Shown here one piece after another: positions 1 to 64,000 of a stretch of DNA of 64,000 nucleotides. Under the pieces are notes generated by a model. That model had not been told where the DNA came from. It did not search any database and saw nothing but the letters and a program-made list of their open reading frames with translations. The number at the start of each line of letters is the position of its first letter. Positions within the stretch are counted from its first letter, which is position 1. The position numbers and the translations under genes are program-made. The stretch lies in IMG/VR virus record IMGVR_UViG_3300025803_000010; one strand, 5' to 3'. Origin of the DNA: an uncultured virus (IMG/VR IMGVR_UViG_3300025803_000010). Its lineage: Duplodnaviria; Heunggongvirae; Uroviricota; Caudoviricetes.

Positions 1-273
1 TTTTCCATCATGAATAACTGGGTAATCATGTTCACCGATTTCACTTATAATAGTTTCGGCTTTTACGAATTCCCAACCCTCTCTCAGTTTTTTAGATACA
101 TTACCTGGATCTTCAAAACCTGCAGTGTGAGTTCTTATCCATCTGTGTGCATAACCTTGCGGTGCAGCTGGGGCATCCAAACTGGATGGTGGAGTCCAAT
201 CTTTCTTTCTAGAAGTTTTAATTCTAGTTTCAGACTCGCGTGAAGTTTTAATTTTACTTTTAATATTTTCCAT
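1..273 (-). CDS. Conserved head-module protein, truncated by window edge; paralogue of 62161..62625
   Basis: Hand translation from ATG at 273: MENIKSKIKTSRESETRIKTSRKKDWTPPSSLDAPAAPQGYAHRWIR...; open to position 1; shares WTPPSSLDAP and HRW with 62161..62625. Confidence 0.85.
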   Translation of the reverse strand, partial: MENIKSKIKTSRESETRIKTSRKKDWTPPSSLDAPAAPQGYAHRWIRTHTAGFEDPGNVSKKLREGWEFVKAETIISEIGEHDYPVIHDGK

Positions 274-274
274 A

Positions 275-1264
275 TTAGGCTCCTTCTTCCTTCACGTATT
301 TTGCGTATTCCTCTAGTGGCACCCCTAATTTCTTAGCGATAACTACCTGTGATTTGGTGAGTTTCACAGACTTGCGTCCACCTGATCTTCTGCTAACAGA
401 AGCTACGTTTTGGACGGGTGCAGCTTTTGTTTTTTCTTCAGTAGAAGATTGAGCAAATTTCTGAGGGAAATACTCCTTCATACGTTTGTTGATTTGATTA
501 TAGTATTCGTCAGTCTCTGCGTCAATTCCCTGCTGTACTAGATCTTCATGTATTCCCATTGCAGCAGAAGTAAGGACTCTATCTGTACCAAACCACTCAT
601 TATCAGTAGCCCATTCCTGAGCTTTATGGCTAATTTGTGGTTTTGCAGCTACAGTCTCTTCTTTAGGTCTTGACTCAGCTTCTTTCTTTTTCAATTCCTT
701 TTCACCTAAAGACATTGAAACTTTTTCTTTCTCAACAGCTAATTGTGTAAGCTTATCGTTAGCTTCCATAATTTTATCAGCATCTTGAGATTCTAATGCA
801 GCTTTTAAACTTGCTTTTGCTTGTTCTCTTTCTGCATCTACTCTAGCACCATACTCTTTGAGATAATTTGTATCCGTCTCTTCAAATTTTTGCTCAGTAG
901 TTTCGTACTTACTTTTAAGACCTTTAGCATAATCAACTGCAGCACGTTCTCTTCGTTCTGCTTCTTTAATTTGATATGTAAGTTTCTTAATTCTTTTTTG
1001 AACCTTATCAGAATAATCTTTAAGACCTTCTTCGTCTTCAGTTTTTTCTTCTAATTTAGTTTCTCTTTCGTTTTCAAACGTCTTATCTATTTCTTTTTCG
1101 TTTGAATCTGATTCTTGATTACTGACATCTACATAACCTAAGTCAACGTCTTCCTTTTTTTCAAATTCAGCATTGCTTACATTAGGTGCATCAACAGTAA
1201 TTACTTGTTCTTCAACGCCATCTGTGTCTAATTCCACATCTGGACTTTTATTTTCTTCAGCCAT
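275..1264 (-). CDS. Putative capsid scaffolding protein (copy A)
   Basis: Acidic coiled-coil, W-x3-N-x-WFG motif, C-terminal AKKLGVPLEEYAK; follows GroES; GGAGG SD. Confidence 0.75.
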   Translation of the reverse strand: MAEENKSPDVELDTDGVEEQVITVDAPNVSNAEFEKKEDVDLGYVDVSNQESDSNEKEIDKTFENERETKLEEKTEDEEGLKDYSDKVQKRIKKLTYQIKEAERRERAAVDYAKGLKSKYETTEQKFEETDTNYLKEYGARVDAEREQAKASLKAALESQDADKIMEANDKLTQLAVEKEKVSMSLGEKELKKKEAESRPKEETVAAKPQISHKAQEWATDNEWFGTDRVLTSAAMGIHEDLVQQGIDAETDEYYNQINKRMKEYFPQKFAQSSTEEKTKAAPVQNVASVSRRSGGRKSVKLTKSQVVIAKKLGVPLEEYAKYVKEEGA

Positions 1265-1273
1265 TTTTCCTCC

Positions 1274-1720
1274 TTAATAATGGTGCAAAATATCGGCTGG
1301 ATTAGAAATAGTAGAAATAACTTCATCGTCATTCAGTACCCTTACTTCACCACCCTCAATTTTGAATCTTGAACCTGCATACCTACTAAAAATTATCCAA
1401 TCATTTAGTTTGCACCAAGGCCCTTTAGGAAATTTATTATCATCATGATAACAAAGATCTCCCATTTTTAGCACAAGACCACAGACAGTTGTCATCTGTA
1501 TTGTTTCTTGTGTTGTGTCAGATAAATACAGACCGCCTTTAGTCTTCTTTGGCCCTGCATATGGCAGTACCAAAATTCTATAACCAGTAGGTGTCGGTAA
1601 TTTATCTAAGGTTGATTTATCGATCTTTTTAGGATCAAGGACTGTTTCTACTTCATCACGTGTTTTATACGCTTCTAGAAGTGCTTCAGTCCGTTTCGGT
1701 GTCTCCGTGGACTTGTTCAT
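1274..1720 (-). CDS. groES: Co-chaperonin GroES-like (copy A)
   Basis: PTGYRILV, KTKGGLYL, FSRYAG, RVLNDDEV motifs of Cpn10. Confidence 0.9.
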   Translation of the reverse strand: MNKSTETPKRTEALLEAYKTRDEVETVLDPKKIDKSTLDKLPTPTGYRILVLPYAGPKKTKGGLYLSDTTQETIQMTTVCGLVLKMGDLCYHDDNKFPKGPWCKLNDWIIFSRYAGSRFKIEGGEVRVLNDDEVISTISNPADILHHY

Positions 1721-1904
1721 CGTTATACTCCGTTTTTGACAGCAGGTCTTTTATATCCTGTTGCAGATCTTCTAGTGATCTGATTTGACCCCTAACATAT
1801 TGTAGTTTCTCTAGAGTGTCAACACCATATATAGCGTTTTGCTTGTATCTTTCAAGGTTCCTCGCTATAATTTTTTGTAGTAACGATATTGTATCTATAT
1901 CCAT
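1686..1904 (-). CDS. Small conserved hypothetical protein upstream of GroES
   Basis: 72 aa ORF, YVRGQIRSL motif, TAATG coupling to the upstream gene. Confidence 0.7.
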   Translation of the reverse strand: MDIDTISLLQKIIARNLERYKQNAIYGVDTLEKLQYVRGQIRSLEDLQQDIKDLLSKTEYNDEQVHGDTETD

Positions 1905-2482
1905 TAATTTCTCTTAAGTATTAATTTATTTTTTCCTTGTTTTAGCAGCATAAAACCAAATTCATTTACTATAACTTTTAAAATTGTATCCATGTTAAAT
2001 TTTGGATAGTCATCGAAAATAAATACTGTACCAGGTTTTGATCTTTCAGCAAAAAATACAGCTTCTTTAACAACATCGAATGTTTTATGTGGCCCATCAA
2101 AATGAACCAAATCATAGTGATTTATTATCTGTTTTTCATTCCTATAAATAGGAACACCATCTGAAAACCTTTTCATAAATTCATCATCACCCATAGGAAA
2201 TAATGTAAAATTTTCATAATCTAAATCTTTAATTAATTGCAGCTTCATGCTGTTTGTATAATCACAAGTGTACTTACCTGAATTATCATAATGCTCATAA
2301 TTTAAATTACCGTAAGGATCTATACCTATATGCCAATGTTTTTTATTTCTAAAAGCATCTAAAATTATTTTAGAACCTTCACCTTGTCTCACACCTATTT
2401 CACAAGTAAAAAAATCATCACCTGTCAAACTATCACATGCTAGTTTTAGCATGTCATATTCTATACTATCACCTTGGATCAT
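1904..2482 (-). CDS. Class I SAM-dependent methyltransferase (Methyltransf_24-like)
   Basis: CEIGVRQGEGS, GIDPY, LVHFDGPH, FIFDD motifs. Confidence 0.8.
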   Translation of the reverse strand: MIQGDSIEYDMLKLACDSLTGDDFFTCEIGVRQGEGSKIILDAFRNKKHWHIGIDPYGNLNYEHYDNSGKYTCDYTNSMKLQLIKDLDYENFTLFPMGDDEFMKRFSDGVPIYRNEKQIINHYDLVHFDGPHKTFDVVKEAVFFAERSKPGTVFIFDDYPKFNMDTILKVIVNEFGFMLLKQGKNKLILKRN

Positions 2483-2691
2483 GTTGGCCTCTTATCACTA
2501 CACATGTAACCAACAACACGTTGACCTTTGTATGTATGATAGGGTCTTTGGCTAAAAGTATCAGTTTTTATAACAGTCATTTTTATATTGTCTTCATACC
2601 ACTTATAACAGGATTCGTAAATAAGAATATTTTTTTGTTCTATCTTATTATTACTGACTAAAATTAATAATGTAATAATTAGTTCTTTCAC
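2479..2691 (-). CDS. Small hypothetical protein with hydrophobic N-terminus
   Basis: 70 aa, ATGA overlap with the next gene, two Cys. Confidence 0.55.
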   Translation of the reverse strand: MKELIITLLILVSNNKIEQKNILIYESCYKWYEDNIKMTVIKTDTFSQRPYHTYKGQRVVGYMCSDKRPT

Positions 2692-2716
2692 TTATTAAAA
2701 AAAGGTATCGTATATT

Positions 2717-3049
2717 TTACGTTCTGACATTGGTAGGTCTTGGCCCTGCGTTACCTGCTGCTCTTTTTCTGCTGACAGCACTCGCCTTTTGCGACTTTGA
2801 CATCGCTGTGGCTTTTGCAAGTGGTACGCACTTCGGATACTTCCGACTTGAACCACTGGCAGATTTTCTTCCACACTCTTGAAACTTGCCACCTTTTTTC
2901 TTTGCTCCAATATCTACCCATTTTTCATTAAACCATTTTGTAAGTCCACCAGACTTCATTGCAGGAACACAGTTGGGCACCATTCGGTTGCCTTTTTTCT
3001 TCATGCCCTTTTGGACATAGCCTTCCCAACATGATCCTTTTTTGTTCAT
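2717..3049 (-). CDS. Basic conserved phage protein (DUF5872-like)
   Basis: GLTKWFNEKWVDI and YPKCVP motifs; N-terminal CWEGY...VPNCVP module. Confidence 0.7.
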   Translation of the reverse strand: MNKKGSCWEGYVQKGMKKKGNRMVPNCVPAMKSGGLTKWFNEKWVDIGAKKKGGKFQECGRKSASGSSRKYPKCVPLAKATAMSKSQKASAVSRKRAAGNAGPRPTNVRT

Positions 3050-3423
3050 TTTTTGTATGCAGCTTTGTGTAAATTTGAAATTTCTTGTTTGCTAAGTTTA
3101 TTTCCACCATGCATTCTAATTCCATGAGCTAAGTCTGTTTTTGCATCAGATCTTTTTCCAGCACCTCTAACACCTGATTTCATAATTTCAATAATTTTTC
3201 TACCACCTGCTTTTTTATATTGTTTAAAACCATATTTAATTCCCGCAGTAATTAAACCACCAATCATAACTTTCTTAGGCCCCCAATCTTTTTTCTTAGT
3301 TCCTGAAGGATCTTTTATTTTACCTGCACATATTTTTGAAGCGTATGCGTTTGCATAAGCCGATGGATATACTTTAAATTTTCTTTTAGCCGCTGATTTG
3401 CCTCTTGCACATAATTTTGTCAT
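3046..3423 (-). CDS. Basic conserved phage protein
   Basis: LCARGKSAAKRKFKVYPSAYAN motif; Lys/Gly-rich. Confidence 0.7.
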   Translation of the reverse strand: MTKLCARGKSAAKRKFKVYPSAYANAYASKICAGKIKDPSGTKKKDWGPKKVMIGGLITAGIKYGFKQYKKAGGRKIIEIMKSGVRGAGKRSDAKTDLAHGIRMHGGNKLSKQEISNLHKAAYKK

Positions 3424-3810
3424 CTATTTTTTTCCTCCGTTACGGAAGATTTGTGTTCCCTTAATTCCGTATATGGATGCTACGACAAGGATCCACAAAT
3501 TAGTAAACCATGAAGGAAGCTGAGAGAACATATCAAAAAACAATTTTACTTTGTCCATCGCTGTTGGGTCATCCGATATCACTGCCCAAGCGAGCACCAA
3601 AACGGGCAAACTGAGAATTATGAGAACTGCCTCGTCTTTCCAGTCTGATTGTCTAGCCTCTAGCAATTTTCCCTGGTAAGCTTCGTCCCCTCGGGCCATA
3701 CGTTCAGCATGCATAAGTTGTGCATCTGACATAGCCATCTTAGTTTTCTGCTTATTAGCATAAATTTTACTTCCAGCATTTACTGCAAGTTTAATTGCAC
3801 TTAACCACAT
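3424..3810 (-). CDS. Putative holin / membrane protein
   Basis: Two hydrophobic segments after an SDWKDE motif; basic C-terminus. Confidence 0.55.
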   Translation of the reverse strand: MWLSAIKLAVNAGSKIYANKQKTKMAMSDAQLMHAERMARGDEAYQGKLLEARQSDWKDEAVLIILSLPVLVLAWAVISDDPTAMDKVKLFFDMFSQLPSWFTNLWILVVASIYGIKGTQIFRNGGKK

Positions 3811-4192
3811 AATATTTCTCCTGTCTTCTAAAACACATATAGTCTATCATTTTATCCATGCACAGAAAAGCCCCTTTACCACAGAGTTTCCACCTGTATG
3901 TTATTTTCCAATGTGCTTTTCTTTGTTTACATTCGTAAAATGTTCCACCAAACATATCGTGGAATCTTTTAACCATATCTTTATCAGTAGTTTCTACTGA
4001 ACAAGCAAAGTATCTAGGTTTTGACGCTCCTCTGCCTTTTGACCAAAGTCCAAAACTACCTTCGCCATCAAAAAGACCTGCTAAAAAAATTATTTTATTT
4101 TTTTCGCTTAATTTTTCGTACAAGTTTGTACTTATTACTTGTTTTGATGTCGATGCCTTGGGGGTTTGGGCCTCTTTTGGGTGGTGGGCCAT
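3791..4192 (-). CDS. Free-standing single-motif LAGLIDADG homing endonuclease
   Basis: FLAGLFDGEGSF motif and YRW strand; probable ATG at 4192 preceded by GGAGG. Confidence 0.8.
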   Translation of the reverse strand: MAHHPKEAQTPKASTSKQVISTNLYEKLSEKNKIIFLAGLFDGEGSFGLWSKGRGASKPRYFACSVETTDKDMVKRFHDMFGGTFYECKQRKAHWKITYRWKLCGKGAFLCMDKMIDYMCFRRQEKYYVVKCN

Positions 4193-4226
4193 ATTTTTTT
4201 CCTCCACTTAAGCCTTTCCTGCTCAT
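4095..4226 (-). CDS. Small basic protein (43 aa), missing from the ORF track
   Basis: MSRKGLSGGKKYGPPPKRGPNPQG...; ATGA overlap with the portal stop. Confidence 0.7.
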   Translation of the reverse strand: MSRKGLSGGKKYGPPPKRGPNPQGIDIKTSNKYKLVRKIKRKK

Positions 4227-6538
4227 TTTTGATCTAATTTATCTCTTGCAATATCAAGTCTTTCATCTGATTGTTGATCTTGTTGTGCAAGTCGGTCGTA
4301 TTCAAAATCTAATCTAGCTTGTTCTTGTATAGCGTCTTGTTCAGCTTTAAATTTTGTTTCTTGAGCTTTTCTTTGTAAATCCATAGCTCTTAAATCAATT
4401 TCTTGCTGTTTAATTCTTACAAGTGGATCTTCTTTTTTCTGAGCGGCCATTTCTCCTCTTACAAGCTCTTCAGTTATCTCTGCAGCAGCTGTTGCAACAG
4501 CATTATCAAATCTAATTTGAAAATCTTCAGGATTAGTTTGTTGCAATTGCATCATTTGTGGGTCTTCAGCTAACTGTTGCATGACTTCCTGTCTTGCTTT
4601 GAATGAAACGTGGTCAGAAACGTGTGCTTGAAGTAAAGCGTACACCGGTGGATTGATTTGAACCATTCTAGATTGCATAAATGCCATGTGTGCAGCAATA
4701 TGTGCATCGTGATCTTGGAATTCAAAAGCAGTTGCAAACTTCATTTGTAATGCACGTGCATTTTCTTTTGCAGGATCCATAGGTTCAGGTTGTTTCGGTG
4801 GTGGTTTAAGTAAAGTTTCAATTTGTTTTGTACCAAGTGCTTCATAAACACGTCTATATGCTTCATGTAAGTTGTGCATTTGTGGATTTGACTGTGCAAT
4901 TTGCAATTGTGTCTGTGCTAAAGTCACTCTTTGTGACATAGACATAATATTTGGGTCAGCAACAGGTATAATATCGACTCTTTGGTCAAAATCTGCCGCT
5001 TTAATTTCTCTTGGGCCACCATAAACATCGTAAGGATACTCTGGTGGTAAAAATTCACTACAAATTTTACCTAACATTTTAAATTCTAACCTCATTGCAT
5101 AATAACATCGCTTATGAACACCACTCATTACACGAGAACCTCTCTCCATCATTGCAATTGTAGTACCAACAGCTCTGTTTTGAACATCATTACCAATATT
5201 ATTGTCTGTAATAGCTGCAAATTTTTGTCCAGCTTGTACAACAAAACCTAAAAGGTTGTATAAAGTTGTGCTTGGCTCTGTAAATGGAAGATTAAAAAAC
5301 TGATCTCTAATATTTCCACCTGGTGCATCTACATCTCTAAACTCTCCAGGTTGAATTGGTTGGTCATCATCTCTAACTCTAATCCCTCTAGACTTAAATC
5401 CTGCTGGTAAATTTTTCAAAGTACCTGCATCTATTAATTGTCTTAATGTTTGTGTTGCAGCTCTGCTCAAACCACCAATCATATGAGTTAAACCGAATCC
5501 ATAAAAACCTAAACCAGGTAAAAATTTGTAATGTACAAAGTATTCTGTTCTTTGATAGCTAGGATCATTAGGTCTGTAATTTCTATAGATAGATAAAATT
5601 TCTGCTGAGCCTTCATCAATAGTAACAATGTAAGGTATTTTTATTTTTTTAGCTTTGTCATCAAAGTCTTCGTAGTCATCTAAATTTAAATCTACGTGTA
5701 CCTCTAAAATATTATGTAAATAATCTGAACCCGTGCCTTTAACACCTTCAAGTTCATTTAATTTTTTCTGCAATGGATCAGGTTCTGTATTACCTTTAAT
5801 TAATTCTATGTCTCTATAAAAACCTGCTGCTTGTTTTTTAATAACTTCGTTTTGAGTCATCTTAATTGTGTGTGAAATTCTTTCACAATCTTTCAGATCT
5901 GATGCAAAGTAAGGTACAACTAAATCTTCTGCGGGAATAAATTTAGATACTGGTCTACCTAACATTTCATCATAATAAACTTTTTTAAATGTAGATCCGG
6001 ATAATGGTAAATAGAATAACATTTGATCCATATCAGTTGTGTACTCTTCCATTTTATCCATTAATAAGTAATTCATGTATTCTTTAACTCTATCTGCTTG
6101 TTGTTCTGTTGCAGGAGTTTGTAAACCTATAATTTGTGTTCTTACAGGGCCATCACTAGGTATTAATTCTTTATAAGCTTGTGCTTGAAATTGTGTAACT
6201 GATTCTGCAAGTAAAGGGTGAGTAACACCACTTGCACCTTTAAATGGTTTTGTAACCTCTGTGTATTTAGTACCAAGTAAATCTAAGCCTTTGATGTAAG
6301 CATCTTCCCATTCTTTTCTGGATACTCTATCTTTTTTGTATTCATCAATTAAATCAGAAGCCATGGATTTAAGAGTACTCTCATCCATTTCCTCTGCTAA
6401 ATTAGCATTAAAATCTTGCTCAGGAGTTTCCTCAACTTCCTCTTCGCCTTCAACTATTACTTCTGGTGGAAGACCCTCAGGTTGTTCAGTAATTTCTTCT
6501 TCTGATACGATTGTATCGTTATTCTTTTCTACGGCCAT
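4223..6538 (-). CDS. Portal protein
   Basis: 771 aa; HPLLAESVTQFQAQAYKEL, FKKVYYD, FLPGLGFYG, RQLIDAGTL; coiled-coil C-terminus as in P22-like portals; near terL. Confidence 0.9.
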   Translation of the reverse strand: MAVEKNNDTIVSEEEITEQPEGLPPEVIVEGEEEVEETPEQDFNANLAEEMDESTLKSMASDLIDEYKKDRVSRKEWEDAYIKGLDLLGTKYTEVTKPFKGASGVTHPLLAESVTQFQAQAYKELIPSDGPVRTQIIGLQTPATEQQADRVKEYMNYLLMDKMEEYTTDMDQMLFYLPLSGSTFKKVYYDEMLGRPVSKFIPAEDLVVPYFASDLKDCERISHTIKMTQNEVIKKQAAGFYRDIELIKGNTEPDPLQKKLNELEGVKGTGSDYLHNILEVHVDLNLDDYEDFDDKAKKIKIPYIVTIDEGSAEILSIYRNYRPNDPSYQRTEYFVHYKFLPGLGFYGFGLTHMIGGLSRAATQTLRQLIDAGTLKNLPAGFKSRGIRVRDDDQPIQPGEFRDVDAPGGNIRDQFFNLPFTEPSTTLYNLLGFVVQAGQKFAAITDNNIGNDVQNRAVGTTIAMMERGSRVMSGVHKRCYYAMRLEFKMLGKICSEFLPPEYPYDVYGGPREIKAADFDQRVDIIPVADPNIMSMSQRVTLAQTQLQIAQSNPQMHNLHEAYRRVYEALGTKQIETLLKPPPKQPEPMDPAKENARALQMKFATAFEFQDHDAHIAAHMAFMQSRMVQINPPVYALLQAHVSDHVSFKARQEVMQQLAEDPQMMQLQQTNPEDFQIRFDNAVATAAAEITEELVRGEMAAQKKEDPLVRIKQQEIDLRAMDLQRKAQETKFKAEQDAIQEQARLDFEYDRLAQQDQQSDERLDIARDKLDQK

Positions 6539-6546
6539 TCTTTATT

Positions 6547-8490
6547 CTACCTTATGGGTTTAAATAAATCTACTACTAATCCTCCAGTAGATTTATATGT
6601 TTTAAATGTATCTTTCATCATTGGTGTAACCTTTATAGCAAATGAATCAAAATACAAGTTTGGATCGTTATCTGGTACAAATTTATAGCTAAGATCATCA
6701 GCTACTTCTTTACTCATAGTTGCCTTATCGTGAAATATAGATTTAATTCTTTTACCTGCTTTAGGGTGATTATCGGGATATTTAAACTCATCTGTTCTAA
6801 TTTTCTTGTATGGCATTTTGGGATCTGAGAGAGAAATTTTTACTGGCCCCGTGTTTGAATCATAAAACCTACCAACTTTTTTCATTAGGTTTGGCATTAC
6901 AGCTGAGCCTTTACCACCAATTCCCTTACCACTTGCGTAACCATAAAATCTTTCATTACCCGCTTTATAGCCTTGTCTAAAACTTAATTTGTCAAAAGGA
7001 GCAACGGCTACATAATCAACATTTTCTTTAGCTGCTTTATTAAGCAAATATTTTAATGCATGATCACCATAGGAATCTGCTTCAACCATAGGAAAGTAAT
7101 CATACTTTTGTCCACTGCCATAGTTATCAGCTCTCTGCCCATATGTTCTTTGTATTTTTTGATTTACATCTTTCAGGTCTTTGGCAATACTTTGTGCTCT
7201 TCCTGTTAAACCTTTCTTAATAGCTTCATCCATTTCTTTTAACATTTTACTTCTGTTGTTAACAAGTAAACCTAATTCTAAATCTGCTTGAAAAGGATTA
7301 ACACGTTTTTCGCCCCCTAGTTGTTGAAGCTTATTTAAATTTTTTGCAACTGTTTGGTTAGCGTCTGATTGTATTTCGTGAATTAAAAAAGCTTTCTTAC
7401 CATCTGGAGTATAACGTGTATCAAACCTTACGTGGTAGATCATATTTTTATTTACACCATCAAAGTGTCCAAATGTTTTAAAGGGAGAGGAGTTGCCAAC
7501 AATAGGCTCATCTAACTTCATAACAGTTTCTCTATAATTATTTCCCCCTTGTAAGGTATAACTAGCTTCATTACCATATCTTGTAGCTATAGTTTTATCT
7601 TTAAACGGTTGGGTTGTTTTATCAATTTCTCCAATTAATTTATTAACTCTTTGTTTTTCGTTTTGTGATAAATTTGTAGATTTAGATATATTTTTTAATC
7701 TTGTAAGTGATTCTCTAGCAGCAGAGCTTACTTGATCTGCTCCACCTTTCATACCTGATAGTGCATACACCGCTCCATCCAATTCATCTTTGATTGCAGC
7801 TAAACCTTTTATCTCTACAATACTTTGTAGTTTTTTTGCTTCATCAAGTAATTGAGGTTGTGCTTTTTCTAAAGCTTCCACAGCACCTTTAGGTAAACCT
7901 AGTTCAACAGGCTTTAACCTATTTACTGGATTTAATTTTAACATTGCACCTACTTCGTTTGCATCTAGCTTAATACCAAATTTTTTAGCTGCGTATAATA
8001 AGCCTCCAGTTAAATCACCTGCATCATTAAAGATTGCTAAGTTAGAATCAAATAATTCTTCTTTGCTGATTGATACTTCTTTTCCTTGAAAGGGGCCAGA
8101 GTCATATTTAAATCTTTTTTCATCTCTAATAGTTTTTTTAGCTGGTCTACCAAATATTTTAAAGTTAGCTGTTCTCGTTGATGTTAAATGATCTATCCAA
8201 TCCTCTGCACCAAACTTACCTCTTCCTTTTTTCATAACCCAATCGTAAGTCGATGAACCAAACGCAGGAGCTGTCTTGTCTCCCATATATAAGTTTTTAG
8301 TTTTATTTAATGGTTGAGTAACTGCAGGTAAGTTAAGTTCTTTCTTAGCTAACTCTTGCCCAGTTTGTGTTGCTGATTGTTTATCGTAAGTAATAAGTTT
8401 TTGTTGTTGTCCGGTGGCCGGTGAACTTGATACTTTCTTACTTGGTAATAATCGTTTGCCAAGTCCGACTAGAAGAGTCTTCAGGGACAT
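6547..8490 (-). CDS. Putative internal virion (injected) protein with an EIQSD-motif domain
   Basis: NYRE...HF...HVRF...LIHEIQSD motif; C-terminal KSTGGLV; lies between terL and portal. Confidence 0.5.
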   Translation of the reverse strand: MSLKTLLVGLGKRLLPSKKVSSSPATGQQQKLITYDKQSATQTGQELAKKELNLPAVTQPLNKTKNLYMGDKTAPAFGSSTYDWVMKKGRGKFGAEDWIDHLTSTRTANFKIFGRPAKKTIRDEKRFKYDSGPFQGKEVSISKEELFDSNLAIFNDAGDLTGGLLYAAKKFGIKLDANEVGAMLKLNPVNRLKPVELGLPKGAVEALEKAQPQLLDEAKKLQSIVEIKGLAAIKDELDGAVYALSGMKGGADQVSSAARESLTRLKNISKSTNLSQNEKQRVNKLIGEIDKTTQPFKDKTIATRYGNEASYTLQGGNNYRETVMKLDEPIVGNSSPFKTFGHFDGVNKNMIYHVRFDTRYTPDGKKAFLIHEIQSDANQTVAKNLNKLQQLGGEKRVNPFQADLELGLLVNNRSKMLKEMDEAIKKGLTGRAQSIAKDLKDVNQKIQRTYGQRADNYGSGQKYDYFPMVEADSYGDHALKYLLNKAAKENVDYVAVAPFDKLSFRQGYKAGNERFYGYASGKGIGGKGSAVMPNLMKKVGRFYDSNTGPVKISLSDPKMPYKKIRTDEFKYPDNHPKAGKRIKSIFHDKATMSKEVADDLSYKFVPDNDPNLYFDSFAIKVTPMMKDTFKTYKSTGGLVVDLFKPIR

Positions 8491-8500
8491 CGGAAACTCC

Positions 8501-9589
8501 CTATATAATTTTAGTAGGTCTTGTTCTACCTAGTTTACAACCACGTGCTTTGATCATAGTGCCTGATCTATAACCCATAGGTTTTTGCATCATGCCACCA
8601 CCCATTCTTGACATAGCTTTTCCAAGTTGGTCTCGGCTTCTTAATTTAATTTCTTTAATAGTTGTTTCTTTGTTAGCTGGCCCTTCTTTTTTAGGGAACT
8701 TAATAGTAAAATAATTTTCTCTTTTCTTACCTCTTTGTGTATCTTTAACACTTCTTTTTCCACTTTCTTTTACTGTTCCTGTTCCACCCAAGAGTCCTGC
8801 TTTTCCTGTTCTTTTTCCACCCAAAAGTCCTGCTCCTGGTTCTGATCCATGTTTATAACCCATAGGTCTTTGCATCATGCCACCACCCATTTTTTTCTTA
8901 ACGCCATCTTTTTTCTTATTCATTTTAGATTTTAAATATTGAATAGCACCCGTTCCTGCTGCAGCAACACCTAAAGCTACTCTACCATATTTATTTGCCT
9001 TTGCTGCTTTCTTAGCAGCGGCTAAAGCCATTCTTCTTTTGTTGAATTGAGATGAAGTTTCTCCAGGTTTAAAACCTTTTGCTTTTCTCATGTCATCTAA
9101 TGATTTAAATTTTCTTCTACCTTGACCAATCTGTGATCCTGGTTTTACACCTACGATTGTAGTAACACCTCTTTGGGCTTTAGGAGTGCTAGCTTCAGCT
9201 GAAGCATCGAAGGTACCTAAATAACCTTGAAACAATTTTCCTTTTTTAGCTTTCATAACTTTACCTGGTTGAACCTTCTCATCTTGAAGACCCATGCCTC
9301 TGCCTTTTGCTTTCTCTGCTTTTAGAACAGCAAAATCTTTTGCATCAATTTTATTTTTTGGTGGAGCTTTAGCAGCAATTTTTGCTTGGCCACCTGTTAA
9401 GTAGGGAACTGGATTCATTCTGCTTTGAGATTGAGTTCTTGATTTTCTTGCTTTGAAATGTTCGTCCATTTGTTTGCCTGAAAATGAAAATTTTTTTTTA
9501 AAAGCTGCTTTACTTATTTCTTTATTAGGTTTATCTGAACCATGTGTTCTTGAAGATAATCCTTTACCTTTTGTGCTTGATGATTCCAT
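8501..9589 (-). CDS. Highly basic low-complexity protein with a repeated MGGGMMQxPMGY unit
   Basis: 362 aa, Lys/Gly-rich, internal repeat present twice. Confidence 0.7.
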   Translation of the reverse strand: MESSSTKGKGLSSRTHGSDKPNKEISKAAFKKKFSFSGKQMDEHFKARKSRTQSQSRMNPVPYLTGGQAKIAAKAPPKNKIDAKDFAVLKAEKAKGRGMGLQDEKVQPGKVMKAKKGKLFQGYLGTFDASAEASTPKAQRGVTTIVGVKPGSQIGQGRRKFKSLDDMRKAKGFKPGETSSQFNKRRMALAAAKKAAKANKYGRVALGVAAAGTGAIQYLKSKMNKKKDGVKKKMGGGMMQRPMGYKHGSEPGAGLLGGKRTGKAGLLGGTGTVKESGKRSVKDTQRGKKRENYFTIKFPKKEGPANKETTIKEIKLRSRDQLGKAMSRMGGGMMQKPMGYRSGTMIKARGCKLGRTRPTKII

Positions 9590-9599
9590 AAAAATTCTC

Positions 9600-11075
9600 C
9601 TAATAATATTTATAATCCTTTTCTAATTTCATTGGAGGATCATCCCAATCATCCGAGTATGTTGAAATAAATCCACCTTGTCGATATCTTAACACAGCTT
9701 GTGTCATGCTGTCTACATAGTCATCATACTGTCCGTTAGGAAATGCTGCACATTCCTCAATAACCTCCTGTGCCCAGTGTTCATCGGGAGCAAATACCAT
9801 ACCAGACTCAAAAACAGGTGCTACTGAGTTAATTCTAGTGTGTTTATCTCTACCCCTTGCTGGAACATAATCGATTACGGGTATACCCGCTCTACGCAAT
9901 TCCTGGATTAGGGGTTGACCAGAAGCTTTAGCTTCAACAATTACAGTCTCAGGTTCCCAATAGTGATATTGTTCTAAGGCTAAATTTTTTAAATCAGGAA
10001 AATCATAACGTCCCTTTTGTGCATCTAATAACATAATACATTTTTCATAACCTTCTACAGGTTCAAAGATTCCCCAAGTTGTAATCGCTGAATAGTCTGC
10101 AGTTTCTTTTTTTGAAAATGCAGTATCATAACTTTGTATGACATGTAATAATTTTGGTAAATGTTCTTTATCCCAGACTTGCCACCAATCTCTTTTAATG
10201 ATTGCACCTTCTTCTGAAGTTGGATCTTGCATGTATTGTGCATTCCAATTTTTTACAGAAATAGATGCTTTGACAGAGTCAAGATCTTCTTTGTTCCAAT
10301 ACTCAGGCCATACTGGTTTATCGTTTGGAAGTATTGCAGGAAACTCAATAACCTTCCACTTGTCCGCTTTCGATTCTTTTTGTGCCTTGATTAATCGTCC
10401 AGTCAAATCGTCTACCGCCCAACGGGTCATGACTACACAAATACGGCCACCGGGTTGTAAACGTTGTCGTGGCCCTGATGTATACCATTCATAAGCACGT
10501 TCCATTGCTGAGTCTGACATAGAGTCTTGCTCAGTGTGTGGGTCATCGATAATAAGTAAATCCGCCCCTCGCCCTGTGATAGAGCCGCCTACCCCCGCTG
10601 CAAAATATTCTCCACCATGATTGGTCTCCCAACGGCCTTTAGCCTTACTATCTTCTCGGAGTGTAACATTTCCGAAAATCATTTTATACTCCTTGGTATT
10701 CATTAAATTACGAACCTTACTACCAAACCTAGATGATAATTCTGCGTTGTGTGAAACTTGCATAATTTTCATCTTAGGAAACTTCCCTATCATCCAAGCA
10801 GGAAATAAGTAAGAAGCAAATTCTGATTTAGTATGTCTAGGAGGCATATTTATAATGAGCCTCTTTTCTTTGTTAGCAGCTATATCCTCAAAAGCATGTG
10901 CAATAATTTGGTGGTGTCCATATTTTTTTGGATTATCTGTTTTTCTATAAATAAAATCTTCCCAAACAGTTTGGGCAAATATTAAAAAATTATCTTGAAC
11001 TAATTTAATCCATTCTAATTGTTTTTTAAAAATTATATTTTTTAATTCTTCATCTGATAATCGATCTATATCCAT
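9600..11075 (-). CDS. terL: Terminase large subunit
   Basis: Walker A-like MPPRHTKS, Walker B LLIIDDP, MTRW coupling motif, nuclease SYDTA and DDYVDS. Confidence 0.95.
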   Translation of the reverse strand: MDIDRLSDEELKNIIFKKQLEWIKLVQDNFLIFAQTVWEDFIYRKTDNPKKYGHHQIIAHAFEDIAANKEKRLIINMPPRHTKSEFASYLFPAWMIGKFPKMKIMQVSHNAELSSRFGSKVRNLMNTKEYKMIFGNVTLREDSKAKGRWETNHGGEYFAAGVGGSITGRGADLLIIDDPHTEQDSMSDSAMERAYEWYTSGPRQRLQPGGRICVVMTRWAVDDLTGRLIKAQKESKADKWKVIEFPAILPNDKPVWPEYWNKEDLDSVKASISVKNWNAQYMQDPTSEEGAIIKRDWWQVWDKEHLPKLLHVIQSYDTAFSKKETADYSAITTWGIFEPVEGYEKCIMLLDAQKGRYDFPDLKNLALEQYHYWEPETVIVEAKASGQPLIQELRRAGIPVIDYVPARGRDKHTRINSVAPVFESGMVFAPDEHWAQEVIEECAAFPNGQYDDYVDSMTQAVLRYRQGGFISTYSDDWDDPPMKLEKDYKYY

Positions 11076-11321
11076 AATTTTATATACCCCCGGGGGCTAG
11101 GGACTCCAAAAAAAACAAAGACCCCCTTTGCAGTAATACATTCATACCGTTTGCATAGCTAGTATATTTATTTATCAAGCTTTATAAACCCCGTCGCCCT
11201 CAAAATCTAGGGGTATAAACGCAATTAAAATACAATATCTTGTGGTTTTCTGTTTAGAAACTCGTGTGAGCCTTCTATACGCTGGTGATTTACAGGTTAT
11301 GGGTGAGGTTATTTGAGGAAG

Positions 11322-11345
11322 GTCGTAGCCCATAAGGGCTACGAC
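11322..11345. terminator. Perfect 10-bp hairpin downstream of the early gene block
   Basis: GTCGTAGCCC-ATAA-GGGCTACGAC, 10 nt after the stop at 11356; no clear U tract. Confidence 0.5.
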
Positions 11346-11355
11346 TACTGCGTGA

Positions 11356-11607
11356 TTACTGTTGTAGTTGCTGTATTAGACTACTGAATTTGTCTAATAT
11401 CTTTTGTTTAAACTCGTCAACTACTTCATTACCTTGATTTTCTAATATGTGTTTCTCTACTTCGCCTTGTAGTAATTGAAACATTATTTCATAGTTGAGT
11501 TGTTTCTTGCCATTGACCTCAATGTGCATATCGGACATTGCAGTCGGTTGATTATCATTAACACGTTCTGCTAATGTTTTAGCAATAGTGATTAAACTAT
11601 TTGTCAT
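11356..11607 (-). CDS. Hypothetical early protein
   Basis: 83 aa, AGGAG SD, overlaps the upstream ORF. Confidence 0.7.
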   Translation of the reverse strand: MTNSLITIAKTLAERVNDNQPTAMSDMHIEVNGKKQLNYEIMFQLLQGEVEKHILENQGNEVVDEFKQKILDKFSSLIQQLQQ

Positions 11608-11923
11608 TGTTCTCTCCTATCGCTTTATATTCACAATACTCCATCTCGGTTGTGAATTGATTGTATAAATCATTATGAGCAATCTTAAAGTTTGCTGTTT
11701 CAAACTTTCGTCTCTTACGATTTATTTTCTGCAAACCAAAGCTATTGCCATTCTCATCTTGAACAATAATTAGGTTTTGTTTTGTTCTATCAAAGCAATC
11801 AACTATGTTTTGTTTCATAGTGTCTAACTCTTTAGCAAGTCTGTTAGACTTTAGCTTTAATTGAACGTATGCAAGAATTACTTTTTTTTCATCTTGCTTT
11901 AGTTTTCTTATCGCATTTGTCAT
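11597..11923 (-). CDS. Hypothetical early protein
   Basis: 108 aa, AAGGAG SD, promoter-like element upstream. Confidence 0.75.
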   Translation of the reverse strand: MTNAIRKLKQDEKKVILAYVQLKLKSNRLAKELDTMKQNIVDCFDRTKQNLIIVQDENGNSFGLQKINRKRRKFETANFKIAHNDLYNQFTTEMEYCEYKAIGENNDK

Positions 11924-12196
11924 TTATTACTCCTTTTTTTAGTTTTGACTTGAACAACTTATCAAATCCCATGAGTAATACAACAATTAAATTGCCTACT
12001 AACATATTTATTTTACTTGCTAATTATAATCATTCTAAAGTGTTTAAATGTCTATCAACTGTTTCTGCAACCTCGTTGGGAAGTACCACCAAGTTCTCGG
12101 TTGTGCCGTCCTCGTATTCAATATTAATACACCACGAGATTATTTTAGGACGAGGCGAGGGCGAGGCTTTAGCCTCGCCAATCATATTAGATAAAT

Positions 12197-12808
12197 CTAA
12201 CATATCTGAAAGCCACCACACTCGTTAAGAAATCTTATAAACCTCTTAACATTATCTTCGCTAAATGGGTAGCTATCGTCCCAAGTTCTAGTCTTGTAAA
12301 GTGCGTCCCACTTCGTTTTAACTTCGGCAGGGTAGTCTATCGGTGCAGTGTCCTTATCCACTCCTGCGTCTGCAACGAGCTTATCCATTTCGTCTTGTAC
12401 TTTCTTATTCCATTGTTCCGACACACGAGCTTTATCTTTATTTTCTTTTTCTCTCTGCAAACATTCGCCACTTGATACTGCTAACTGCAATTCATCACGT
12501 ATCTCTAGTGCCTCTTGTTCACTCCATTCCATACCACTGTTGTCCTGCAATGCGTCTGCGTGTTGTTCAGTGAACCATTCTTTGTTATTTATCTTATCGT
12601 GTATTAACGAGGCGAGTGGTCTCCACCACCACACATTTGCTCGGTAATATATTCCTGCATTTATTTCTTCGTACTTTTCCTTTTGTTCAAAGTAATCCTC
12701 TACCTCTTTCTTTGTTGGTTGAGGTTGTTTATTAGTGAACATATTAGTTGGTCTTTTAGGTTCTTCCCCAATTATCTTTGGGTTCATGCCATACACGTCC
12801 ATTCCCAT
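12197..12808 (-). CDS. Conserved phage hypothetical protein (MGMDVYG / YYRANVWWWRPL)
   Basis: 203 aa, AAGGAG SD, C-terminal FLNECGGFQIC. Confidence 0.75.
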   Translation of the reverse strand: MGMDVYGMNPKIIGEEPKRPTNMFTNKQPQPTKKEVEDYFEQKEKYEEINAGIYYRANVWWWRPLASLIHDKINNKEWFTEQHADALQDNSGMEWSEQEALEIRDELQLAVSSGECLQREKENKDKARVSEQWNKKVQDEMDKLVADAGVDKDTAPIDYPAEVKTKWDALYKTRTWDDSYPFSEDNVKRFIRFLNECGGFQIC

Positions 12809-13074
12809 ATTTTCTCCTTTGTTAAAGTTTTACTTCTCTTATCAAATCCCACTACATAGTGCAACAATTATCTTTTAGAATTATTCTAAAGTAGAAATCC
12901 ACATCTCTTACCACCAGCAGTGCCGTAGCTAGGTTTCTTTCCAGGAGGTCACCCCCCAGCTTCTTAGAGAAACGAGACGACATCAAATGATTCCTGCTAA
13001 CGAGAGAACAGCCAGTCCTGTTACCACCAGCGTCCCTGATGGCCACATCAGTAAAGCAAATACCCACGCACCGA

Positions 13075-13440
13075 CTATGAGCGACACGAGCTCTGCTCCT
13101 GCTGCACCAGCTCCTGGGCAGTCACCTCAAGGGCCCACCAAACTAAATCATTCGTGAGCTGACGTAACGAGCCTGGATCTTTCGAGGTATGACTGAGCAT
13201 GTCTCCAGTGTTCAGGCCGGCATCATCCGCGTGATCCCGTAGCAGCTGCCAGATCTCACCTTCATGTTGATCATGAAAGGCTTCAGTCTCTGAGTAATAC
13301 GTAACACCGGCAACGCCTCCGCTGCAGCCGTGTTTAGCAATGTCTTCTATGAGGCCGATGTCCTGTGCTTGGTATTCTTTTAGACATTCCTTCAGGGATG
13401 GCATCAGCCACCAACTTTTCATTTCTTGTGCTTCGATCAT
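13075..13440 (-). CDS. Conserved phage hypothetical protein (HGCSGG...YYSET motif)
   Basis: 121 aa, AAGGAG SD, TTGACA promoter upstream. Confidence 0.75.
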   Translation of the reverse strand: MIEAQEMKSWWLMPSLKECLKEYQAQDIGLIEDIAKHGCSGGVAGVTYYSETEAFHDQHEGEIWQLLRDHADDAGLNTGDMLSHTSKDPGSLRQLTNDLVWWALEVTAQELVQQEQSSCRS

Positions 13441-13467
13441 TGTGTATCTCCTTTTATGTTTGTGGTA

Positions 13468-13496
13468 TACATAAGACCAGATGGGATAGATGTCAA
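13468..13496 (-). promoter_or_regulatory. Sigma70-like promoter with ATCCCA in the spacer
   Basis: Minus strand TTGACA-tctatcccatctggtct(17)-TATGTA; the -10 is weak. Confidence 0.55.
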
Positions 13497-13744
13497 GCTC
13501 TTATTTTTTTTAATTTCTCTTCTATCTGTAGCAGCAGGTCAGCTGAGTCTGCACGCAGGTTAGCCTCTTTCTTTTCGTAATCAGGTTTGGGTTCTTCGAC
13601 ATTGTCTACGAGCCAATTCGTAATGAATTGTACCAGCGTGGTGAGCTGAAGGTTCTGCTTCTGCAGCCCCCGTAGTCTAGTTTCGTAGGTACGAGCTTTG
13701 TTCTGATCCTGAACGAGACGTATAGCTTCATTTATTTCAGTCAT
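13493..13744 (-). CDS. Hypothetical coiled-coil early protein
   Basis: ATG at 13744 after AAGGAG; MTEINEAIRL... Confidence 0.7.
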   Translation of the reverse strand: MTEINEAIRLVQDQNKARTYETRLRGLQKQNLQLTTLVQFITNWLVDNVEEPKPDYEKKEANLRADSADLLLQIEEKLKKIRA

Positions 13745-13761
13745 TGTTTCTCCTTTTCCCA

Positions 13762-13790
13762 ACAATACGACATCGTGGGATATCTGTCAA
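13762..13790 (-). promoter_or_regulatory. Sigma70-like promoter with ATCCCA in the spacer
   Basis: Minus strand TTGACA-gatatcccacgatgtcg(17)-TATTGT. Confidence 0.7.
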
Positions 13791-13858
13791 GCCTCAAATC
13801 CTGAGCTCTGCCTGACGTCCCCTGCTGGTACTAACTAAATAGGGAAAAAAGAACCAGC

Positions 13859-14074
13859 AACGAGAACGAGAACGAGAGCTTCCTGCTGATCCAGCACGGC
13901 TGGTGCTGCAGGGGGCTCTTTCCGGTGTTCATTGTAAACAAGAAACGAGGAATTGCAACGAGAAACGACACGAGCTTCACGGAGAACGCTGCTGGGCAGG
14001 TGCTAAGAGCTCTGCCTGGATAGCGGGCCATTGTCCTGTAAGCGAGAAACGAGAACGAGGCTTCAGTAAACGAG
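13859..14074 (+). repeat. Dense cluster of (A)ACGAG short repeats
   Basis: ACGAG at 13860, 13866, 13872, 13945, 13958, 13970, 14049, 14055, 14070. Confidence 0.8.
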
Positions 14075-14378
14075 GATCCGTGAAAACGGACACTGGTTCA
14101 TACAGTTTGAGGACTCCCTCCGAGAGGGCCTCAACCAAGATAAATACTTTTCCACCCGCCTTGATATATTTATTGATCCAAACAATTTGCCACTTATTAA
14201 GCTTAGGATAACTGACATAATCTGATTTTAATTCTATCCAAAATACACTGTTGTTAGATACTGCGTGTACATCAGGAATACCATTGATTGTGCTAGATTC
14301 TATGCGAGTAAAAAAGATTTCTGGGCAACCTTTTTTTAGTTTTTGCCACAACAAACTCTCACGATTTTTAGCTGCCAT
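13977..14378 (-). CDS. VRR-NUC / Holliday-junction resolvase-like PD-(D/E)XK nuclease
   Basis: RIES...GIPDV...FWIELK...QIVW...AGG motifs. Confidence 0.85.
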   Translation of the reverse strand: MAAKNRESLLWQKLKKGCPEIFFTRIESSTINGIPDVHAVSNNSVFWIELKSDYVSYPKLNKWQIVWINKYIKAGGKVFILVEALSEGVLKLYEPVSVFTDPRLLKPRSRFSLTGQWPAIQAELLAPAQQRSP

Positions 14379-14379
14379 A

Positions 14380-14898
14380 TCAAGTCAAGACTATGTTAAT
14401 ATTTGTTCTAAATGGCATATCTGTTTGAGTCACAGGTCTATGCTTTACAGTGCCATCAAATAAGATCAAGCTGTTCTCAACTGACTCTACCCGTTCACCA
14501 GCAGGAGAGTATTCTAAATACCCATTACAAGTATTTAATTGATAGATTGCAACGAGATGAGAGTAGTCTTCATCAGTGTGATAATCAAACTTAATTGGTT
14601 CCTTATCTCTGTAATAGTTATTAATCCAAATTCTTTTGTATGTATTAAAATTTAATTTACCCAACAAAGGCATCATAATTTCATGAAAGAATGGTGAATA
14701 GAATCTTTGTGGATGTTCAGTAAATAAATAATGCTGTTGTTTCCAAACCTGACTTGCTTCTATCTTGTCATCATTAACAATTTTATTATCATTACCAAGC
14801 TCAAGGCATTCATTAAACCAAGGGAAGTCTCGGTGGTATACCATTGTACATATACGCTTATGATCTTCTTTGCTTAGAAAGTTTTTATATAACTTCAT
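14380..14898 (-). CDS. 2OG-Fe(II) oxygenase-like protein
   Basis: HTD...H...R-x-N pattern. Confidence 0.7.
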   Translation of the reverse strand: MKLYKNFLSKEDHKRICTMVYHRDFPWFNECLELGNDNKIVNDDKIEASQVWKQQHYLFTEHPQRFYSPFFHEIMMPLLGKLNFNTYKRIWINNYYRDKEPIKFDYHTDEDYSHLVAIYQLNTCNGYLEYSPAGERVESVENSLILFDGTVKHRPVTQTDMPFRTNINIVLT

Positions 14899-15185
14899 AG
14901 TTTAGTTATCTTTACAATAACTGTATTAGGAATGATAGTAGTATTTCCTATAGATTCTATCTCTCCCTTATCATCTGTGGAACAGTCTGCAAACAGTCTA
15001 GTAATACCTTTAGACTGACTAAATAAATGTCCTTTAGAAGTACAAGTAGCTAGTCTAGCTTTTTTGAGATCTTCAATGGTTAACCAACTTGCATCACTCA
15101 CGATGTCCAACCAGTCCACAGCCACCATAGGAAATTTATCTTTCCAATGTTTGGCCCGTTTTTTAATTACTATTTTTTTATTCAT
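14895..15185 (-). CDS. Conserved phage hypothetical protein
   Basis: VDWLDIVSDASW ... IGNTTIIP motif. Confidence 0.7.
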   Translation of the reverse strand: MNKKIVIKKRAKHWKDKFPMVAVDWLDIVSDASWLTIEDLKKARLATCTSKGHLFSQSKGITRLFADCSTDDKGEIESIGNTTIIPNTVIVKITKL

Positions 15186-16629
15186 CTACTACTCTTTCTC
15201 CTTTCCTAACTTGTTGAAGCCATTTATCATGATAAATATACTCCACAGCAAACTGCTGATCTACCTCATGGTTTTTTTCGAAAAATAGCTGTTTTTTGAT
15301 AGCCTCAGGTAAAGCTTCATAGTGTGATTTGACCATATCTTGATCTAACAAACCCATTCCATACATTACGATTGCATAATGTTGATCTCTCCATAATGCA
15401 TAATGGCCATCATCAAAATCATCTTTAGTTAATAATCTGCTTTTAACTATTTCTAGTTTAGCAGCAAGACTATCTGGTATATCCATACTAGCCTTATCTC
15501 TCCAAAACTTAGTGTCTGTTCTTTTAGTTCTGTAGTGTAATATTAAAAAGTCTCTGATGTTCTCAACCAACTTAATAAATTGTTTATTGTATCTATCAAT
15601 AACAACCTGATCATAATTAATTAAATTTGTAGCTAACATAAATGATTGTTGTACTGATGTTGCAATAGAAGAAGCTTCTAATGGTTCAAAAAAACTACCC
15701 GTTAAACCAATAGCAAAACAATTACCTTTCCAGGTCTCTTCTAAATAACCAGCTGTAAATCTTATAGTCCTAATATTATCTTTAGCTGCAAGCTCAACAT
15801 TATTTATTTCTTCCATAGCCTCATCCTCTGACAAATAGTTAGAATCAAATATGTATCCATTACCTTGTTTGTCTTGTAGAGGTACTTTAAATTTCCAACC
15901 TGCTGACAGTGCATGAGCTTCAGTCCATAGATCAGGTACTTCATCCTTATAGGTACGATATGTAATAGCTGTATTTAATGATAACCAAGGATCTACACCA
16001 ATCCACTTAGCATTTAATTTAGACATTAATAATTTTTTAAAACCTGTAGCATCAATCCAGAAATTAGAATGATATATGACTTTACCTTTTACTGAATGTA
16101 TTCCATGCTCTCCTGTATGTACTTCTGTAATCTCATCATCAATAACATTAACACCACGTTCTTCACTTTTCTTTTTTAAGAATGTATTTAATTTAAGATT
16201 ATCAAAATGAAATTGGTTAACTGGTTTTCTAACTTCACCATTTAATTGTTTAGCTAAATGTTCTACAGGGCCAATATGTATACCAGAATAATTATTATAA
16301 AATTTATATAATAATTTAATTTTGGTATTGAAATAATCTTTCATAATAGAATTATCTACTGAATGAATATAATCTTTATGACCCCAATTTTTGTAATAAA
16401 TAGATGTCTTTAATGTAACTCCACATTCTCTAATAATTTCATCTGCTGTAATACCAACAGTTTTAATAAAAGTATCCCAATGAGGTGTACTACCTTCTCC
16501 TACTCCAATAATACCAATCTTATCAGATTTAATTAAATTAATATTTAGATGAGGATATTTTGTTTTTAAAACTAATGCAGCTACATAACCTGCAGTACCA
16601 CCACCAACAATACAAAGATCACTTTTCAT
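15178..16629 (-). CDS. Flavin-dependent halogenase (tryptophan halogenase family)
   Basis: GGGTAG FAD motif, IGVGEGS, conserved Lys (VTLK), IDATGF, GWKFKVP (degenerate WxWxIP), FFEPLEASSI. Confidence 0.88.
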   Translation of the reverse strand: MKSDLCIVGGGTAGYVAALVLKTKYPHLNINLIKSDKIGIIGVGEGSTPHWDTFIKTVGITADEIIRECGVTLKTSIYYKNWGHKDYIHSVDNSIMKDYFNTKIKLLYKFYNNYSGIHIGPVEHLAKQLNGEVRKPVNQFHFDNLKLNTFLKKKSEERGVNVIDDEITEVHTGEHGIHSVKGKVIYHSNFWIDATGFKKLLMSKLNAKWIGVDPWLSLNTAITYRTYKDEVPDLWTEAHALSAGWKFKVPLQDKQGNGYIFDSNYLSEDEAMEEINNVELAAKDNIRTIRFTAGYLEETWKGNCFAIGLTGSFFEPLEASSIATSVQQSFMLATNLINYDQVVIDRYNKQFIKLVENIRDFLILHYRTKRTDTKFWRDKASMDIPDSLAAKLEIVKSRLLTKDDFDDGHYALWRDQHYAIVMYGMGLLDQDMVKSHYEALPEAIKKQLFFEKNHEVDQQFAVEYIYHDKWLQQVRKGERVVDE

Positions 16630-16712
16630 CGACTTTTACATTAATTACGCCTAGTGATGTCATCAAGTGACTGTTGTGTCTTTTATTAAATATTTTAATA
16701 AACTCAGACCAA

Positions 16713-17237
16713 CTAGCCCTGTTCAATCTCTTTTGTGTCTTCAATAACTTCGATGGTTTTTGCATTGTATCCATCGATTTTATTTGAAAGCTCTTTGAGT
16801 TTTTTTTCAAGCTCTTCACGTGACATACCCTCCAGACCAGTTACTTTTACTTCTCTCCTATCTACATACTGACCTGCTAATTGTCCAGATCTGTATTCAG
16901 CGTTAATAGCAGCAGCATATTGTTTATCAGCTTCTGCGTTTAAAGCAATTCGTTCTAATCTTTTATATCGTCTTAGGTTATCACCTTCATACTTCGCACA
17001 TTCTTCCTTATAAATTTTATCTAAATATTTAACAACGTGAGGGTTCAATTTTCTATTTGTTAATCTACTAGCTATAACTGAATAATCATTCGAATTCTTA
17101 CATTCATATCCCGCTTCTTTTAAAGCATCAGCTTTTGTGATATTGCCCCAATTTTTAACATAGATATCCACAAACTTCTTTTGCTTTAGAGTCAAGTCAT
17201 CTTCTGTTCTCAGTTCTTTCTTTTTCAATCCTGGCAT
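16713..17237 (-). CDS. terS: Terminase small subunit
   Basis: LTLKQKKFV...ALKEAGY...ASRL N-terminal HTH; AAAINAE..GQLAGQYVDR. Confidence 0.8.
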   Translation of the reverse strand: MPGLKKKELRTEDDLTLKQKKFVDIYVKNWGNITKADALKEAGYECKNSNDYSVIASRLTNRKLNPHVVKYLDKIYKEECAKYEGDNLRRYKRLERIALNAEADKQYAAAINAEYRSGQLAGQYVDRREVKVTGLEGMSREELEKKLKELSNKIDGYNAKTIEVIEDTKEIEQG

Positions 17238-17325
17238 ATTTTCTACTATATAGATATTTCAGACCTCTGTACACTATTTGAAAAAGTAAAAATTTACTGC
17301 TCCACAAGACACACATAGTCCTAAT

Positions 17326-17428
17326 GTGTCCCTCAGGGACACCACAGGGACACCACAGGGACACCATAGAATCGTCTATAAATGTTGGTATTAGCGAATA
17401 ATAGTCTTCAGGGACACCAGGGACACCA
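17326..17428. repeat. CAGGGACACCA direct-repeat array with an inverted copy (ori/pac candidate)
   Basis: Three exact tandem 11-mers at 17334-17366, two overlapping copies at 17409-17428, palindrome GTGTCCCT-C-AGGGACAC at 17326-17342. Confidence 0.85.
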
Positions 17429-17598
17429 CTTTAGGGTTCCAAGCAAATTATTTTATTGAAAGGGTAGAGATATCTATATAGAGGAATTTCCGGTATCCGT
17501 TGTAACGTACGGTGTTTTACTTGAAGAATCCTACCAAATACAGTACACTGGCCATGTGTCCCAAGTGAGTTTTTAACATTATAGCTCTTACGATCATT

Positions 17599-18027
17599 TT
17601 AGCTTTCTTTTTTATCATTTGGGACATTTATTAAATCAATTTTTTTCTTAATCTCTCTTCTCTCTTCCTTATTATTAGCTGCACGATATTGAACATATCT
17701 AGCTCTATACTCCATCCATAACTTCTCGTTCCTGTTGTATTGAATTTTTTCTTCTTTAATCAATCTCTTAAATACACCCATTACATACTCAGGGTCAAAA
17801 TCTGCGTTCCAACAAATCTCCTTAAACTCATCACTATTTCTTACAAACCAATTAATCGAATCCTGTTTATTATAAGCATCAATTTTAGAATAAGTAAAAG
17901 AAGTACAATCCTCAAAGGCTTGCATAATAATAGCCTGGAAGAGCTTATGCTCAGGCTTACTAGTACATGTCACAGTCGAAGCCATGTCAGTGCCCAAAAT
18001 TTTTAACAAGTTCGGTGAGTAATTCAC
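17599..18027 (-). CDS. Conserved phage hypothetical protein
   Basis: EHKLFQAIIMQAFED...WF...FKEICWNADFDP motif; start uncertain. Confidence 0.7.
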   Translation of the reverse strand: MNYSPNLLKILGTDMASTVTCTSKPEHKLFQAIIMQAFEDCTSFTYSKIDAYNKQDSINWFVRNSDEFKEICWNADFDPEYVMGVFKRLIKEEKIQYNRNEKLWMEYRARYVQYRAANNKEERREIKKKIDLINVPNDKKES

Positions 18028-18241
18028 GATATTGTCTTTGCTCCTTTTTGCTGGAGTCGAAAGTCATTACCTCAGTATAATCGTCAAATATACCCTCGAT
18101 GAATCGCATCCTACTTACACCGTCTAGCATATTTGCAACCTTGTAATGATAGTCTTTAAAATCTATGTAAGTTTCATCATCCATAATGATCGTAACCGCA
18201 GGATGGGAAAAGATATCGATATGGAAGTTTCCTACGGTCAC
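17987..18241 (-). CDS. Hypothetical protein
   Basis: 84 aa ORF filling the gap between co-oriented genes; start uncertain. Confidence 0.5.
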   Translation of the reverse strand: MTVGNFHIDIFSHPAVTIIMDDETYIDFKDYHYKVANMLDGVSRMRFIEGIFDDYTEVMTFDSSKKEQRQYRELLTELVKNFGH

Positions 18242-18492
18242 GCATCATTTTTAACAACCAGTCTTAAGCCTTTCGCCTTAGCTGCAGCTTTACGACCTGA
18301 TCGCCAACACCCCTCGATTTTATCAAGGAATGAAAGATTGAAATTTCCTAAACCAAAATCATTTCCACAATATAATTGAAACATCAAGGAAGTTATCTCG
18401 TCATAAGTTCTCTTATTCGGACATATCATAACCAAACGTTGTAGCGTTTTAGTTAAAGCTTCTTCACTCGACTTTTTCATAGCTTCTGCCAA
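18238..18492 (-). CDS. Hypothetical protein
   Basis: 84 aa, GGAG SD. Confidence 0.65.
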   Translation of the reverse strand: MAEAMKKSSEEALTKTLQRLVMICPNKRTYDEITSLMFQLYCGNDFGLGNFNLSFLDKIEGCWRSGRKAAAKAKGLRLVVKNDA

Positions 18493-18632
18493 CTTTGTTC
18501 TCCATAATTAAATTAAAAGAAAAAATTGTTCGTTGTTATTGTGAAAATAAAGTGTTTTGAAAGCCCCACTTTTTCATTTAGGCTTAGGAATACGTTATTA
18601 ACTATTAAGTGATTTAAATTTTAATTGCAAGT

Positions 18633-18662
18633 AAAAAAAAGGGCCAGTCTCCCGGCCCTTTT
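18633..18662 (-). terminator. Rho-independent terminator
   Basis: Minus strand GGGCCGG-GAGA-CTGGCCC followed by T8. Confidence 0.85.
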
Positions 18663-18701
18663 CCAACCTCAGATTTAAGGTTAACCATCCAATCCGCAGG
18701 T

Positions 18702-18923
18702 TTATTTACCACTCCCGTTAAGCAATTTCTTGCCCTGTGATAGTAAATTCTCTCTCATTGATTCGGGTGATTTGCCTTGTTTTTTAGCGATTTTTTTAAC
18801 TTCTTCATCTACTAATTTGGCAATCATATTACCCGGTCTTCTAAAGCCTTCTTTACCCATGGCCCTAATTATACAGTATGAATCTATATCCACTGCACAG
18901 GATTTCCATTTGTTAATATTCAT
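18702..18923 (-). CDS. Small putative DNA-binding protein (ribbon-helix-helix-like)
   Basis: MNINKWKSCAV...; beta-helix-helix pattern; fold is inference. Confidence 0.55.
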   Translation of the reverse strand: MNINKWKSCAVDIDSYCIIRAMGKEGFRRPGNMIAKLVDEEVKKIAKKQGKSPESMRENLLSQGKKLLNGSGK

Positions 18924-18926
18924 AGC

Positions 18927-19715
18927 TTACGCTGCCTCTCTCTTGTCAAAGTCTCGATCTAATGCAAACTTAAGAAAATCAACTTTTTTATCTCTAGTCA
19001 ATCCACCATTGTACACTCTATCGAATTGTTCAATGTAATCAGAGCTGTTAGTTACTGCAGCTAATTTACCACCCTTAGATTTCATTGCAGACTTTAATCT
19101 ATCAAATGAAAACTTTGGATGTTTGCACATAATTAAATATGCTCTAATCAATTGTCGTTTTAGTTTTTTACCATTCGGATCGATTTGTTTTGCAATGTAA
19201 GTTATTTCTTTTGCAATTTGATCAAACCTGCTTAGTCTACCTGCAGCAATTGAGAAGTCTCCCAATTTAAACTCTTCAGTTTGTAATCTACAAACTGTTG
19301 CTCTACCATTAAGTAGGGCTAGTGTTTCAGCTACTGGCATTCCGTATTGTGTCATTTTAGAAGCACAGATCTTATAATCTTGTTTGCCTCTTGTACAGTG
19401 GAAGTTTAAAAAATTGTTTAAGTTCCAATTCTTTTTTCCAGTGTTAGCCCTAGCTGTATCTAAAGCATCATCAGAATCACCAATTACATAGTAAATATCC
19501 AAGCCTAATTGTTTTCTAGCCTGGGCTGTATGTTGACCATCTACGATCTCCATTTTTTTATTTACAATAATAGGAGTTTTAAGATCTCTCTCAGCGATTA
19601 ATCTTTTGATTCTATCTACATGTGTAGAATCAACTTCTCTATTACCTTTTGATTTTTTAAATATTCCATAATCTTTTGTTACAAAATATTTACCTTTTAC
19701 TTCTTTAGTCATCAT
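18927..19715 (-). CDS. ParB-like N-terminal domain protein
   Basis: GNREV...PIIV...IVDGQH motif. Confidence 0.8.
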   Translation of the reverse strand: MMTKEVKGKYFVTKDYGIFKKSKGNREVDSTHVDRIKRLIAERDLKTPIIVNKKMEIVDGQHTAQARKQLGLDIYYVIGDSDDALDTARANTGKKNWNLNNFLNFHCTRGKQDYKICASKMTQYGMPVAETLALLNGRATVCRLQTEEFKLGDFSIAAGRLSRFDQIAKEITYIAKQIDPNGKKLKRQLIRAYLIMCKHPKFSFDRLKSAMKSKGGKLAAVTNSSDYIEQFDRVYNGGLTRDKKVDFLKFALDRDFDKREAA

Positions 19716-19726
19716 TTTCTCCTTTT

Positions 19727-19837
19727 TTAGTATATGATTGTATAGAGCAATGCCCCAACTAACATTATAAAAATCTTAGGTGGTATTACTAATATTGCAC
19801 ACAAAAGTACAAACTTAAAAAATTGATTTATCATCAT
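19727..19837 (-). CDS. Small hydrophobic peptide (36 aa), missing from the ORF track
   Basis: MMINQFFKFVLLCAILVIPPKIFIMLVGALLYTIIY; fills the intergenic gap. Confidence 0.5.
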   Translation of the reverse strand: MMINQFFKFVLLCAILVIPPKIFIMLVGALLYTIIY

Positions 19838-20090
19838 TATCTTGTTTCCCCTTTATGTGGCAATGTATTAAATCCATCGCGACTTGCTCATTAATCGGAT
19901 AGATAGGATGCATGTCGAAATTCATAGAACACTGCTGCAACCTACGCATTTGTTCTTGAAAGTGGTCTTCACTATATTCCATAGGTTGACCATCTATTGT
20001 TGTTATCTGAGTTGTACTCAGAATGTCATCAACTTCTTTTATCCAGTTAACAAAAGTGTCGCTACTAGATTTCAATTTTATGTTGATCAT
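19815..20090 (-). CDS. Hypothetical protein
   Basis: ATG at 20090 after AAGGAG; TTGCAA promoter-like element upstream. Confidence 0.7.
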   Translation of the reverse strand: MINIKLKSSSDTFVNWIKEVDDILSTTQITTIDGQPMEYSEDHFQEQMRRLQQCSMNFDMHPIYPINEQVAMDLIHCHIKGKQDNDDKSIF

Positions 20091-20177
20091 GATATTCTCC
20101 TTTTTATAAACATGTTTACAATATAAATATTTTAATCTAAATTGCAAGGATTAAATAAGATAGGATAATATAGGAAA

Positions 20178-20399
20178 ATGAAATACTTGCTAGTTTTACA
20201 TTTATGTAGTTTTTTAACTCAGACTTGTCCTGGTATGGTTCATCCACAAGGAGAGTATGATTCATGGAAAGAATGTGCAATCGCTGGATATAAAATATCT
20301 GGAGATACAATGGCTACAATGCCTAAAGATAAGATAAATAAAGGAAAATTAGCTATAAAATTTGAATGTATAGAAATTAAAGAAAGCACACCCCTATAG
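20178..20399 (+). CDS. Small Cys-containing hypothetical protein
   Basis: 73 aa, hydrophobic N-terminus, four Cys, IKFEC. Confidence 0.65.
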   Translation: MKYLLVLHLCSFLTQTCPGMVHPQGEYDSWKECAIAGYKISGDTMATMPKDKINKGKLAIKFECIEIKESTPL

Positions 20400-20429
20400 T
20401 TGCAATAATATCACAAAATGCTATATAAT
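20400..20429 (+). promoter_or_regulatory. Sigma70-like promoter, probably for a leaderless mRNA
   Basis: TTGCAA-18-TATAAT, ATG 5 nt downstream at 20435. Confidence 0.55.
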
Positions 20430-20434
20430 ACCTT

Positions 20435-20713
20435 ATGAAGCTATATCGCGTCCAAGCAAAGTACAAGAATATATATATTAATGAGATGCTTTGGGCAGAG
20501 AACGATAAAGCCGCCCTTGAGGAGTTTAGTAAAAAGGTTAGCTCAGGGGATGTAACAGAGAATGAAGGTGCAGGGTTTGAGAATCCTGATATTTTATTCT
20601 TAACCTATGAGGAGGTTGACCGAGATGCAACTACAAAAGTTAATATCGGAAAAACTTCAGCTGGAATCCAAGTGGGCATCACAGGCATTGCAGCAGGGTC
20701 GGGTAACACCTGA
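20435..20713 (+). CDS. Hypothetical protein; paralogue of 60266..60502
   Basis: MKLYRVQ...NDKA...LTYEEV. Confidence 0.7.
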   Translation: MKLYRVQAKYKNIYINEMLWAENDKAALEEFSKKVSSGDVTENEGAGFENPDILFLTYEEVDRDATTKVNIGKTSAGIQVGITGIAAGSGNT

Positions 20714-20813
20714 TATGAAGTGGATCGATATAAAGATCAAAGGTCTTAAAACTAAGATTAATGATCAAAGTGTTGAAGACGCTAAAAGTGGTCTTTACGA
20801 TATAGCTAGTTAA
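20625..20813 (+). CDS. Hypothetical coiled-coil protein; paralogue of 60100..60315
   Basis: ATG at 20625 after GAGGAGG; LQKLISEKLQLESKW...DMKWIDIKI. Confidence 0.7.
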   Translation: MQLQKLISEKLQLESKWASQALQQGRVTPDMKWIDIKIKGLKTKINDQSVEDAKSGLYDIAS

Positions 20814-20860
20814 ATAAAACTAGCACATTTACTTTTTTCGATATAAAGTGTAGGGAACTT

Positions 20861-21037
20861 ATGTCCTCTAATAAAACCTTAATCATAAATGATTACAAAA
20901 AATATTGGATTACTGATACCAAGAAGGGTCATTTAATAACTATTTGTCATGGGCCAGAAGATAAAGTTTTAAAGTTAAAATTAAATTGGAAAAATAGACA
21001 TCGAAGTAATGCAGGAAGAGTCCTTAATAAAAGATAG
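20861..21037 (+). CDS. Hypothetical protein (58 aa), missing from the ORF track
   Basis: MSSNKTLIINDYKKYWITDTKKGHLITICHG... Confidence 0.5.
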   Translation: MSSNKTLIINDYKKYWITDTKKGHLITICHGPEDKVLKLKLNWKNRHRSNAGRVLNKR

Positions 21038-21524
21038 CTGGATTTATAATGTACCTAAACACATAGTACATAAACCAATTCTCATTGATAAAATGAGATT
21101 GATACCACAAAATAAAATAGATCAAATTTCACACACTGATTATAATTTACCTGCGAGTATGATTATTGAGTGGAGAGAATATTTTTTTAAAAATATTTAT
21201 CATGAATTTAAATTAGACTTTGAAGATAAGATTAAAAGTAAAATTGGTTTACACAACGCCTGGTTCCAATGGTATGAAAAAAATGATTTTCATGTATGGC
21301 ATATTCATGGAGGTGTTCACTTTACAAATATTTATTATTTATCTATGCCAAACAAAGAAGTTAAAACAACTATTAAACATATTGAGCAGCTAAAATCTTT
21401 TGATGTAATGGAAGGACAGATCTTAACTATACCCTCTTATTGGTGGCACAAGTCTCCAGTAAATTTGTTTGATGATCCTAAAATTATTATCTCTTTTAAT
21501 ACTTCAATTAAAATGAACGAATAG
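21009..21524 (+). CDS. Putative Fe(II) oxygenase (HxH type, TIGR02466-like)
   Basis: WFQ.Y...HIH...IYY...PS..WHKS...IISFN. Confidence 0.7.
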   Translation: MQEESLIKDSWIYNVPKHIVHKPILIDKMRLIPQNKIDQISHTDYNLPASMIIEWREYFFKNIYHEFKLDFEDKIKSKIGLHNAWFQWYEKNDFHVWHIHGGVHFTNIYYLSMPNKEVKTTIKHIEQLKSFDVMEGQILTIPSYWWHKSPVNLFDDPKIIISFNTSIKMNE

Positions 21525-21527
21525 TAT

Positions 21528-23396
21528 TTATTCTTTTGCCTCACCCCAAGAAGCTCCAAGTGCAATATCTACTTTAGAAGGAACCTTAAGATTTTCGACT
21601 GCGTTTTCCATTATCGATTTAACATGTTTAATATCTTCTTCCTTATCAATAGAAAAACATAATTCATCATGTATTTGTAATAAAGGTTTATATCCTGCTT
21701 TGTAGCATTCGATCATAGCCATTTTAGTTTGATCAGCTGCTGACCCCTGAATTAGTCTGTTTAAAGCTTTATATGTAAATGCCCTACGTATGTTATTTCC
21801 ATAATGGGCCTTAGCAGCCTCGTAGTCCATCGCCTTATTCATTCCGAAGGTAGAGGGCTCCCACATGTTAAAACGGCATTTACGGCCCTTTATAGTCCGA
21901 ATAAAGCCATATTTAGAAGCACTGTTAGACACTTCTGCGGCTAATTTCTTAACAAATGGTACTCTACTGTTATATGTTTGCAGCAATCTATCTGCAGCAT
22001 CTTTATCAATACCTAATTCTGTGGCTAATTTGTTTTTACCCATACCATAGAAAAGACCCAAATTGATCGTCTTAGCATGAGTCCTAGATATACCTGCCAT
22101 ATCAGCAACTATTTGGTGAAAGTCTGCTGACTCATTTTGGTAGGCTTCTATAAATTCATCAGCACCATCAAATCCTGCGTCTATAGATGCAGCGTAGTGA
22201 GCTACTAATCTTGGTTCTTGTTGTGAGTAGTCAAAGCTACCCCATTGTCTACCCTCTTCAGGTAAAAATAAACTTCTAATTTTATCACCCATTTCTTTGT
22301 TACGGGCTGGTATCTGCTGTAAGTTTGGATTAGAATAAGATAATCGTCCAGATACAGTTCCACCCTGATCTGATCTTAATTGATTTATCTCTGCATGGAT
22401 TCTGCCTTTGTGCGTATATCTTAATACGGAGTCTATGAATGTTGAATGAAATTTATTTATTTCTCTTGCTTGTCTTATTAGTTGTGCTATCGGGTTATTA
22501 CAGTTTACTAACCAGTTTTGTGTAAAGCTTGGTTCTCCGGTTTTCTGTGTCCGTGGGTACTCCACACCTATTCTATCAAACACCTGAGCTACACTTCGTG
22601 CAGCCCAAATGTCTACACTGTGAGTTGTCTCTTGTTTTATTTTATCTAATACTTCAAATTCTTTTTTCTTAAATTCTTTTTTTAGTAAATGAGCTTTTTC
22701 TTCATCAACTCTAATACCTCTACGTCTAGTATCAATAAGTATAGGCAGGAGCTCCATTTCCATTTCCCACACATCACTTAAATTTTGTTTTACAATTTCA
22801 CCTTTTAATCTTTCCCATAGTCTTAAAGTTAAACCTGCATCTTGTTCAGCGTAATGACCAACATAACCCGCAGGTAATCTCCACATGTCAGCCTTGGGAT
22901 CTATGCCCCACTCTTTAGCTTTTTCAGTTAAGAATGTTTCATTTTTAACTTCACCTAAATAATCTTTAGCACATGCATTTAAACTAAAACTAAATCTATT
23001 TTCATTTATTATTGCTGCAGCGATCATAGTATCTACAATCTTACCTTTAATCTCGAAACCATTTACTAACAACCAACCGACATCGTAACTTGCATTATGA
23101 AATATTTTAGTAGCAGGAGTTTTAAGAATATCCTGCATCCATGCAGTTGTTATAGCTAAATCCATATTACCACCTGCATCATGTTGAATTGGAAAGTACC
23201 ATTGTTGGCCCAGTGCAGCTACTGCAAAACCAACTATGCCACCATCAAAGGTAGCCCATCCAGCTCCTTTAGTTTTTATATTTGGATCTTTAGTTTCTAA
23301 GTCTATTGCAATTTCTGTGGCTTTAGACAAATCAGGGTATTCAGCAGGACATATCCAATCTGAATCATTATAAATAAAATTTAATTGATGGGTCAT
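21528..23396 (-). CDS. polA: DNA polymerase family A with 3'-5' exonuclease
   Basis: AIDLET, FHNASYD, SGRLS..PNLQQIP, DYSQQEPR, AKTINLGLFYG, IQGSAAD, QIHDEL. Confidence 0.97.
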   Translation of the reverse strand: MTHQLNFIYNDSDWICPAEYPDLSKATEIAIDLETKDPNIKTKGAGWATFDGGIVGFAVAALGQQWYFPIQHDAGGNMDLAITTAWMQDILKTPATKIFHNASYDVGWLLVNGFEIKGKIVDTMIAAAIINENRFSFSLNACAKDYLGEVKNETFLTEKAKEWGIDPKADMWRLPAGYVGHYAEQDAGLTLRLWERLKGEIVKQNLSDVWEMEMELLPILIDTRRRGIRVDEEKAHLLKKEFKKKEFEVLDKIKQETTHSVDIWAARSVAQVFDRIGVEYPRTQKTGEPSFTQNWLVNCNNPIAQLIRQAREINKFHSTFIDSVLRYTHKGRIHAEINQLRSDQGGTVSGRLSYSNPNLQQIPARNKEMGDKIRSLFLPEEGRQWGSFDYSQQEPRLVAHYAASIDAGFDGADEFIEAYQNESADFHQIVADMAGISRTHAKTINLGLFYGMGKNKLATELGIDKDAADRLLQTYNSRVPFVKKLAAEVSNSASKYGFIRTIKGRKCRFNMWEPSTFGMNKAMDYEAAKAHYGNNIRRAFTYKALNRLIQGSAADQTKMAMIECYKAGYKPLLQIHDELCFSIDKEEDIKHVKSIMENAVENLKVPSKVDIALGASWGEAKE

Positions 23397-23536
23397 TTAT
23401 TATTATTACTTATAACTTTTATTAATTGATTTGCAACTGTTGTGGTAGGGTTGAAATCTCTTAAATTTTTAACGCAATTTGATGTTAAAAATAGTAACAT
23501 AATACTTAACACTACAAAGATTTTTTTACACTGCAT
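23393..23536 (-). CDS. Small possible lipoprotein (47 aa), missing from the ORF track
   Basis: MQCKKIFVVLSIMLLFLTSNC...; ATGA overlap with polA start. Confidence 0.45.
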   Translation of the reverse strand: MQCKKIFVVLSIMLLFLTSNCVKNLRDFNPTTTVANQLIKVISNNNK

Positions 23537-24107
23537 AAATATTTCCTGACATAGTAATTCTTGGTAAGTCAGAAGTATAAAATGGATATACAGAGTGTTT
23601 TAAAAAAGCTGGAAATATAAAACCTTTTCCTTCGTAAGTCTTGTCGACAGGTATGTTATGTTCAGTAATACCTCCTCGACTTGCTTGGTCTAAATGTAAA
23701 AATTGTAAGAATCCTGATAGTGGTGAATTACTATGTCTTGATTTAGGATTATTCATTTCATCTTGGATTAGAAAGGGTATTTGTATAAATAATATAAAAC
23801 TAAATAGACCTGAGTGTGAATGAGCAGGGTTAAATTCATGTTTGTGCATATGATTTACCCAAAAATCTTGTTGTTTAAGTTTTAAATGTTTTGTTACTTT
23901 AACTGTTTTTAAATGATTACTTGAATTTGTTTTAGGATCCTTAATTATATTCATTAAGGTGGGTTCAATCAAAGGTATATATTTAGTCAAATCATATTCT
24001 TTTTCGATGTTTCCTGCTAGATCTACATTTTTATCAGAACTAGTATCGTTTGCGATACCTTTTAAACTTTTAAATACTTCAGGTGGTATATCAAAAAAAT
24101 CAAGCAC
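23526..24107 (-). CDS. Putative Fe(II) oxygenase (HxH type)
   Basis: WVN...EFNPAHSH...FPA.LKHSVYPF...RITMSGN. Confidence 0.75.
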   Translation of the reverse strand: MLDFFDIPPEVFKSLKGIANDTSSDKNVDLAGNIEKEYDLTKYIPLIEPTLMNIIKDPKTNSSNHLKTVKVTKHLKLKQQDFWVNHMHKHEFNPAHSHSGLFSFILFIQIPFLIQDEMNNPKSRHSNSPLSGFLQFLHLDQASRGGITEHNIPVDKTYEGKGFIFPAFLKHSVYPFYTSDLPRITMSGNIYAV

Positions 24108-24188
24108 GTTCGTTATTCCATTTAATTAATAGCAGCAATATTAACCCAAATATTATAAATATAAATCCTAAAGATAGACATAATTGCA

Positions 24189-24440
24189 TCACGAATAATC
24201 TCTTTCTAATATCATTTCTAAATAGTGTATGGCCTTTTGGATATCTTTTTCTTTGCCTTTTGACTGATGCCTACAAATGTACTTAATTGCATTGCCCTCA
24301 GCAAATAAAATTTTATTTTCATTAATAAATTCTGCGGGCTGAATCTTCATTTTAGAGTAGTGATTCCCGCCTACCTGCTTTTCTAAAGAATCATAAGTAG
24401 CTCCCTTAAACATATCTTTATGTGTCATTAATACCCCCAT
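24189..24440 (-). CDS. DUF3310 family protein
   Basis: QVGGNHY...EGNAIKYICR...DIQKAIHYL. Confidence 0.85.
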   Translation of the reverse strand: MGVLMTHKDMFKGATYDSLEKQVGGNHYSKMKIQPAEFINENKILFAEGNAIKYICRHQSKGKEKDIQKAIHYLEMILERDYS

Positions 24441-24994
24441 CCTACGAATGAAATTCGTTCACCTTTTAAACAATCAGTTACTCTGTGTGGAAACATAAAA
24501 TTAGATGGAAATAAAATAACATCGCCTTTACCCATAGCTACTCTCTTGTCTCTACATATAAATTCTGATCCTTCAAAGTCATCATTTAAGTTACCTACTA
24601 TACTTAATATAGGAATTCCTTTTTCATTACCATCAAAAATTGAATGTATATGATCTTGATGTTCTTTCATATAACTGCCTGGAGCATACTTATTAAATCT
24701 AAGTCTTGTAATCTTAGTTATAAATTCGTTTTTTGTATTCTCGGCTTTACCACAAAATGTTTTTTGATATTCTCTAATTAACTGATGTAGGAGAGGGTGC
24801 AGCAATCCACATAAATCATCAGGCATATAAGAACAGATAACACCCTCTGTATCTCTGTCATGAAACTCATTTCTATTATTATTATGCCATAAATGTTTTT
24901 CCCACTCTAATTCTTTTGACCTTTCTATTAGCATATCGCATATGCTAGATGGTATAATATTGCCTTTCATTATATACTTTTCAATCATAATCAA
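24428..24994 (-). CDS. 2OG-Fe(II) oxygenase (prolyl 4-hydroxylase-like)
   Basis: HQD...LNDDFEG...FPSNFMFPHRV...GERISF. Confidence 0.85.
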   Translation of the reverse strand: MIMIEKYIMKGNIIPSSICDMLIERSKELEWEKHLWHNNNRNEFHDRDTEGVICSYMPDDLCGLLHPLLHQLIREYQKTFCGKAENTKNEFITKITRLRFNKYAPGSYMKEHQDHIHSIFDGNEKGIPILSIVGNLNDDFEGSEFICRDKRVAMGKGDVILFPSNFMFPHRVTDCLKGERISFVGWGY

Positions 24995-25187
24995 AGTCTC
25001 TTATAATTTTTAAATTTTCTTGTGCTTGAGCTATTTCATTTATTAATTTATCGCATTCGTCAACGTGTTGTGGATGTTCACCAATAGCTACTGGTTTTTC
25101 AAAATATATTTTTATAGTAGCTTCGGCTTTAGATATTTGTGCATTATATTTATCTTCTAGTGCTTGTATTATTAATTTTCTAAACAT
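24981..25187 (-). CDS. Small conserved phage protein
   Basis: VAIGEHPQH motif. Confidence 0.7.
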   Translation of the reverse strand: MFRKLIIQALEDKYNAQISKAEATIKIYFEKPVAIGEHPQHVDECDKLINEIAQAQENLKIIRDFDYD

Positions 25188-26790
25188 AGTTTGCCTCGTA
25201 AAGTTTAAAGTATTTACCTAATGGAAAGTTATATTGATGATAGGTGCCTAATAAATGCAACGTACCTTTAGATCTTGTTGCACCTGTATACCAAACTCTA
25301 AGTTCTTTTACTTTATCCATTAAGTTTTTCTTCTCAAAATGAGAAGGATAATTACATTTACTTGCTAAAACTACATTATCAGCTTCTCCGCCTTTGACTT
25401 GGTGAATAGTATCTATAATTATCTTTGGTGGCAAGTTTAAATCTATACCCTCTTTCATTAATTTTTTAAAATACAACTTATCTTTTTCCTTAAATTTTCT
25501 TTTAAAAGCATCTTCCCAGCTGCTTTTTTGATCTCTCATACCACACCTCAAATGTAATTCGTCAAAATTAAACACCTGATTCGGATGAGCAAAGCTCCAT
25601 TTTTTGCTGTCCGCTGACCGGTAGCCGTGATCTATGTTTAAAAGAAACTCATACATTACTGTTGCTTCTTCTCTTGTTATAGATCCACCTTGATTAATTT
25701 TATTCCAATACTCAATAGCTAAAAATTGATTAGTATCAAATGATCTATTACCTTTTACATCTTGATAATATAATGAAAGATTTCTTGCTTCTTGCTGCAA
25801 TTCTTTTTTTACATCGTTTATTCTAGCAAGTACCATCCAAGATCCTTCCATGTCCCAAGGTACTTTTTTTAATCCATTCCATCTATGAATAGATCCTTCT
25901 TTACCATTAGATATAAATTCTTTTTTTATTCTATTATCTCCCATAGAATTTAAAATACATTTAGAAAAGAAATGTACATTTTTATTAAGTCTTACAGATT
26001 TTTTTAATATAACTTTACGACCTGGAAAAGTTTGAAAGTGTTCTACATCTGCACCATTCCATTCATAAATAGCCTGGTCATCATCTCCAGCTAGATAAAC
26101 TCTATGTACTTGTGCCGCTAACTTAACAACCAAGTCCCATTGTAAAGGTGTTAAATCCTGAGCTTCATCTACCATTAAGACTCTAAAAGGTATTGATAAA
26201 CCATCATCAATAAATTTTTGTATCATATCAGTAAAATCTAATCTGTCCGGTGTCCGTTGTCCGTTTTCTAACTCCATAGTTTTAAATTCTTCATAACCTG
26301 CAATAATAGATTTGAATTGCTGCAACCTTACAGCTTTTCTTGGCTGCTGTTTGTACAGCCACACAGGATCTACTTTCATGTTTCTAGCTCTGTCATAAAT
26401 TTGTAGCGACCAATTGTTATAAACTTTTTGCTCATCATGACCTTCTTTAAAATTTACTTTTACAGTTCCATATTGTGTATGAAACGTAATCATATCCACT
26501 TTAGGATCTAGTACAGGAATCTCTGCAAATTGTTGTCTTGCTAAACTATGTAGGGTTCTAAAATATTTAAAGTCATCTTCATCATACTCTTTAAATTTTT
26601 TTCTTACACGACTTACACATTCGTCAACAGCTTTGTTAGTAAATGATATATAACATATTTCATCAGGTGAATAACCTTGTCGTAAGTATCTTTGTACTCG
26701 TTTTAAAAGGTTCTCAGTTTTACCTGTCCCTGGAGGGCCAAATATTTTAACTGTCTTCCCATGCAGCTTTTGCTTTAGTAAATTTGACAT
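25180..26790 (-). CDS. UvrD/Rep-like SF1 helicase
   Basis: GPPGTGKT, VDEAQD, GDDDQAIY, TIHQVKGGEAD, YTGATR. Confidence 0.92.
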   Translation of the reverse strand: MSNLLKQKLHGKTVKIFGPPGTGKTENLLKRVQRYLRQGYSPDEICYISFTNKAVDECVSRVRKKFKEYDEDDFKYFRTLHSLARQQFAEIPVLDPKVDMITFHTQYGTVKVNFKEGHDEQKVYNNWSLQIYDRARNMKVDPVWLYKQQPRKAVRLQQFKSIIAGYEEFKTMELENGQRTPDRLDFTDMIQKFIDDGLSIPFRVLMVDEAQDLTPLQWDLVVKLAAQVHRVYLAGDDDQAIYEWNGADVEHFQTFPGRKVILKKSVRLNKNVHFFSKCILNSMGDNRIKKEFISNGKEGSIHRWNGLKKVPWDMEGSWMVLARINDVKKELQQEARNLSLYYQDVKGNRSFDTNQFLAIEYWNKINQGGSITREEATVMYEFLLNIDHGYRSADSKKWSFAHPNQVFNFDELHLRCGMRDQKSSWEDAFKRKFKEKDKLYFKKLMKEGIDLNLPPKIIIDTIHQVKGGEADNVVLASKCNYPSHFEKKNLMDKVKELRVWYTGATRSKGTLHLLGTYHQYNFPLGKYFKLYEANYV

Positions 26791-28318
26791 TTTTATTTTT
26801 GTGTTCCATTTGTTTTGGTAATGCTACAACCCAATGTCTGCTATCAATAGCTTGAAATTTCTTTTTAGGTTTAGCACCTCCCGATTCTAAAAATTTAGTA
26901 CAATCTTTTTCTGACCAGTTATAACCCATTTTTTTAATAAATTGTCTAAATGTTTCTAATTTAAATCTCATCTCAGAATCATCCTTCCAAATATTACCAT
27001 TATCAATTTGGTCAAACTCAGTTGTATCTTCAACATCTTCCAAAAACCTAGACATTCTAGAATTAAATACATCACCCATTTCTTCTGCTGCATCAAATCC
27101 TTCCATGTCTTGTTTGTTAGATATTAACTCTTCTAGCCAATCTCTGTAAGGGTCAGGGTCTCTTTTAGAAGGCTTTAAAGTACGCCAAACTATATCATAA
27201 TTAAGCAATGCTTCCCCTAATAGCTGCTGTTGATATAATTGTTTAGTAGATAATCTAATTGATTTACCTTGGATGGGTAATATCCAATAAGGTTCAGGGT
27301 AAGAATTAACTTTTAAAAGTTTTCCTACTTCGGGTAACGCTTCATTAGTTCCAATCCCAAACTTACGCTTAACGCAAGTAGATGATACGCAGTGCATTCT
27401 AGCGATTGACGTTTTACATTTGTACGCATATTCTTTATTTTCTACACCTTTAAAAATATTTTGCAACTCTTTAGGATGTAAGTTTTCAGAACAAACTTTA
27501 GTCATCATATTTCTAGTCCAATCTTCATACATAACTGGATCAGGATTTATTTTTTTTGCTAATACTGCTACGTTAAACATAGCATCATTTCTACCCTCAC
27601 CTTTTTGCACTCTGTTTTTCATAAAGTTAATTACACAAGGTGGGTAATCTTTAGTTTCATCATCTTGAAATATTTTTAATTTTTTAAAGTCTGCTGGTTT
27701 TAATCTGTAAGGTTTTACAAATTCAAATAAATTTTCTATTTTAATTCCGTTACCATTGTCATCCATAGCAACACGAGTTGTCATATGTGCTTTTTGATAT
27801 GGTAAGTTTACAAAGTTACCTTTTCTTTTGTCGTCCCATTTTTCAGGAGATAGATCTACTTCATCTTGAGCAGGATAGATGTCTGTTGTTGTGTCGTTGA
27901 TTCCTAAGTCTGAGGCTATCTCTATTAGTTTCTTACGCATTGCTGATGCAGCAACGACTCCATCAATAAATAATACTAAGTGTAATCCGTTGGATTTCGA
28001 TCTGAACGGGATGAGTGGGTACTGTCTTTTCCGTATAACCGATATAACGTCCTTATGCTGTATATTATAACGATCAACATCGATGACCCCCCAAGAGCAT
28101 GTATTATCATCTCTAATTGGAACGCTTCCATAGTATGCTTCTCCTTTTAAATGTTGTTTCCAATGATCTAACGTCATTGGTTTTGGTTCAACCCAATGTT
28201 TGAATTCATTTTTGCCGTTCGGTTTTTTACTTCCTATAGGCTGAGATGCACCAAAATATGTAGATGAGCCCTGGAAGAGTTGTACAAACTCTTCCAAGGT
28301 TTTGTCAAGTAGACTCAT
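26747..28318 (-). CDS. Primase (AEP-like) with C-terminal PriCT-like region
   Basis: WGVIDVD, RSKSNGLH, IYPAQ, GNFVNLPY, EGRND. Confidence 0.8.
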   Translation of the reverse strand: MSLLDKTLEEFVQLFQGSSTYFGASQPIGSKKPNGKNEFKHWVEPKPMTLDHWKQHLKGEAYYGSVPIRDDNTCSWGVIDVDRYNIQHKDVISVIRKRQYPLIPFRSKSNGLHLVLFIDGVVAASAMRKKLIEIASDLGINDTTTDIYPAQDEVDLSPEKWDDKRKGNFVNLPYQKAHMTTRVAMDDNGNGIKIENLFEFVKPYRLKPADFKKLKIFQDDETKDYPPCVINFMKNRVQKGEGRNDAMFNVAVLAKKINPDPVMYEDWTRNMMTKVCSENLHPKELQNIFKGVENKEYAYKCKTSIARMHCVSSTCVKRKFGIGTNEALPEVGKLLKVNSYPEPYWILPIQGKSIRLSTKQLYQQQLLGEALLNYDIVWRTLKPSKRDPDPYRDWLEELISNKQDMEGFDAAEEMGDVFNSRMSRFLEDVEDTTEFDQIDNGNIWKDDSEMRFKLETFRQFIKKMGYNWSEKDCTKFLESGGAKPKKKFQAIDSRHWVVALPKQMEHKNKNVKFTKAKAAWEDS

Positions 28319-28321
28319 AGA

Positions 28322-29116
28322 TTAGAAGGGTGTTTTTTCCTGTTGTTCTTCTTTTCCATGATTAACTTTTACTGATCCTTTTTTACAAGTCTCGTAAAAG
28401 CCGAATGCTGCTTCTAAAACAGTCTTATCAGCCACAGGGCCAATATGTTCTATTTCCCAGCCATACCATGATCCTAACTGATTTTTCTCTAAAACAGTTC
28501 GCATTTTATATTGCTGCGTGAATGGAGCAGGTTTAAAGAAACCTTTACCATCAGCTTTTTTCTGTCTTAAAGACATCATCATAGAGTTCCACTTCTTAGA
28601 TTTTTTTCTTTGAGTGGATTTCATAGTAACCAATGCAGTTGATTGAGAACCATCTTCACATATTAAAATATAGTGAGAAGCTGTTTCTTCTACATAGTTG
28701 CCATTTTCAAGTCTATCTTTACCATTATCATCTCTTGTTGTTTTAGACATGATGTCTGATGTTGCAGGATAAACATTTACTGGTGCTACTGCACCTTGGT
28801 CTCTGTCTTTCCATTCGATATACTCTAATTTATAATAACAAGGTATAACTGTAATACCATTTTGACCATTATAAAGTTGGTTCGTTACAGTATTATAAAT
28901 CATACCTGGTCTAGCAGCTTCGATAAACTGACTATCACCTTGTGTTACTTGAGGAGATAATTGTCCTAGCACTTTTAAAAATGGTAATGCTACTGATTTA
29001 GCATCAACATTATCAAAGCCAGTATCAGCAAATTGTTCTAAATTTACTGCAGCTAAAGCTCCTCCTTTTTTAGCTATTACTTCAACGTCTTTCGTTGTTT
29101 TTTCACCGTTATTCAT
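28322..29116 (-). CDS. Putative ssDNA-binding / replication accessory protein
   Basis: LPFLKVL..LSPQ, MKSTQ.KKSKKWNS, C-terminal PF; position in the replication module. Confidence 0.55.
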   Translation of the reverse strand: MNNGEKTTKDVEVIAKKGGALAAVNLEQFADTGFDNVDAKSVALPFLKVLGQLSPQVTQGDSQFIEAARPGMIYNTVTNQLYNGQNGITVIPCYYKLEYIEWKDRDQGAVAPVNVYPATSDIMSKTTRDDNGKDRLENGNYVEETASHYILICEDGSQSTALVTMKSTQRKKSKKWNSMMMSLRQKKADGKGFFKPAPFTQQYKMRTVLEKNQLGSWYGWEIEHIGPVADKTVLEAAFGFYETCKKGSVKVNHGKEEQQEKTPF

Positions 29117-29118
29117 AC

Positions 29119-29661
29119 TTATCCTTTGTTAGTTATTTTAGTTTTATTAGCGATATACACTCCAAACATATCGAAGGGTATTTCTTTACCTTGTTCAACT
29201 TGATCCTTAACAAATGCTTTAAGAGTCATCGGTTCAACTTTTTGTTTTTGATTATAGTTGAAACCAAACTTCTCACAAACACTTATAAGTTCAGACACTT
29301 GATTGTCTTGGCCTCTGCTAAACTGAGTAGTAATAGTATTCTTAATTAAATCTTCATGACCATTACCTCTCAACCAACTGAAGGCTTCTTCAATCCTAGA
29401 CTCAGGAATCTTAGCTGCATAAAAAGGTTTTACTTCTACAGTAGAACCATCTTTAAGTTTAAGCAAAGACACACCTGCTTCTTGCATCATATCTGGAATA
29501 GTTCTCTCTTCTAAATCTCTTGCTTGAGATTTTAGTTTTGAGATTTCTTCTTCACGCTGTTCGATTTGGAGTCGGAGACCGCTAAGTTTTTGACACTGAT
29601 CAGAAATAGATTTAATCTGATCCTGATCTATGTCGATTTTTGACATTTTTTCGATATCCAT
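29119..29661 (-). CDS. Conserved replication-module hypothetical protein
   Basis: IPDMM, AFSWLR.NGHEDLIK, VEPMTLKAFV. Confidence 0.7.
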   Translation of the reverse strand: MDIEKMSKIDIDQDQIKSISDQCQKLSGLRLQIEQREEEISKLKSQARDLEERTIPDMMQEAGVSLLKLKDGSTVEVKPFYAAKIPESRIEEAFSWLRGNGHEDLIKNTITTQFSRGQDNQVSELISVCEKFGFNYNQKQKVEPMTLKAFVKDQVEQGKEIPFDMFGVYIANKTKITNKG

Positions 29662-29733
29662 ATTTATTCCTCCTGGAAACGCTTATAAATAAATTGTTGA
29701 CCAATGCAAGAAGAAAGTTTATTAATTTGTTCG

Positions 29734-31149
29734 ATGTGGAAATACCCGTACAAAACAAAACCCTATGAACATCAGAGGGAAGCACTTAAGATATCTGCAC
29801 ATAAATCTGAGTTTGCTTACTTTATGGAAATGGGCACAGGCAAAACTAAAGTTACTATTGATAACATTGCTTGGTTGTATTTACAAAATAAAATTGATTC
29901 GTGTTTAATTATTGCACCTAAATCAGTTTATACAGTATGGCAAACAGAAATAGAAACACATTTACCTGATGAAGTTGAATATTATATTTACAGATGGAAT
30001 ATAGATAAAAAAAATAAAGATAAAACTAAATTATTAAATATCTTTCTTATTAATGTAGAGGCTTTATCTACTAAGAGAGGTTTTGATGCTTGTATTAATT
30101 ACTTATCTAAAAGACCCCGAAATATGGTAGTGTTGGATGAATCCACAACCATAAAGAACCGAACAGCAAAAAGAACAAAAAACATATTAAAACTACGAAC
30201 ACTATCCGCCATAAGGCGTATACTAACAGGATCGCCAATAACAAAATCTCCATTGGATCTATATACACAATGTCAATTTTTAAATCCACAACTTTTAGGC
30301 TTTAGCAGCTACTTAACATTCAGAAACAGATATGCTGAAATGGGTGATATTCCAGTGGGTTCTGGTAGATATATTAGTATCCCAAAATATTACAAAAACT
30401 TACAAGAGCTAGAAAATAAACTAAAAGGCTTTTCTTCTAGGGTTCGTAAAGACCAATGTTTAGATCTAGAACCTAAAGTAAGGCAGAAAAGATATATTGA
30501 ATTAGAAGGTGAGGCTAAAAGAATATATGAAAAGCTGCGAATCAATGCTCTAGCTATAGTTGAAGATAGCACTATTAGTTTTTCTAATAAACTTACTGAA
30601 ATTATTAAACTGCATCAAGTTTGTAATGGGTTTACTAAAGATGATGATGGTAAAATACTTAACTTGCACAATCATAAACTACAAGCGTTGGAAGATATTC
30701 TTGAAGAAACAGATGGTAAGGTTATTATCTGGGCCAACTACATCCACAACCTAGAAGAAATTATACAGTTTCTTAAAAACAAATATGGTGAAGATTCTGT
30801 AGTAAGTATCTATGGTGCTACTTCAGTAGAAGATAGACAAGAAGCAATACGTAGAATTCAAAAAGATGACAAGACAAGATTCTTTGTGGGTAACCCTACA
30901 ACTGGTGGCTTTGGTCTTACACTTACTGCTTGCAATACAGTTATTTACTATTCTAATAATTATAATTTAGAAGTGCGTATGCAATCAGAAGACCGTGCTC
31001 ATAGAATGGGCCAAAAAGGAACTGTTGTTTATATTGATATTGTAGCACGTGGTACATTAGATGAGGCTATCATGAAGTCATTAACAAATAAAGGGAGAGT
31101 TGCTGCAAAAACATTAGGAGAAGAAGAATTAAAAAGTTGGTTAATATGA
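29734..31149 (+). CDS. SNF2-family (SF2) helicase
   Basis: MEMGTGKT, LDEST, LTGSP, GFGLTL, QSEDRAHRMGQ; probable start MWKYPYK at 29734. Confidence 0.92.
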   Translation: MWKYPYKTKPYEHQREALKISAHKSEFAYFMEMGTGKTKVTIDNIAWLYLQNKIDSCLIIAPKSVYTVWQTEIETHLPDEVEYYIYRWNIDKKNKDKTKLLNIFLINVEALSTKRGFDACINYLSKRPRNMVVLDESTTIKNRTAKRTKNILKLRTLSAIRRILTGSPITKSPLDLYTQCQFLNPQLLGFSSYLTFRNRYAEMGDIPVGSGRYISIPKYYKNLQELENKLKGFSSRVRKDQCLDLEPKVRQKRYIELEGEAKRIYEKLRINALAIVEDSTISFSNKLTEIIKLHQVCNGFTKDDDGKILNLHNHKLQALEDILEETDGKVIIWANYIHNLEEIIQFLKNKYGEDSVVSIYGATSVEDRQEAIRRIQKDDKTRFFVGNPTTGGFGLTLTACNTVIYYSNNYNLEVRMQSEDRAHRMGQKGTVVYIDIVARGTLDEAIMKSLTNKGRVAAKTLGEEELKSWLI

Positions 31150-31185
31150 TTGAAAGTATAATTTTAATAGAAATAGCTTTGCTGA

Positions 31186-31851
31186 CTATTGCTTATTTTG
31201 CAACTCAGTAAAAGTATTTAAACGTTCTAAGAATTTTTCGCCGTACTCTTTGAGGTCGGCTTCAGATAATTTAAATTCTTGGTATTGTAGATTTCTTGTA
31301 CAGATAGATATAACTCCTTGTTCTATAGGGCCGTAGTTTAATGTGTGTGCTAAATAATAAGCACCTAATTGTAATTTATAATCTTCTACCCATTCTTCTT
31401 TTTTAAATTTGTTAGCTTGTTTCCAGTCAACGATAGATGGTTTATCATAAGCCATGGCAACTAAATCACATGTTCCTGCAAATAAATTTTTATATTCTAA
31501 ACTAACTTCATTACCCCATACTTCAGATAACTTAATATTATCTAAAATAATTTTAGCCATCATTCTAGGTTTTGTTCCCTCAGGGGTATCATTATAATAA
31601 CCTTGTCCTGTTAATGTATATTCTAATACTTGGTGCATCTCAGTTCCAATAGAACTAGCTTGTCTCATTATACGATCTGCTTCTTCATTACCCACACGTC
31701 TTCTCCAGTTGTCTAAAAACTTTTGATCTTTAGTAGCACCTAAGATTGTAGTTACTGAAGGTACTTTAGCTTCACCAACTAAATATTTACGCCCGGTTGT
31801 ATCTGAAAATCTATTATAATGTTTATAGGGATATTTTCTGACTAGTTCCAT
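31186..31851 (-). CDS. PD-(D/E)XK exonuclease (MGME1-like)
   Basis: PSVTTIL, GTEMH, AGTCDL, IVDWKQ, QLGAY. Confidence 0.85.
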   Translation of the reverse strand: MELVRKYPYKHYNRFSDTTGRKYLVGEAKVPSVTTILGATKDQKFLDNWRRRVGNEEADRIMRQASSIGTEMHQVLEYTLTGQGYYNDTPEGTKPRMMAKIILDNIKLSEVWGNEVSLEYKNLFAGTCDLVAMAYDKPSIVDWKQANKFKKEEWVEDYKLQLGAYYLAHTLNYGPIEQGVISICTRNLQYQEFKLSEADLKEYGEKFLERLNTFTELQNKQ

Positions 31852-31863
31852 TAGTCATTCATA

Positions 31864-32040
31864 CTACAAATGGTTGGAAAGTACAGCCATAAATATTGCA
31901 AACATTCCGCCTACAATAATCTTTTCTATTCTATTTATTCTTTGTTCCATTCTATCGATTCTATCAAAAGTCTGCTTTTGCATTAATCTGCAAATCTTTT
32001 CGTGATTATCTATTCTATCTAATGCAGATTTTCTAGCCAC
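31864..32040 (-). CDS. Small membrane-anchored coiled-coil protein (58 aa), missing from the ORF track
   Basis: GTG start after AGGAG; ...HEKICRLMQKQ...IIVGGMFAIFMAVL. Confidence 0.65.
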   Translation of the reverse strand: MARKSALDRIDNHEKICRLMQKQTFDRIDRMEQRINRIEKIIVGGMFAIFMAVLSNHL

Positions 32041-35000
32041 GTTTAACTCCTCTTTGTGCTATTGCAGCTCCTGTTGGATCGTTAGGAAATAATGCTTGAA
32101 ATTGATTAGCATCTACTTGTCCGGTAGCCGGTGCTATCATAGGTTGTTGATTATTATTAACAGCTTGTCCAACATCTGCTAACTCCATATCATCAGTTAT
32201 ACCTGCTTGATCAGCTTCTTCATCTCTAGCTGCTTGATCAATTTCAACAGCTTCCTGATTAACCATAGTTGATTTAATATAGTCTACCATTTGATTATCT
32301 GTATTAACGTTACCCGAGCTTTTTGCAAAATCTTGAGCAAACATAGCTTCAAGTGTATCTTTTGGTATTGTTTTATCATCGTATCTAGGTTGTTCAATAT
32401 TGTATGACATATTTAATAACTTTTCTTGGATAGCTTTAGGATCTACATCTTTAGGATTTACCCTTGGTAAATCTTTATCTTCATCAGCCATATAGTTTGC
32501 AAGTCTTGCAAACGCTTCTCTTTTCTGAGTTAAGCCTGCAGCTGTTAATTTAGGATTGATACTTCTTATTTTAAATTTACCATCTACTCCTATACCTTTT
32601 CCTTTAAGACCTTGTACTAATTCATCTACACCTAATGCATCATTCATATATCTTAATGCAGTAGGGTCTGTTAACATTTTACCAGCACGTCTAGCTAATA
32701 ATAAAAATATTGCAGGAGCGAAAGGATTTACTGCAAACATACCCGCACCTACAAACATACCACCAGCTACAGATCCAAATGACCCGAGTGTCATTCTTCT
32801 CTGTAAGAAGGTAGATGTATCGGATAAAGGTACATCCGAAACTGCTTTCATATAGTTAGCGAATTTAAAGAAATCTTGAGCACCATCTTTACCTAGTAAG
32901 CTAGCCATTTTAGCTCTACCTAAGTCTGCTGTAGCTTCTCCTACACCTAACTTGTTCATGAATTTGTTTATATTAAAATCAGCAAAGTCTTTTGGACTAA
33001 ATCTAATTTGACTTAAATCATAAATACCATTGTTTAGTTTTACATCATCTATACTAAAACCTCTTCTTGCTTCCATAGCTTCTGAACCTATTGCTCTCAT
33101 AGCATCTTGTGCATATTCAGTTCCTGCTTTAACACCAAGTGATTCACCAACAACATCTTTAAAGATTGATTGTGCAGCTGGACTTCCTGCTGAATCAAAT
33201 GATCCTAAGAATGCATTAAACATATATCTTGCTTTAGCAGCTTCAAATAATCTTTTTCCATTGTCAGAAGCTTTAGGCCCTGCAGCTCCAATAATAACTT
33301 TGAATTGTTCAATAGCTTCAGGTGAGTTAGATGCAAACACATCTCTTTCCATAGTTTGAAACATCTTATCTCTAGGAAATCTTTGCATTCCATAGATTCC
33401 ATTTACACCTTGTGATGTAAATAAATTTTGATCAAACCCTCTCATTTTACCTACAAGACCACCTGCTTTCTTTAAAAAACCCATAGATGCAGAGAAGGTT
33501 GCATTAGCATCATATAGTTTAGCATAAAGTTGTTCAGCATCTCTTAAGTTGTTGTTTAAAAATGATTCTGCTACTTCTTTACCTTGGCCTTTAGACATTT
33601 CTTCGTACGCAGTTTTAATACCTTCATCTTTTAAAAAAGTATCTTTTGTCAATTTTGCACCAAATGAATTTAAATCATTTTCCATAGCTTCTCTTAACCC
33701 AAATACAGAAGCTCTTATATTTTGATATTGTGTTCCTTCAATAGCTCGGTTCATCATTTTCATTAAACCACCGTATTGTTTAGGAGTAATCATTTCATCA
33801 CCCATCATTTTTACTGCTTGCATAAAAAGATTAAGTGGATCACCTGACATTTTTAAAATTTCATTTATCTTTTGTGGATTAACACCATCAGATATAAATC
33901 TATCCATATTAGGAAACATTTGTCTATTTTGATCTAAAAATTCTGTTGATATTCTTTTTAAATTTTCCATTGGAATAACTTTAGGGTTACCAACTGTTTC
34001 AGCTAATGTATCAAATGCTTTATACTTAGCTCCAATTAATGCAGATCTATCAGCAAATACTTTAGCTGCTTGATTATAAATAGAAGAAGATAATGCGGAT
34101 GTTTTCATGATAGGTGCAAATTTTGCTAATGAATTTAAATATTGTTTACCTGCAGCTTGTTCAGCACCTTGTAAAGCTTCTCTTCCAATACCAGATATAA
34201 ATGGAAATACACCAACTGTTTTAAAATAATCTTTACCTACACCAGATAAAACTCCATCTTCAATCGCAGTGTTAAGTGGTAAAGGTAATCCTTTATCTCT
34301 TGCATATTGTGCCAACTCTTTTGCCTTAGCACCTTTAGTGCCAAATAATTTAGAACCTAATTTACCTATTGGCCCTGAAATAAATGGTGTAAGTGCAGCA
34401 GCTCCTGCGTTCCACATTAAAGCGTTCTTAGTTGCATCTGCAGCATTTAATAAAATATCGTTATCTATTTTTTGTTGAGGTATATCTGCAAACTCATCTG
34501 TAATTGTACTTGCAATTAAAGTTCCTGCTTGTTCATTTAATACATCATAAGTAACAGAACCTACACCAGCACCTGCTGTACCTCCCATAACTGAATATAA
34601 CTCAGCTCTACCTAATGGACTTTTAACTACTTTAGCTGGAGCATCAGCTACTCTTGCAAGTAATTTAAGAGCACCACCAAATAATTTTAATCTGCCAGGC
34701 ATCTTATCTGCTAATTTATCTGCAGCTTTCTTAAAGAAGCCAGGGCCTTTTTGCCATAAGTTTCCTGATTTAGCGGCACCATATATTTTTTTTCTCATTA
34801 GTAAGTATGGTGCAATTGATCCTGATAGGTCACCTGCTAATTCTGCAGTTGGTCTGCCTTTTACAAAGTAAGGATTATCTTCTGCTGCTAAAGCTGCCGC
34901 AATTGGATCTTTAAGGTATTCTTCTTCTCTTGCTATATTTTTAGCAGCAAAACTTCTTTGTGATTGTAGTTCGCCCATTGATGGGCCTTTAAGATCACCT

Positions 35001-35107
35001 CTTTCAATTAAAGTATCTATAATTTGTCTTTGTTCTTTTGATAATCTAGATGGATCTAAACTTTTGTCATCTAAACTTTTCTGTAATGCTTTTATTGATG
35101 TAGCCAT
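32033..35107 (-). CDS. Large internal virion / DNA-ejection protein
   Basis: 1024 aa, helical, Gly/Ala-rich hydrophobic segments; last in the structural operon. Confidence 0.6.
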   Translation of the reverse strand: MATSIKALQKSLDDKSLDPSRLSKEQRQIIDTLIERGDLKGPSMGELQSQRSFAAKNIAREEEYLKDPIAAALAAEDNPYFVKGRPTAELAGDLSGSIAPYLLMRKKIYGAAKSGNLWQKGPGFFKKAADKLADKMPGRLKLFGGALKLLARVADAPAKVVKSPLGRAELYSVMGGTAGAGVGSVTYDVLNEQAGTLIASTITDEFADIPQQKIDNDILLNAADATKNALMWNAGAAALTPFISGPIGKLGSKLFGTKGAKAKELAQYARDKGLPLPLNTAIEDGVLSGVGKDYFKTVGVFPFISGIGREALQGAEQAAGKQYLNSLAKFAPIMKTSALSSSIYNQAAKVFADRSALIGAKYKAFDTLAETVGNPKVIPMENLKRISTEFLDQNRQMFPNMDRFISDGVNPQKINEILKMSGDPLNLFMQAVKMMGDEMITPKQYGGLMKMMNRAIEGTQYQNIRASVFGLREAMENDLNSFGAKLTKDTFLKDEGIKTAYEEMSKGQGKEVAESFLNNNLRDAEQLYAKLYDANATFSASMGFLKKAGGLVGKMRGFDQNLFTSQGVNGIYGMQRFPRDKMFQTMERDVFASNSPEAIEQFKVIIGAAGPKASDNGKRLFEAAKARYMFNAFLGSFDSAGSPAAQSIFKDVVGESLGVKAGTEYAQDAMRAIGSEAMEARRGFSIDDVKLNNGIYDLSQIRFSPKDFADFNINKFMNKLGVGEATADLGRAKMASLLGKDGAQDFFKFANYMKAVSDVPLSDTSTFLQRRMTLGSFGSVAGGMFVGAGMFAVNPFAPAIFLLLARRAGKMLTDPTALRYMNDALGVDELVQGLKGKGIGVDGKFKIRSINPKLTAAGLTQKREAFARLANYMADEDKDLPRVNPKDVDPKAIQEKLLNMSYNIEQPRYDDKTIPKDTLEAMFAQDFAKSSGNVNTDNQMVDYIKSTMVNQEAVEIDQAARDEEADQAGITDDMELADVGQAVNNNQQPMIAPATGQVDANQFQALFPNDPTGAAIAQRGVKRG

Positions 35108-37299
35108 TAGAACATCTCCAATAATTCTTTAGTTGATTTATCAGTGAATGGGTTTGTTAATTCTTCTGGTTGATCACCTGTTCCTGAAGTAATTCCATAT
35201 TTTCTTTTGAAATTATCTAATGTTCCAGTTTCTCCAAGTAATCCATCTCTCCATTGATTTTCTAAAGATTGTATATCTCCTAGGATTGTATTATTCACTG
35301 ACGATAAATCTCTAATTACATCTCTTTGACCTCTTAATAATGGGAAGATGTTTACAAGTTCTTTAGCCATCTTAATATCTTTTTCTGTTAAACGGTCTTT
35401 TGATTTTAATGAGTTCGCTAACGCGTAAACCATCACCGTTTCGTTAATAGCTAATTGAGAAAGTTTCTGTTTATCTTCTTCACCAGTAGCTTGTTGGATA
35501 GCTTTCATAATTTTATCTTTAACAACTGAGTCTCCAAGTAAACTGTCTACTTTTTTCTCAGCTTGTTTTCTTTCTAAATCTTCTCCAACCATTAAGTCAT
35601 TTATTAATTTATCTCTTTCAAACTGTAATCTTTCATTAGCTGCTTCTGCAGAGTCATACATTTTTCTTCCTGTAATATCTTCAAACGCACTTCCTAATCT
35701 TTGACTAAATAAATTGAATCGTCCAACTGGCCCTGCTCCAGTTTCACCTTTTTCTTGAAACTCTCTAAGAATATTAATTGATTTTTGTCCTAATGCATAA
35801 GCTCTGTACTTACCTTCTAGTTCTTTTAACAATTCTATTTGTGGTTTAGCTAATTCATCATTTTTTGCAAATCTATTGTATTGTCCTGGTGGAATTGTTC
35901 TATAAACATTTCTTCCATTTTGATCATACTGTCCTGGCATAGCTACTTGTACTGTACCATCTTTTAATCTAATTCCTGTCATGTTAACCGTTTTTCCATT
36001 TTCGTTAAAAAATTGAACAACACCTGGGTCTCCTTCAGGATATTCATAAGCTTTGTTTTTTCTATCCATTTCATCAGAAGCAATCTCTAATGCACTCTGC
36101 ATAAATTCATTTTGTAATTCATTTTCTTTAAGTTTAATCATTGCATAATTATTTACAGCTGGGCCTAAAGCTCTACCAAATACTTCCATAGCTCCACCAA
36201 TACCAGCTTTGCTTGTAGTACCAGACATTAATCCAGAAGCTAAGTTAGCTAAGAATACAAGTTTAGCTTGCGATGATTGACCTTGCATTAATTCTGTTCT
36301 TATTTTTCTTGCTCTTGCAATAATATCATCTGTAACTTGTGCACCATCTGCAGAAGTTATTCTAGTTGGTTGGTTTAAATTTTCATTTGCTGATGTAACA
36401 ATGTCACCAGCAGATTGTGTTCCACCTGGTTTTTGTTCAGTTTCTTGTGTTTCTATTTTTGCAAGTTTAGTATCCTTTTTAGGTGGTGGAGCATCTGCAG
36501 TAATACCTGTTTCCGGTGGCACTGGTGCGATGTTGTTTACTACTTTAGTTATATCAACTTTAGGCTCTCCAGGTAATTCAGCCATATTATCAGGTACAGT
36601 TAAATTATCTGTAACTCCTGCAACAGCATCATCAAATGGTTTATATCCAACAGCAGTTTCTTTATCTCCTGCACCTCTTCCTGATGCTATTTTATTTCTT
36701 TCACCCGGTTTATTTATTGGTCTTCCTTTAGGATTATTCTTAACCATTTCTTCTAGTGATACTTGATTAATTGGTTTACCTAACACACCTTCAATACCAG
36801 GCATAAAACTTGCATTAGATGCAGTTGTACCTAGTGGTCTTTCTTTAATTAAATCTACTCCTCTTCCGATAACAGGACGTGCTGCTCTATAACCACCATA
36901 TAATAATCCCGCACCAACAGCATATGGATTTCTTGATAACGCTGCAGATATACCTAAATCTGCAACATCTTTTCCAACGCCTGTCATTCCTAATTTTCTT
37001 GTTGCTTCACCAATTAAAGGGTACAACCCAAATGCTCCTGCAGTTCTAGTAGTAGCACCACCCATACCAAAAGGAGCATTAATTAAAAATCTTGGGTCTT
37101 TAATATTTCTTCCTACTCCACCTATATCAGAACCTAACTTTGAAAAAAAACCAGGGCCTTTAGGAGTTGATGTTCTTGGATCTAGTGGAAGATAACTTCC
37201 TGTATAAGTACCAGTATTCGCTTTGATTACTTTAAGATGACCTTTACGTAAAGCTTGTTTTCTAAAAATAGGACGATTTAAAACATTATTAATTGACAT
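35107..37299 (-). CDS. Internal virion / ejection protein
   Basis: 730 aa; VLNRPIFR N-terminus; Gly/Ala-rich segments. Confidence 0.55.
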   Translation of the reverse strand: MSINNVLNRPIFRKQALRKGHLKVIKANTGTYTGSYLPLDPRTSTPKGPGFFSKLGSDIGGVGRNIKDPRFLINAPFGMGGATTRTAGAFGLYPLIGEATRKLGMTGVGKDVADLGISAALSRNPYAVGAGLLYGGYRAARPVIGRGVDLIKERPLGTTASNASFMPGIEGVLGKPINQVSLEEMVKNNPKGRPINKPGERNKIASGRGAGDKETAVGYKPFDDAVAGVTDNLTVPDNMAELPGEPKVDITKVVNNIAPVPPETGITADAPPPKKDTKLAKIETQETEQKPGGTQSAGDIVTSANENLNQPTRITSADGAQVTDDIIARARKIRTELMQGQSSQAKLVFLANLASGLMSGTTSKAGIGGAMEVFGRALGPAVNNYAMIKLKENELQNEFMQSALEIASDEMDRKNKAYEYPEGDPGVVQFFNENGKTVNMTGIRLKDGTVQVAMPGQYDQNGRNVYRTIPPGQYNRFAKNDELAKPQIELLKELEGKYRAYALGQKSINILREFQEKGETGAGPVGRFNLFSQRLGSAFEDITGRKMYDSAEAANERLQFERDKLINDLMVGEDLERKQAEKKVDSLLGDSVVKDKIMKAIQQATGEEDKQKLSQLAINETVMVYALANSLKSKDRLTEKDIKMAKELVNIFPLLRGQRDVIRDLSSVNNTILGDIQSLENQWRDGLLGETGTLDNFKRKYGITSGTGDQPEELTNPFTDKSTKELLEMF

Positions 37300-37307
37300 T
37301 AATCCTC

Positions 37308-38174
37308 CTATTGTTGTTGTCCAGCTTGGTATGCCGTGAATGCTCCTAATCCTGTTCCGATAGATTGTGCTAATGGACTTGTGCCAGGTTGTGTTGTCAT
37401 CGTAATTCCAGACTGTGATTTAGGCCCTGCAGCATATAAGTTTGCAAGAAACTCTGCTCTTTGGTAAGGCTCGTATTGTTGTTGTAAAGTAGTTTGTCTT
37501 TGTGCATCAAGTGCTTGTTGAGCTAATTGCTGTTGAATTCCACCAGAAGCCATTAGTTGATTAATATCTGCTTGAGCCATTTGTTGTTGACCAGCACCTA
37601 AGTTTCCTAATTGTTGACCAGCAGCCATACCTAATTGTTGTTGTCTTTGAGCTGCACCTAATGCAGTTCCAAATCCTTGAGCATTAGCTCTACCCTGAGC
37701 TTCCAAAATTCTATTTTGTAATTCCGCTTGTTGAACACCCTCACGTCCTCCACCAAAGGCACCTTGATTAACTGCCTGTGCCGATAGTTGGTTTTGCATG
37801 ATTTGTCCTTGTCTTCCAATTTCATCAGTAACATAAGATTGATAAGGATTTAAAAATTGATTTATTTGTGATTGACCTACAGGAGCTGCTGCACCTAATA
37901 CTTGTGCTATACCTTGGTTAACAGTTCCAGCACCCGCACCTGTTGTTCCGGCAGCCGTTAGTCCTTGTTGTTGTAAAGCTGATCCAAGACCAGATCCGGC
38001 AACTTGTATACCAGGTAATTTAATTGGATCTTGAGAAACTTGTCTCGCGATATCCATCAACTCAAGTTTTCTTTCTTCTATACCTGGAGCTTCTCTAACA
38101 AATTGTGTTTGAGATGCAGGAGTTGATGCTGGTGCTCCACCGCCTCCACCAAATAAATTACTTACAAAACTCAT
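37308..38174 (-). CDS. DNA transfer / pilot-like protein
   Basis: Gln/Gly/Ala-rich; FLNPY and GAFGGGREG motifs. Confidence 0.6.
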   Translation of the reverse strand: MSFVSNLFGGGGGAPASTPASQTQFVREAPGIEERKLELMDIARQVSQDPIKLPGIQVAGSGLGSALQQQGLTAAGTTGAGAGTVNQGIAQVLGAAAPVGQSQINQFLNPYQSYVTDEIGRQGQIMQNQLSAQAVNQGAFGGGREGVQQAELQNRILEAQGRANAQGFGTALGAAQRQQQLGMAAGQQLGNLGAGQQQMAQADINQLMASGGIQQQLAQQALDAQRQTTLQQQYEPYQRAEFLANLYAAGPKSQSGITMTTQPGTSPLAQSIGTGLGAFTAYQAGQQQ

Positions 38175-38632
38175 TTAATATCCTTTACTAGTTGAACGTG
38201 TTTTTTCTTCCATCCCCATTTTTTGGAAACTTTTTCCCAACCAGGTCTTGCCCAAATGCAAAGTCTTTTACATTTGTTTTGTTTAGCAAAGTTAGTTATA
38301 TGAGCTACAATTTTATCTTCCCATAGCTCTCTTCTTTTACCTGTACATATAATAATTTCTAACTGATCGTAATTAGGCATAGAACCTATTCTTGTTACAG
38401 CTATACCAAATACTTTATTCTCTTCTGTTTCATCAGATCCAAACATAACAAATAGTTGTGCCTCATCTTTTAATAATAGACTATATATGTCAGAAGATTC
38501 TGCATATCTTCCAGAATAAATTAACGCTTCTTTAATCATAAATTCAGCTAAAGGCCAAAATCTTTCTACGTCTTTAGGTAGAACAGGTACAATATTTACT
38601 GATGGTTTAATTTTTTTTGCTGCTCGTGCCAC
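38171..38632 (-). CDS. GNAT-fold-like virion-associated protein
   Basis: FAKQNKCKRL..WARPGWEK motif. Confidence 0.5.
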   Translation of the reverse strand: MARAAKKIKPSVNIVPVLPKDVERFWPLAEFMIKEALIYSGRYAESSDIYSLLLKDEAQLFVMFGSDETEENKVFGIAVTRIGSMPNYDQLEIIICTGKRRELWEDKIVAHITNFAKQNKCKRLCIWARPGWEKVSKKWGWKKKHVQLVKDIK

Positions 38633-39614
38633 GTGCTTCTCCTATTAAGTCAAAAATTCTTTTATATCTTTTTTGCTGTTCATAGAAGTAAGCCGCACCT
38701 TTTTCTCGCATATCTTTTATGCTTGTAGGATTTGCTCCAGCTATTAAACCAGCACCTAATACACCGTCTGCTCTTGTTACAAACTCTCCGTCTGCTAATT
38801 GAGCTAACATCGTATCCTCGTCTTTGTCTCCTGTTCCGGATCCGTCCTCTACATAACCAGTTGCTCTAACATAATTGTTAGAATCATACTCGTCATGAGA
38901 TGTTTTTGATGGTAAATAATTAATACCACCCTCATTAAATTTTTTTATTTCAGCTAACCCACCTTCTCTTAATCTAGATTTAACCATTTGATATGGATTG
39001 CCCTCAACATTACCTTCAGGTATGTAAACTTTTTCGTAATTTTTTTCATCACCAGTTTGTGGATCTATATATTTAAAGTTAGGTCTTTTCTCTGCAAATT
39101 CTTTGTAAGCTATATTGTATGTAGGTTGATACATATCTACTGGGCCTTGTTCAAAAGCACCTGATGCATAACTTAGTCCAGATACACCTGCAAATAATTT
39201 TAATGGATCTACTTCTGATGGTGCATCTTTTTTATAAAACATTTTTTGTAAAAAACTTCTTGGATCAGTTGGGTTTCCTTCACCTCCTGCTGGCATTTGA
39301 GATAATGCTAATCCTGGATCTGCTCCGCTACTTGCAATTTGTGCTTGTTGCATTGCAGATAATCCACCAGTTTGTGCTGCTGCTGATTGTGTTGCACCAA
39401 CAAAAGGAAGTGACTGACCAAAAGCTGTTGATGTAAATGGAGTAAATCCAGATGTAGATACACCTGGTATCATTTTACCTCCATAGTAGCCCATAGCGGC
39501 ACCTGTACCAGCCGATAATAATCTTCCTATTCCTGAAGCCCCAGATTTCTTAGCATCTCTATAACCTCTGTATCCTCCGTAGGCGGCAAGTGCATAGGGT
39601 AAAAATTGTAACAT
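38607..39614 (-). CDS. Internal virion protein
   Basis: DTMLAQLADGEFVTRADGV motif; LREGG and FNEGG. Confidence 0.55.
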   Translation of the reverse strand: MLQFLPYALAAYGGYRGYRDAKKSGASGIGRLLSAGTGAAMGYYGGKMIPGVSTSGFTPFTSTAFGQSLPFVGATQSAAAQTGGLSAMQQAQIASSGADPGLALSQMPAGGEGNPTDPRSFLQKMFYKKDAPSEVDPLKLFAGVSGLSYASGAFEQGPVDMYQPTYNIAYKEFAEKRPNFKYIDPQTGDEKNYEKVYIPEGNVEGNPYQMVKSRLREGGLAEIKKFNEGGINYLPSKTSHDEYDSNNYVRATGYVEDGSGTGDKDEDTMLAQLADGEFVTRADGVLGAGLIAGANPTSIKDMREKGAAYFYEQQKRYKRIFDLIGEARGTSSKKN

Positions 39615-39661
39615 TTATAAACGTTCTCCTTAAAGATCTTTAAATGGTAAATAATACCATT

Positions 39662-40483
39662 TTACTTATTGATTATCAACTCATCAGCGAACCTTCCACT
39701 ATATTTAAATTCGCCTACGTGGGTAATTGGGTCTAGTACGTAACTATAGCATTTACCACCTATATCTTTCCATAATTTGCAGAAAGCAAAGTCCTCACCC
39801 ATATACATTTTAGTCTTTGAATCGTATAAAGTATCAAAGAAATTCCATAGGTTATCTTTATCAACTAGTTCACCATTCATAACTGTTTTTTGAACAATAG
39901 TTTTATCAGGATAAGCTTTCATTAATTTATCAAAAACACTACGTTTTATTAACATACAACCAGTAGCACCATGAGTTACTTCTATTATCCCTTCATGCAT
40001 ACTTATATCGTGTTCATTTGGAACTCTAAGTGGATATTGATAGATTGCGTTAGAAAGATCTTCTAATGTTTTAACATCTCCTGCTTGAATCTTTTCAAAT
40101 GCTTTTTTCCAATTAATATTTTTCAATGGGTATGGAGCTGATATAAGCTCTTTGTCTTTGTCTATCATAGCTTGAATGGTGCCTGGTTCAAATTCAATAT
40201 CTGAATCAATAAATAATAAATAGTCAGCACCGGAAGTTAAAAAATCTGCAACACATAAGTTTCTGCCTTGGGTTACTAATGATGATTTAACTAATTGAAA
40301 AGTTACTTTTAATTTGTTTTGAAAACAATACTTTTGAAAGTCTAGTATAGATTGTGTGAAATGAATACTAACTTGATCGTGAACAGGCGTAGCTACATAT
40401 ATATGTGGTACACTTGATTTACCTATCCAAATAGGTTTAGCCGCACCTTCTCTATTAACCTTTTGTCCTATATCTTTAATCAT
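39662..40483 (-). CDS. Glycosyltransferase (GT-A fold)
   Basis: VATP, QGRN, LFIDSD (DxD), GEDFAFC, HVG. Confidence 0.85.
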   Translation of the reverse strand: MIKDIGQKVNREGAAKPIWIGKSSVPHIYVATPVHDQVSIHFTQSILDFQKYCFQNKLKVTFQLVKSSLVTQGRNLCVADFLTSGADYLLFIDSDIEFEPGTIQAMIDKDKELISAPYPLKNINWKKAFEKIQAGDVKTLEDLSNAIYQYPLRVPNEHDISMHEGIIEVTHGATGCMLIKRSVFDKLMKAYPDKTIVQKTVMNGELVDKDNLWNFFDTLYDSKTKMYMGEDFAFCKLWKDIGGKCYSYVLDPITHVGEFKYSGRFADELIINK

Positions 40484-40931
40484 AAATTCCTAACGATAAT
40501 GTTATTCTAGGAGATAAACCAATTGCTTGATGTATGTCTCCTTGTTTAATTGTAATTAAATCTTTTTCTTCTAACATATAGTTTTCTTTATTAATGTTAT
40601 AAATAACATTTCCATACAAATTATATAGATAAACATCATAGTCGTCTCGATGTATATTAGATGTTGCACCTTGAGTAAACCCTACATATAAATCTATATC
40701 CATTGATTTAAATTTTAGTTTAAATTGATTAATAATTTTATTTATTAAAGAATTAAAAGCAGGATGTGCACCCACATTTTTTATGACTATTGTGCCTTGG
40801 AGTACAAAGTTCTCTAGCCATTTACTAGATTGTTTAGACTTAAAATGATCTTCAGATATTAAGTTAGTTAGTTGATTGAAATCTAGTTTTTCGTCACTAA
40901 ATTGTTTATAGACCTTTTGCATGGATTGCAC
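40476..40931 (-). CDS. Cupin / JmjC-like Fe(II) oxygenase
   Basis: HRDDYDV ... HQA ... RITLS. Confidence 0.7.
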   Translation of the reverse strand: MQSMQKVYKQFSDEKLDFNQLTNLISEDHFKSKQSSKWLENFVLQGTIVIKNVGAHPAFNSLINKIINQFKLKFKSMDIDLYVGFTQGATSNIHRDDYDVYLYNLYGNVIYNINKENYMLEEKDLITIKQGDIHQAIGLSPRITLSLGIYD

Positions 40932-41838
40932 CTTTTAAAAAGTTTTCCCACTCTGAACCTTTTTTCTTCCAACTATAAAACTTTTTAAAAAATTTTTGTT
41001 GTTCTGCTAGATGATCTTGTACAGGTTGTTCGTGTAGATATGTAGCAGCTGTTTCTATTGCATGTGCAGTTGCTCTTGCTAAGTTTTCTACATTGGAATC
41101 ATAATTGACATATACTGGCCATTCAGAGCAAGTTTCAAATAAAGCTCCAAAGTTTGTAGTTATAACATGTAGTCCTGCGGACATACATTCTAAAGCTGAT
41201 ATACAAAATGTTTCTTCAAATATACTTGGGTATACAAACATTTGATAGTCAGTAATTTTTTCTAATATTTGTTCATTAGGTACATAACCTATGTAATTTA
41301 CATTAGGTAAAGATTTAGCCTGATCAAATAAAGGCTGATAAGTAGCTTCATGTGCTTGACTAAACTCACTACCATATACTTTTGTGCTGCTGTAAACATC
41401 TAAAGTAATTAATGGATTCTTTACAAGTTGCATTGCTGCTAACAGTACGTTTAATCCTCTCCAAGGAGTTGAATGATGTATTATTTTAATTGGTTGGCCT
41501 TTTATATAAGGTTTTCTTTCTGGAAAATTTGTACAACCGTTTTTAATTACTATTGATTTTTCTTGTGGAATATTAAAAGCCATTCTAAATTTTTCATAAT
41601 TCCAATGTGAATTAAATACATACCAATCATAATCAGAATGTTTAAAAGGATTGTTAAAAAATTCTTGTAAGTTTGATTGGTCATATGAATTTTTTTGCCA
41701 AAGTATATTTAGTTTATTTGGATCAATAGGTACTTTACCAGGTATAGAAGTACAGATTTGTGTTTTATCTAACAGCTCTTTAGGACAATGCTTGTAAAGC
41801 ATCTCCATTTGCAACTCGGTACCACCTCTAGGATTCAT
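40906..41838 (-). CDS. Glycosyltransferase (GT-B, family 4-like)
   Basis: GGTE, STPWRGL, YPSIFEETFCISALE (Ex7E). Confidence 0.88.
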   Translation of the reverse strand: MNPRGGTELQMEMLYKHCPKELLDKTQICTSIPGKVPIDPNKLNILWQKNSYDQSNLQEFFNNPFKHSDYDWYVFNSHWNYEKFRMAFNIPQEKSIVIKNGCTNFPERKPYIKGQPIKIIHHSTPWRGLNVLLAAMQLVKNPLITLDVYSSTKVYGSEFSQAHEATYQPLFDQAKSLPNVNYIGYVPNEQILEKITDYQMFVYPSIFEETFCISALECMSAGLHVITTNFGALFETCSEWPVYVNYDSNVENLARATAHAIETAATYLHEQPVQDHLAEQQKFFKKFYSWKKKGSEWENFLKGAIHAKGL

Positions 41839-42038
41839 TATGTTTTGGTTTTACCAAACATAGAAAGTTTTGCAACTGTTATTTCTAAGTCTTGTCTGAA
41901 GTCCTCTGCGGTTGTATCTGTATTAGGGTCTGCAACATCTGCATCAAATTCAGCTTTATCTGCATATACCTTACCAGTTCTTTTATGTTTTACTATTTCT
42001 ACTGCTTTAGCAGGTATTTTTATTAGTTCATCACTCAT
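41838..42038 (-). CDS. Small conserved phage protein
   Basis: TGKVY...DVADPNTDT...F.QD motif. Confidence 0.7.
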   Translation of the reverse strand: MSDELIKIPAKAVEIVKHKRTGKVYADKAEFDADVADPNTDTTAEDFRQDLEITVAKLSMFGKTKT

Positions 42039-42682
42039 ATTTTAATCCAATGATTTTTTAATTTATCGTTAACGTGTTGAATATAAGAGCTTTGAGTTCT
42101 TATGTCAAACGCTATGGTTATTCTTACATCGTCCTTTTCTATAGTGCTTACTTTATGTGAAAGCCAACCTGGGAATAAAGTTATTTTTCCTGGTGTATTT
42201 TTACATCTATACGATGTTTTAAAATAAGGTACCTCGTAATCTGTTGTAGTATCTGCAACTTTTACACATATATGCCCACTCAAATAACCTGTATTATCCT
42301 CTGCATGATTATGTAATTTAATTTCTTCGCCTTTTCTCATTACATTAAACCAACATTGAACATAATATGATTCGTGTATATCTACTTCTAAAAACTTACA
42401 AAATGTATCGTGTGCTTTTCTTATATGATTTTTAAGAAAGCCACACTCAGGAAACTCGAGTAAGTTGTAATATATAAATCTACTTGTAACACTATTTTCA
42501 CTTAATCCTGTACCACCATTATCATGTGGTGGATGTTCTTTTATAAGTTGTTTTTCTTTGTGTAATAAAAACTCACTTAATACTTCTGTATCTAAAGGTA
42601 AATCATCTTCATATATATGATATGAATAATGTGGATTAAAAGGATTATTAATATTGTTGTTTTGAAAATTAGTAATATGCAC
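42035..42682 (-). CDS. Putative Fe(II) oxygenase (HxH type)
   Basis: WFNV...HNH...LSG...LFPGWLSH...RITIAF. Confidence 0.75.
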   Translation of the reverse strand: MHITNFQNNNINNPFNPHYSYHIYEDDLPLDTEVLSEFLLHKEKQLIKEHPPHDNGGTGLSENSVTSRFIYYNLLEFPECGFLKNHIRKAHDTFCKFLEVDIHESYYVQCWFNVMRKGEEIKLHNHAEDNTGYLSGHICVKVADTTTDYEVPYFKTSYRCKNTPGKITLFPGWLSHKVSTIEKDDVRITIAFDIRTQSSYIQHVNDKLKNHWIKI

Positions 42683-42810
42683 TAACGTCCTTGCCGATTG
42701 TATTTTTTAAAACATCTTTTCTTACTTTTGTTAAGACTTTTGGTGTGACGTCTAGGTCTCTTCCTAGGTTGTGGTCTTGGTACAAAGTTTGTAAATTTTT
42801 GTTTAGCCAT
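42682..42810 (-). CDS. Small Arg/Lys-rich protein (42 aa), missing from the ORF track
   Basis: MAKQKFTNFVPRPQPRKRPRRHTKSLNK...YNRQGR. Confidence 0.6.
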   Translation of the reverse strand: MAKQKFTNFVPRPQPRKRPRRHTKSLNKSKKRCFKKYNRQGR

Positions 42811-43138
42811 TCTCTTGAGATCTATCTATAAGAGCATAGCTAACAGATCCTGTAATTTGATTAGCAGTATCTGCTTGCACTTTTAAAACATCACTAGCTT
42901 CCATATTTAAACTTGAACTAACCATGTTTATAAAATTTTTATTTAGTTGAGCATGACTAATCTCTACATCTGACCCACCAGATTTTTGTAAAAAAGCATC
43001 AACATCCACATTTGATGCAGCCTGATGACTAGCTTGAATAGCTTTTACTATAATAGTTGCATCTGATGGACACGTTAAAACTGTCGTGATGTTTGTTGTA
43101 GTTAAATCAAATGTTTCGCTTTTGTATCTTATTGTCAT
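42803..43138 (-). CDS. Small beta-rich virion protein
   Basis: 111 aa Thr/Ser/Val-rich, in the tail region. Confidence 0.6.
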   Translation of the reverse strand: MTIRYKSETFDLTTTNITTVLTCPSDATIIVKAIQASHQAASNVDVDAFLQKSGGSDVEISHAQLNKNFINMVSSSLNMEASDVLKVQADTANQITGSVSYALIDRSQENG

Positions 43139-43299
43139 GACATAAAATAGTTAAAAGTGTTTTGTTCATTTTTAAGTTCGTGTTGATAACTTGTGTTTAA
43201 CTTATCTTTAAGTGTTTGTAAAGTTTGTGCTACTTGTCTTTGATTTTCTTCAGTATAAGTTGGTGTTGGTTCAGGAACATAAATATCTACTTTAGCCAT
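43135..43299 (-). CDS. Small conserved protein (54 aa), missing from the ORF track
   Basis: MAKVDIYVPEPTPTYTEENQRQV...; TAATG and ATGA coupling on both sides. Confidence 0.7.
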   Translation of the reverse strand: MAKVDIYVPEPTPTYTEENQRQVAQTLQTLKDKLNTSYQHELKNEQNTFNYFMS

Positions 43300-43943
43300 T
43301 AGTAACCTCCTGCTCCAGCTGCACTATCATCTGCTGCCTGAGCCGCTGCACCAGCCGCTGCTGTAGATCCTCCTGGGTGACCTCCTCCATCTCTGTTTTG
43401 TCCAATTTCATGATAAGTTTTTGCCAGAGCTTTTAAACCTTGTTTTCTAGCACCTCTTGCTGCTGCATCTCTTCTAGCCTTAGCGTCTCGCTTAGATTGT
43501 AGATAACCTGCAATCGATGTACTTCTACCTAAACCACTAAACAAACTAGCTATTCCTGCTATTGGTGCAAATGCAAATCCAAGTGCAGAAGAAGCTATTG
43601 TTCCTAATCCTGCTGCTCTACCTAAAGCACTAATACCAGTTCTTGCAAGTGAACCTTTAAATCCAGGTGCATTTCTATTAACATTAAAAAAACCTTTCTC
43701 AATAAAATTACTTTTTTCTTGTGCCATAGGATCACCATATGCAAAAGTTTGGCCACCTACATCAAAATTACTATATTCAGACATAGGGTCACCTAATGCT
43801 GTCATAGCTGGTGAGTTTTGAAAACCTAATTTCATTATACCCATAGCTGAGTTGTTAACTTGCTCTCTTTGTCTTTGGTCAAATAATTCAGCTGCACTAT
43901 TAGCTAATTGATTATTGTATTGTGCTTGTAATAAATCTTCCAT
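43299..43943 (-). CDS. Hypothetical Gly/Ala-rich protein
   Basis: 214 aa, coupled to both neighbours. Confidence 0.6.
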   Translation of the reverse strand: MEDLLQAQYNNQLANSAAELFDQRQREQVNNSAMGIMKLGFQNSPAMTALGDPMSEYSNFDVGGQTFAYGDPMAQEKSNFIEKGFFNVNRNAPGFKGSLARTGISALGRAAGLGTIASSALGFAFAPIAGIASLFSGLGRSTSIAGYLQSKRDAKARRDAAARGARKQGLKALAKTYHEIGQNRDGGGHPGGSTAAAGAAAQAADDSAAGAGGY

Positions 43944-46111
43944 TATCTCATACCATCTGGTTGTACATCTGCTCTAAATGTTCCGTATCGCCAACTCTCT
44001 CCACTAGATAAATTTTCTATCTTTACACTTGCAAATCTAGATCTTGCACGTGTGTCTACCTTATCAGTAGTGCTTGTAATTGTAAAAGGCCCAAGTGGTG
44101 ATGATGCTGAGGTAGAGGAAGGATATCTTTTAAGACCTATTGTAATACTAGCATTACCAACTATTTTTTTAAAGTCAGGTATAAACCTTCTCATACTCAT
44201 AAACATTTGACCATCTCCATTAATATCTAAATCAAAGTCACCAGATTGCAAGTAAGAAGTTATAGTTTGTGTTACATTACCATCATTGTCTGTTTGGTCA
44301 GTTCCTATTTCGTGTGCGTAATAAGTTGTTGCTCCGTTTTCCGCTGTCACTCCTTGAATAGTAGGGTACGTAGGAACACCAGTCGTATCGTAGTCTGTCG
44401 CGTATGGGTTGTCATATAATGTAGAATCAGTCCAAGAAGTTCTAGCTAGAGATCCTGTATGCCAAGTGTTCTCTGCATAGTTGTATGTAACTTGTCTGTC
44501 TACTTCATCAGAACCATTCTTAGGATAGAACCAAGTAATTTCTTCATACAAATGATTTAAACCTGCATATACTTGTTCGCCATTAGTGTAGTTAATTCCA
44601 ATATTGTCTGTAACCACATTATTTCCTGTAAATGTAAATACAAAATCTTCTACTAAACAAGGTAATGATTTAACTGTACCATCATAAACAAAGAAGCCTC
44701 CTGCTTGTCCCATCCAAAATACTTTACCATTAACATATTTAATTGCATGTTGACCTATTGCACCACAATTAGAACCTACTTGTCTAAGAGAAAAAGTAAA
44801 TGGTGGGCCAACAAACTGCATAATGTATGCAGAAGTATCTGTTAATATTAAAATATAGTCTTTTCCTTTAGCTGCACCAACTATCTTAACACCAGAATCA
44901 AGCCTTAAAGATCCTGCGGTATTTACTGAAGTAGCTGTGTAATCGTTAATATTTTCTTGATCAGAAAATCTAATAAACATTTTATCTTGTGATGCAGTTT
45001 GACCAATAGTTGTTTCTGTTCCAATCATAATTAAATGTCTATCTCTTTCAGAAACAATCGACATAACTGATTTTGTAGGTGCTCCTGATATTACAGTAGC
45101 TCTTGTTGTTAAAGCTGCAGTAGATACATTAAGAGGATCCCATTCAAATGTTTTACCATTTTTAATAGTTGCAATTAGTTTTTGTCCAAAATGATCTAAA
45201 GACCAAGATGCAGAGTCTAGTACAACTGTGGAAGATAATGAAGCATCTCCCCATGCAGTGTAGTATTCACAAGTAGCACCAGAAGAGTGTGCAGATCGAG
45301 TTCCTGCTACACCTCTCGTAATACCAGTAAGATCATTTGATGATACTCCTGTATAAGATATAAATTCTGTTCCAACTTTAAAAGTTCCAGACGTTGGCCA
45401 GCCATTTGTTGAGGCAAGCGTTATTGAAGTTCCTGACCCGCCCGTTCCTGCGGTGTCATCATTTAGAGATCCATTTAAACTTCCTAAGACTCCAGAAGCT
45501 CCACCAAAAGTAGAAGTTCCGTAACCATAACCTGCAGATTGAGTAAGTGGCCCTGGTTTTATATAAGGATTAACTACAGCTGATCCACTGTTAGATACTG
45601 TCGTTCCAGCACCCGTAGCCATAGTAATTGTAAAAGCATCTGTTGAAGGTACGGTAACTACTTGAAAAGTATTAGTGGTAAAATCTGCTGCAACATATCC
45701 TGCTCCTACGGGAGGGGTTACAGATGTAAAAGTAAATAAATCTCCAACCTCTAAACCATGTGCAGTTTTATTAACACCTACTTCTGTTAGACCGTTAGTT
45801 GTACCAAAAGTACAACCAGTAATAGCAGTGTCCAATGGTGTAATATCGTAAAAAGCACTTTCATAATAAATAAATAAAGCTTTATTAGAACCTAAAGCTG
45901 CATATCTTCTGCCATCCAAATCAGCCCATACAAGCTGTTCTCGGACTGCACCAACTAAAGTTTGACCTGTAATCTGTGCCCATCCACCTATTTTTTCTGG
46001 TAAACCATATCTAAACCTAACAAAATCTCCATCAGTCCACTGACCTTCAGCACCGACAGCAGTTGTTTGTTTATTAAATCCTGGCTGTATTTGTACATTT
46101 TTTAATGGCAT
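43943..46111 (-). CDS. Tail nozzle / stabilisation protein (P22 gp10-like)
   Basis: VRFRYGLPEKIGGW, IRFSDQE, WFYP, C-terminal WRYGTFR.D.QPDGMR; beta-rich. Confidence 0.75.
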   Translation of the reverse strand: MPLKNVQIQPGFNKQTTAVGAEGQWTDGDFVRFRYGLPEKIGGWAQITGQTLVGAVREQLVWADLDGRRYAALGSNKALFIYYESAFYDITPLDTAITGCTFGTTNGLTEVGVNKTAHGLEVGDLFTFTSVTPPVGAGYVAADFTTNTFQVVTVPSTDAFTITMATGAGTTVSNSGSAVVNPYIKPGPLTQSAGYGYGTSTFGGASGVLGSLNGSLNDDTAGTGGSGTSITLASTNGWPTSGTFKVGTEFISYTGVSSNDLTGITRGVAGTRSAHSSGATCEYYTAWGDASLSSTVVLDSASWSLDHFGQKLIATIKNGKTFEWDPLNVSTAALTTRATVISGAPTKSVMSIVSERDRHLIMIGTETTIGQTASQDKMFIRFSDQENINDYTATSVNTAGSLRLDSGVKIVGAAKGKDYILILTDTSAYIMQFVGPPFTFSLRQVGSNCGAIGQHAIKYVNGKVFWMGQAGGFFVYDGTVKSLPCLVEDFVFTFTGNNVVTDNIGINYTNGEQVYAGLNHLYEEITWFYPKNGSDEVDRQVTYNYAENTWHTGSLARTSWTDSTLYDNPYATDYDTTGVPTYPTIQGVTAENGATTYYAHEIGTDQTDNDGNVTQTITSYLQSGDFDLDINGDGQMFMSMRRFIPDFKKIVGNASITIGLKRYPSSTSASSPLGPFTITSTTDKVDTRARSRFASVKIENLSSGESWRYGTFRADVQPDGMR

Positions 46112-46135
46112 GCCATATTATATCATAAGCAGTCT

Positions 46136-46687
46136 TCAAGATCGATAGTCTTGATGTTCGTAACCTACTTGATAATCTATGTTAAACACTACAGAATATT
46201 TAGATATATCTGATCTATTTGGTTTACATTCATGCCTTAATAAAGAATCCCAAATAACTACTCTTCCCGGTTCAGGTTTAACTTTAGTTTGTAATTCTGG
46301 AAATTCTAATTCTTGTGTGCTGCTATTTAAATAAATTAATCCTGATATATTACTTTGTCCGTGTCGATGATTTCTTGTATAATCTCCATAATCATTTCTT
46401 ACTCCCCATGCATCTTGTAATATCCAAGGATGATCCCATACTCTAGAAAAAGAACCTATATAAGTTTTACATACATGTAATATATTTACAAATTGTTGAT
46501 CTTCCATAAATATATTATTAGTCATTTTACCTCTTACATTTGTTTCATAGTTTGCATTAGTTTCGTCTTTTACAAAGTGATCAATTCTTTTAATAAAATA
46601 ATCGGTATCAATTTTACCAAGATCAAATGCATATAACCAAGATTGTCTTTCTAATGGTTTTTCTATTTTTAAAACGTCCTTAAGCAT
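46136..46687 (-). CDS. Putative Fe(II) oxygenase (HxH type)
   Basis: HRH...SGLIYL...LRH...YSVVFN. Confidence 0.7.
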   Translation of the reverse strand: MLKDVLKIEKPLERQSWLYAFDLGKIDTDYFIKRIDHFVKDETNANYETNVRGKMTNNIFMEDQQFVNILHVCKTYIGSFSRVWDHPWILQDAWGVRNDYGDYTRNHRHGQSNISGLIYLNSSTQELEFPELQTKVKPEPGRVVIWDSLLRHECKPNRSDISKYSVVFNIDYQVGYEHQDYRS

Positions 46688-47204
46688 ATTCTATAAAAAA
46701 TGGTTGTATAATACGTTCTTCCTGCCACTGTCTTACACCAGGACTATGTATTATATTTGAGTTATACATTATAAATCTATTTGGTTTACTTGCAACTGTA
46801 AGTGTAGGTTCATAATCTGAAAAGTCATTATATAATGATGTGCCATCTTGAATAGATTGTGTATTTAGATAAATAACTCCTGCTAAAGATATACCTCCAC
46901 CATCAATATGTTTCGCATAGTTATCCCAAGATAAACTTTTTTTTAATTCTGACAACAATGTTTTTCTATAAAAGGTATGCATTTTAAAAGGTTTTAATTT
47001 AAACTCTTGTAATTTCTTTTCTAAATATTGATATGCAGGATTGTCTTTTTTCAAATCATTAGTTTCATAAACAGGATAAGCTTGGTATCTGTTTATATCT
47101 TTTCTGCAAGGTTGATGACTAGGATTAAAATCAAAAGTTTTGACTTGTTCTAAAACATCAGCATATAATTCATCTGGATAAAAATTATCAATCAGTGTTA
47201 TCAT
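46680..47204 (-). CDS. 2OG-Fe(II) oxygenase-like protein
   Basis: IDNFY...HID...AGVIYL...GT...NRFIMY...HS...R. Confidence 0.75.
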   Translation of the reverse strand: MITLIDNFYPDELYADVLEQVKTFDFNPSHQPCRKDINRYQAYPVYETNDLKKDNPAYQYLEKKLQEFKLKPFKMHTFYRKTLLSELKKSLSWDNYAKHIDGGGISLAGVIYLNTQSIQDGTSLYNDFSDYEPTLTVASKPNRFIMYNSNIIHSPGVRQWQEERIIQPFFIEYA

Positions 47205-47419
47205 TTAAACTTAACACGTGTAGTATCATGTGTTGCTTTATTTTTTAAATCTTCGTTAAAGTTAAGATTCCAATCAGATACAATCTTTACCAAAATATTA
47301 CCAAAATGCCGCAAACCTTCTGCATCTAAATGTAATTTCTTTTTTTGTGTTAAAATAGTAATTTCACTATCTTCAAAAAGTATATCTGCACTGCCGTCTT
47401 CATTTTGTTGTATTTGCAT
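47201..47419 (-). CDS. Hypothetical protein
   Basis: 72 aa, coupled to neighbours. Confidence 0.6.
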   Translation of the reverse strand: MQIQQNEDGSADILFEDSEITILTQKKKLHLDAEGLRHFGNILVKIVSDWNLNFNEDLKNKATHDTTRVKFK

Positions 47420-47983
47420 TTAATCCTCCTCGGTTTGGCCCCATAACAGTTTTTTATCTTTTAACCACTCTTTGTGTGGCCCATCTTTATTTACATAATG
47501 TAAAAAAGTTTGTGCATACCAATCACCTTTAAATGGTTTTCTCCAGTGAGGTATTTCGCAACCAAAATAAATTGCTGCATCTCCATGTTCTAACATCACT
47601 TCTTTACCATCCATATAGATAGGCCAAGGAGTTCCATCAGAACCAATAGATACAGTTACACTCACTTCACAAGAAGATCTATCAGTATGAGGTTTTAGAT
47701 CAGATCCAAAAGTATACATTCTAAAAAAAGAATAAGTTGGAAATAATTTATAACCAGTTTCTATTTCCATCATTTCTTTTTTTTGTAACATAATTGTTTC
47801 TGTTAAAGGGTCTTTATAAAAAATGGTTGCATAATTATTACTTTGTTCAAGATCAAATGTTTCTCTATTAAGTCTGTGTTTAATTCTAGTATAATCAGTT
47901 AATAATTTAATTTCTGTTTTATCTAAAAAACCTTTTATTACTCTATACTTAAATGGTCTTGTTACACGTTCTACCATACCCAC
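47420..47983 (-). CDS. 2OG-Fe(II) oxygenase
   Basis: LKPHTDRSSCEVS...GDA..Y.G...HWR...FLHY. Confidence 0.82.
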   Translation of the reverse strand: MGMVERVTRPFKYRVIKGFLDKTEIKLLTDYTRIKHRLNRETFDLEQSNNYATIFYKDPLTETIMLQKKEMMEIETGYKLFPTYSFFRMYTFGSDLKPHTDRSSCEVSVTVSIGSDGTPWPIYMDGKEVMLEHGDAAIYFGCEIPHWRKPFKGDWYAQTFLHYVNKDGPHKEWLKDKKLLWGQTEED

Positions 47984-48576
47984 CCCACTATACTATAACG
48001 AGTACCTTCTGTTATTGGCTTGATAGCATGTGGATATAAAAAATTACTTGGCCACATTATCATTCGTCCTGGTTTAACATCTATACAAAATTCTGAATCT
48101 TCTTCTTTCGAAGGGTTTCTAAAACAAAGTTGTCCACCTTTATAATCATTGTTAAGTAATGTAATTGTACTTAAGACTCTTGGAAACTTAATATGATAAT
48201 CAGTATGATACTTATAAAAGCCACCTGGTTTATATCTAAGTGCATTTATTTCTTCTACTTTTTGTGGATGTAAATCTAAATTAGGATGAAGTATTCTATA
48301 ATTATTAACTTGTTGTTCAATCTTCATTCGTAGTACATTAAACCAATGTACAGAAGTCAATTCTTTATCTAAGGGGTGTAATCCAAAAGCTTCTGTTTTT
48401 CTTATATCTTCTCTCAATACACCTTTTCTAGTTTTGCCTGCATCATTTATAACATCGGCTTTATCAAATCTGTCTGTTTTATTTAACCATTGCAGCAAAC
48501 AAGCTATAGCCTCAGGGTGTAATACATTATCAAAAACTTGTACAAAACTTCTTATTTCCATGTAATCTTTCTCCAA
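47971..48576 (-). CDS. 2OG-Fe(II) oxygenase (prolyl 4-hydroxylase-like)
   Basis: HTD...LNNDYKGG...PSNFLYPH...GTRYS. Confidence 0.88.
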   Translation of the reverse strand: MEKDYMEIRSFVQVFDNVLHPEAIACLLQWLNKTDRFDKADVINDAGKTRKGVLREDIRKTEAFGLHPLDKELTSVHWFNVLRMKIEQQVNNYRILHPNLDLHPQKVEEINALRYKPGGFYKYHTDYHIKFPRVLSTITLLNNDYKGGQLCFRNPSKEEDSEFCIDVKPGRMIMWPSNFLYPHAIKPITEGTRYSIVGWVW

Positions 48577-49307
48577 AAAGCTGTTTTATAGTTATGTAGT
48601 AATTTCATTGGATATAAAAAGACACTTTTTTTGTTTTCTAGTGGTTTAATATTCATTTGCCAACTTTCTTTTTTAAAAGGAATGATTTGAACATAAGGTG
48701 TGCCTTTCTTCATTAAAAATTGTTTATACTTAGTTTTAATCTTTTCTGCATCAACAATTGTAGGAAAATTAACTTCTAGTGTAAATTTATCAGTATCTAC
48801 AATCCCAGGAATAATACTCCATGGTTCATGATAGTTATTCATAGGTGGTAAAAATAAACAACTATATCCTGGTGGTGTTTTTATTCTCCAAGGACTAATT
48901 ATTTTGTGAAAAGGTCTGCCATTATTTTTAGCAACCATAGGTGAATCACCTAATTGAAATACTGGATGAGTAGATTCATGATCCCCATGATTTAAATTTG
49001 TACCCTCTTTAGGGCCTATCTCAGTTTGTAAAGAGTATCTTACGTGCATTAATGGATTACCATCATCATCAAAATGATCTAGACCTATAGCTATATCTTG
49101 TGGAAGTTTTAATAAATACCCTGATGACAAAGTATCAAGAAAAGGCATACAACCTTTTACAGTTAACTTCTCCATCTTATGTTCTAAGTCTTTATACCAT
49201 TTAGGTATATTAACTTTTATAGGAACAGGTTTTTCAATGTCGGGTGTCGCTAAATATTCTGGAGAAGCAGAAAATTCAATGATATTAGCCATAAGGCTAA
49301 ATATCAA
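48552..49307 (-). CDS. Conserved phage hypothetical protein
   Basis: PKWYK, KGCMPFLD, PW.IKTPPGYS, GIVDTD, GTPYVQIIPF. Confidence 0.7.
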   Translation of the reverse strand: MIFSLMANIIEFSASPEYLATPDIEKPVPIKVNIPKWYKDLEHKMEKLTVKGCMPFLDTLSSGYLLKLPQDIAIGLDHFDDDGNPLMHVRYSLQTEIGPKEGTNLNHGDHESTHPVFQLGDSPMVAKNNGRPFHKIISPWRIKTPPGYSCLFLPPMNNYHEPWSIIPGIVDTDKFTLEVNFPTIVDAEKIKTKYKQFLMKKGTPYVQIIPFKKESWQMNIKPLENKKSVFLYPMKLLHNYKTAFWRKITWK

Positions 49308-49310
49308 TTA

Positions 49311-49775
49311 TTAAGGACATTGTAAAGGACTGAATGAAGTAGTACCTGTAGATTCCATATAGCTACATACATTATGTGCTAATGGGAAACTAATACCAGA
49401 AGTATCTAAAGCTTTAAGAGCATCAACATAAGTTGATATTTCTGCTGCCATAGCATTATCAGGATTGAGTGCTAAGAAATGTTCAAAAATTTTAATCTCT
49501 GCAGCAACTGCTCCATCAAAATCTGATTTGTTAAGAAAGTGATGTGTTTTAATTCCATCTTCAGGAGCTTCTCTATCTTCTGAAACAACCCAAGCATTTT
49601 CAATGTAATGTTTGTTTCCATGTCTTACATCATTTGCCTCAGCTGTAGAAATTTCCATTTTAGTGTATTGTCCTTCAGTATATAATTCTTCTTGAAGGTT
49701 TTGTGCATTTACGTGTGCTTCAGTCAAACAGACTTTATGCATAGTTCCGTTATCTCTTTTAATTAATGTTGCCAT
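49311..49775 (-). CDS. Tail-fibre-associated hypothetical protein (possible chaperone)
   Basis: Directly downstream of the tail fibre gene. Confidence 0.5.
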   Translation of the reverse strand: MATLIKRDNGTMHKVCLTEAHVNAQNLQEELYTEGQYTKMEISTAEANDVRHGNKHYIENAWVVSEDREAPEDGIKTHHFLNKSDFDGAVAAEIKIFEHFLALNPDNAMAAEISTYVDALKALDTSGISFPLAHNVCSYMESTGTTSFSPLQCP

Positions 49776-49776
49776 A

Positions 49777-51027
49777 TTACGTACCTAAATCCTCATAAAC
49801 TATTATTCCGCCTGGTCTTCCTTGTGAACCCGGTGCTGTTCCGTTAGGGCCACCTGAACCGATGTTGTTTGAACCAGTAATAATAAGTCTTATATTATCC
49901 GCAAAACCTGTGTTTCCTCCGTAGTCATAAGAAACATTTGCAATGTTTGATGGAGCAGTTGTAATACTTCCGACAGTACCAGGAGCTCCTCTAAATCCAT
50001 TAGAGTTTCTTCCAGTTTGTCCTTCACCTCCACCATTAGCTCTACCAATGTTTGAAAGATTTGTTGTTCCTCCACCAGGGCCAGGAATAGAGTAAGGGAC
50101 TGTTAATGGACTTCCTGAGGGTGCAGCAAAATAACCGAAGCCACCTTTTCCACCAGTTCCTCCAGTTGAGTTAAATCCAGGTTGGTTGTTACCACCATTT
50201 CCTCCGCCACCAACAATGTAAGACCCAACAAAATTAGCGTTAGTTGATTTTGTAAAAGTTCCAGAAGATGGGCCAACAAATGATTGAGTAAGTATCATAT
50301 CTGGAACTGCAGAAGCTCCTGCAGAAGCAGCAGTAAGTCTTCCTTGAGCATCAACTGTAATAGTTGCAGCTGTGTAAGTTCCTGCACTTACTGCAGTGTT
50401 AACAAGTTGGTCAGCACCAACAGCATCATCTGCAATTTTTGCTTGAGTTACTGCATCATCCGCAATTTTAGCAGTAGTTACATTTGCATCTAAAATGCCT
50501 GCCGTTACAACTGCGTTGTTTGAAATTTGTGCAGCTTGAATCGCATCGTCTGCAATCTTAGCGTTTGTAATTGCATCGTCATCAATTTGAGCAGTACCAA
50601 TTGTACCACCAATTGTATTAAGTGCAATTTCGTTTAAGTTAGTTCCGTCTGTGTAAGCAGCTATAATTTTTGCTTCGCCTACAGTAAAGCCAGTTCCACT
50701 AACAGTTTTGATAGTTAAGTTTGTTACACCTGTAACAGCAGAACAATCAAATATATAAAATTTTTCTATTGAGTCTGGAATATGTACAGCAGAAGCTCCA
50801 GTTAAAGTACCAGTAAATTTAATTACCATGTTTCTTGCATTTGATAATGCAGCATCAGACATAACTAGTGTTACTGTTCCACCATCAGCTAATGCTACTG
50901 CTTCATAACCAGCGACTGCTTGTTGAATTAAGTTTAAGTTTGTATTAGTTTTATCTCCCCATGTACCAGCGTTTTCACCAGTGGTCATTAACTCCAGTGC
51001 AAGGTCAGATGAATAATTAGATGCCAT
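49777..51027 (-). CDS. Tail fibre protein
   Basis: GENAGTWG..TN.N N-terminus, 10-aa AKIADDA-type repeats, ITVDAQGRLTAA, Gly-rich C-terminus. Confidence 0.8.
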   Translation of the reverse strand: MASNYSSDLALELMTTGENAGTWGDKTNTNLNLIQQAVAGYEAVALADGGTVTLVMSDAALSNARNMVIKFTGTLTGASAVHIPDSIEKFYIFDCSAVTGVTNLTIKTVSGTGFTVGEAKIIAAYTDGTNLNEIALNTIGGTIGTAQIDDDAITNAKIADDAIQAAQISNNAVVTAGILDANVTTAKIADDAVTQAKIADDAVGADQLVNTAVSAGTYTAATITVDAQGRLTAASAGASAVPDMILTQSFVGPSSGTFTKSTNANFVGSYIVGGGGNGGNNQPGFNSTGGTGGKGGFGYFAAPSGSPLTVPYSIPGPGGGTTNLSNIGRANGGGEGQTGRNSNGFRGAPGTVGSITTAPSNIANVSYDYGGNTGFADNIRLIITGSNNIGSGGPNGTAPGSQGRPGGIIVYEDLGT

Positions 51028-51066
51028 AAATTTTTTTCTCCTAATTTAAGTATAATTTTACTATTG

Positions 51067-52284
51067 CTAAGCGGCTAAGTCAACAGGCTCCCAAACATTG
51101 TTTACACCTGGATTTATTTCAGCCCACGCAGTTATATTAGGTGCACCTACTGAAGAAGTCAATGATATGCCAGTTAATGAAACATCAGCATTTGCTGCAA
51201 TTGTTACAGAACCTGCAGCTGATGTTAAGGCCTGACCCGTCACACCTATAACTTGTCCTGGAATTTCTTCTTCGTCCCCTAGTTCCAAAGTTGCTGCAAT
51301 ACCTGTTACAGGCTCTACGGTTGATTGTATTAAATTAATAGAACCTAAGCTTGAAGATAGTGATATTCCTGTTACATCAACAGGCGTGTTTTGAAATGCT
51401 TCTACGTCTCCAGTAGTGCTTGTTAATTGTTGTCCGGTAGCTGTTTCATTAGTGCTTTGTTCTAAACTAAAGTTACCTAATGATAAATCTAATTGGTCTT
51501 CTGTTGCAAATACAAATATATCTTGGTCAATTTGTATTGAGAAGTTACCAGCTAAAGTCATAGACATTTCTTGTCCAGTGACAGATACAGTAACATCTGT
51601 AAACGCTGTCTCTTCACCAATTGAAGATGATAATTCTTGTCCAGTTAATACTACTGAATATGCTTCACCCCAAGCAAGGTTACCCCAAGCTCTTCTACCC
51701 CAACCAATTCCAGTTAGTAAGCTTTCATCAATAGTTACTCCTCCAGGAGTTGTTTGAAGTTGTGATCCAGTTACGTTTACACCTATTCCAATTGTCTCTT
51801 CTCCCATTGAGGTAGATAAAGATAACCCAGTAGCATCAAAAGTAAATGATACTCCGTATATACCTTGGCCAATAGATGATGTTAAGCTAACAGATCCTAC
51901 TTCAATATTACAATCACCTCTAGGTGTTGGTGAACCTGTTGTTGGTGTTAATGATTGTCCAGTTACATCTTGATAAACACCTGATAATTCTCCCCAAGCA
52001 TTTTCTCCCCAAGTGTCTCCACCCCAACCTACGTTGATTTCGTTATCGACAACGACTGCTGTAATTTGTGTTTGTAATTGTTGCCCTTGAGCTAATACAT
52101 CTCCAGCAATACCCCAAGAACCTTCGCTCCAAGCTGCTCTACCATAACCTGAATTAACTTCAGTGTCAGGTACTACATTTGTGATTGTCGTGGAGGCACT
52201 TAGACCAGTAACAGTAACACCGGCATCACCTTGTGCTGCCCAGCTACCTTGTCCCCAATCAAGTGCACCCCATGTTTTCGACAT
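51067..52284 (-). CDS. Tail/virion structural protein with WG repeats
   Basis: Four W/YG-x3-W-x4-W units and recurrent VTG repeats. Confidence 0.7.
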   Translation of the reverse strand: MSKTWGALDWGQGSWAAQGDAGVTVTGLSASTTITNVVPDTEVNSGYGRAAWSEGSWGIAGDVLAQGQQLQTQITAVVVDNEINVGWGGDTWGENAWGELSGVYQDVTGQSLTPTTGSPTPRGDCNIEVGSVSLTSSIGQGIYGVSFTFDATGLSLSTSMGEETIGIGVNVTGSQLQTTPGGVTIDESLLTGIGWGRRAWGNLAWGEAYSVVLTGQELSSSIGEETAFTDVTVSVTGQEMSMTLAGNFSIQIDQDIFVFATEDQLDLSLGNFSLEQSTNETATGQQLTSTTGDVEAFQNTPVDVTGISLSSSLGSINLIQSTVEPVTGIAATLELGDEEEIPGQVIGVTGQALTSAAGSVTIAANADVSLTGISLTSSVGAPNITAWAEINPGVNNVWEPVDLAA

Positions 52285-52300
52285 TCATACCTTTTACTTC

Positions 52301-52735
52301 TTATGCAATCCTTAATATTGCAGCAGAGGTTGTAAACGCAGGAAATTGAATAGTGAAAGTTCCGCTAGTTGCAGTCTTATCACCACCAAAATCCAATACA
52401 GCCACCGCACTATTAGAGTTAGATGTATTATAAATTAGTGAACCTCTCGCAGTTAATGTAACGTTTGTAAACGATAGGTCTGCAAAGTCAGTTATAGCTG
52501 TGTTTGAAGCTAATGATGTTCCTGTGTTAACAAGAGCACCTCCACCTGAAGTGTATCCAGCAGGTGACGTAACTTCGTTACCAGTTGTAAATGAAGTTGT
52601 AGATTTACCTAAAGTTGCTGAGCTAGTGTACATAGATAATTTAAATTTATCACCAGTAGTCTGAGTGAAGTCATGTTTTGCTTCTAATAATTCTTTTTTA
52701 AAAGAATTACAGATTGCGTTAGTTGTTATTGCCAT
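52301..52735 (-). CDS. Virion structural protein
   Basis: SFKKELL..H.F, GYTSGG..L, VLDFGGDKT. Confidence 0.7.
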   Translation of the reverse strand: MAITTNAICNSFKKELLEAKHDFTQTTGDKFKLSMYTSSATLGKSTTSFTTGNEVTSPAGYTSGGGALVNTGTSLASNTAITDFADLSFTNVTLTARGSLIYNTSNSNSAVAVLDFGGDKTATSGTFTIQFPAFTTSAAILRIA

Positions 52736-52756
52736 AGTAGGCCTCCTTCTAAATTA

Positions 52757-53410
52757 TTAATTTGGCGATGGTGAAGGAACCTTAATTCTTGGCACTCCAT
52801 CATCGTATTCTGCACGTCTTCTTCTCCCCATTTGTTGAAGAGCAAAATTTTGTACTTCTTCATCATACTTCTTTTGATAGAGGTTGTATAGATCCATAGG
52901 CCCTTTTAAGAACCGGTATGCTTCAGCTAGTGTCCCATGTAATAACATAGACTCCTGATACTTAGAAATAAAAGTTTCGGTAGATGAAGTAAATTGAGGT
53001 GGATCCTGTATGTAGTTTATTTGTACACTATAATTAGAATCAGGGATTGGAGCTACTATAAAATTGAAGTCATCCCAATTAGCATAATATTTAGGTAGTC
53101 CTGTAGCTGCGTTGTTATTATATTCAGATATAAAACTTGTATCTCTTTTTTCTAAAAATGTTCTAGTAGAACCGCTAATTACTTGAACAGATCTAATAAT
53201 TGTTAAATCAGATGGAAGACTTACATATCTGTTTGAAGCAGTAAACGTAGAGTTTGAGTATTTTCTTAAATCATCATAATCAACCTTACCTGCAATATCT
53301 AATTCCACAGATCTTATAAAATCTTGAATAATAGCATCAGTCAAAACATTACTATCTACTTCTGTGTAGTTTCTAATTTGTGTTAAAAAATTTGCGTATG
53401 TTACTGCCAT
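52757..53410 (-). CDS. Head-tail adaptor / tail tubular protein
   Basis: PKYYA, APIPD, LLHG.L.EA motifs. Confidence 0.7.
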   Translation of the reverse strand: MAVTYANFLTQIRNYTEVDSNVLTDAIIQDFIRSVELDIAGKVDYDDLRKYSNSTFTASNRYVSLPSDLTIIRSVQVISGSTRTFLEKRDTSFISEYNNNAATGLPKYYANWDDFNFIVAPIPDSNYSVQINYIQDPPQFTSSTETFISKYQESMLLHGTLAEAYRFLKGPMDLYNLYQKKYDEEVQNFALQQMGRRRRAEYDDGVPRIKVPSPSPN

Positions 53411-53859
53411 TATGTTACCACTGTTACTGCACCCAATTGTGCGTTTAATTGTCTTCTTCTATTTTGTAAAGCAGGATCTTCTGGAATCATAGAATGAAGT
53501 ATAGAAGTTACTCCATTTCTTGTAATTTCAAAATCTTGTGTTTTGAATGCGAAGTCTCCAGGTAATTCTAAATTAGCAACACCAACCATTGTTCCACCAG
53601 AGTTAGTTATAGTCACATCACTTGTAGGATTATTTATAAATGGTTGTATAGGTTGTTGAAACTTTTGTACTCTTGCATTCTGTAAAGCTATTGCATCAGA
53701 TACTTGTCTTCGTCTTCTAATCTGTGGATGTTTTGGTTCATATTCAGATGTATGCACTAATGAACCATTCCATTCTTTTACCATTTCATTATATGGAAAA
53801 GCTTGTCCTGATCTATCAGATATAGCTAATGATCTTTTTCCAGTTGCAAACTTACCCAT
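53410..53859 (-). CDS. Conserved phage protein
   Basis: AISDRSG..FPY...EWNG..V...EYEPKHPQ. Confidence 0.7.
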   Translation of the reverse strand: MGKFATGKRSLAISDRSGQAFPYNEMVKEWNGSLVHTSEYEPKHPQIRRRRQVSDAIALQNARVQKFQQPIQPFINNPTSDVTITNSGGTMVGVANLELPGDFAFKTQDFEITRNGVTSILHSMIPEDPALQNRRRQLNAQLGAVTVVT

Positions 53860-54554
53860 TATACACCATCTCCAAAATATGTCTGAGGTGATATAAACGT
53901 AGAAGCTCTTTGACCATCTTCATCTAAAGCTCTTTTTAGTTCATCCTCATAAATTAATTTATTTTGTTGAACAAGTTGAGGAGCTTTTTTCATAGACGTG
54001 TAGTAAGCCATACCTGCAGCTAAACAAGGTAAAAATCTATAAACTACATCGGGGTCATTAGTATATGCTCCAGCGTCTTCAATTCTTTTTATCACATAGT
54101 ATTTTAAAGTTGTATAAGTATTTAAATCAGGTGCTTGGTATAAATAAATTTTAGGTGTTGTTTCTCTTGCAACATAATATTGTGATGGTTGTCCTACAGA
54201 TAACTTATTTGGTAAAGCAGCATATGTAGATCTGTCAATTTTTGATAAAGATATATCTTGAGTACTTGCACTATCACCTGATGCAGCTGTAGAAGAAACA
54301 AAAGCTTCTAGTACATCACTTACACTAGAGCTTACAGCATACTCAGCTTGTCCTGAAACTAAAGCTGCTTCATGCAAAGCTACTTTCCATAGATGTATTC
54401 CTCTATTACCCCATTCAGATAAAAGAAGATTTAAGCTTCTTCTTGCTGAACGCATATCATAACCAGAGTTAGTAGATAAACCACATCTCTCATAACCCTC
54501 ATCAATAATTTCATCTATGCTTAAATTAAAAGCAACTGTTCCAGATGTAGCCAT
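53859..54554 (-). CDS. Head-to-tail adaptor-like protein
   Basis: ARRSLNLL..EWGNRG..LW; RFLPCL..G.AYY. Confidence 0.7.
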   Translation of the reverse strand: MATSGTVAFNLSIDEIIDEGYERCGLSTNSGYDMRSARRSLNLLLSEWGNRGIHLWKVALHEAALVSGQAEYAVSSSVSDVLEAFVSSTAASGDSASTQDISLSKIDRSTYAALPNKLSVGQPSQYYVARETTPKIYLYQAPDLNTYTTLKYYVIKRIEDAGAYTNDPDVVYRFLPCLAAGMAYYTSMKKAPQLVQQNKLIYEDELKRALDEDGQRASTFISPQTYFGDGV

Positions 54555-54739
54555 TATTTGTTCTCCTTATTAGCGGCCGCTTTGAGAGTGTATGACTTCT
54601 CCTTTTTGCGGTTGTACAACTTCTTAGATTGTAGCACTTTTTGACTAAACTTTGAAGACCTTAGGCTTTTTGCGATATAATTTGGAGATGACACGTCTTT
54701 TCTTCTTTTTTTCATCTCTCGCTCCTCTAAGCTTTCCAT
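54554..54739 (-). CDS. Small basic hypothetical protein
   Basis: N.IAK.L...KF...V.QSKKLYNRK; start uncertain. Confidence 0.55.
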   Translation of the reverse strand: MESLEEREMKKRRKDVSSPNYIAKSLRSSKFSQKVLQSKKLYNRKKEKSYTLKAAANKENK

Positions 54740-54776
54740 CTATTTGTTTTGGTATTGCAGTTCTTCCTATTGGCAT
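54645..54776 (-). CDS. Small basic protein (43 aa), missing from the ORF track
   Basis: MPIGRTAIPKQIDGKLRGARDEKKKKR... Confidence 0.45.
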   Translation of the reverse strand: MPIGRTAIPKQIDGKLRGARDEKKKKRRVISKLYRKKPKVFKV

Positions 54777-55498
54777 AAGGTATTATAGAATACTTCACAG
54801 AGATTATCAACATTGATGATCTTATCAAATTTATAATGTACTGAGTCTTTATAGCCAAACTTGTATTTATAAACATCATCTACATACAAATGTATGCCTT
54901 TTTTAATATACTCTTTATTATGTAAAAGATGATAATAACCAGAGTTAATAGACACATACCCTGACATCTTGCTGCAAATTTCAGGTAAATGGTCAGCAGG
55001 CAGACGTTCAAATTGTTTAGTTGTAACAAAGTTAAATTGAGGAAATCTTTTTATTAATTCTTGTTCTACCTCTTTAGCATTCCATACACTCTTATGTTTT
55101 TGACCTGTTTCTAAAGCTAGTAGTATTGTCTTATCAAATTTATACCTATTATGTCTTATTTCAAAGTTAGGATAATGCTCAGGCTTTACTCCAAGTTTTT
55201 CACAATATTGTTCAACAATATTTGTTTTATCTTTAAAATCTTTCTTTGAATAAAGATGTATTATCTTTTCATATTCAAAATCAGTTTTAGCACCATAATC
55301 TAATGCAGCTAAATGTTCTAAACCAAATGATTGATTTATGTAAGTTTGTTGTGCATACAGATCAGGATATTGTGAAAACAGCACAATTTTATGAGCTTGA
55401 AAATTGTTATTGTAATAAGACCTAAGTGCAGCTGAAGCACAGAAATGATCTCCTAAACCTTTGTCAAAGATATCAGAAATAACAATTATATCTCTCAC
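54767..55498 (-). CDS. Possible glycosyltransferase (GT9-like)
   Basis: GLGD near the N-terminus and INSG..HL near the C-terminus. Confidence 0.5.
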   Translation of the reverse strand: MRDIIVISDIFDKGLGDHFCASAALRSYYNNNFQAHKIVLFSQYPDLYAQQTYINQSFGLEHLAALDYGAKTDFEYEKIIHLYSKKDFKDKTNIVEQYCEKLGVKPEHYPNFEIRHNRYKFDKTILLALETGQKHKSVWNAKEVEQELIKRFPQFNFVTTKQFERLPADHLPEICSKMSGYVSINSGYYHLLHNKEYIKKGIHLYVDDVYKYKFGYKDSVHYKFDKIINVDNLCEVFYNTLCQ

Positions 55499-55971
55499 AC
55501 AAGTTCTTTGGCTGATCCTAATATTGGTTTATATTTAGTTCTTCCCTCTGATTTATACGCATGTAAAAAACTAGCTCTTGGTGTTCCTTCAATCCAACTG
55601 CAATGTATCCATCCGCTGTTAGGTTCTCCAGGCGTATAGTATTCGAGGATCAGTTGATCTGGCTCAAGGTTATTTTTAATCCAATCAAAAAGTTCAGCGT
55701 TGTCGACTCCAACACATTCGAAGTCTGCGGCTTCAGCTTTGGCATGCTGCGAATTTGCAGAGCTGCCAATAGCCATACATAAATCCACGCTTCGAAATCC
55801 ACTGGTTACCTTAACTCTGCCGAAGTGATCACGTACTGGCTGTAAAATATTTTCACACAAACCTTTTAATTTTTCTATTTGTTCTGCGTTAGGATTATTA
55901 TTAATTCCCTTCCTAATTGCAGTATCTGATTTAGTTAACTCTGAAAGAGTAAAATTACGGCTTAAGTTCAT
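55495..55971 (-). CDS. Peptidase M15A endolysin
   Basis: SGFR, SQH...AAD, WIH motifs. Confidence 0.9.
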   Translation of the reverse strand: MNLSRNFTLSELTKSDTAIRKGINNNPNAEQIEKLKGLCENILQPVRDHFGRVKVTSGFRSVDLCMAIGSSANSQHAKAEAADFECVGVDNAELFDWIKNNLEPDQLILEYYTPGEPNSGWIHCSWIEGTPRASFLHAYKSEGRTKYKPILGSAKELV

Positions 55972-56476
55972 AGTTTTCCTTTAGTTCTAATACAATATTT
56001 AAATTAAATCTGAATTTGTTGTAAATTGGTGGACTTCCACAATGCAAGATATTGCTATTAAAGATTTTAGCTTGTCTTGGTTTATCATAATGTTTCTCGT
56101 CATTTATAATTGTATAACCATCGTCATCGATGCTATACACAATTGACAAAAAGTTATCATCATTCTCATCAACATGTAAAGACCCTACTGCTGATTTAGT
56201 ATATAAATTGTAATAATATCTTACAACATCTGCATTTATATTTAATTTTTTTTTAATTCTTGCAGCAATTGTATCTGCTATTTCAGTTAATTCTTTATTT
56301 TCTTTTGAAGTGTTTATGTTTTGTTTTGATTGTGGAATGCAGCAAAAACCATTATCAACAGTATAACCGTTTTTAGCATTATCTATAGATATACGCCAAT
56401 CGGAACATATCAATAGTAATTGTTTTAAATTTTCGTTTTCTTTTCTATCTAAAACTTCTTCGATTTTTTGAATCAT
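55955..56476 (-). CDS. 2OG-Fe(II) oxygenase-like protein
   Basis: HVD...SIVY...LHCG..P...RFNLN. Confidence 0.7.
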   Translation of the reverse strand: MIQKIEEVLDRKENENLKQLLLICSDWRISIDNAKNGYTVDNGFCCIPQSKQNINTSKENKELTEIADTIAARIKKKLNINADVVRYYYNLYTKSAVGSLHVDENDDNFLSIVYSIDDDGYTIINDEKHYDKPRQAKIFNSNILHCGSPPIYNKFRFNLNIVLELKENYELKP

Positions 56477-56689
56477 CTACTCCAGTATTAGCTTCTTTAT
56501 CGATAAACTTCCATCAATATTTTTTTCTAATTCTGCTTTTGATTTAATACATTGGTAAGAAACATTATTGTCTATTGCTCTTGAAGCTACTCTTTTACCT
56601 TTTAAACAATCACTCATAGAAACTTGTATTCTATGTTCTTTAATTTCATTATTTACTATCATTAGTAAAGCCACAACTGTTTCAATCAT
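56477..56689 (-). CDS. Small secreted-type protein
   Basis: Hydrophobic N-terminus, two Cys. Confidence 0.6.
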   Translation of the reverse strand: MIETVVALLMIVNNEIKEHRIQVSMSDCLKGKRVASRAIDNNVSYQCIKSKAELEKNIDGSLSIKKLILE

Positions 56690-56850
56690 AATACTTTACC
56701 TTTGTTTTGTCCTTGTTTAATGACATACTTTTGTGTACCATGTTTGCCAGTTTCAACTTCTTTTTTTAAATTTCTTATAAAGCTCATTTGTTTAGCTTTC
56801 TTTTCCATATCACTAATGTACTCAACTATTTTTCTAGTGACTCGTCCCAT
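56686..56850 (-). CDS. Small basic protein (54 aa), missing from the ORF track
   Basis: MGRVTRKIVEYI...GTQKYVIKQGQNKGKVL; ATGA overlap. Confidence 0.55.
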   Translation of the reverse strand: MGRVTRKIVEYISDMEKKAKQMSFIRNLKKEVETGKHGTQKYVIKQGQNKGKVL

Positions 56851-57211
56851 TTGCTCTAACCTTATCTTTTAAATCTTCAATATCACTTAATGCTTTTTCT
56901 AATTGATCTCTTAAAAATTCTATATTAACTTTATTAGTCATATTCATCTCTTGAGTTTCTTCCATTTTTTCTACAGATTTATATAAATCTTCTAATAAAA
57001 AATGTTGTTCTTGATCTACAGGTACTTGTTCAGATTTTTTAAGCAAATCATTTTCAAACAATTCTCTTGAAGTTTCTAACGATACTAACCTTGAAGTTAG
57101 TTCTGTATATGCAAATACACCCATAGCTACTAAAATAATTAAACTAGCAACTGTTTTCATTGGCATTTGCACAGCAGCCGATTCTGATATGTTAAGTGGT
57201 TTATTTGCCAT
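56834..57211 (-). CDS. Membrane-anchored coiled-coil protein (possible spanin-like)
   Basis: One N-terminal TM segment then coiled coil; near the endolysin. Confidence 0.5.
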   Translation of the reverse strand: MANKPLNISESAAVQMPMKTVASLIILVAMGVFAYTELTSRLVSLETSRELFENDLLKKSEQVPVDQEQHFLLEDLYKSVEKMEETQEMNMTNKVNIEFLRDQLEKALSDIEDLKDKVRANGTSH

Positions 57212-57453
57212 TTTTTTTCTTTTTTGGTTTAGATTCCATAGCTTTGGCTATTGCTGCACAAAGACGGTCTATTCCTCCGAAAAATTTATATAAAAATTTA
57301 TCAATCATCTATTTTAGGTTTTGGTAAAGGAATTATAATATCTTTTGAATCAAATTTCAATGAAGTGTGAGACGATGGTCTTACAAATAAAGCTAATAAA
57401 CACATCAATATAATTAGTATTGCAGTAAACCCATAGTTCATTTTGGGACTCCA

Positions 57454-57615
57454 TTAAGTTAACCAATTTTTTATCTTCTCCCAGAAAGCACTTATTTTAG
57501 TTATATTTTTACCGTTGTGATTGCATTTTTGACAATCGCAGCTAGGACAATTTCCAACTGTACCTTGACCAGGACAATGACATACGTGATTACAATTTAA
57601 ACACATTTTCCTCAT
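57454..57615 (-). CDS. Small Cys/His-rich protein (53 aa), missing from the ORF track
   Basis: MRKMCLNCNHVCHCPGQGTVGNCPSCDCQKCNH...; ATGA overlap with the upstream gene. Confidence 0.65.
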   Translation of the reverse strand: MRKMCLNCNHVCHCPGQGTVGNCPSCDCQKCNHNGKNITKISAFWEKIKNWLT

Positions 57616-58253
57616 TTTTTTTTCTCCATTTCGTAAAACATATTATCACTATCTTCAGTAACTAATCCAGAGTCCTCTGCATCCCAATACGTAGTTTGGA
57701 CTTTATAGTCTGGCCAGCTGTTATCAGTAGTATAACTATTAACGTGCCACAAAATGCGATTATTAGGCTGAGCTGCATAATTGCCGTTATCAAGAGCCAA
57801 TATGTGTGCACACTTATGTTCTTGAGGAATTTCAGAATGCTCGGTATCCAATATGTTAGTTTCTGGATGAGCCCAGTCAACTGTAAATAAATATTTTCCA
57901 TGTAAAAACTTTTTATCTAAACCTCTGTATTTACCGTTTAAACCAGCCAACCAATCAAAACAATGAACAGAAGGATAATAGCTAAAACAATTCCAAAGTT
58001 GAAGTTCACTAAGTCTTTGAGTGGGAACAGTTTCCGGTTGAAAACCACGTTGAATAAAAGCCGAAATTGGGATTCTCCAAAAGCACGCACCGTTGGGTAG
58101 CATGATATTAAATAATAACGCACGGCCTGATATCGATACCAAACCGAAGACAACGCAATCGTCAACTTCGCCTTGATGTTGTTTAAGATCATAAAGGTAC
58201 TCCTTTCTTACCTGACAATAAATTGGTGGTATGTTAGCATTTAAATAAGACAT
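57612..58253 (-). CDS. Conserved phage hypothetical protein
   Basis: YLNANIP, LQLWNCFS, YLFTVDW, EHKCAH, AAQPNNR. Confidence 0.75.
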   Translation of the reverse strand: MSYLNANIPPIYCQVRKEYLYDLKQHQGEVDDCVVFGLVSISGRALLFNIMLPNGACFWRIPISAFIQRGFQPETVPTQRLSELQLWNCFSYYPSVHCFDWLAGLNGKYRGLDKKFLHGKYLFTVDWAHPETNILDTEHSEIPQEHKCAHILALDNGNYAAQPNNRILWHVNSYTTDNSWPDYKVQTTYWDAEDSGLVTEDSDNMFYEMEKKK

Positions 58254-58256
58254 AGT

Positions 58257-58706
58257 CTAACATTTCCATCTACGTCTCGCTTGTCTGATTCTTGAATTTG
58301 GATCATTTCTAGTTTCTGCACTAGATCTTTTTAACTGACCTAGGCTTCTAGCACAATAACTTTTTCTTCTATTTGCTGCTTTAGATCCTTTTTTAACTTT
58401 ACCTGTTACTGCTGTTTTTAGTTTAGATCCAGGATTAGCACGTCTATATGCTGCAACACCTGCAGATGTCATACCTGCTCCTGATTTTGTTGATCTATAA
58501 TTTTTTTTATTTCTAGCAATTGGTTTCTCAGTTTCTCCACCTCTGCTAAATTTTTTTTTAAATTTTATTTTGAATTGACCATCTGCTTTTACACCAATGT
58601 CTAATCTAGAATTTTCAGTTGATTTACCAACATTAATAAAAACTTTTTCATCACTAGGATCGATACCTAAATTTAAATCTGAATAATAGCTTTTATCTTT
58701 AGACAT
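58257..58706 (-). CDS. Basic conserved phage protein (DUF6321-like)
   Basis: NPGSKLK, RRKSYCAR, C-terminal RRWKC. Confidence 0.7.
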   Translation of the reverse strand: MSKDKSYYSDLNLGIDPSDEKVFINVGKSTENSRLDIGVKADGQFKIKFKKKFSRGGETEKPIARNKKNYRSTKSGAGMTSAGVAAYRRANPGSKLKTAVTGKVKKGSKAANRRKSYCARSLGQLKRSSAETRNDPNSRIRQARRRWKC

Positions 58707-58707
58707 C

Positions 58708-58998
58708 TTACGTAAATGTAATTGAAACGTTTGGGCAATTAGTTACTGTGACGTGAACACCTTCTTCAAATAAAATACCTGAACCTGGAATATAAAGATC
58801 TAAACCTTCTGTTCCAAATCCATAAGTAGCTATTACATTTCCTGATCCTCCTCCACTTCTAAAAACTAAAAGTGCTGATGCAATACCTTCTCCTTGAATA
58901 GAAGTAACTCTTGCTCTTCTTCCTGTTGGAACTAATTGACCAGTTGCTGTAGCATGGGCATTACCCTGATCTGATGTAAAACTTCCTCCACCTGACAT
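58708..58998 (-). CDS. Small virion protein
   Basis: IPGSGILF motif; resembles 59002..59334. Confidence 0.65.
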   Translation of the reverse strand: MSGGGSFTSDQGNAHATATGQLVPTGRRARVTSIQGEGIASALLVFRSGGGSGNVIATYGFGTEGLDLYIPGSGILFEEGVHVTVTNCPNVSITFT

Positions 58999-59001
58999 AA
59001 A

Positions 59002-59334
59002 TTATCCGTTCTGTCCCGTTAAGTTAGGCCCTGAAAATTTATCAGTTAATAAAGTAACTGCTGTTACATTTGTTGCTGTAGATAAATAAAGTCCGTTAGT
59101 AAATAGTATTCCATCTTCAGGTAATGAAAAATTAATTACGTCTCCAGATGGTACATCGGCTGTAAATAAATTTGTACCACCAGATGAAGATCCCGTATTT
59201 AAAGATACTTGACCAGCACCACCCCCATCAGAAGCAATAATCATTCCTTTAAGTCTTACAGGAGAAGCAATAACCACATTCGATGTTGCAGTTCCCGCTA
59301 CTCTTGTTGCTTGTATATCAGCTTTAGCTGCCAT
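59002..59334 (-). CDS. Small virion protein (own start inside the fused 311-aa ORF)
   Basis: ATG at 59334 after AAGGAG; LPEDGILF motif. Confidence 0.7.
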   Translation of the reverse strand: MAAKADIQATRVAGTATSNVVIASPVRLKGMIIASDGGGAGQVSLNTGSSSGGTNLFTADVPSGDVINFSLPEDGILFTNGLYLSTATNVTAVTLLTDKFSGPNLTGQNG

Positions 59335-59352
59335 AAAATTCTCCTTTAATTT

Positions 59353-59372
59353 GTGGCTCCCGAAGGAGCCAC
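59353..59372 (-). other. cUUCGg tetraloop hairpin between two genes
   Basis: Minus strand GTGGCTCC-TTCG-GGAGCCAC. Confidence 0.75.
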
Positions 59373-59381
59373 GATTAATTG

Positions 59382-59937
59382 TTACGCTGCAAATGCAAAA
59401 TGCACCTGTTACAGCTGCTGCTGCACCAGTGAATTCAGTTGCAATTGTCCATGTACCATCTTCAAAACACATGAAAGCAATTTTGCTACCAGTTGTTAAA
59501 AGATTAGTTGCTGCATCAGCTGGAGTGAAAACTAATTGTGTTTCACCTGCTGCTGAAGTATCAAAAGTTACTTCATTTGCTGCTCTTGATTCTATTAAAG
59601 AACCAGTCGCCCAAACATCAGTTCCAGCTGCATTAAAAGTTAAAGTTGCAGTTCCGCCAGCTGTGTCTTTAGATTGAACGTAAACAGCGATCGCACCTTT
59701 AGTTGCTGCTGGTAATGCTACAGCGCATGCTGCTGCACCTGTGTAGTTTACAGCTGCAATAATTCCATCAGCGATAGAAATGTTTGCACCTGTTGCTGTG
59801 TCAGCAAAAAGTAAACCTGTTATGTCAGGCATACCTGAGCTGTATCTTGTTGTTACAGCACCAGTAACAGAATTTTTAACAGCGACTTGAAAGCCACCTT
59901 CTGATCTGACCGGTCCTGAAAATGTAGTATTTGCCAT
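59382..59937 (-). CDS. Capsid-associated protein (MANTTFSGPVRS family) with an apparent +1 nt frameshift near the 3' end
   Basis: Removing one T from TTTT (59397-59400) gives ...TGAFAFAA-stop at 59382, just before a hairpin and the next SD. Confidence 0.65.
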
Positions 59938-59945
59938 ATTTATAT

Positions 59946-60017
59946 CCTCCTAGTTTTTTGAACATAGTCTCTAGGCCGTCGACTATACGCGTCTATGTTC
60001 TAATTAATTGTATAGTG
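59946..60017 (-). ncRNA. Candidate structured 5'-leader RNA
   Basis: 8-bp stem 59960-67/59993-60000; loop segments complementary to 60010-16 and to the SD region 59949-53. Confidence 0.5.
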
Positions 60018-60022
60018 ATTTA

Positions 60023-60051
60023 GATATATAGCAGATTTTAATAGAGTGCAA
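60023..60051 (-). promoter_or_regulatory. Sigma70-like promoter
   Basis: TTGCAC-17-TATATC just upstream of the structured leader. Confidence 0.45.
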
Positions 60052-60099
60052 GAGAACCTTATAAGAAAGTGCGATTTCAGCGATGTAGCGTTTTTTGTG

Positions 60100-60315
60100 T
60101 TACGTAGCTACAGATACGTCAGGTGCAGCGTCTTCTATCTTATTAGTCTGTTGAGCAACTTGTGCTTCAGCTAATTTGATATGACTGATGACTTGTCTTA
60201 TTTTGTCATCAATCCTTACCATATCAAGAGTATATCTTTTCTCCTGATTATAGTGCTGCGACCATTCAAGTTCTAGTCCTCTTTTCTTCGTGTAGAGTTC
60301 CTGAACGTGTGTCAT
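60100..60315 (-). CDS. Hypothetical coiled-coil protein; paralogue of 20625..20813
   Basis: VQELYTKKRGLELEW...DMVRIDDKI; SD GAGGAGG inside the upstream gene. Confidence 0.75.
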   Translation of the reverse strand: MTHVQELYTKKRGLELEWSQHYNQEKRYTLDMVRIDDKIRQVISHIKLAEAQVAQQTNKIEDAAPDVSVAT

Positions 60316-60502
60316 TTATAACCTCCTCATAGGTTAACCACAATTTGGATTTACTAGTAAATCCGTCTTTTTCCCAGACTATATCATTTTGTCCTAGTTT
60401 GTCAACTAGTGCATTTTCAAAGGCTTTATCATTATCCTCACATATAAGGTTGAAGATAGCATGATAGCCATATGCTCTGATTTGTACTCGGAAATTTTTC
60501 AT
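60266..60502 (-). CDS. Hypothetical protein; paralogue of 20435..20713
   Basis: MKNFRVQ...NDKA...LTYEEV. Confidence 0.7.
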   Translation of the reverse strand: MKNFRVQIRAYGYHAIFNLICEDNDKAFENALVDKLGQNDIVWEKDGFTSKSKLWLTYEEVINDTRSGTLHEEKRTRT

Positions 60503-60522
60503 GGGTTCTTTCTTTCTATCAT

Positions 60523-60552
60523 AAAAAAAGGGGACCCGAAAGCCCCCTTTTT
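60523..60552 (-). terminator. Rho-independent terminator after the major capsid gene
   Basis: Minus strand GGGGGCT-TTCG-GGTCCCC followed by T7. Confidence 0.85.
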
Positions 60553-60570
60553 AATTTGTTTTAGTACGAA

Positions 60571-61482
60571 TTAAGCACCTTCAACGCCGAAGATACCTCT
60601 GAAGTCAGATACTCCAAATGAGTATCTTTCTCTAGCTTTGTATCTTACGTTTCCAGTATCGAAGTCACCTTCCATAGCTGTTTTGATAGGTGATCTATCA
60701 AAGTACTTCATTCCATTAGGTATATCTGTAATGATGTAGAACGCATCTGTATCTGTGATGTAATTGTTCACTCTGTAACCTTGAGGAACCATTCCCATAG
60801 AAACGATTGCATTGATATCATTATCAGCTGTTCCTGTTCTACCTTGAGATTTCATCAATCTCTCAGCAGTGAATTGAAGTTCGCTAGGTACAATCATTTT
60901 CACGCCTCTTGCAGCAATTTTAAGACCTCTTTCGTCTGTCATTGCAGCAATATCGATTAAAGATTGCTCTAGTGAAGTTTCGTTTAAGTCAGCTTGAGTA
61001 GCCAATGTGTTCGCAACATTACCCGCTATTGTTGGGTGAGCTGTATTGAACAATGAAACACCGTCACCAGAAGTGAATGTAGCAGTTGAAGGTAAACCAT
61101 TGATTAATGGGTTAACAGCTTTAACTTGCTTAGTGTTTGACATTGATCTAGCTAATGCTTTTGTATATCTAGACGCAAGTCTATCATACAAATTGTCTTC
61201 GATCGCCTCTTCAGTTATTGCGAAAGCAAGAGCCACAGTTTCGTGTGTGTATCTCGCAGTGTAAGTCTCTTGAGCATTGTCAAAAGCTATTCCACTTCCT
61301 TCCGGTTTAACTTGAGCTTGAGCGAAGCCAGATAACATAACTTCTTCTTCAAACGCTCTGTCTGATGATTCTGAAGTGTATATTTCAGCATGCTGATTTT
61401 CGTATCTTTTATATTCCAGGCCGAATAGTGCATTCAATCCTGGCTCTAGTTCTTTAACTAGTTGTCCTCTTGATATAGCCAT
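60571..61482 (-). CDS. Major capsid protein
   Basis: MAISRGQLVKELEPGLNALFG, ITEEAIEDNLY, GDGVSLF..AHP, YKARERYSFG; follows scaffold genes; strong terminator. Confidence 0.92.
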   Translation of the reverse strand: MAISRGQLVKELEPGLNALFGLEYKRYENQHAEIYTSESSDRAFEEEVMLSGFAQAQVKPEGSGIAFDNAQETYTARYTHETVALAFAITEEAIEDNLYDRLASRYTKALARSMSNTKQVKAVNPLINGLPSTATFTSGDGVSLFNTAHPTIAGNVANTLATQADLNETSLEQSLIDIAAMTDERGLKIAARGVKMIVPSELQFTAERLMKSQGRTGTADNDINAIVSMGMVPQGYRVNNYITDTDAFYIITDIPNGMKYFDRSPIKTAMEGDFDTGNVRYKARERYSFGVSDFRGIFGVEGA

Positions 61483-61503
61483 AATTATTCTCCTATTCTC
61501 CTA

Positions 61504-62082
61504 TTATACGCCATTTACGTTCATATCTAACTCATGCTCGTTGATTCTAACGATCCAATTTACGTTAGCTGCGCCAACGGTATTGTTTGATGGATCTCTA
61601 GATACGCCGAGAATTTGTAAAGTTGCAGAAGAGCCAGCAGCTAATGTGCTGTCGTCTAATTCAACTTGTGATACGAAGTCCGGAGAACTACCTGCTGCAT
61701 ACACGATATCTGCAACGTTGAAGATATCAGTTGTAGCGGAAGCCCCCGCATTATTAGATTGTATCTCAAACCTTTCATAAGGGTCATCAGAAATGAAACC
61801 AACAATGTCTGTTGCAGTGTTAGAAGCATTTAGGTGATTCGCATATGTAGGCTTGCTTGTGTTAGCATCAGTAAAGAAGATACCAGTGAGTGCTCCTGTT
61901 ATAGCTCCGCCTGCGCCTGCTACTACTATTGTACCTGTGTTTGCCATTTTCACAGCATCACCTTGGTAAATAGCTGTTGCATTAGCTGCAATGCTATATT
62001 CGGATAAACCTTGGTTGTCTCTATTCTGGCCAACTTTGCCGATCGGTCTTAAACCGAAAGGTGCGTCTTGGTTAGTTGCCAT
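61504..62082 (-). CDS. Capsid cement / decoration protein
   Basis: APFGLRP, IYQGDAV; directly upstream of the major capsid gene. Confidence 0.7.
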   Translation of the reverse strand: MATNQDAPFGLRPIGKVGQNRDNQGLSEYSIAANATAIYQGDAVKMANTGTIVVAGAGGAITGALTGIFFTDANTSKPTYANHLNASNTATDIVGFISDDPYERFEIQSNNAGASATTDIFNVADIVYAAGSSPDFVSQVELDDSTLAAGSSATLQILGVSRDPSNNTVGAANVNWIVRINEHELDMNVNGV

Positions 62083-62160
62083 ATTGTTTCTCCTTTTGCA
62101 AAACCACTCAACGTAGTTTTGCGGTTAATGTTAATTCGTTGGGTAGGAATCGTTAAAAAA

Positions 62161-62625
62161 TTAACTTTTCTTTGAACCACCGAAAGTTACACGAGTCTGT
62201 CTATCAACATTGATAGGCATACTTGGATGCTCTTCCTTCATAAGATCGTTATCTGATGCTTTGACCTTTTCTTGATGCTGATTAGCATAATACTCTTGTC
62301 TTTGTTGCGCGATCTCATCAGGTACTCTAGCGAGCACTAGGCCGCCTACTCCGATTACTCCCTTGTATTTGCCATCGTCCACAGTTGGAAAATCTGAGTC
62401 AGGGTATTCATCCGATCTAACTAATTCATAACCAGATCTTAATCTGCCTTGAATATTTTTAGAATCATTGAATCCTAATGACTCGGCTCTTAACCATCTG
62501 TGCCTAAATCCTGTCGGCGCAGGGGGTGCATCTAAAGATGACGGTGGAGTCCAAACTTTTTTTCGAGATTCTTTATCTCTAGTCTGACTCGCACGGGAAG
62601 TTTTCTTTTCTGTTATTTTATTCAT
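62161..62625 (-). CDS. Conserved head-module protein (copy B)
   Basis: WTPPSSLDAP, HRWLR, IGVGGLVLAR. Confidence 0.8.
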   Translation of the reverse strand: MNKITEKKTSRASQTRDKESRKKVWTPPSSLDAPPAPTGFRHRWLRAESLGFNDSKNIQGRLRSGYELVRSDEYPDSDFPTVDDGKYKGVIGVGGLVLARVPDEIAQQRQEYYANQHQEKVKASDNDLMKEEHPSMPINVDRQTRVTFGGSKKS

Positions 62626-62629
62626 ATGC

Positions 62630-63610
62630 TTATACCTCCTTCGTGATTTTTAATTGTTTCGCATACTCTTCAAGTGGCACACCTAATTTTTTAGCGATTG
62701 ATACCTGTGATGATGTGAGTCTCACAGTTCTGCGACCTGATTTTGTACTTCGCTTCGCTGAAGCTACTGTTTGTACTGGCTTGGTCGTTGTATTTTCAGC
62801 CGTATCGCTATTATTACCAAATTTATGAGGAAATGCAACTCTTATTCTTTTGTCTATTTCCTTATAATATTCATCACTTGATGTGTCATAACCTTCTTCT
62901 TCAGTAAGCTTCTTATGCAAATCCATAGCGGTGTATGTCATCGCATTATCACTTCCAAACCAAGAGTTTTTCTCAGCCCATGATTCTGCTCTAGGATCAG
63001 GAGTATCTTGTTTAGGAGCAATTGCTTCCCTTAAATTAGGTTGTTTTACTTCTTGTTGTTTAGCTGCTGTTTCTTGAGCTTCCTTGGCCTCAAGATACTT
63101 AGCTTTTCTATATCCTAATTCAGATATAGATGTTTGAGCATCAATCTCAGCTTGAAGATCACTTGCTTCCCTTGCTGCTGCAAGTTTAGCTTTAGCGGCT
63201 TCTAAACCAGAATTAATACTTTGTTCTGTCGCTGATAAAAAACCAGGTTCTAATTTACTTAGTTTGTTTTTTATCGTTTTTTGTTCTGCAACAACTAACT
63301 CAGCGTATTTTAAAGCTTCATCTTTTTGTCTTTCAGCTTCTCTCCACTTTTTAGTTAGTTTTGCAATTCTTTTTTGTACTCCTGTAGAGTACTCTTCTAA
63401 TTCTTTCTTTTCTTGAGGCTCCTCTTTTGTTTCTACTTGAGGTGCTTCTTCTTTCTGTTCTTCAACAACCGTTTCTTCTTTAGTTTCTACTTCAGGTTCA
63501 GTTGTGGGTTGTTCTACAACTTCTTCCTTTTTTTCTTCAGCGATATCAATATCAGCGCCTGGGCCTGATGTATCTATATCAACTGTTTTGTTTTCTTCTA
63601 CGTCTGGCAT
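62630..63610 (-). CDS. Putative capsid scaffolding protein (copy B)
   Basis: YS..VQKRI.KLT, WAEKNSWFG, AKKLGVPLEEYAK. Confidence 0.75.
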   Translation of the reverse strand: MPDVEENKTVDIDTSGPGADIDIAEEKKEEVVEQPTTEPEVETKEETVVEEQKEEAPQVETKEEPQEKKELEEYSTGVQKRIAKLTKKWREAERQKDEALKYAELVVAEQKTIKNKLSKLEPGFLSATEQSINSGLEAAKAKLAAAREASDLQAEIDAQTSISELGYRKAKYLEAKEAQETAAKQQEVKQPNLREAIAPKQDTPDPRAESWAEKNSWFGSDNAMTYTAMDLHKKLTEEEGYDTSSDEYYKEIDKRIRVAFPHKFGNNSDTAENTTTKPVQTVASAKRSTKSGRRTVRLTSSQVSIAKKLGVPLEEYAKQLKITKEV

Positions 63611-63625
63611 AGTTTCCTCCTATGA

Positions 63626-64000
63626 TTAATATTGATGAAGTATGTCTTGTGGATTTTCGATGGTTGCTAACACTTCATCATCATTTAGCAATCTTACTTC
63701 TCCTCCATCGATTTGTATTCGGCTACCTGCATATCTTGCAAAGATAACCCAATCTCCTTTTTTACACCAAGGTCCTTCTGGAAATTTTTCTTTATCATAA
63801 CAATGTGGTCCCATTGCTAAAACTAAACCACAAGTAGATCCTACTTGTTGTCTTTCCAAAGTATCTTGGCCTAAATACAAACCACCTTTAGTTTTTTCTG
63901 GCATTTTAAAAGGAAGAATTAACATTCTCCAACCAGTTGGGTTTGGTAATTTATTTGATTCTTTTGTTTTTAAACGTTCGTACCCTTCAACTTCTTTTTG
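63626..64000 (-). CDS. groES: Co-chaperonin GroES-like (copy B), 5' end beyond the window
   Basis: LPNPTGWRMLILP, KTKGGLYL, FARYAG, RLLNDDEV; frame stays open to the window edge. Confidence 0.9.
   Translation of the reverse strand, partial: QKEVEGYERLKTKESNKLPNPTGWRMLILPFKMPEKTKGGLYLGQDTLERQQVGSTCGLVLAMGPHCYDKEKFPEGPWCKKGDWVIFARYAGSRIQIDGGEVRLLNDDEVLATIENPQDILHQY

Follow-up and report, generated by a model that had tools for sequence, protein, structure and literature searches.

Absence of GGWCC and GCGC sites from a narrow lineage of uncultured HTVC023P-type phages

Results

Gene content and assignment of the window

The window, which is the whole analysed stretch of 64,000 nucleotides (IMG/VR IMGVR_UViG_3300025803_000010), is by its genes an uncultured HTVC023P-type podovirus; its marine lineage, which is related to SAR11 phages, is referred to here as lineage A. 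The large terminase (TerL, 9600..11075, minus strand), on which the family comparison is based, shares 70% and 63% of its amino acids with the TerL of HTVC023P (MN698239) and HTVC027P (MN698241), respectively. The gene order is syntenic with these phages over the whole window, and GroES, PolA, a primase, an SNF2 helicase, 2OG-Fe(II) oxygenases and a peptidase M15 are common to all three. Both relatives are cultured, unlike lineage A. The sequencing runs that contain the window sequence are labelled as marine, freshwater and aquatic metagenomes.

At the left end, all on the minus strand, lie the N-terminus of a gp57-like gene (273 to 1, truncated by the window edge), a gp56-like gene (275-1264) and a GroES-like gene (1274-1720). 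The backbone of lineage A, positions 1..59722, is free of both GGWCC and GCGC, and is followed by an unpurged right end (59723..64000).

GGWCC and GCGC are missing from the lineage A backbone

Direct counting found no copy of GGWCC (GGACC or GGTCC) in positions 1-59,911; the four copies in the window lie at 59,912, 60,532, 63,771 and 63,807. Markov models of order 0, 1, 2 and 3 predict 33.4, 33.8, 36.2 and 28.6 copies for 1-59,030. A codon-shuffle null, consisting of 500 within-gene shuffles of synonymous codons in the 83 ORFs of region 1-59,700 with protein and codon usage kept, gives 33.5 ± 3.2 copies and a minimum of 24. GGSCC is over-represented in the same comparison, with 52 copies against 18.3 ± 3.7 expected. 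The loss of GGWCC is genome-wide along 1-59,911, as the 8-kb blocks up to 56 kb are all empty where 3.8-6.6 copies are expected in each, and it is independent of reading frame: in frames 1 and 2, where 6.9 copies are expected, none is observed, and none of 300 shuffles reached zero.

The avoidance of GGWCC had been claimed by the first-pass annotation for positions 1 to 59,030. With zero copies the count is nowhere near the expected frequency, and the claim is both true and stronger than it was made. Its description as genome-wide holds beyond 59,030, up to 59,722 for the two sites together and 59,911 for GGWCC, but not for the last ~4.3 kb, where counts are as expected. Ten of the 13 GGSCC positions listed there are exact and three are off by one (2741, 28436 and 59026 for 2742, 28437 and 59027).

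An equally complete purge, that of GCGC, had been overlooked. In 1-59,722 GCGC is absent, against 29.3 ± 4.6 copies (minimum 18) in 500 codon shuffles; the earliest copy lies at 59,723, and the 8-kb blocks, with 2.9-7.5 copies expected in each, hold none. Control palindromes are found at their codon-shuffle expectation: CCWGG (70 against 70.8), CCGG (30 against 33.1), GATC (205 against 213.2) and GANTC (126 against 123.9). When symmetric motifs of 4-6 nucleotides were scanned, GGWCC and GCGC were the only wholly absent motifs with a large expectation, the remaining zero rows being forms that contain GCGC. Chance was rejected as the cause of both absences. CpG depletion was rejected as well, given the count of CCGG and a CGCG count that is just mildly low (7 against 12.6).

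Sites are replaced through synonymous codons

All 33 glycine codons that precede a proline are GGG (16) or GGC (17), although these two codons make up only 235 of the 1,336 glycine codons overall and GGT or GGA account for 82%. The Gly-Pro codon usage reported by the first-pass annotation was thus borne out in every pair. The GGWCC deficit of ~34 is matched by a GGSCC excess of ~34, and the C>T products of GGWCC (GGWTC and GAWCC) occur 178 times against 177.7 expected. The loss of GGWCC is hence offset by synonymous GGW to GGS changes and not by deamination products.

These numbers bear on mutational decay, in which 5mC-methylated sites would have been eroded by deamination with no selection by cleavage. 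The transition products of GCGC, GTGC and GCAC, are indeed in excess (279 against 223.4 ± 10.6), but synonymous NGC to NGT changes likewise yield an excess of GTGC. For GGWCC, the C>T products show no such excess and the whole deficit is accounted for by GGSCC, in which the unmethylated central W is the changed position. Moreover, decay alone would not leave zero of ~63 sites while keeping the amino acid sequences, and we regard it as very improbable.

The loss follows a narrow lineage

The purge is repeated in other contigs of lineage A. An independent contig, G001, is 99.97% identical to positions 11,336-57,248 of the window, and contig L003 is 99.8% identical to positions 2,819-21,074; neither contains a single GGWCC or GCGC. 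The same holds for L004, the window-identical part of L006, and L005, which has ~86% nucleotide identity. Of 80 TerL loci, the three with no GGWCC all belong to lineage A and lack GCGC likewise, while the other 77 carry at least three GGWCC. In the TerL tree, from which L004 was left off because of in-frame stops, the window, L003 and L005 cluster on a single long branch, and the closest unpurged TerL has 82% nucleotide identity.

Three TerL alignment columns hold GGWCC in 58, 42 and 31 of 60 unpurged relatives and are without it in the window and L005. At the conserved Gly-Pro column at 10,471-10,475, 58 of the 60 relatives have GGACC or GGTCC, whereas the window and L005 have GGGCC (on the coding minus strand, GGCCC on the plus strand). 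HTVC023P, unlike the window, carries 62 GGWCC and 31 GCGC in its first 50 kb, and HTVC027P carries 57 and 36 in 57.6 kb; both are thus rich in GGWCC and normal in GCGC, and the only depletion shared with the window is the group-wide one of AGTACT and CTTAAG. The site-free state therefore follows a narrow lineage and not a shared composition.

Most of the expected GGWCC (about 27 of ~33.5) would lie in Gly-Pro pairs, as might be explained by a translational bias in this codon pair or by a compositional quirk of the group unrelated to defence. Such an origin is barely credible, however: the other two reading frames are empty too, GCGC is also purged, relatives with the same Gly-Pro pairs use GGA or GGT, and 298 relative loci taken together carry slightly more GGWCC than expected (2,296 against 2,020).

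A second purged lineage

In their alignable ~4.2 kb, contigs L379 and L320 share ~70% of nucleotides with the window, and amino acid identity in gp56 is 47%; closer gp56 relatives of at least 3 kb do carry sites. L379/L320 contain no GGWCC, GCGC or CCGG (5.1, 4.6 and 5.5 expected) and seven GGSCC against 1.7 expected, and all seven Gly-Pro pairs use GGC or GGG. As this unrelated lineage is equally purged, the rare GGWCC purge arose at least twice. Purges of GCGC and of CCGG are scattered among many unrelated lineages of the HTVC023P-type group, which makes GGWCC the discriminating part of the signature. The sets of absent palindromes differ, with GGWCC and GCGC in the window, GGWCC, GCGC and CCGG in L379, and GATC, CCWGG and GCGC in L387; many other members of the group are purged of CCGG alone or GCGC alone.

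Enzymes encoded in the window

Among the window proteins (Pfam, 53 proteins; PHROGs, 66 proteins; many ORFs unannotated), no DNA methyltransferase and no known anti-restriction family was recognised. The sole methyltransferase match is to Methyltransf_24 (1904-2482), and it has a homologue in the unpurged HTVC027P.

Lineage A might itself encode a GGWCC and/or GCGC endonuclease, directed against the DNA of the host or of rival phages, and keep its own genome free of targets. Many ORFs of the window have no family match, and one of 203 amino acids (12197-12808), in a GC-rich variable island, lies within a stretch that aligns to the purged L005 and has homologues in just three unpurged relative loci, at 56% or less. 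This ORF has no annotated relatives in Pfam, PHROGs or the ESM Atlas, and no nuclease signature was found in it. The recognisable nucleases, an HNH nuclease (3791-4207), a PD-(D/E)XK nuclease (31186-31851) and two endonuclease V-like proteins, all have homologues in unpurged relatives. Two different specificities would also be required, and the scattered GCGC and CCGG purges across the group better fit a diversity of hosts. We consider self-avoidance improbable.

The unpurged right end belongs to another lineage

In the last ~4.3 kb the sites occur at expectation, with four GGWCC against 2.3 and six GCGC (59723, 61571, 61913, 62307, 62517 and 63555) against ~7. The capsid module (60060..62136, minus strand) is near-identical to the unpurged contig L163, in which GGWCC and GCGC are present throughout its 7.8 kb. 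Near-identity extends down to ~60,060; the intergenic region diverges, and past ~59,890 the two sequences are unrelated. The major capsid protein (60571..61482, minus strand; Pfam Phage_capsid_4, E 1.3e-12) has 88% amino acid identity to the capsid protein of HTVC027P. The right end also holds a gp56-like (62630-63610) and a GroES-like gene (63626-63925), both on the minus strand, with 40% and 64% amino acid identity to their left-end paralogues. As GroES, gp56 and the gp57 N-terminus are present in two versions, the window exceeds one genome length, at ~62.4 kb per turn. The near-identity to L163 together with these duplicates assigns the last ~4 kb to another and more abundant lineage, B.

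A gp62-like variable gene (59376..59937, minus strand) holds the first GCGC and the first GGWCC, and its lineage is ambiguous: unitig depth looks A-like in runs X1 and X4, and the conserved N-terminal Gly-Pro is GGA-CCG. An extra base in an A4 run (59397..59400) turns the gp62-like and gp63-like ORFs into a single ORF of 311 amino acids. In all six aligned relatives this stretch is one base shorter and a TAA stop is present, and in one contig from run X4 a base is missing at 59,397.

The lineage B end is joined at a homologous position, for which a chimeric assembly is more likely than recombination. Random concatenation of two records was rejected, since the join is syntenic and no repeat is found there. 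A natural and very recent recombinational replacement of the capsid module in lineage A, concerning the right end only, would likewise place the join at a homologous and syntenic position, and would be in line with nearby module exchange and cassette variation (for example at the end of L006), with differing gp62 alleles and with a run X4 contig from which 59,000-59,351 is missing. We nevertheless find it doubtful, as both an A and a B version of GroES, gp56 and the gp57 N-terminus are present, and the window therefore passes one genome turn without closing on itself. In all four runs, the depth of unitigs unique to the B side exceeds that of unitigs unique to the A side by a factor of 3-8, which varies by run. 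No further contig spans the join: G001 ends at 57,248 and L163 diverges at ~60,060. Ten unpurged sites would also expose such a recombinant. Were the window a natural genome, these sites in its capsid module would in turn weigh against ongoing restriction.

No bridge over 59.3-60.1 kb was found in the four runs, where only short unitigs are available and an absence is uninformative. The capsid module of lineage A itself was not recovered: the gp56_A query gave best full-length matches of 74% in IMG/VR (83% partial) and of 76% in metagenome contigs, and the flank 57612-58253 had no match closer than 84%.

Host and cognate enzymes

We take GGWCC to be a specificity of the AvaII/SinI type and GCGC one of the HhaI/HinP1I type, Type II systems whose recognition sequences exactly equal the purged words. 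The link to these systems is through recognition sequence alone, and their genes were found in no candidate host. A search with the family RE_SinI (PF09570, name confirmed) across 401 alphaproteobacterial genomes produced a single borderline match, and its 14 control genomes were silent, so that it has little power. A TerL scan of genome contigs yielded three MAG contigs, labelled Maricaulis, Alphaproteobacteria and Legionellales, which are probably binned phage contigs of doubtful binning, with no usable host signal; RE_SinI had no match in these three MAGs. Kinship to two phages isolated on Pelagibacter HTCC1062 is the sole pointer to a putative SAR11-type host, and other host labels among relatives in the group are Gammaproteobacteria (DSL-LC04) and Roseobacter (CRP-901). 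In the accessible part of a marine methylome study, GGWCC methylation is reported only in viral MAGs, and Pelagibacterales MAGs are listed with only GANTC-type methyltransferases and motifs (PMC8919816).

Discussion

Phages are known to purge restriction sites (palindrome avoidance), a signature of escape from host restriction. The term occurs in the available portions of PMC8594841 and PMC12455610. As in known cases, short Type II-like palindromes are strongly depleted below a composition or codon null through synonymous removal; no cognate methyltransferase was recognised among the window proteins. Unlike the usual avoidance, the loss leaves no copy of two sites over ~59.7 kb. It is confined to a narrow sub-lineage, the nearest sampled relatives of which (82% TerL nucleotide identity) have as many sites as expected or more, and it is seen again in a second, unrelated lineage of the group. 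The purge is thus unusually complete and specific. A literature search found no paper on such site purging in pelagiphages. As the phenomenon itself is textbook knowledge, the observation is of value for its setting and as a means of linking phage to host.

The loss of sites is complete, independent of reading frame and lineage-specific, and it evolved twice; we infer that restriction enzymes were the selective agent. Most probably, Type II enzymes of the host population that cut GGWCC and GCGC selected lineage A to lose all of these sites. Selection by a GGWCC-specific host defence had already been proposed in the first-pass annotation and is partly supported: the pattern is as expected of restriction avoidance, but the cognate enzyme and the host were not found. 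The host population would present two Type II enzymes, one cutting GGWCC and one cutting GCGC. Sites were lost mainly via synonymous third-position changes, with Gly-Pro pairs going from GGW-CCN to GGS-CCN, NGC-GCN going to NGT-GCN, and GCG avoided before C. Protection of the phage appears to lie in the absence of targets and not in their methylation or masking.

SAR11 has long been regarded as poorly defended. Recent genome surveys, in the parts accessible, find genes for restriction-modification and other defences only sporadically, in genomic islands, and state that direct evidence is lacking (PMC13712998; bioRxiv 10.64898/2026.04.03.716430). Active defence of SAR11 against its very abundant phages is a matter of open debate, and the disappearance of all ~63 expected sites beside relatives with normal counts is indirect, quantitative evidence. 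It indicates that Type II restriction selects strongly, and in a strain-specific manner, on this phage group, and leads to the prediction that a co-occurring host has systems specific for GGWCC and for GCGC. Identifying that host from the GGWCC signature is a prospect. Tentatively, and with slightly less than even confidence, we suggest that related HTVC023P-type phages bear differing 'avoidance barcodes' and that their hosts, presumably SAR11, form a strain-level patchwork of Type II systems. If so, restriction pressure would suffice to clear a 60-kb phage of more than 60 sites, and the barcodes could match uncultured phages to host strains or methylomes.

Two restriction-type sites are lost from the left 59.7 kb

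By direct count, neither GGACC nor GGTCC occurs in positions 1-59,911, and the whole window holds only four copies of GGWCC, at 59,912, 60,532, 63,771 and 63,807. With Markov models (orders 0-3) fitted to 1-59,030, 28.6-36.2 copies would be expected. The window is 94% coding, and synonymous codons were also shuffled 500 times within each of 83 non-overlapping ORFs in 1-59,700, giving an expectation of 33.5 ± 3.2 copies and never fewer than 24. GGSCC shows the opposite, with 52 copies against 18.3 ± 3.7 expected from codon shuffling. All 33 glycines that precede a proline are written GGG (16) or GGC (17), against 235 of the 1,336 glycine codons overall. The first-pass annotation had claimed GGWCC avoidance in the left 59 kb through such Gly-Pro codons, and the counts bear out both points; of the 13 GGSCC positions it listed, ten are correct as given and three are shifted by one. 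The avoidance extends beyond Gly-Pro pairs, as the two other reading frames contain no GGWCC, where 6.9 copies are expected and zero was reached in none of 300 shuffles. Control palindromes lie near the shuffled expectation, with CCWGG at 70 vs 70.8, CCGG at 30 vs 33.1, GATC at 205 vs 213.2 and GANTC at 126 vs 123.9.

In a scan of symmetric 4-6-mers over 1-59,700, two motifs with a large expectation are totally absent, GGWCC and GCGC, the remaining zero counts being forms that contain GCGC. GCGC, the HhaI/HinP1I-type site, is missing up to 59,722 (codon-shuffled expectation 29.3 ± 4.6, minimum 18); its first copy is at 59,723, and six copies lie within the last 4.3 kb. None of the 182 alanine codons followed by a codon starting with C is GCG, and none of 140 eligible pairs has NGC before alanine. 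The single-site picture of the first pass holds for GGWCC and had overlooked an equally complete loss. A GC-rich island of small unannotated ORFs at 12.2-14.3 kb (40-52% GC, 45% for the island as a whole; window overall 34.6%) is still purged, with none against 2.6 and none against 4.2 copies expected. Its 203-aa ORF (12197-12808) lies inside the part of L005, a purged relative, that aligns to the window; among unpurged relative loci, only three have homologues of it, and these are weak.

The purge follows a narrow lineage

Among 80 IMG/VR loci with 81-100% protein identity in the terminase TerL, three (L003, L004 and L005) lack both GGWCC and GCGC, while 77 carry at least three GGWCC. L003 and L004 share 99.8% nucleotide identity with the window and L005 about 86% (92.7% in TerL); the closest unpurged TerL has 82%. 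In the TerL tree the window, L003 and L005 stand together on one long branch (L004 was dropped because of in-frame stops). Three TerL columns carry GGWCC in 58, 42 and 31 of 60 unpurged relatives and in no purged sequence; at one of them, the conserved Gly-Pro at 10,471-10,475, the window and L005 read GGGCC on the coding strand. An independent 45.9 kb IMG/VR contig (G001), 99.97% identical to 11,336-57,248, has neither site. A further locus, L006, matches the window at 100% identity outside its first ~450 nt; these are foreign (mapping beyond window position ~11,000), and all its sites (three GGACC, one GCGC) lie in this foreign end, within 200 nt. Unlike the window, the cultured phages HTVC027P (GGWCC 57, 38 expected; GCGC 36) and HTVC023P (first 50 kb only: GGWCC 62, 40.5 expected; GCGC 31) are site-rich. 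By these comparisons, the purge is a trait of a narrow lineage, here called A. Several lineage A contigs stop at shared places (about 2,800, about 11,300 and 57,248), which suggests break points from strain variation.

The right end belongs to another version of the capsid module

The first pass had called the avoidance genome-wide, which applies to 1-59,911 and fails in the last ~4 kb, where both GGWCC (4 copies, 2.3 expected) and GCGC (6 copies, ~7 expected) are unpurged. GroES, gp56 and the gp57 N-terminus are present twice, once at 1-1,720 in a divergent set and once at 62,161-63,925 in a set nearer to HTVC027P; between the two sets, amino acid identity is 40-64%. The window therefore exceeds a single genome turn of about 62.4 kb, and its end re-enters the capsid module in another lineage's version; no long repeat marking closure occurs in the window. 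The relative locus L163, which has sites throughout, is near-identical to the window between 62,136 and about 60,060 and unrelated to it left of ~59,890.

Across four runs, each from a different study, the right side's unique unitigs have 3-8 times the depth of those on the left (about 23 vs 8, 300-400 vs 108, 84 vs 14.5 and 43-90 vs 10.7), and no contig in these runs, which gave short unitigs only, bridges the join. We consider it probable that the contig passes from one co-occurring relative to another at a homologous position; a natural recombinant is the less likely alternative. The purge is unaffected by this choice, and independent contigs confirm it over 2.8-57.2 kb.

The gp62-like gene (59,376-59,937) is a variable cassette in which GCGC and GGWCC each occur for the first time. 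Its depth is A-like in two runs, so that both sites may genuinely belong to lineage A. The run of four A at 59397-59400 has one extra base relative to all six aligned relatives and to one contig of X4, one of the four runs. This base, which probably reflects an error of sequencing or assembly or else a variant, deletes the gp62-like stop and creates a fused 311-aa ORF (59002-59937). A contig of run X4 (depth 14.6) links 59,000 to 59,351 via 13 other letters, a variant without the gp63-like gene.

Gene content and probable host

The gene set is that of an HTVC023P-type podovirus. TerL (9600-11075) shares 70% amino acid identity with Pelagibacter phage HTVC023P and 63% with HTVC027P, and synteny with both, in reversed orientation, spans the whole window. 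Encoded are PolA, a UvrD-like helicase, primase, an SNF2 helicase, portal, peptidase M15, GroES, Pam3 gp33/34-like proteins, SU10-type adaptors and many 2OG-Fe(II) oxygenases; tRNA genes were not found in the window. At least seven 2OG-Fe(II) oxygenase-family genes and a DUF6445 protein are spread across 21009-24994, 42035-42682 and 46136-48576, with a ferrochelatase-like gene at 47420-47983. A full-length tryptophan halogenase-family gene (15178-16629, Pfam E 4e-93) has a homologue in only two of the relative loci, at 33% identity. Kinship with two phages isolated on Pelagibacter HTCC1062 points to a Pelagibacter-like host.

The same loss in a second lineage

The wider survey covered 298 relative loci of at least 5 kb from five scans, which do not equal independent lineages and include some contigs twice. 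Pooled over them, GGWCC is not depleted (2,296 vs 2,020 expected), and six loci lack it, against 3.5 expected by chance. Two of the six, L379 (1-8978) and L320 (1-6280), are 99.95% identical to each other and only about 70% identical to the window over ~4.2 kb alignable, with 47% amino acid identity in gp56. Both lack GGWCC, GCGC and CCGG (expected 5.1, 4.6 and 5.5), GGSCC is raised (7 vs 1.7 expected), and all seven Gly-Pro pairs use GGC or GGG. Loci of at least 3 kb whose gp56 is 65-76% identical to that of the window carry GGWCC, so the double purge arose convergently in this second lineage.

Other palindromes are missing elsewhere in the group. GCGC is absent from 31 of the 298 loci (2.7 expected by chance, the loci again not being independent lineages) and CCGG from 42 (5.4 expected), among them a clade with 82-99.9% nucleotide identity. 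L387 (1-20741) has no GATC, CCWGG or GCGC in 20.7 kb, and whole palindromes are also missing from L160, L149, L142 and L083 and from L128, L120, L349 and L348. Pooled across the group, AGTACT, CCTAGG and CTTAAG reach about 0.3 of their expected counts. AGTACT occurs twice in the window (6374 and 54261; 15.5 expected) and once in HTVC027P (14.9), and 50 kb of HTVC023P contain neither AGTACT (13.9 expected) nor CTTAAG (16.3 expected). This depletion of six-base palindromes represents an older avoidance that the whole group shares.

Restriction as the simplest account

The simplest account is restriction: putative Type II endonucleases in the host population, cutting GGWCC and GCGC, would select against both sites. 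Selection rather than mutation bias is indicated by the GGSCC compensation, the kept protein, the loss in all frames and its having evolved twice. The roughly 34 missing GGWCC are balanced by an equal surplus of about 34 GGSCC, the change lying at the central W, where it is synonymous in Gly-Pro, and amino acids are unchanged at the orthologous sites examined. Deamination of 5mC was rejected for GGWCC, since the C>T products it would leave show no excess and stand exactly at the chance expectation (178 vs 177.7). Of the host GGWCC defence first proposed, the selection signature is present in the sequence, while the host itself is placed solely through related phages.

In the accessible part of a marine methylome study (PMC8919816), Pelagibacterales MAGs are listed with GANTC-type methyltransferases and motifs alone, and m4C is given at GGWCC for three viral MAGs and at GCGC for one Planctomycetes MAG. 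As far as their accessible text goes, two recent SAR11 surveys (PMC13712998; bioRxiv 10.64898/2026.04.03.716430) describe restriction-modification genes as sporadic and located in genomic islands, which are under-represented in MAGs.

Pfam (53 window proteins) and PHROGs (66) revealed neither a DNA methyltransferase nor a recognised anti-restriction protein, which fits a target-free strategy; a Methyltransf_24 protein (1904-2482) has a homologue in the unpurged HTVC027P.

Avoidance of restriction sites by phages has long been known, and the present finding is a further case of it. The literature searched, with subscription journals mostly outside its coverage, held no report of such avoidance in pelagiphages. 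[quoted passage not shown]

Follow-up and report, generated by a model that had tools for sequence, protein, structure and literature searches.

Tailed phages exchange modules in a mosaic fashion at conserved boundary sequences, a process known as modular evolution. Metagenome assemblies contain cross-strain and cross-species chimeric contigs as well as over-length contigs, of the kind that CheckV warns about. The closest described relatives of the DNA analysed here, a 64,000-base stretch that we call the window, are the HTVC023P-type pelagiphages, for which PMC9599517 reports genomes averaging 58,776 ± 2,523 (n=82), with GroES among 13 core genes. The best DNA matches were Pelagibacter phages HTVC027P, HTVC023P and 023Pt_psg01 (genomes of 57.6–60.9 kb); HTVC027P covered 62% of window 57000–64000 at 73.9%, and HTVC023P covered 39% of window 1–8000 at 69.4%. 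This family also gave the best protein matches. The core gene set, with GroES, terminase, helicases and DNA polymerase among its members, was recovered through PHROG and Pfam matches and, judged by its sequence, the window is HTVC023P-type pelagiphage (SAR11 phage) DNA.

The window resembles these phages in its gene order (portal, GroES, scaffold-like, WTPPSSLDAP, 192-aa protein, major capsid protein [MCP]), in its GroES-like core gene and in the ~62 kb size of one of its parts, the A unit, which falls within the family's range. It is unlike them in that the contig exceeds the length of a single genome, draws on two lineages (A and B) and has two head modules, which were found in none of the family members examined: the 5/5 near-complete relatives and the 9/9 deposited phages with a match had one scaffold locus each.

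Two diverged copies of a head-gene trio

GroES-like, scaffold-like and WTPPSSLDAP genes were found at 1–1720 (copy A) and again at 62161–64000 (copy B), in identical order and all on the - strand, with an offset of ~62,350 bases between the copies (Table 1). When the two copies were compared by BLASTP, the identities were far above chance: 65% for GroES (E 5e-56), 40% for the scaffold-like protein (E 5e-45) and 52% for WTPPSSLDAP (E 4e-31). The motifs AKKLGVPLEEYAK, GPWC and WTPPSSLDAP occurred in copy A and copy B alike, and the reading frames were intact in both head modules. In DNA, just two stretches aligned, of 399 and 288 bases, at 67–68% identity. The original prediction, that the trio stands at both window ends in one order and on one strand, with motifs common to both copies despite extensive divergence and ends that are not a terminal repeat, was confirmed by the gene coordinates and by these comparisons (proteins 65/40/52%, DNA about 68%).

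Table 1. Features of the window, in order of coordinates.
Feature	Coordinates	Strand	Remarks
WTPPSSLDAP protein, copy A	1..273	-	N-terminal 91 aa, cut by window edge; phrog_36003, unknown function
Scaffold-like coiled-coil protein, copy A, 329 aa	275..1264	-	phrog_28737, unknown function
GroES-like co-chaperonin, copy A, 148 aa	1274..1720	-	Pfam Cpn10 35.4 bits (cut-off 21.1); phrog_3188
A-type portal	4223..6538	-	PHROGs
Two unknown genes between A-type portal and large terminase	within 4223..11075	-	PHROGs
Large terminase, A-type	9600..11075	-	PHROGs
Backbone: replication, ejection, tail and lysis genes	11336..57248	.	whole covered by independent IMG/VR contig G001
A-type genes p213, p149 (DUF6321), p96 and 110-aa gene (59002-59334), just downstream of head block	57150..59348	-	L164-L166
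Apparent 311-aa ORF	59002..59937	-	gpN (~184 aa in relatives) and 110-aa gene, fused in frame
Junction zone, in gpN (59385-59937)	59349..59904	-	close to neither nearest A nor nearest B contigs
Conserved structured leader	59949..60016	-	three covarying helices; single occurrence in window
p71	60100..60315	-	0/80 A-fetched, 38/80 B-fetched loci
p78	60266..60502	-	0/80 A-fetched, 42/80 B-fetched loci
B-type MCP	60571..61482	-	Pfam Phage_capsid_4 49 bits (cut-off 27); phrog_371 / phrog_37556 reported for 60571..62082 pair
192-aa protein adjoining B-type MCP	61504..62082	-	phrog_371 / phrog_37556 reported for the pair
WTPPSSLDAP, copy B	62161..62625	-	trio copy B
Scaffold-like, copy B	62630..63610	-	trio copy B
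GroES-like, copy B	63626..64000	-	cut by window edge; full gene 153 aa, start outside window

The scaffold-like protein of copy A was 45–83% identical to 80/80 A-fetched loci and 34–44% to 80/80 B-fetched loci, and that of copy B was 48–100% identical to 80/80 B-fetched loci. Since, by these pairwise identities, the copies are not each other's closest relatives (A versus B, 40%), an origin as paralogues from an in-genome duplication was rejected. The window's portal was 47–84% identical to A-fetched and 27–58% to B-fetched loci. The full copy A WTPPSSLDAP gene, read from an independent contig (L164) that is 100% identical over window 1–2910, encodes 159 aa. This full protein has no record on the source contig, which appears to be 74,824 bp long and to extend ~10.8 kb further into B, and the gene probably runs past the end of that contig too. 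PDB sequence searches found no meaningful match to WTPPSSLDAP, the scaffold-like protein or the 192-aa protein (best E 0.37). The labels "scaffold", suggested by position and composition, and "decoration", a presumptive role of the 192-aa protein judged from its place, stay position-based.

A closed A-type circle and a B-type block

Window 1 to ~59,350 covers an A-type genome in one complete turn. After its identity to window 1–2910, L164 continued with an A-type 191-aa gene, the A-type MCP and gpN, the small gene that follows the head block, and then rejoined window 59222–59348. L165/L166 matched window 1–2486 at 98.4% and window 57150–59380 at 98.1%, on one and the same contig. As these independent contigs run from the A head block back onto ~59.2–59.4 kb, the A circle closes on itself, giving an A unit of 59,221 + 2,649 = 61,870 bp. 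A complete A-type record, G002 (59,212 bp, 77-base end overlap, CheckV 100%), was collinear with window 1–59,937 and wrapped from MCP to gpN, with TerL at 88% and portal at 87%. The nearest record, G001 (45,915 bp), corresponded to window 57248–11336 at 99.97%; it is without both head blocks, and it stops at 57,248 and 11,336, away from the junction. Among the marker genes, p213 was present in 22/80 A-fetched and 0/80 B-fetched loci, HNH and p192 were confined to A-fetched loci, and p71/p78 to B-fetched loci.

From ~59,905 to 64,000, the sequence is that of a B-type phage. L084 was 100% identical over window 60372–64000, L272 was 99.2% identical over 59909–64000 and L259 97.0% over 59851–62136, the latter two then diverging. 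Past the junction, L272 and L259 carry genes just 66–67% like window 53.7–54.3 kb. Of 43 B-type contigs, 35 reach at least 1 kb beyond the junction, and 34 of these are without a homologue of window 57,250–59,400; the remaining contig (L285) had one 200-base match to it at 73%. A scan of JGI metagenomes with a 36-mer from p71/p78 returned nine contigs, all B-type relatives at 73–86% identity and none of them near-identical. Near relatives of p71/p78 are also recorded on contigs of 61,265 and 61,391 bp. Base composition did not set the B block apart from the rest of the window.

Depth was taken from zero- or one-mismatch Logan unitigs of ≤1 kb in four studies (X1, X2, X3 and X7), all of other samples than the source. 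Among the unitigs listed, the backbone at 52–59.3 kb had depths of 6.3–11.7 in X1, 78–125 in X2, 14.5–19 in X3 and 7.5–17 in X7, and the B block at 62.2–63.3 kb had depths of 17–22.5, 292–416, 90 and 65.5, respectively. The B block was 2–6 times deeper than the backbone in 4/4 runs among these unitigs, at a ratio that varied among studies, with unitig depth reflecting the strains that share that exact unitig, such that a more diverse backbone would look shallower. The depth step is therefore suggestive but not decisive. None of the unitigs listed bridges 59.3–62.2 kb; the pieces are ≤1 kb and so uninformative on spanning, and joints with one short side (for example 57131 to 63677, with 21 bases on that side) were set aside as spurious. 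Exact copies of nine B proteins occurred on 26–169 contigs and those of six A and backbone proteins on 12–47.

The junction in gpN

The A/B junction lies between 59,349 and 59,904, inside gpN. L164 had 0 mismatches over 59222–59348 and its mismatches start at 59349, and L272, L259 and the group of L267 lose identity at 59851–59925. The window's gpN allele in between (59,349–59,904) was near-identical in none of the fetched contigs, and a 40-mer from the window's gpN gave 0 matches in IMG/VR, and thus no independent copy of that allele. Within this zone, the 77 bases at 59516–59592 are identical in A-type (L164, L202, L175) and B-type (L180, L225) contigs, and exact blocks of 77–104 bases at 59489–59592 are common to contigs of both types, a shared length sufficient for the assembly graph to collapse.

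The fusion of gpN with the 110-aa gene results from a one-base length difference near 59397. In 5/5 relatives aligning there, a stop is followed by a hairpin and a ribosome binding site and then by a separate ATG. One contig alone carries the exact 311-aa protein, and each of the 10 remaining proteins in its 90% cluster is 110 aa long. Because contigs over 59,397 in runs X1–X3 match the window in length, with no difference among the unitigs listed, an assembly error need not underlie the frame fusion. The N-terminal part of gpN is 79–94% identical downstream of A-type and B-type MCPs alike and, since the best match of 94% occurs with both MCP types, it is not lineage-diagnostic. For the stretch from p71 to the leader, the nearest sequences are those of a second B group (L267, 50/50 identical over 59951–60050), unlike the window's B-type MCP, for which they are L272/L084.

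No other intergenic sequence common to the A and B lineages is as conserved as the leader that precedes gpN. No Rfam family reached threshold on the whole window or on the leader. A PreQ1-I riboswitch was considered and rejected, with a score of 12.2 bits versus a gathering threshold of 39 (E 5.1) and with the A-rich tail and CUAGG missing from the leader's second sequence class. Among the papers listed by a literature search for RNA motifs, riboswitches or pseudoknots in pelagiphages, none contained the word pelagiphage.

Origin of the contig

The contig is very probably a cross-lineage misassembly of two related, co-occurring HTVC023P-type pelagiphages. One parent would be present in full, as an A-type genome whose unit measures ~61.9 kb. 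The other, a B-type phage of higher abundance, would contribute ~15 kb, comprising a packaging and head block that ends with MCP, p78 and p71. The join would fall inside gpN, the gene after the head block in both lineages; gpN and its leader are conserved enough to provide the exact stretches of 77–104 bases. There the assembly graph would collapse, and a path entering from the B head block would leave into the A backbone and circle the A genome once, into the A head block, yielding a contig that is longer than a genome and has two head modules. We infer that the assembler, rather than natural recombination, made this join. The samples behind L164, L272 and L259 differ from that of the source contig. 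Independent assemblies pair the two sides with other sequence (A in L164–L166 and G002, B in L272 and L259). In this the contig is like other chimeric metagenome contigs, as it is in being over-length, in having its join in sequence common to both parents and in differing from side to side in prevalence and, among the unitigs listed, in depth; it is unlike them in that its redundant ends are just ~68% identical, and repeat- or k-mer-based concatemer checks would therefore miss it.

The original prediction of one full ~62 kb circuit of lineage A followed by a lineage B head module was borne out by the same contigs, and its guess of 58.5–60.5 kb for the junction holds. Among the causes it had offered, only an assembly chimera gained support, from A closing on itself, B going elsewhere, the suggestive 2–6 fold depth step and the single head module in 5/5 near-complete relatives and 9/9 deposited phages.

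A natural recombinant, with a B packaging/head block on an A backbone, coexisting with an A strain so that the assembler walked a strain bubble, is unlikely. On the circular genome, the path would then run from the B block through the shared backbone to the A block; the join in gpN would be real, and the modules would still belong to two genomes. Mosaicism is indeed common in the region, as seen in the N-terminal part of gpN beyond both MCP types and in the different nearest groups of the p71-leader stretch (L267) and the MCP (L272/L084), and G001 breaks at both backbone ends, as expected at a bubble. However, a shared backbone should be at least as deep as the B block, and it was 2–6 times shallower in all four runs among the unitigs listed. 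The 34/35 B-type contigs without the following A block (the other having its 200 bases at 73%) also speak against such a recombinant, as do both near-identical B contigs, which diverge at the junction, and the junction-spanning ORF, which was found on 1 contig versus 26–169 and 37–47 for its neighbours.

Were the join real, the promoter, structured leader and gpN start could act as a recombination linker that swaps whole packaging/head blocks, the contig being a recombinant or hetero-concatemer of co-infecting HTVC023P-type phages, which we consider highly unlikely. Such a swap would be like mosaic module exchange in that A gives way to B where a conserved promoter, a leader and the start of a gene lie between the head block and the next, and natural contigs do show gpN alleles shuffled between head types. 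It would be unlike it in that no independent contig shows this exchange, and the contig is therefore not evidence that the exchange occurred.

Still less probable is a real molecule, either a ~77 kb phage with two packaging/head blocks or a tandem or hetero-concatemer recombined at gpN. The join lies in conserved sequence, where recombination is plausible, and both head modules have intact reading frames, although a chimera built from two live phages should have them just as well. Family genomes measure 58.8 ± 2.5 kb in PMC9599517, with one module in each of the near-complete relatives; the A-type MCP joins gpN, not the B block, in L164–L166 and G002; and depth differs between the parts among the unitigs listed. 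Nothing supports a two-capsid-module phage or a tandem genome.

Terminal redundancy, circular overlap or a recent in-genome duplication would put one set of genes at the two ends, roughly a genome length from each other, as the ~62.35 kb offset does, but is hardly conceivable, since the copies have diverged too far for it: the ends are diverged orthologues of two lineages, at 67–68% DNA identity over two short stretches (G002, with its 77-base exact overlap, shows the true form), each scaffold copy has 80 closer relatives elsewhere (A 45–83%, B 48–100%, versus 40%), and the flanking genes differ (p71/p78 versus none, p192/HNH versus none).

If the contig is a cross-lineage misassembly, it calls for caution, in that two lineages with redundant ends just ~68% identical may be joined into a contig larger than one genome, and such a chimera might be taken for an unusually large or novel genome. 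For the family, the comparison tells apart two HTVC023P-type architectures, A-type and B-type, by their marker genes and by the position of the lysis/accessory block, and the leader and gpN mark the boundary at which the two lineages are mosaic.

Divergent head-gene trios and the phage gene set

Trios of GroES-like, scaffold-like and WTPPSSLDAP proteins were found at both ends of the window (1–1720, copy A, and 62161–64000, copy B) in the same gene order, as originally noted, on the minus strand, which carries nearly all of the long ORFs. Copies A and B share 65% protein identity in the GroES-like protein (E 5e-56), 40% in the scaffold-like protein (E 5e-45) and 52% in the WTPPSSLDAP protein (E 4e-31). 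Only two stretches of the window ends could be aligned in DNA, at 67–68% identity; these ends are not a terminal repeat, as originally stated.

PHROG and Pfam scans of the window revealed one complete phage gene set. On the minus strand, it starts with GroES(B), scaffold-like(B), WTPPSSLDAP(B), a 192-aa protein and an HK97-type major capsid protein (MCP), followed by small genes, tail/fibre/lysis genes and ejection proteins, then by exonuclease, helicases, primase, DNA polymerase and small terminase, and ends with large terminase, portal, GroES(A), scaffold-like(A) and WTPPSSLDAP(A). The top DNA matches were Pelagibacter phages HTVC027P and HTVC023P and phage 023Pt_psg01, with genomes of 57.6–60.9 kb. 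Excerpts of the published description of the HTVC023P-type group give a genome size averaging 58,776 ± 2,523 (n = 82) and list the GroES co-chaperonin as one of 13 core genes (PMC9599517). Given these genome sizes, the window spans more than one genome length.

The genes matching 2OG-Fe(II) oxygenase and endonuclease V PHROGs, together with the halogenase-like and ferrochelatase genes, form an unusually large paralogous accessory set. A 41-base direct repeat (8569–8609 and 8854–8894, 95% identity) lies within a 362-aa gene adjoining the terminase. The G+C content of 12001–14000 is 44%, compared to 29–39% elsewhere in the window, and PHROG matches are few or absent among the ORFs of this stretch.

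Features of the window, with the number of A- and B-fetched loci carrying each lineage marker
Feature	Position	Strand	Remarks	A-fetched	B-fetched
WTPPSSLDAP protein, copy A	1–273	-	truncated by window edge		
Scaffold-like protein, copy A	275–1264	-	329 aa		
GroES-like protein, copy A	1274–1720	-	148 aa		
p192	1904–2482			40/80	0/80
HNH	3791–4207			25/80	0/80
Portal	4223–6538	-	PHROG/Pfam		
Large terminase	9600–11075	-	PHROG/Pfam		
2OG-Fe(II) oxygenase (six genes)	21009–21524, 23526–24107, 24428–24994, 42035–42682, 46136–46687, 47971–48576		PHROG matches		
"Endonuclease V" (three genes)	14380–14898, 46680–47204, 55955–56476		PHROG matches		
Tryptophan-halogenase-like	15178–16629				
Ferrochelatase-annotated	47420–47983				
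p213	57612–58253			22/80	0/80
p149	58257–58706		DUF6321 C-terminal module		
311-aa ORF	59002–59937		gpN fusion		
Leader	60,016–59,949	-	once in window		
p71	60100–60315			0/80	38/80
p78	60266–60502			0/80	42/80
HK97-type MCP	60571–61482	-	PHROG/Pfam		
WTPPSSLDAP protein, copy B	62161–62625	-			
Scaffold-like protein, copy B	62630–63610	-			
GroES-like protein, copy B	63626–64000	-			

Two lineages and their genomes

The window genes were compared with 80 IMG/VR loci fetched with scaffold-like copy A and 80 fetched with copy B. For each trio copy, 80 relatives on other contigs were closer than the second copy in the window, so that the two represent orthologues of separate lineages rather than paralogues. 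Scaffold-like copy A was 45–83% identical to A-fetched and 34–44% to B-fetched loci, copy B 37–56% and 48–100%, and the portal 47–84% (37 hits) and 27–58% (29 hits), respectively. Judged by this gene comparison, the window appears to be A-type below ~59.9 kb and B-type above ~60.1 kb.

Lineage A closes on itself. The 5,559-bp contig L164 matches window 1–2910 at 100% identity, runs on through the remainder of WTPPSSLDAP(A) into A-type genes for a 191-aa protein and an MCP (75% to the window MCP), then into gpN, a small gene downstream of the head block, and is identical to the window again at 59222–59348. Two further contigs, L165 and L166, are 98.4% identical to window 1–2486, and each of them also matches 57150–59380 (98.1%) and 51621–56998 (94.3%), with an A-type MCP between. 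From these matches, the A unit is 59,221 + 2,649 = 61,870 bp. The A-type record G002 (59,212 bp, 77-base end overlap, CheckV completeness 100%) is collinear with window 1–59,937 and wraps from MCP to gpN, and record G001 (45,915 bp, estimated 73% complete) corresponds to window 11336–57248 at 99.97% identity. With this A unit and the B markers above ~60.1 kb, the predicted full lineage-A circuit joined to a lineage-B head module was borne out.

The B block has another partner. Contig L084 matches window 60372–64000 at 100% identity, and the gene content upstream of GroES(B), seen in this contig, differs from that upstream of GroES(A). In A-type genomes, the DUF6321 module of p149 (...RRKSYCARSLGQLKRS...RRRWKC) is located downstream of the head genes; in B-type contigs, a protein ending in this module is found upstream of GroES (L084:1–131), its identity to the window copy being 98% in protein and 76% in DNA. 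Contigs L272 (99.2% to window 59909–64000) and L259 (97.0% to 59851–62136) depart from the window at the junction, and their next genes are only 66–67% like window 53.7–54.3 kb. Among 43 B-type contigs (9 JGI, 34 IMG/VR), 35 reach at least 1 kb past the junction, and 34 of these have no homologue of window 57,250–59,400, the exception being a 200-base match of 73% in L285. In G005 (L293–L295), a B-type genome that is 99% complete, homologues of the lysin, p125 and p213 lie at 20–24 kb, between packaging and replication genes, which explains the absence of lysin and p213 after gpN in B-type contigs. In A-type genomes this block (window 55.4–58.3 kb) follows the head genes; the two genome types differ in architecture.

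For each of the 10 window proteins looked up, and for three ORFs beyond window 64,000 placed by L084, the longest contig on record has 74,824 bp (JGI/IMG). This does not hold for three A-type proteins of L164, namely the complete WTPPSSLDAP(A), the 191-aa protein and the MCP. We infer that the source contig is this one of 74,824 bp, ending near window position 1 and extending ~10.8 kb further into lineage B, so that ~15 kb of B would be joined to ~59.4 kb of A.

The junction inside gpN and its origin

B-type support stops at ~59,905: in 50-base bins, L272 matches 50/50 down to 60,251 and 32/50 at 60,001–60,050, and the L267 group 50/50 over 59,951–60,050 and 15/50 at 59,851–59,900. A-type support begins at 59,348. 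The 556 bases between lie within gpN; their top fetched matches are just ~90% identical, and a 40-mer from this zone had no match in IMG/VR. Positions 59,489–59,592 (104 bases) are identical in the A-type L202, 59,498–59,592 in L164, and 59,516–59,592 in the B-type L180 and L225. Thus, an exact sequence is common to both lineages at the join, of the kind that lets a path in an assembly graph pass from one lineage to the other.

A one-base length difference near 59397 puts gpN and the next gene, of 110 aa, into one frame, giving the 311-aa ORF. In all five relatives aligned at 59334–59400, the genes are separated by a stop, a hairpin (GTGGCTCC-TTCG-GGAGCCAC, with a UUCG loop), an RBS and a new ATG. 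The exact 311-aa protein was found in one contig only, all 10 other members of its 90% cluster being 110 aa long. Since unitigs over 59,397 from sequencing runs X1–X3 agree in length with the window at this site, the fusion may have arisen naturally rather than through an error.

Parts of 55,001–64,000 are covered by 19 runs from 11 studies, of which four (X1, X2, X3 and X7, from four studies) were used for depth. In zero- or one-mismatch unitigs, a contig-level measure from other samples that strain diversity can lower, backbone depth (52.0–59.3 kb) was 6.3–11.7, 78–125, 14.5–19 and 7.5–17, respectively, and that of the B block (62.2–63.3 kb) 17–22.5, 292–416, 90 and 65.5. The B block was thus 2–6 times deeper, at a ratio differing by run, which suggests that backbone and B block are not at a fixed one-to-one proportion. 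None of the unitigs listed for the four runs bridged the junction. Exact-protein prevalence agreed with the depth difference: B proteins occurred in 26–169 contigs (GroES 138, p80 143, p62 125, WTPPSSLDAP 112, scaffold-like 67, 192-aa 54, MCP 77, p78 26, p71 169), and A and backbone proteins in 12–47 (GroES 29, scaffold-like 16, portal 12, TerL 18, p213 37, p96 47).

Most probably, the contig is a cross-lineage misjoin: the two lineages would have been joined within a conserved gene, gpN, and the path would then have gone round the circular A genome. Of the causes originally proposed, an assembly chimera is therefore the one we favor. A natural recombinant strain carrying B on A, combined with a strain-bubble walk, is unlikely, as it conflicts with the greater depth of the B block and with all of the B-type contigs seen. 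A real tandem or two-module molecule, also among the proposed causes, was without support and is very improbable; the scaffold-like gene occupies one place in 9/9 deposited phage records having a match and one locus in 5/5 near-complete IMG/VR relatives (59–63 kb), that of G004 being broken into two by a TAG. Terminal redundancy or in-genome duplication has next to no likelihood, since the divergence between copies A and B refutes it.

A structured leader upstream of gpN

Directly upstream of gpN is a conserved leader, with homologues at 126 places among the fetched loci (85 distinct sequences, 50 of which were chosen for alignment). It has three covarying helices, ACTATAC/GTATAGT, GAACATAG/CTATGTTC and CCTAG/CTAGG. 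Helix 2 crosses helices 1 and 3, so that the leader forms either a double pseudoknot or several alternative folds. In the 50-sequence alignment, 95.6% of cells were paired, compared to 75.3% in shuffles and 16–38% with slid partners, and both sides changed in 12 of 20 pairs. Pairing was 100% in helix 2, where a pair could be of up to six types; in helices 1 and 3, much of the variation separates two sequence classes and may stem from few events. Among the unpaired bases, TAG-AC, GAC and TAG.GAC-TA never vary. A promoter-like sequence stands before the leader: TTGCAC, 17 nt and TATATC in one class, a terminator plus TGTATAAT in the other. Rfam searches of the whole window and the leader gave no family at threshold, the top hit being PreQ1 at 12.2 bits vs. 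39. The leader is a candidate for a new cis-regulatory RNA in HTVC023P-type pelagiphages.

What the first reader, a model, noticed from the sequence alone, without database searches (positions are those of the whole stretch)
59946..60017. Candidate double-pseudoknot leader RNA that could hide a ribosome-binding site
Seen (minus strand): ACUAUAC...GAACAUAG-acgc-GUAUAGU-cgacgg-CCUAG-aga-CUAUGUUC-aaaaaa-CUAGGAGG...AUG. An 8-bp stem encloses a 25-nt loop. One loop segment is complementary to the 5' ACUAUAC (7 bp) and another to CUAGG overlapping the SD (5 bp). A TTGCAC-17-TATATC promoter would start the transcript just upstream. Inference: a cis-regulatory RNA (translational switch, riboswitch-like element or protein-binding site) controlling a capsid-associated gene. 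I cannot assign it to a known family.
Basis: partly seen in the sequence, partly recalled or inferred. Interest (0 to 1): 0.7.

Follow-up and report, generated by a model that had tools for sequence, protein, structure and literature searches.

The report
Conserved knotted leader RNA in pelagiphages
Just ahead of a variable particle-protein gene of an abundant ocean virus lies a short RNA that folds into three interlocked helices, kept intact by matching mutations in hundreds of related viruses, and it appears to be a previously undescribed control element for that gene.

Summary
One sequence alone is unremarkable (MFE z -0.43). The evidence comes from comparison. In 141 distinct leaders from relatives of Pelagibacter phage HTVC027P, 99.8% of 2820 pair cells are paired and 13 of 20 pairs show changes on both sides. 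A targeted test of the SD-proximal helix found 66 of 75 variant leaders compensated. G.U pairs (98) far outnumber mismatches (2) in helix b, so the structure is RNA of the gene's sense strand. The order a-b-a'-c-b'-c' is a kissing-hairpin double pseudoknot with fixed junction lengths. It starts 6 nt after a conserved promoter-like -10 box and ends in the Shine-Dalgarno sequence. It has no Rfam match and was not found in 150 other host-family genomes. I read it as a new cis-acting 5' leader that base-pairs the mRNA 5' end and half-covers the ribosome-binding site of a late, hypervariable virion-protein cassette. Whether it is a passive stabiliser or tuner, or a factor-responsive switch, is open. 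The TSS is unmapped.

The parts
60046..60051 (-). -35-like box TTGCAC
   Evidence: TTG[CT][AG]C lies 17 nt before the -10-like box in 141 of 155 unique leaders and 18 nt before it in 3. It is also kept in L037 and L017, which have other leaders.
60023..60028 (-). -10-like box TATATC
   Evidence: A TAxxxx hexamer (TATAAA 73, TATATT 22, TATAAC 16, TATAAT 11, TATATC 8 ...) lies exactly 6 nt before helix a in about 150 of 155 leaders. It was not listed by the sigma-70 scan. The TSS is unmapped.
60010..60016 (-). helix a, 5' strand ACUAUAC; predicted first bases of the transcript
   Evidence: Pairs with 59982-59988. Of 7 pairs, 3 covary (UA to CG in 7, AU to GC in 6, CG to UG in 6 and to UA in 1, of 141).
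60001..60009 (-). variable A/U-rich linker between helices a and b
   Evidence: Length is 7-18 nt in 155 leaders. Only the first A is conserved at 90% or more.
59993..60000 (-). helix b, 5' strand GAACAUAG
   Evidence: Pairs with 59960-59967. 8 of 8 pairs covary. There are 69 distinct b/b' combinations in 206 parsed leaders, with 98 G.U and 2 mismatches.
59989..59992 (-). junction ACGC (near invariant)
   Evidence: It is 4 nt in 153 of 155 leaders. A48.A78 and C49-G77 could extend helix b (CG in 140 of 141). Conservation in the pattern-retrieved set is forced by the search. In the 34 protein-retrieved leaders it is ACGC or ACGA.
59982..59988 (-). helix a, 3' strand GUAUAGU
59976..59981 (-). 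junction CGACGG
   Evidence: Length is 6 nt in 112, 7 in 31, 8 in 9 and 9 in 3 of 155 leaders. CGAC is kept in 33 of the 34 protein-retrieved leaders (CGAT in L002).
59971..59975 (-). helix c, 5' strand CCUAG
   Evidence: Pairs with 59949-59953. Variants CCUAA/UUAGG 43, CCUAU/AUAGG 12 and CCAAG/CUUGG 11 are compensated, and 9 have one terminal mismatch, out of 75 unique variant leaders.
59968..59970 (-). junction AGA
   Evidence: It is 3 nt in 148 of 155 leaders. The last two bases, GA, are conserved.
59960..59967 (-). helix b, 3' strand CUAUGUUC
59954..59959 (-). A-rich linker between helices b and c
   Evidence: It is 5-7 nt in 149 of 155 leaders.
59949..59953 (-). helix c, 3' strand CUAGG, overlapping the SD
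   Evidence: It is kept even where a separate SD follows (L117, L144, L145, L152, L153, L194).
59946..59951 (-). Shine-Dalgarno AGGAGG
   Evidence: The distance from the end of helix c to the ATG is 11 nt in 116 of 155 leaders.
59002..59937 (-). controlled gene (MANTTFSGPV...), read here as a 311-aa ORF because of a 1-nt frameshift
   Evidence: Homologues are 184 aa and end GAFAFAA. The window has TTTT at 59397-59400 where RNA contigs lack one base (table 4). In relatives there are two genes (HTVC027P gp62 and gp63).
59353..59372 (-). UUCG-capped GC hairpin that closes the cassette
   Evidence: A stable GC-rich hairpin follows the variable gene in 23 of 23 loci with enough sequence. The stem covaries between the window, HTVC027P and 023Pt_psg01.

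Best explanation
This is a cis-acting structured 5' leader RNA of about 70 nt, specific to HTVC027P-type pelagiphages. It opens an insulated late expression cassette: promoter, leader, hypervariable virion-protein ORF, GC hairpin.

The RNA forms three helices in the order a-b-a'-c-b'-c'. This is two hairpins, a and c, whose loops pair through helix b (a kissing-hairpin double pseudoknot), joined by short junctions of fixed length and conserved sequence.

I think it most likely works as a constitutively folded device. Helix a base-pairs the very first nucleotides of the transcript, which denies the host's 5'-end-dependent RNases (RNase E/G, RNase J) a single-stranded entry. Helix c places the strong SD at the edge of the fold with half of it paired, which sets, rather than abolishes, ribosome loading. 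The 3' hairpin protects or terminates the other end.

Shown: the three helices, the RNA strand, the fixed geometry, the linkage to the promoter-like box and the SD, the restriction to this phage gene, and late, strong expression of the HTVC027P homologue.

Inferred: the TSS, simultaneous formation of all three helices, and the effects on stability and translation.
For: Structure:
- 99.8% of 2820 cells are paired and 13 of 20 pairs covary. 0 of 500 shuffles reach any of the five measures, and slid controls give 17.6-34.8% paired.
- The RNA-blind subset is 100% paired with 11 of 20 pairs covarying.
- In helix c, 66 of 75 variants are compensated.
- In the pooled set of 206 leaders, a has 1427 WC, 13 GU and 2 mismatches; b has 1548, 98 and 2; c has 1016, 1 and 13.
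- G.U without A.C points to sense-strand RNA.

One fold rather than loose hairpins: junction lengths are fixed (4 nt in 153 of 155; 3 nt in 148 of 155; 5-7 nt in 149 of 155) while the a-b linker floats between 7 and 18 nt.

5' end:
- The -10-like hexamer lies exactly 6 nt before helix a in about 150 of 155 leaders, and a -35-like box lies at 17 nt in 141 of 155.
- In L017 a paralogue sits 9 nt after the same box with no SD, so it must be leaderless. This places the TSS in that interval.
- The upstream capsid operon ends in a classic terminator.

Cassette: a stable hairpin follows the ORF in 23 of 23 loci.

Expression (PMC12753301, Table S3 rows seen): HTVC027P gp62 is 'Late'. Its average TPM is 12786 against 10371 for the capsid gene at the fifth time point, and 28568 against 74585 at the last. 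TPM falls 3-fold to gp63 after the hairpin.

Host nucleases: RNase J is over the cut-off in 23 of 31 host-family genomes, and RNase E/G in 28 of 31.

Context: HTVC027P infection is reported to deplete cellular RNA (PMC11066056, passages).

Helix c is weak (-4.7 kcal/mol), so it cannot be a tight lock.
Against: - The TSS is not mapped. Metatranscriptome contigs could not show starts, and some run on upstream of helix a.
- The -10-like box usually ends in A or C, not T, and the window's box was not picked by the sigma-70 scan.
- A plain 5' hairpin would be enough for protection. The near-invariant unpaired ACGC, CGAC and GA, and the elaborate topology, suggest that something specific is recognised (a protein, a ligand, the ribosome or a tertiary core), which favours the switch or operator rival.
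- Covariation cannot tell whether a, b and c form together or in alternation. The nested a+c state (-8.6 kcal/mol) and b alone (-7.2 kcal/mol) are close in energy.
- Paralogues do without the element (L017 leaderless, L037 simple hairpin).
- Many of the sequences are related by descent, so cell counts overstate the number of independent events.
- Three of the five pairs of helix c never vary and are confounded with the SD.
Confidence: 0.45

Rival explanations
1. It is a factor-responsive translational switch: a riboswitch-like element or a protein operator. A metabolite, a phage or host protein, or the ribosome recognises the invariant junction nucleotides and stabilises or opens the fold. This changes how far helix c withholds the SD.
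For: - The unpaired ACGC, CGAC and GA are near invariant while the helices drift, including in the protein-retrieved set.
- The 3' strand of helix c overlaps the SD in 135 of 141 leaders.
- Junction lengths are fixed.
- Known SD-occluding pseudoknot riboswitches and r-protein or T4 gene 32 operators work this way (established knowledge, recalled).
Against: - No Rfam riboswitch matches.
- The motif was not found in 150 other genomes of the host family, so no host regulon shares it.
- It always precedes one phage structural-type gene.
- Only 3 of 6 SD bases are paired, and 6 of 141 leaders move the SD outside the fold.
- No conserved alternative pairing was seen.
Confidence: 0.3
2. It is a bistable leader. 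The nested state with hairpins a and c (SD half paired) alternates with the single hairpin b (SD free). The three helices never coexist.
For: - The two nested states have similar energies, -8.6 and -7.2 kcal/mol.
- Covariation supports each helix but not their coexistence.
Against: - The strict junction lengths and the invariant GAC/GAC at the inner end of helix b are what a single compact fold predicts.
- b lies in the loop of a, and b' in the loop of c, so the kissing arrangement needs no unfolding.
Confidence: 0.1
3. It is an RNA that acts on something other than translation: a self-cleaving or processing element, or a put-like antitermination signal read by RNA polymerase.
For: - It lies at the very start of a transcription unit, has conserved unpaired bases, and is followed by a terminator-like hairpin behind the gene.
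- The a/b crossing resembles P1/P2 of HDV-like ribozymes (recalled).
Against: - No ribozyme family matches.
- Only 4 nt lie where an HDV P3 would be.
- TPM still drops 3-fold after the downstream hairpin in HTVC027P.
Confidence: 0.07
4. It is a DNA-level signal, such as palindromic protein-binding sites (ACGCGT, GTCGAC, CCTAG) or a recombination boundary for swapping the variable gene, and not an RNA structure.
For: - The core holds three short palindromes.
- The leader plus the first ~12 codons form the conserved edge of a hypervariable cassette whose proteins range from 68 to 191 aa.
Against: - There are 98 G.U pairs against 2 mismatches in helix b, and 63 G.U cells against 7 non-standard cells in A1. 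This is expected only for RNA of the sense strand.
- The helices covary while keeping complementarity over distances of 35-50 nt.
Confidence: 0.03

Closest known systems
SD-occluding pseudoknot riboswitches (SAM-II / SAM-V of marine alphaproteobacteria, preQ1-II) - recalled
   Same: A short 5'-UTR pseudoknot whose 3' strand overlaps the Shine-Dalgarno sequence, with conserved unpaired bases. The host clade is known for such RNAs.
   Different: Those are single H-type or HLout pseudoknots that sit before metabolic genes in bacterial genomes. This one has three helices in kissing-hairpin order and gives no Rfam hit. It was not found in 150 other host-family genomes and sits only before a phage virion-type gene.
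Phage T4 gene 32 mRNA 5' pseudoknot operator - recalled; mentioned in PMC10690425 (passages)
   Same: A phage mRNA with a pseudoknot at its extreme 5' end that takes part in translational control.
   Different: In T4 the pseudoknot is followed by a long unstructured tract up to the RBS and is bound by the gene's own ssDNA-binding product. Here the SD abuts the fold, and the product is a variable all-beta protein.
E. coli alpha-operon (rpsM) S4-binding double pseudoknot - recalled
   Same: A double pseudoknot that includes the ribosome-binding region of an mRNA.
   Different: That one extends past the start codon and traps the 30S subunit with S4. There is no sequence or topological match here, and the start codon lies 11 nt outside the fold.
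5'-terminal mRNA stabilisers (ompA leader hairpin, Bacillus/SP82 5' stabilisers) - recalled
   Same: A base-paired 5' terminus next to a strong SD on a highly expressed message. The host family has RNase E/G and RNase J.
   Different: Known stabilisers are simple hairpins without conserved unpaired bases. This one is a three-helix knot.
Viral xrRNAs (PMC12397905, abstract read)
   Same: Compact pseudoknotted folds of viral RNAs that block 5'-dependent nucleases.
   Different: xrRNAs are defined by a ring around the 5' end and are known from eukaryotic RNA viruses. No ring could be tested here.

Membership tests
Any Rfam 15 family | Covariance-model match at or near the gathering score | tested here: not met
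   Window 59000-61000 gave 13 matches with E up to 10, none over its gathering score and none on 59946-60017. Twelve diverse leaders gave 6 matches, all below gathering and none shared between leaders.
Kissing-hairpin (ABACBC) double pseudoknot | Three helices in the order a-b-a'-c-b'-c', each supported | tested here: met
   In helix a, 3 of 7 pairs covary. In b, 8 of 8. In c, 2 of 5, and 66 of 75 targeted variants are compensated.
Kissing-hairpin (ABACBC) double pseudoknot | All three helices present in one molecule at once | not testable with these tools
   Only indirect evidence is available: fixed junction lengths.
SD-sequestering pseudoknot riboswitch | The pseudoknot strand covers the SD | tested here: inconclusive
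   3 of 6 SD bases are paired. In 6 of 141 leaders the SD lies outside the fold.
SD-sequestering pseudoknot riboswitch | The same RNA precedes genes of one metabolic pathway in cellular genomes | tested here: not met
   1 of 151 host-family genomes has it, and that one hit lies on a 59.5-kb contig before the same phage gene.
SD-sequestering pseudoknot riboswitch | Specific ligand binding | not testable with these tools
   This needs in-line probing or ITC.
T4 gene 32-type autogenous operator | A 5' pseudoknot followed by a long unstructured tract to the RBS, with a nucleic-acid-binding gene product | tested here: not met
   The SD overlaps helix c. The product has no family and models as all-beta.
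5'-terminal mRNA stabiliser | The transcript's first nucleotides are base-paired | tested here: inconclusive
   Helix a starts 6 nt after the -10-like box in about 150 of 155 leaders, and the leaderless paralogue L017 is consistent with this. The TSS is unmapped.
5'-terminal mRNA stabiliser | The host has 5'-end-dependent RNases | tested here: met
   RNase J is over the cut-off in 23 of 31 genomes and RNase E/G in 28 of 31.
Intrinsic terminator / attenuator | A GC-rich hairpin followed by a U tract on the transcribed strand | tested here: not met
   Helix b is A/U-rich and is followed by an A run. It was not listed by the terminator scan.
Small self-cleaving ribozymes (HDV-like, pistol, hatchet, twister) | Family model match and the family's extra helices | tested here: not met
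   There are no hits. Only 4 nt lie between b and a', and there is no hairpin between b' and c'. Cleavage itself is not testable here.

The most novel reading that the evidence does not exclude
The leader is a bacterial-virus counterpart of an exoribonuclease-resistant RNA. In this reading, a three-helix knot at the 5' end, paired with a GC hairpin at the 3' end, makes the message for a hypervariable surface protein survive RNase J and RNase E while the infected SAR11 cell's own RNA, ribosomes included, is being consumed.
Probability: 0.12. Interest if true: 0.85.

Novelty: new variant of a known kind. Interest (0 to 1): 0.66.

Why it matters
HTVC027P-type phages infect SAR11, the most abundant bacteria of the surface ocean.

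- It would add a structurally unusual RNA family: three covarying helices in kissing-hairpin order, within about 70 nt.
- It gives a handle on how these phages express a hypervariable virion protein late in infection, in cells whose RNA is being degraded.
- It offers a small, well-defined object for structural work and for 5'-UTR engineering.

Tried and rejected
- Single-sequence folding is not informative (z -0.43). RNAalifold recovers only helix b because the fold is knotted.
- Metatranscriptomes. Four RNA runs kept as Logan contigs cover the leader. Summed depth peaks on 59916-60003 and falls upstream, but this reflects pile-up of many related phages on the conserved part. No table of starts was returned and some contigs continue upstream. 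The TSS was therefore not determined and no expression ranking was made.
- The window's own assembly is not held. The nearest virus record, G001, lacks the core.
- The genome-contig scan returned mostly chance hits in GC-rich genomes. 3 of 120 carry the whole motif.
- Catalogue of 8495 viral candidate RNAs (PMC10690425). Neither the core sequence nor six contig names were found in the readable supplements. The alignment and diagram archives (mmc2, mmc4, mmc5) could not be read, so the motif may be listed there.
- Protein function. There is no Pfam hit and only a PHROG of unknown function. The PDB sequence search gave only chance-level antibody hits. The AlphaFold model has low confidence (pLDDT 61.5), and its Foldseek matches are weak (best E 1.8e-3, TM about 0.4), so they are only a hint of a spike- or fibre-like protein.
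- HDV-like, pistol, terminator and uORF readings were considered and dropped. The required elements are missing, and the AUG inside b' is not conserved.
- Earlier findings of this scan returned nothing.

Full report
**What is in the window**

On the minus strand, the 162-nt gap between a 71-aa ORF (stop at 60100) and the ORF that begins MANTTFSGPV (ATG 59937-59935) reads as follows.
- TTGCAC at 60051-60046, then 17 nt, then TATATC at 60028-60023, then 6 nt.
- ACTATAC, helix a 5' strand, at 60016-60010.
- A 9-nt A/U linker.
- GAACATAG, helix b 5' strand, at 60000-59993.
- ACGC.
- GTATAGT, helix a 3' strand, at 59988-59982.
- CGACGG.
- CCTAG, helix c 5' strand, at 59975-59971.
- AGA.
- CTATGTTC, helix b 3' strand, at 59967-59960.
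- AAAAAA.
- CTAGG, helix c 3' strand, at 59953-59949, running into the SD AGGAGG at 59951-59946.
- 8 nt, then ATG.

As a single sequence it is unremarkable. The nested MFE is -12.8 kcal/mol, z = -0.43, and 61 of 200 shuffles fold as well. Rfam gives nothing on it, and the consensus promoter scan did not list the box.

**Where it comes from**

The window is a relative of Pelagibacter phage HTVC027P and of phage 023Pt_psg01. These are the only two of 50,697 GenBank phage records that match the region.

The gene order around the element is:
- scaffold-like protein;
- two unknown genes;
- major capsid protein (PF25209, phrog_371), followed by a classic terminator at 60547-60523;
- two small ORFs;
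- the leader;
- the MANTTF gene;
- a GC hairpin;
- further small genes.

Both named phages keep all three pairings with different letters. In HTVC027P, helix a is ACTGTAT/GTACAGT. In 023Pt_psg01, helix b is TAAATATA/TATATTTA.

**Comparative test**

I collected leaders in two ways.
- Through the neighbouring 71-aa protein, which is blind to the RNA. 156 of 161 candidate stretches were confirmed and 80 loci were kept.
- Through the 16-nt core pattern in IMG/VR.

A MAFFT alignment of 141 distinct leaders (A1) was scored against the three-helix structure.
- 99.8% of 2820 cells are standard pairs. The shuffle mean is 90.0%, and 0 of 500 shuffles reach the observed value.
- 13 of 20 pairs change on both sides. 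The shuffle mean is 7.6, and 0 of 500 reach it.
- 277 cells change on both sides, against a shuffle mean of 67.5.
- The covariation score is 0.315, against 0.112.
- Sliding the partners by 1-3 columns gives 17.6-34.8% paired and scores of 0.014-0.048.

By helix, 3 of 7 pairs covary in a, 8 of 8 in b, and 2 of 5 in c.

In the 34 leaders retrieved through the protein alone (A2), 100% of 680 cells pair and 11 of 20 pairs covary. Helix c there shows only one G-U change.

Because helix c was the weakest, I tested it directly. I scanned IMG/VR for leaders whose c strand differs from CCTAG at one position, leaving c' free.
- Position 3 variants gave 22 stretches.
- Position 4 variants gave 0 stretches.
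- Position 5 variants gave 106 stretches.

Of 75 unique variant leaders, 66 carry the matching change in c': CCTAA/TTAGG 43, CCTAT/ATAGG 12 and CCAAG/CTTGG 11. The other 9 have one terminal mismatch.

Pooling all sets gives 322 loci, 222 unique 120-nt leaders and 206 parsed leaders (16 were dropped by the parser for an atypical a' strand).
- Helix a has 1427 Watson-Crick cells, 13 G.U and 2 mismatches.
- Helix b has 1548, 98 and 2, with 69 different b/b' combinations.
- Helix c has 1016, 1 and 13.

The many G.U pairs, with almost no A.C, mean the pairing is in RNA of the gene's sense strand and not in DNA or the opposite strand.

Caveats: many sequences are related by descent, so cells are not events. 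The pattern-based sets fix the core by construction.

**Anatomy**

The order a-b-a'-c-b'-c' is the kissing-hairpin class of pseudoknot. Hairpin a carries b in its loop, hairpin c carries b' in its loop, and the loops pair.

The junctions have fixed lengths.

| Junction | Length |
|---|---|
| b to a' | 4 nt in 153 of 155 |
| c to b' | 3 nt in 148 of 155 |
| a' to c | 6 nt in 112, 7 in 31, 8 in 9, 9 in 3 |
| b' to c' | 5-7 nt in 149 of 155 |
| a to b | 7-18 nt, variable |

An invariant GAC on each side of the inner end of helix b could extend it by A.A and C-G (CG in 140 of 141). The unpaired ACGC, CGAC and GA are nearly invariant even in the protein-retrieved set.

This pattern fits one compact fold better than two alternating hairpin states. 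Covariation cannot prove coexistence, though, and the nested states are close in energy: a+c is -8.6 kcal/mol and b is -7.2 kcal/mol. As duplexes, a is -5.6, b is -8.0 and c is -4.7 kcal/mol.

**Boundaries**

At the 5' side:
- A TAxxxx hexamer lies exactly 6 nt before helix a in about 150 of 155 unique leaders.
- A TTG[CT][AG]C box lies 17 nt further up in 141 of 155, and 18 nt further up in 3.
- Several of the rest have a terminator-like GC stem with a T run and an extended -10-like TGnTATAAT instead.
- The same box drives a paralogue in L017 whose ATG lies 9 nt after the hexamer with no SD. That gene can only be translated as a leaderless mRNA, which places the start of transcription in that interval.

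The predicted transcript therefore begins at, or within a base or two of, the first paired base of helix a. This is inference. The TSS is unmapped, and most hexamers end in A or C rather than the consensus T.

At the 3' side, c' overlaps the first three bases of AGGAGG in 135 of 141 leaders. In 6 leaders, CTAGG is kept and a separate AAGGAG follows. Helix c is thus a part of the fold in its own right, and covering the SD is not its only reason to exist.

**The gene and the cassette**

The proteins behind the leader share only about 12 N-terminal residues, MA(N/Q/S/K)T(T/L)FxGP(V/I/L). They then diverge completely and range from 68 to 191 aa in 24 loci.

The window's version belongs to a 184-aa family. 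There were 793 hits at E <= 0.001, with the best at 94% identity. It has no Pfam family. An AlphaFold model is all-beta but of low confidence (pLDDT 61.5). Its best Foldseek matches are weak:
- a Klebsiella phage KP1 baseplate chain (9f4a), E 1.8e-3;
- CBA120 TSP4 N-terminal domains (7rej), E 2.8e-3;
- Pa223 capsid spike, E 3.5e-2;
- T4 gp9, E 0.68, and T4 gp10, E 1.0.

A conserved N-terminal anchor with a variable exposed body is a reasonable reading, but a weakly supported one.

Every variable gene examined (23 of 23) is followed by TAA, a stable GC hairpin of one of several types, an A/U spacer, an SD and the next ATG. The unit is therefore promoter, leader, variable ORF, hairpin.

In HTVC027P the homologue gp62 is classed 'Late'. 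Its average TPM is 12786 against 10371 for the capsid gene at the fifth of seven time points, and 28568 against 74585 at the last. gp63, behind the hairpin, is 3-fold lower. (PMC12753301: I read section 12 and six rows of Table S3.) That fits a promoter of its own and partial termination or decay after the hairpin.

**Where it is not**

A covariance model built from A1 (R1) found the motif in 1 of 151 genomes of the family of a Pelagibacteraceae single-cell genome. That one hit lies on a 59.5-kb contig before the same gene.

Twelve diverse leaders gave no shared Rfam match.

Literature:
- 0 papers hold both 'pelagiphage' and 'pseudoknot'.
- None of the 10 papers holding 'pelagiphage' and 'riboswitch' concerns this element, judged from titles and abstract openings.
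- A catalogue of 8495 candidate viral RNAs (PMC10690425, passages read) may contain it, but its alignment archives could not be read.

**How it most likely works**

The element sits where post-transcriptional control is exerted, and it is cis-linked to one gene. Two of its features have direct mechanistic meaning.
- The 5' terminus is predicted to be paired.
- Half of a very strong SD is held in a weak 5-bp helix at the edge of a compact fold.

The host family encodes both RNase E/G (28 of 31 genomes over the cut-off) and RNase J (23 of 31). Both enzymes prefer accessible 5' ends (established knowledge, recalled).

HTVC027P infection is reported to strip cells of rRNA and to use 'all available RNA' (PMC11066056, passages).

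Other late genes of the window also carry a hairpin just before the SD.

I therefore favour a constitutive device that shields the 5' end and sets ribosome loading, matched by the 3' hairpin (confidence 0.45).

The main rival is a factor-responsive switch or operator (0.30). The invariant unpaired nucleotides argue for it: a mere stabiliser would not need them. Its absence from host regulons, and the leaders that move the SD out of the fold, argue against it.

The other rivals are:
- a bistable a+c versus b leader (0.10);
- a ribozyme or antitermination role (0.07);
- a DNA-level signal (0.03).

**Novelty and verdict**

This is a real, widespread, strongly covarying RNA motif with an uncommon topology. 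It is absent from Rfam 15 and from the literature I could search. Its general kind, a pseudoknotted 5' leader touching the SD, is known. This family and its three-helix kissing architecture appear to be new. Its function remains to be shown.

Noticed in passing
window 59397-59400 (minus strand T run); ORF 59002-59937: The 311-aa ORF is two genes run together. Homologues of the first gene are 184 aa and end GAFAFAA-stop. The window has TTTT where related RNA contigs have one base fewer, so the frame runs through the hairpin and SD into the next gene (ATG 59334). This could be a homopolymer assembly error or a natural frameshift variant.
   Followed up: partly
window 59353-59372 and loci L003-L079 downstream of the variable gene: A stable GC hairpin follows the variable gene in 23 of 23 loci. 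Several types occur, including a UUCG/UUAG-type tetraloop stem and a ~45-nt bipartite stem. Each is followed by an A/U spacer, an SD and the next ATG. The stem covaries between the window, HTVC027P and 023Pt_psg01. It may be a leaky terminator or a 3' stabiliser.
   Followed up: partly
L017:1201-1500: There are tandem paralogues of the MAxTTF gene. The first is driven by the same promoter-like box but with the ATG 9 nt after the -10-like hexamer and no SD, so it is apparently leaderless. The second has its own box plus the knotted leader.
   Followed up: partly
L037:1413-1600: The same promoter-like box sits in front of a different leader, a simple 7-bp hairpin, and a different gene (MTTHFTSGVTNV...).
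   Followed up: no
window 60052-60099 (minus strand): A ~30-nt block just upstream of the -35-like box (…CGCTACATCGCTGAAATCGCAC…) is conserved across many loci. It contains a short direct repeat (ATCGC twice) and an inverted repeat with the end of the 71-aa gene. It may be an activator site or UP-like element.
   Followed up: no
window 60378-60405 (minus strand): The best sigma-70-type match of the region is TTGACA, 16 nt, TATAGT with TG (11 of 12). It lies inside the 78-aa ORF, upstream of the 71-aa gene.
   Followed up: no
window 60523-60547 (minus strand): A textbook intrinsic terminator (GC stem plus T7) lies directly after the major capsid gene. It insulates the downstream small genes and the leader cassette from the capsid operon.
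   Followed up: partly
window 62093-62117 (minus strand): A 7-bp hairpin (GCAAAAC...GTTTTGC) lies 4 nt before the SD of the 192-aa gene. A hairpin followed by an SD seems a recurrent design of late genes in this phage.
   Followed up: no
L239 (genome contigs, 6.3-kb contig of a MAG titled Thermoplasmatota archaeon): This contig carries the complete pelagiphage leader and MAxxTF gene. It is probably a phage contig binned into an archaeal MAG.
   Followed up: no
window 63626-63925 (minus strand): A 99-aa ORF looks like a GroES-type co-chaperonin by eye. This is a recalled resemblance and was not tested.
   Followed up: no
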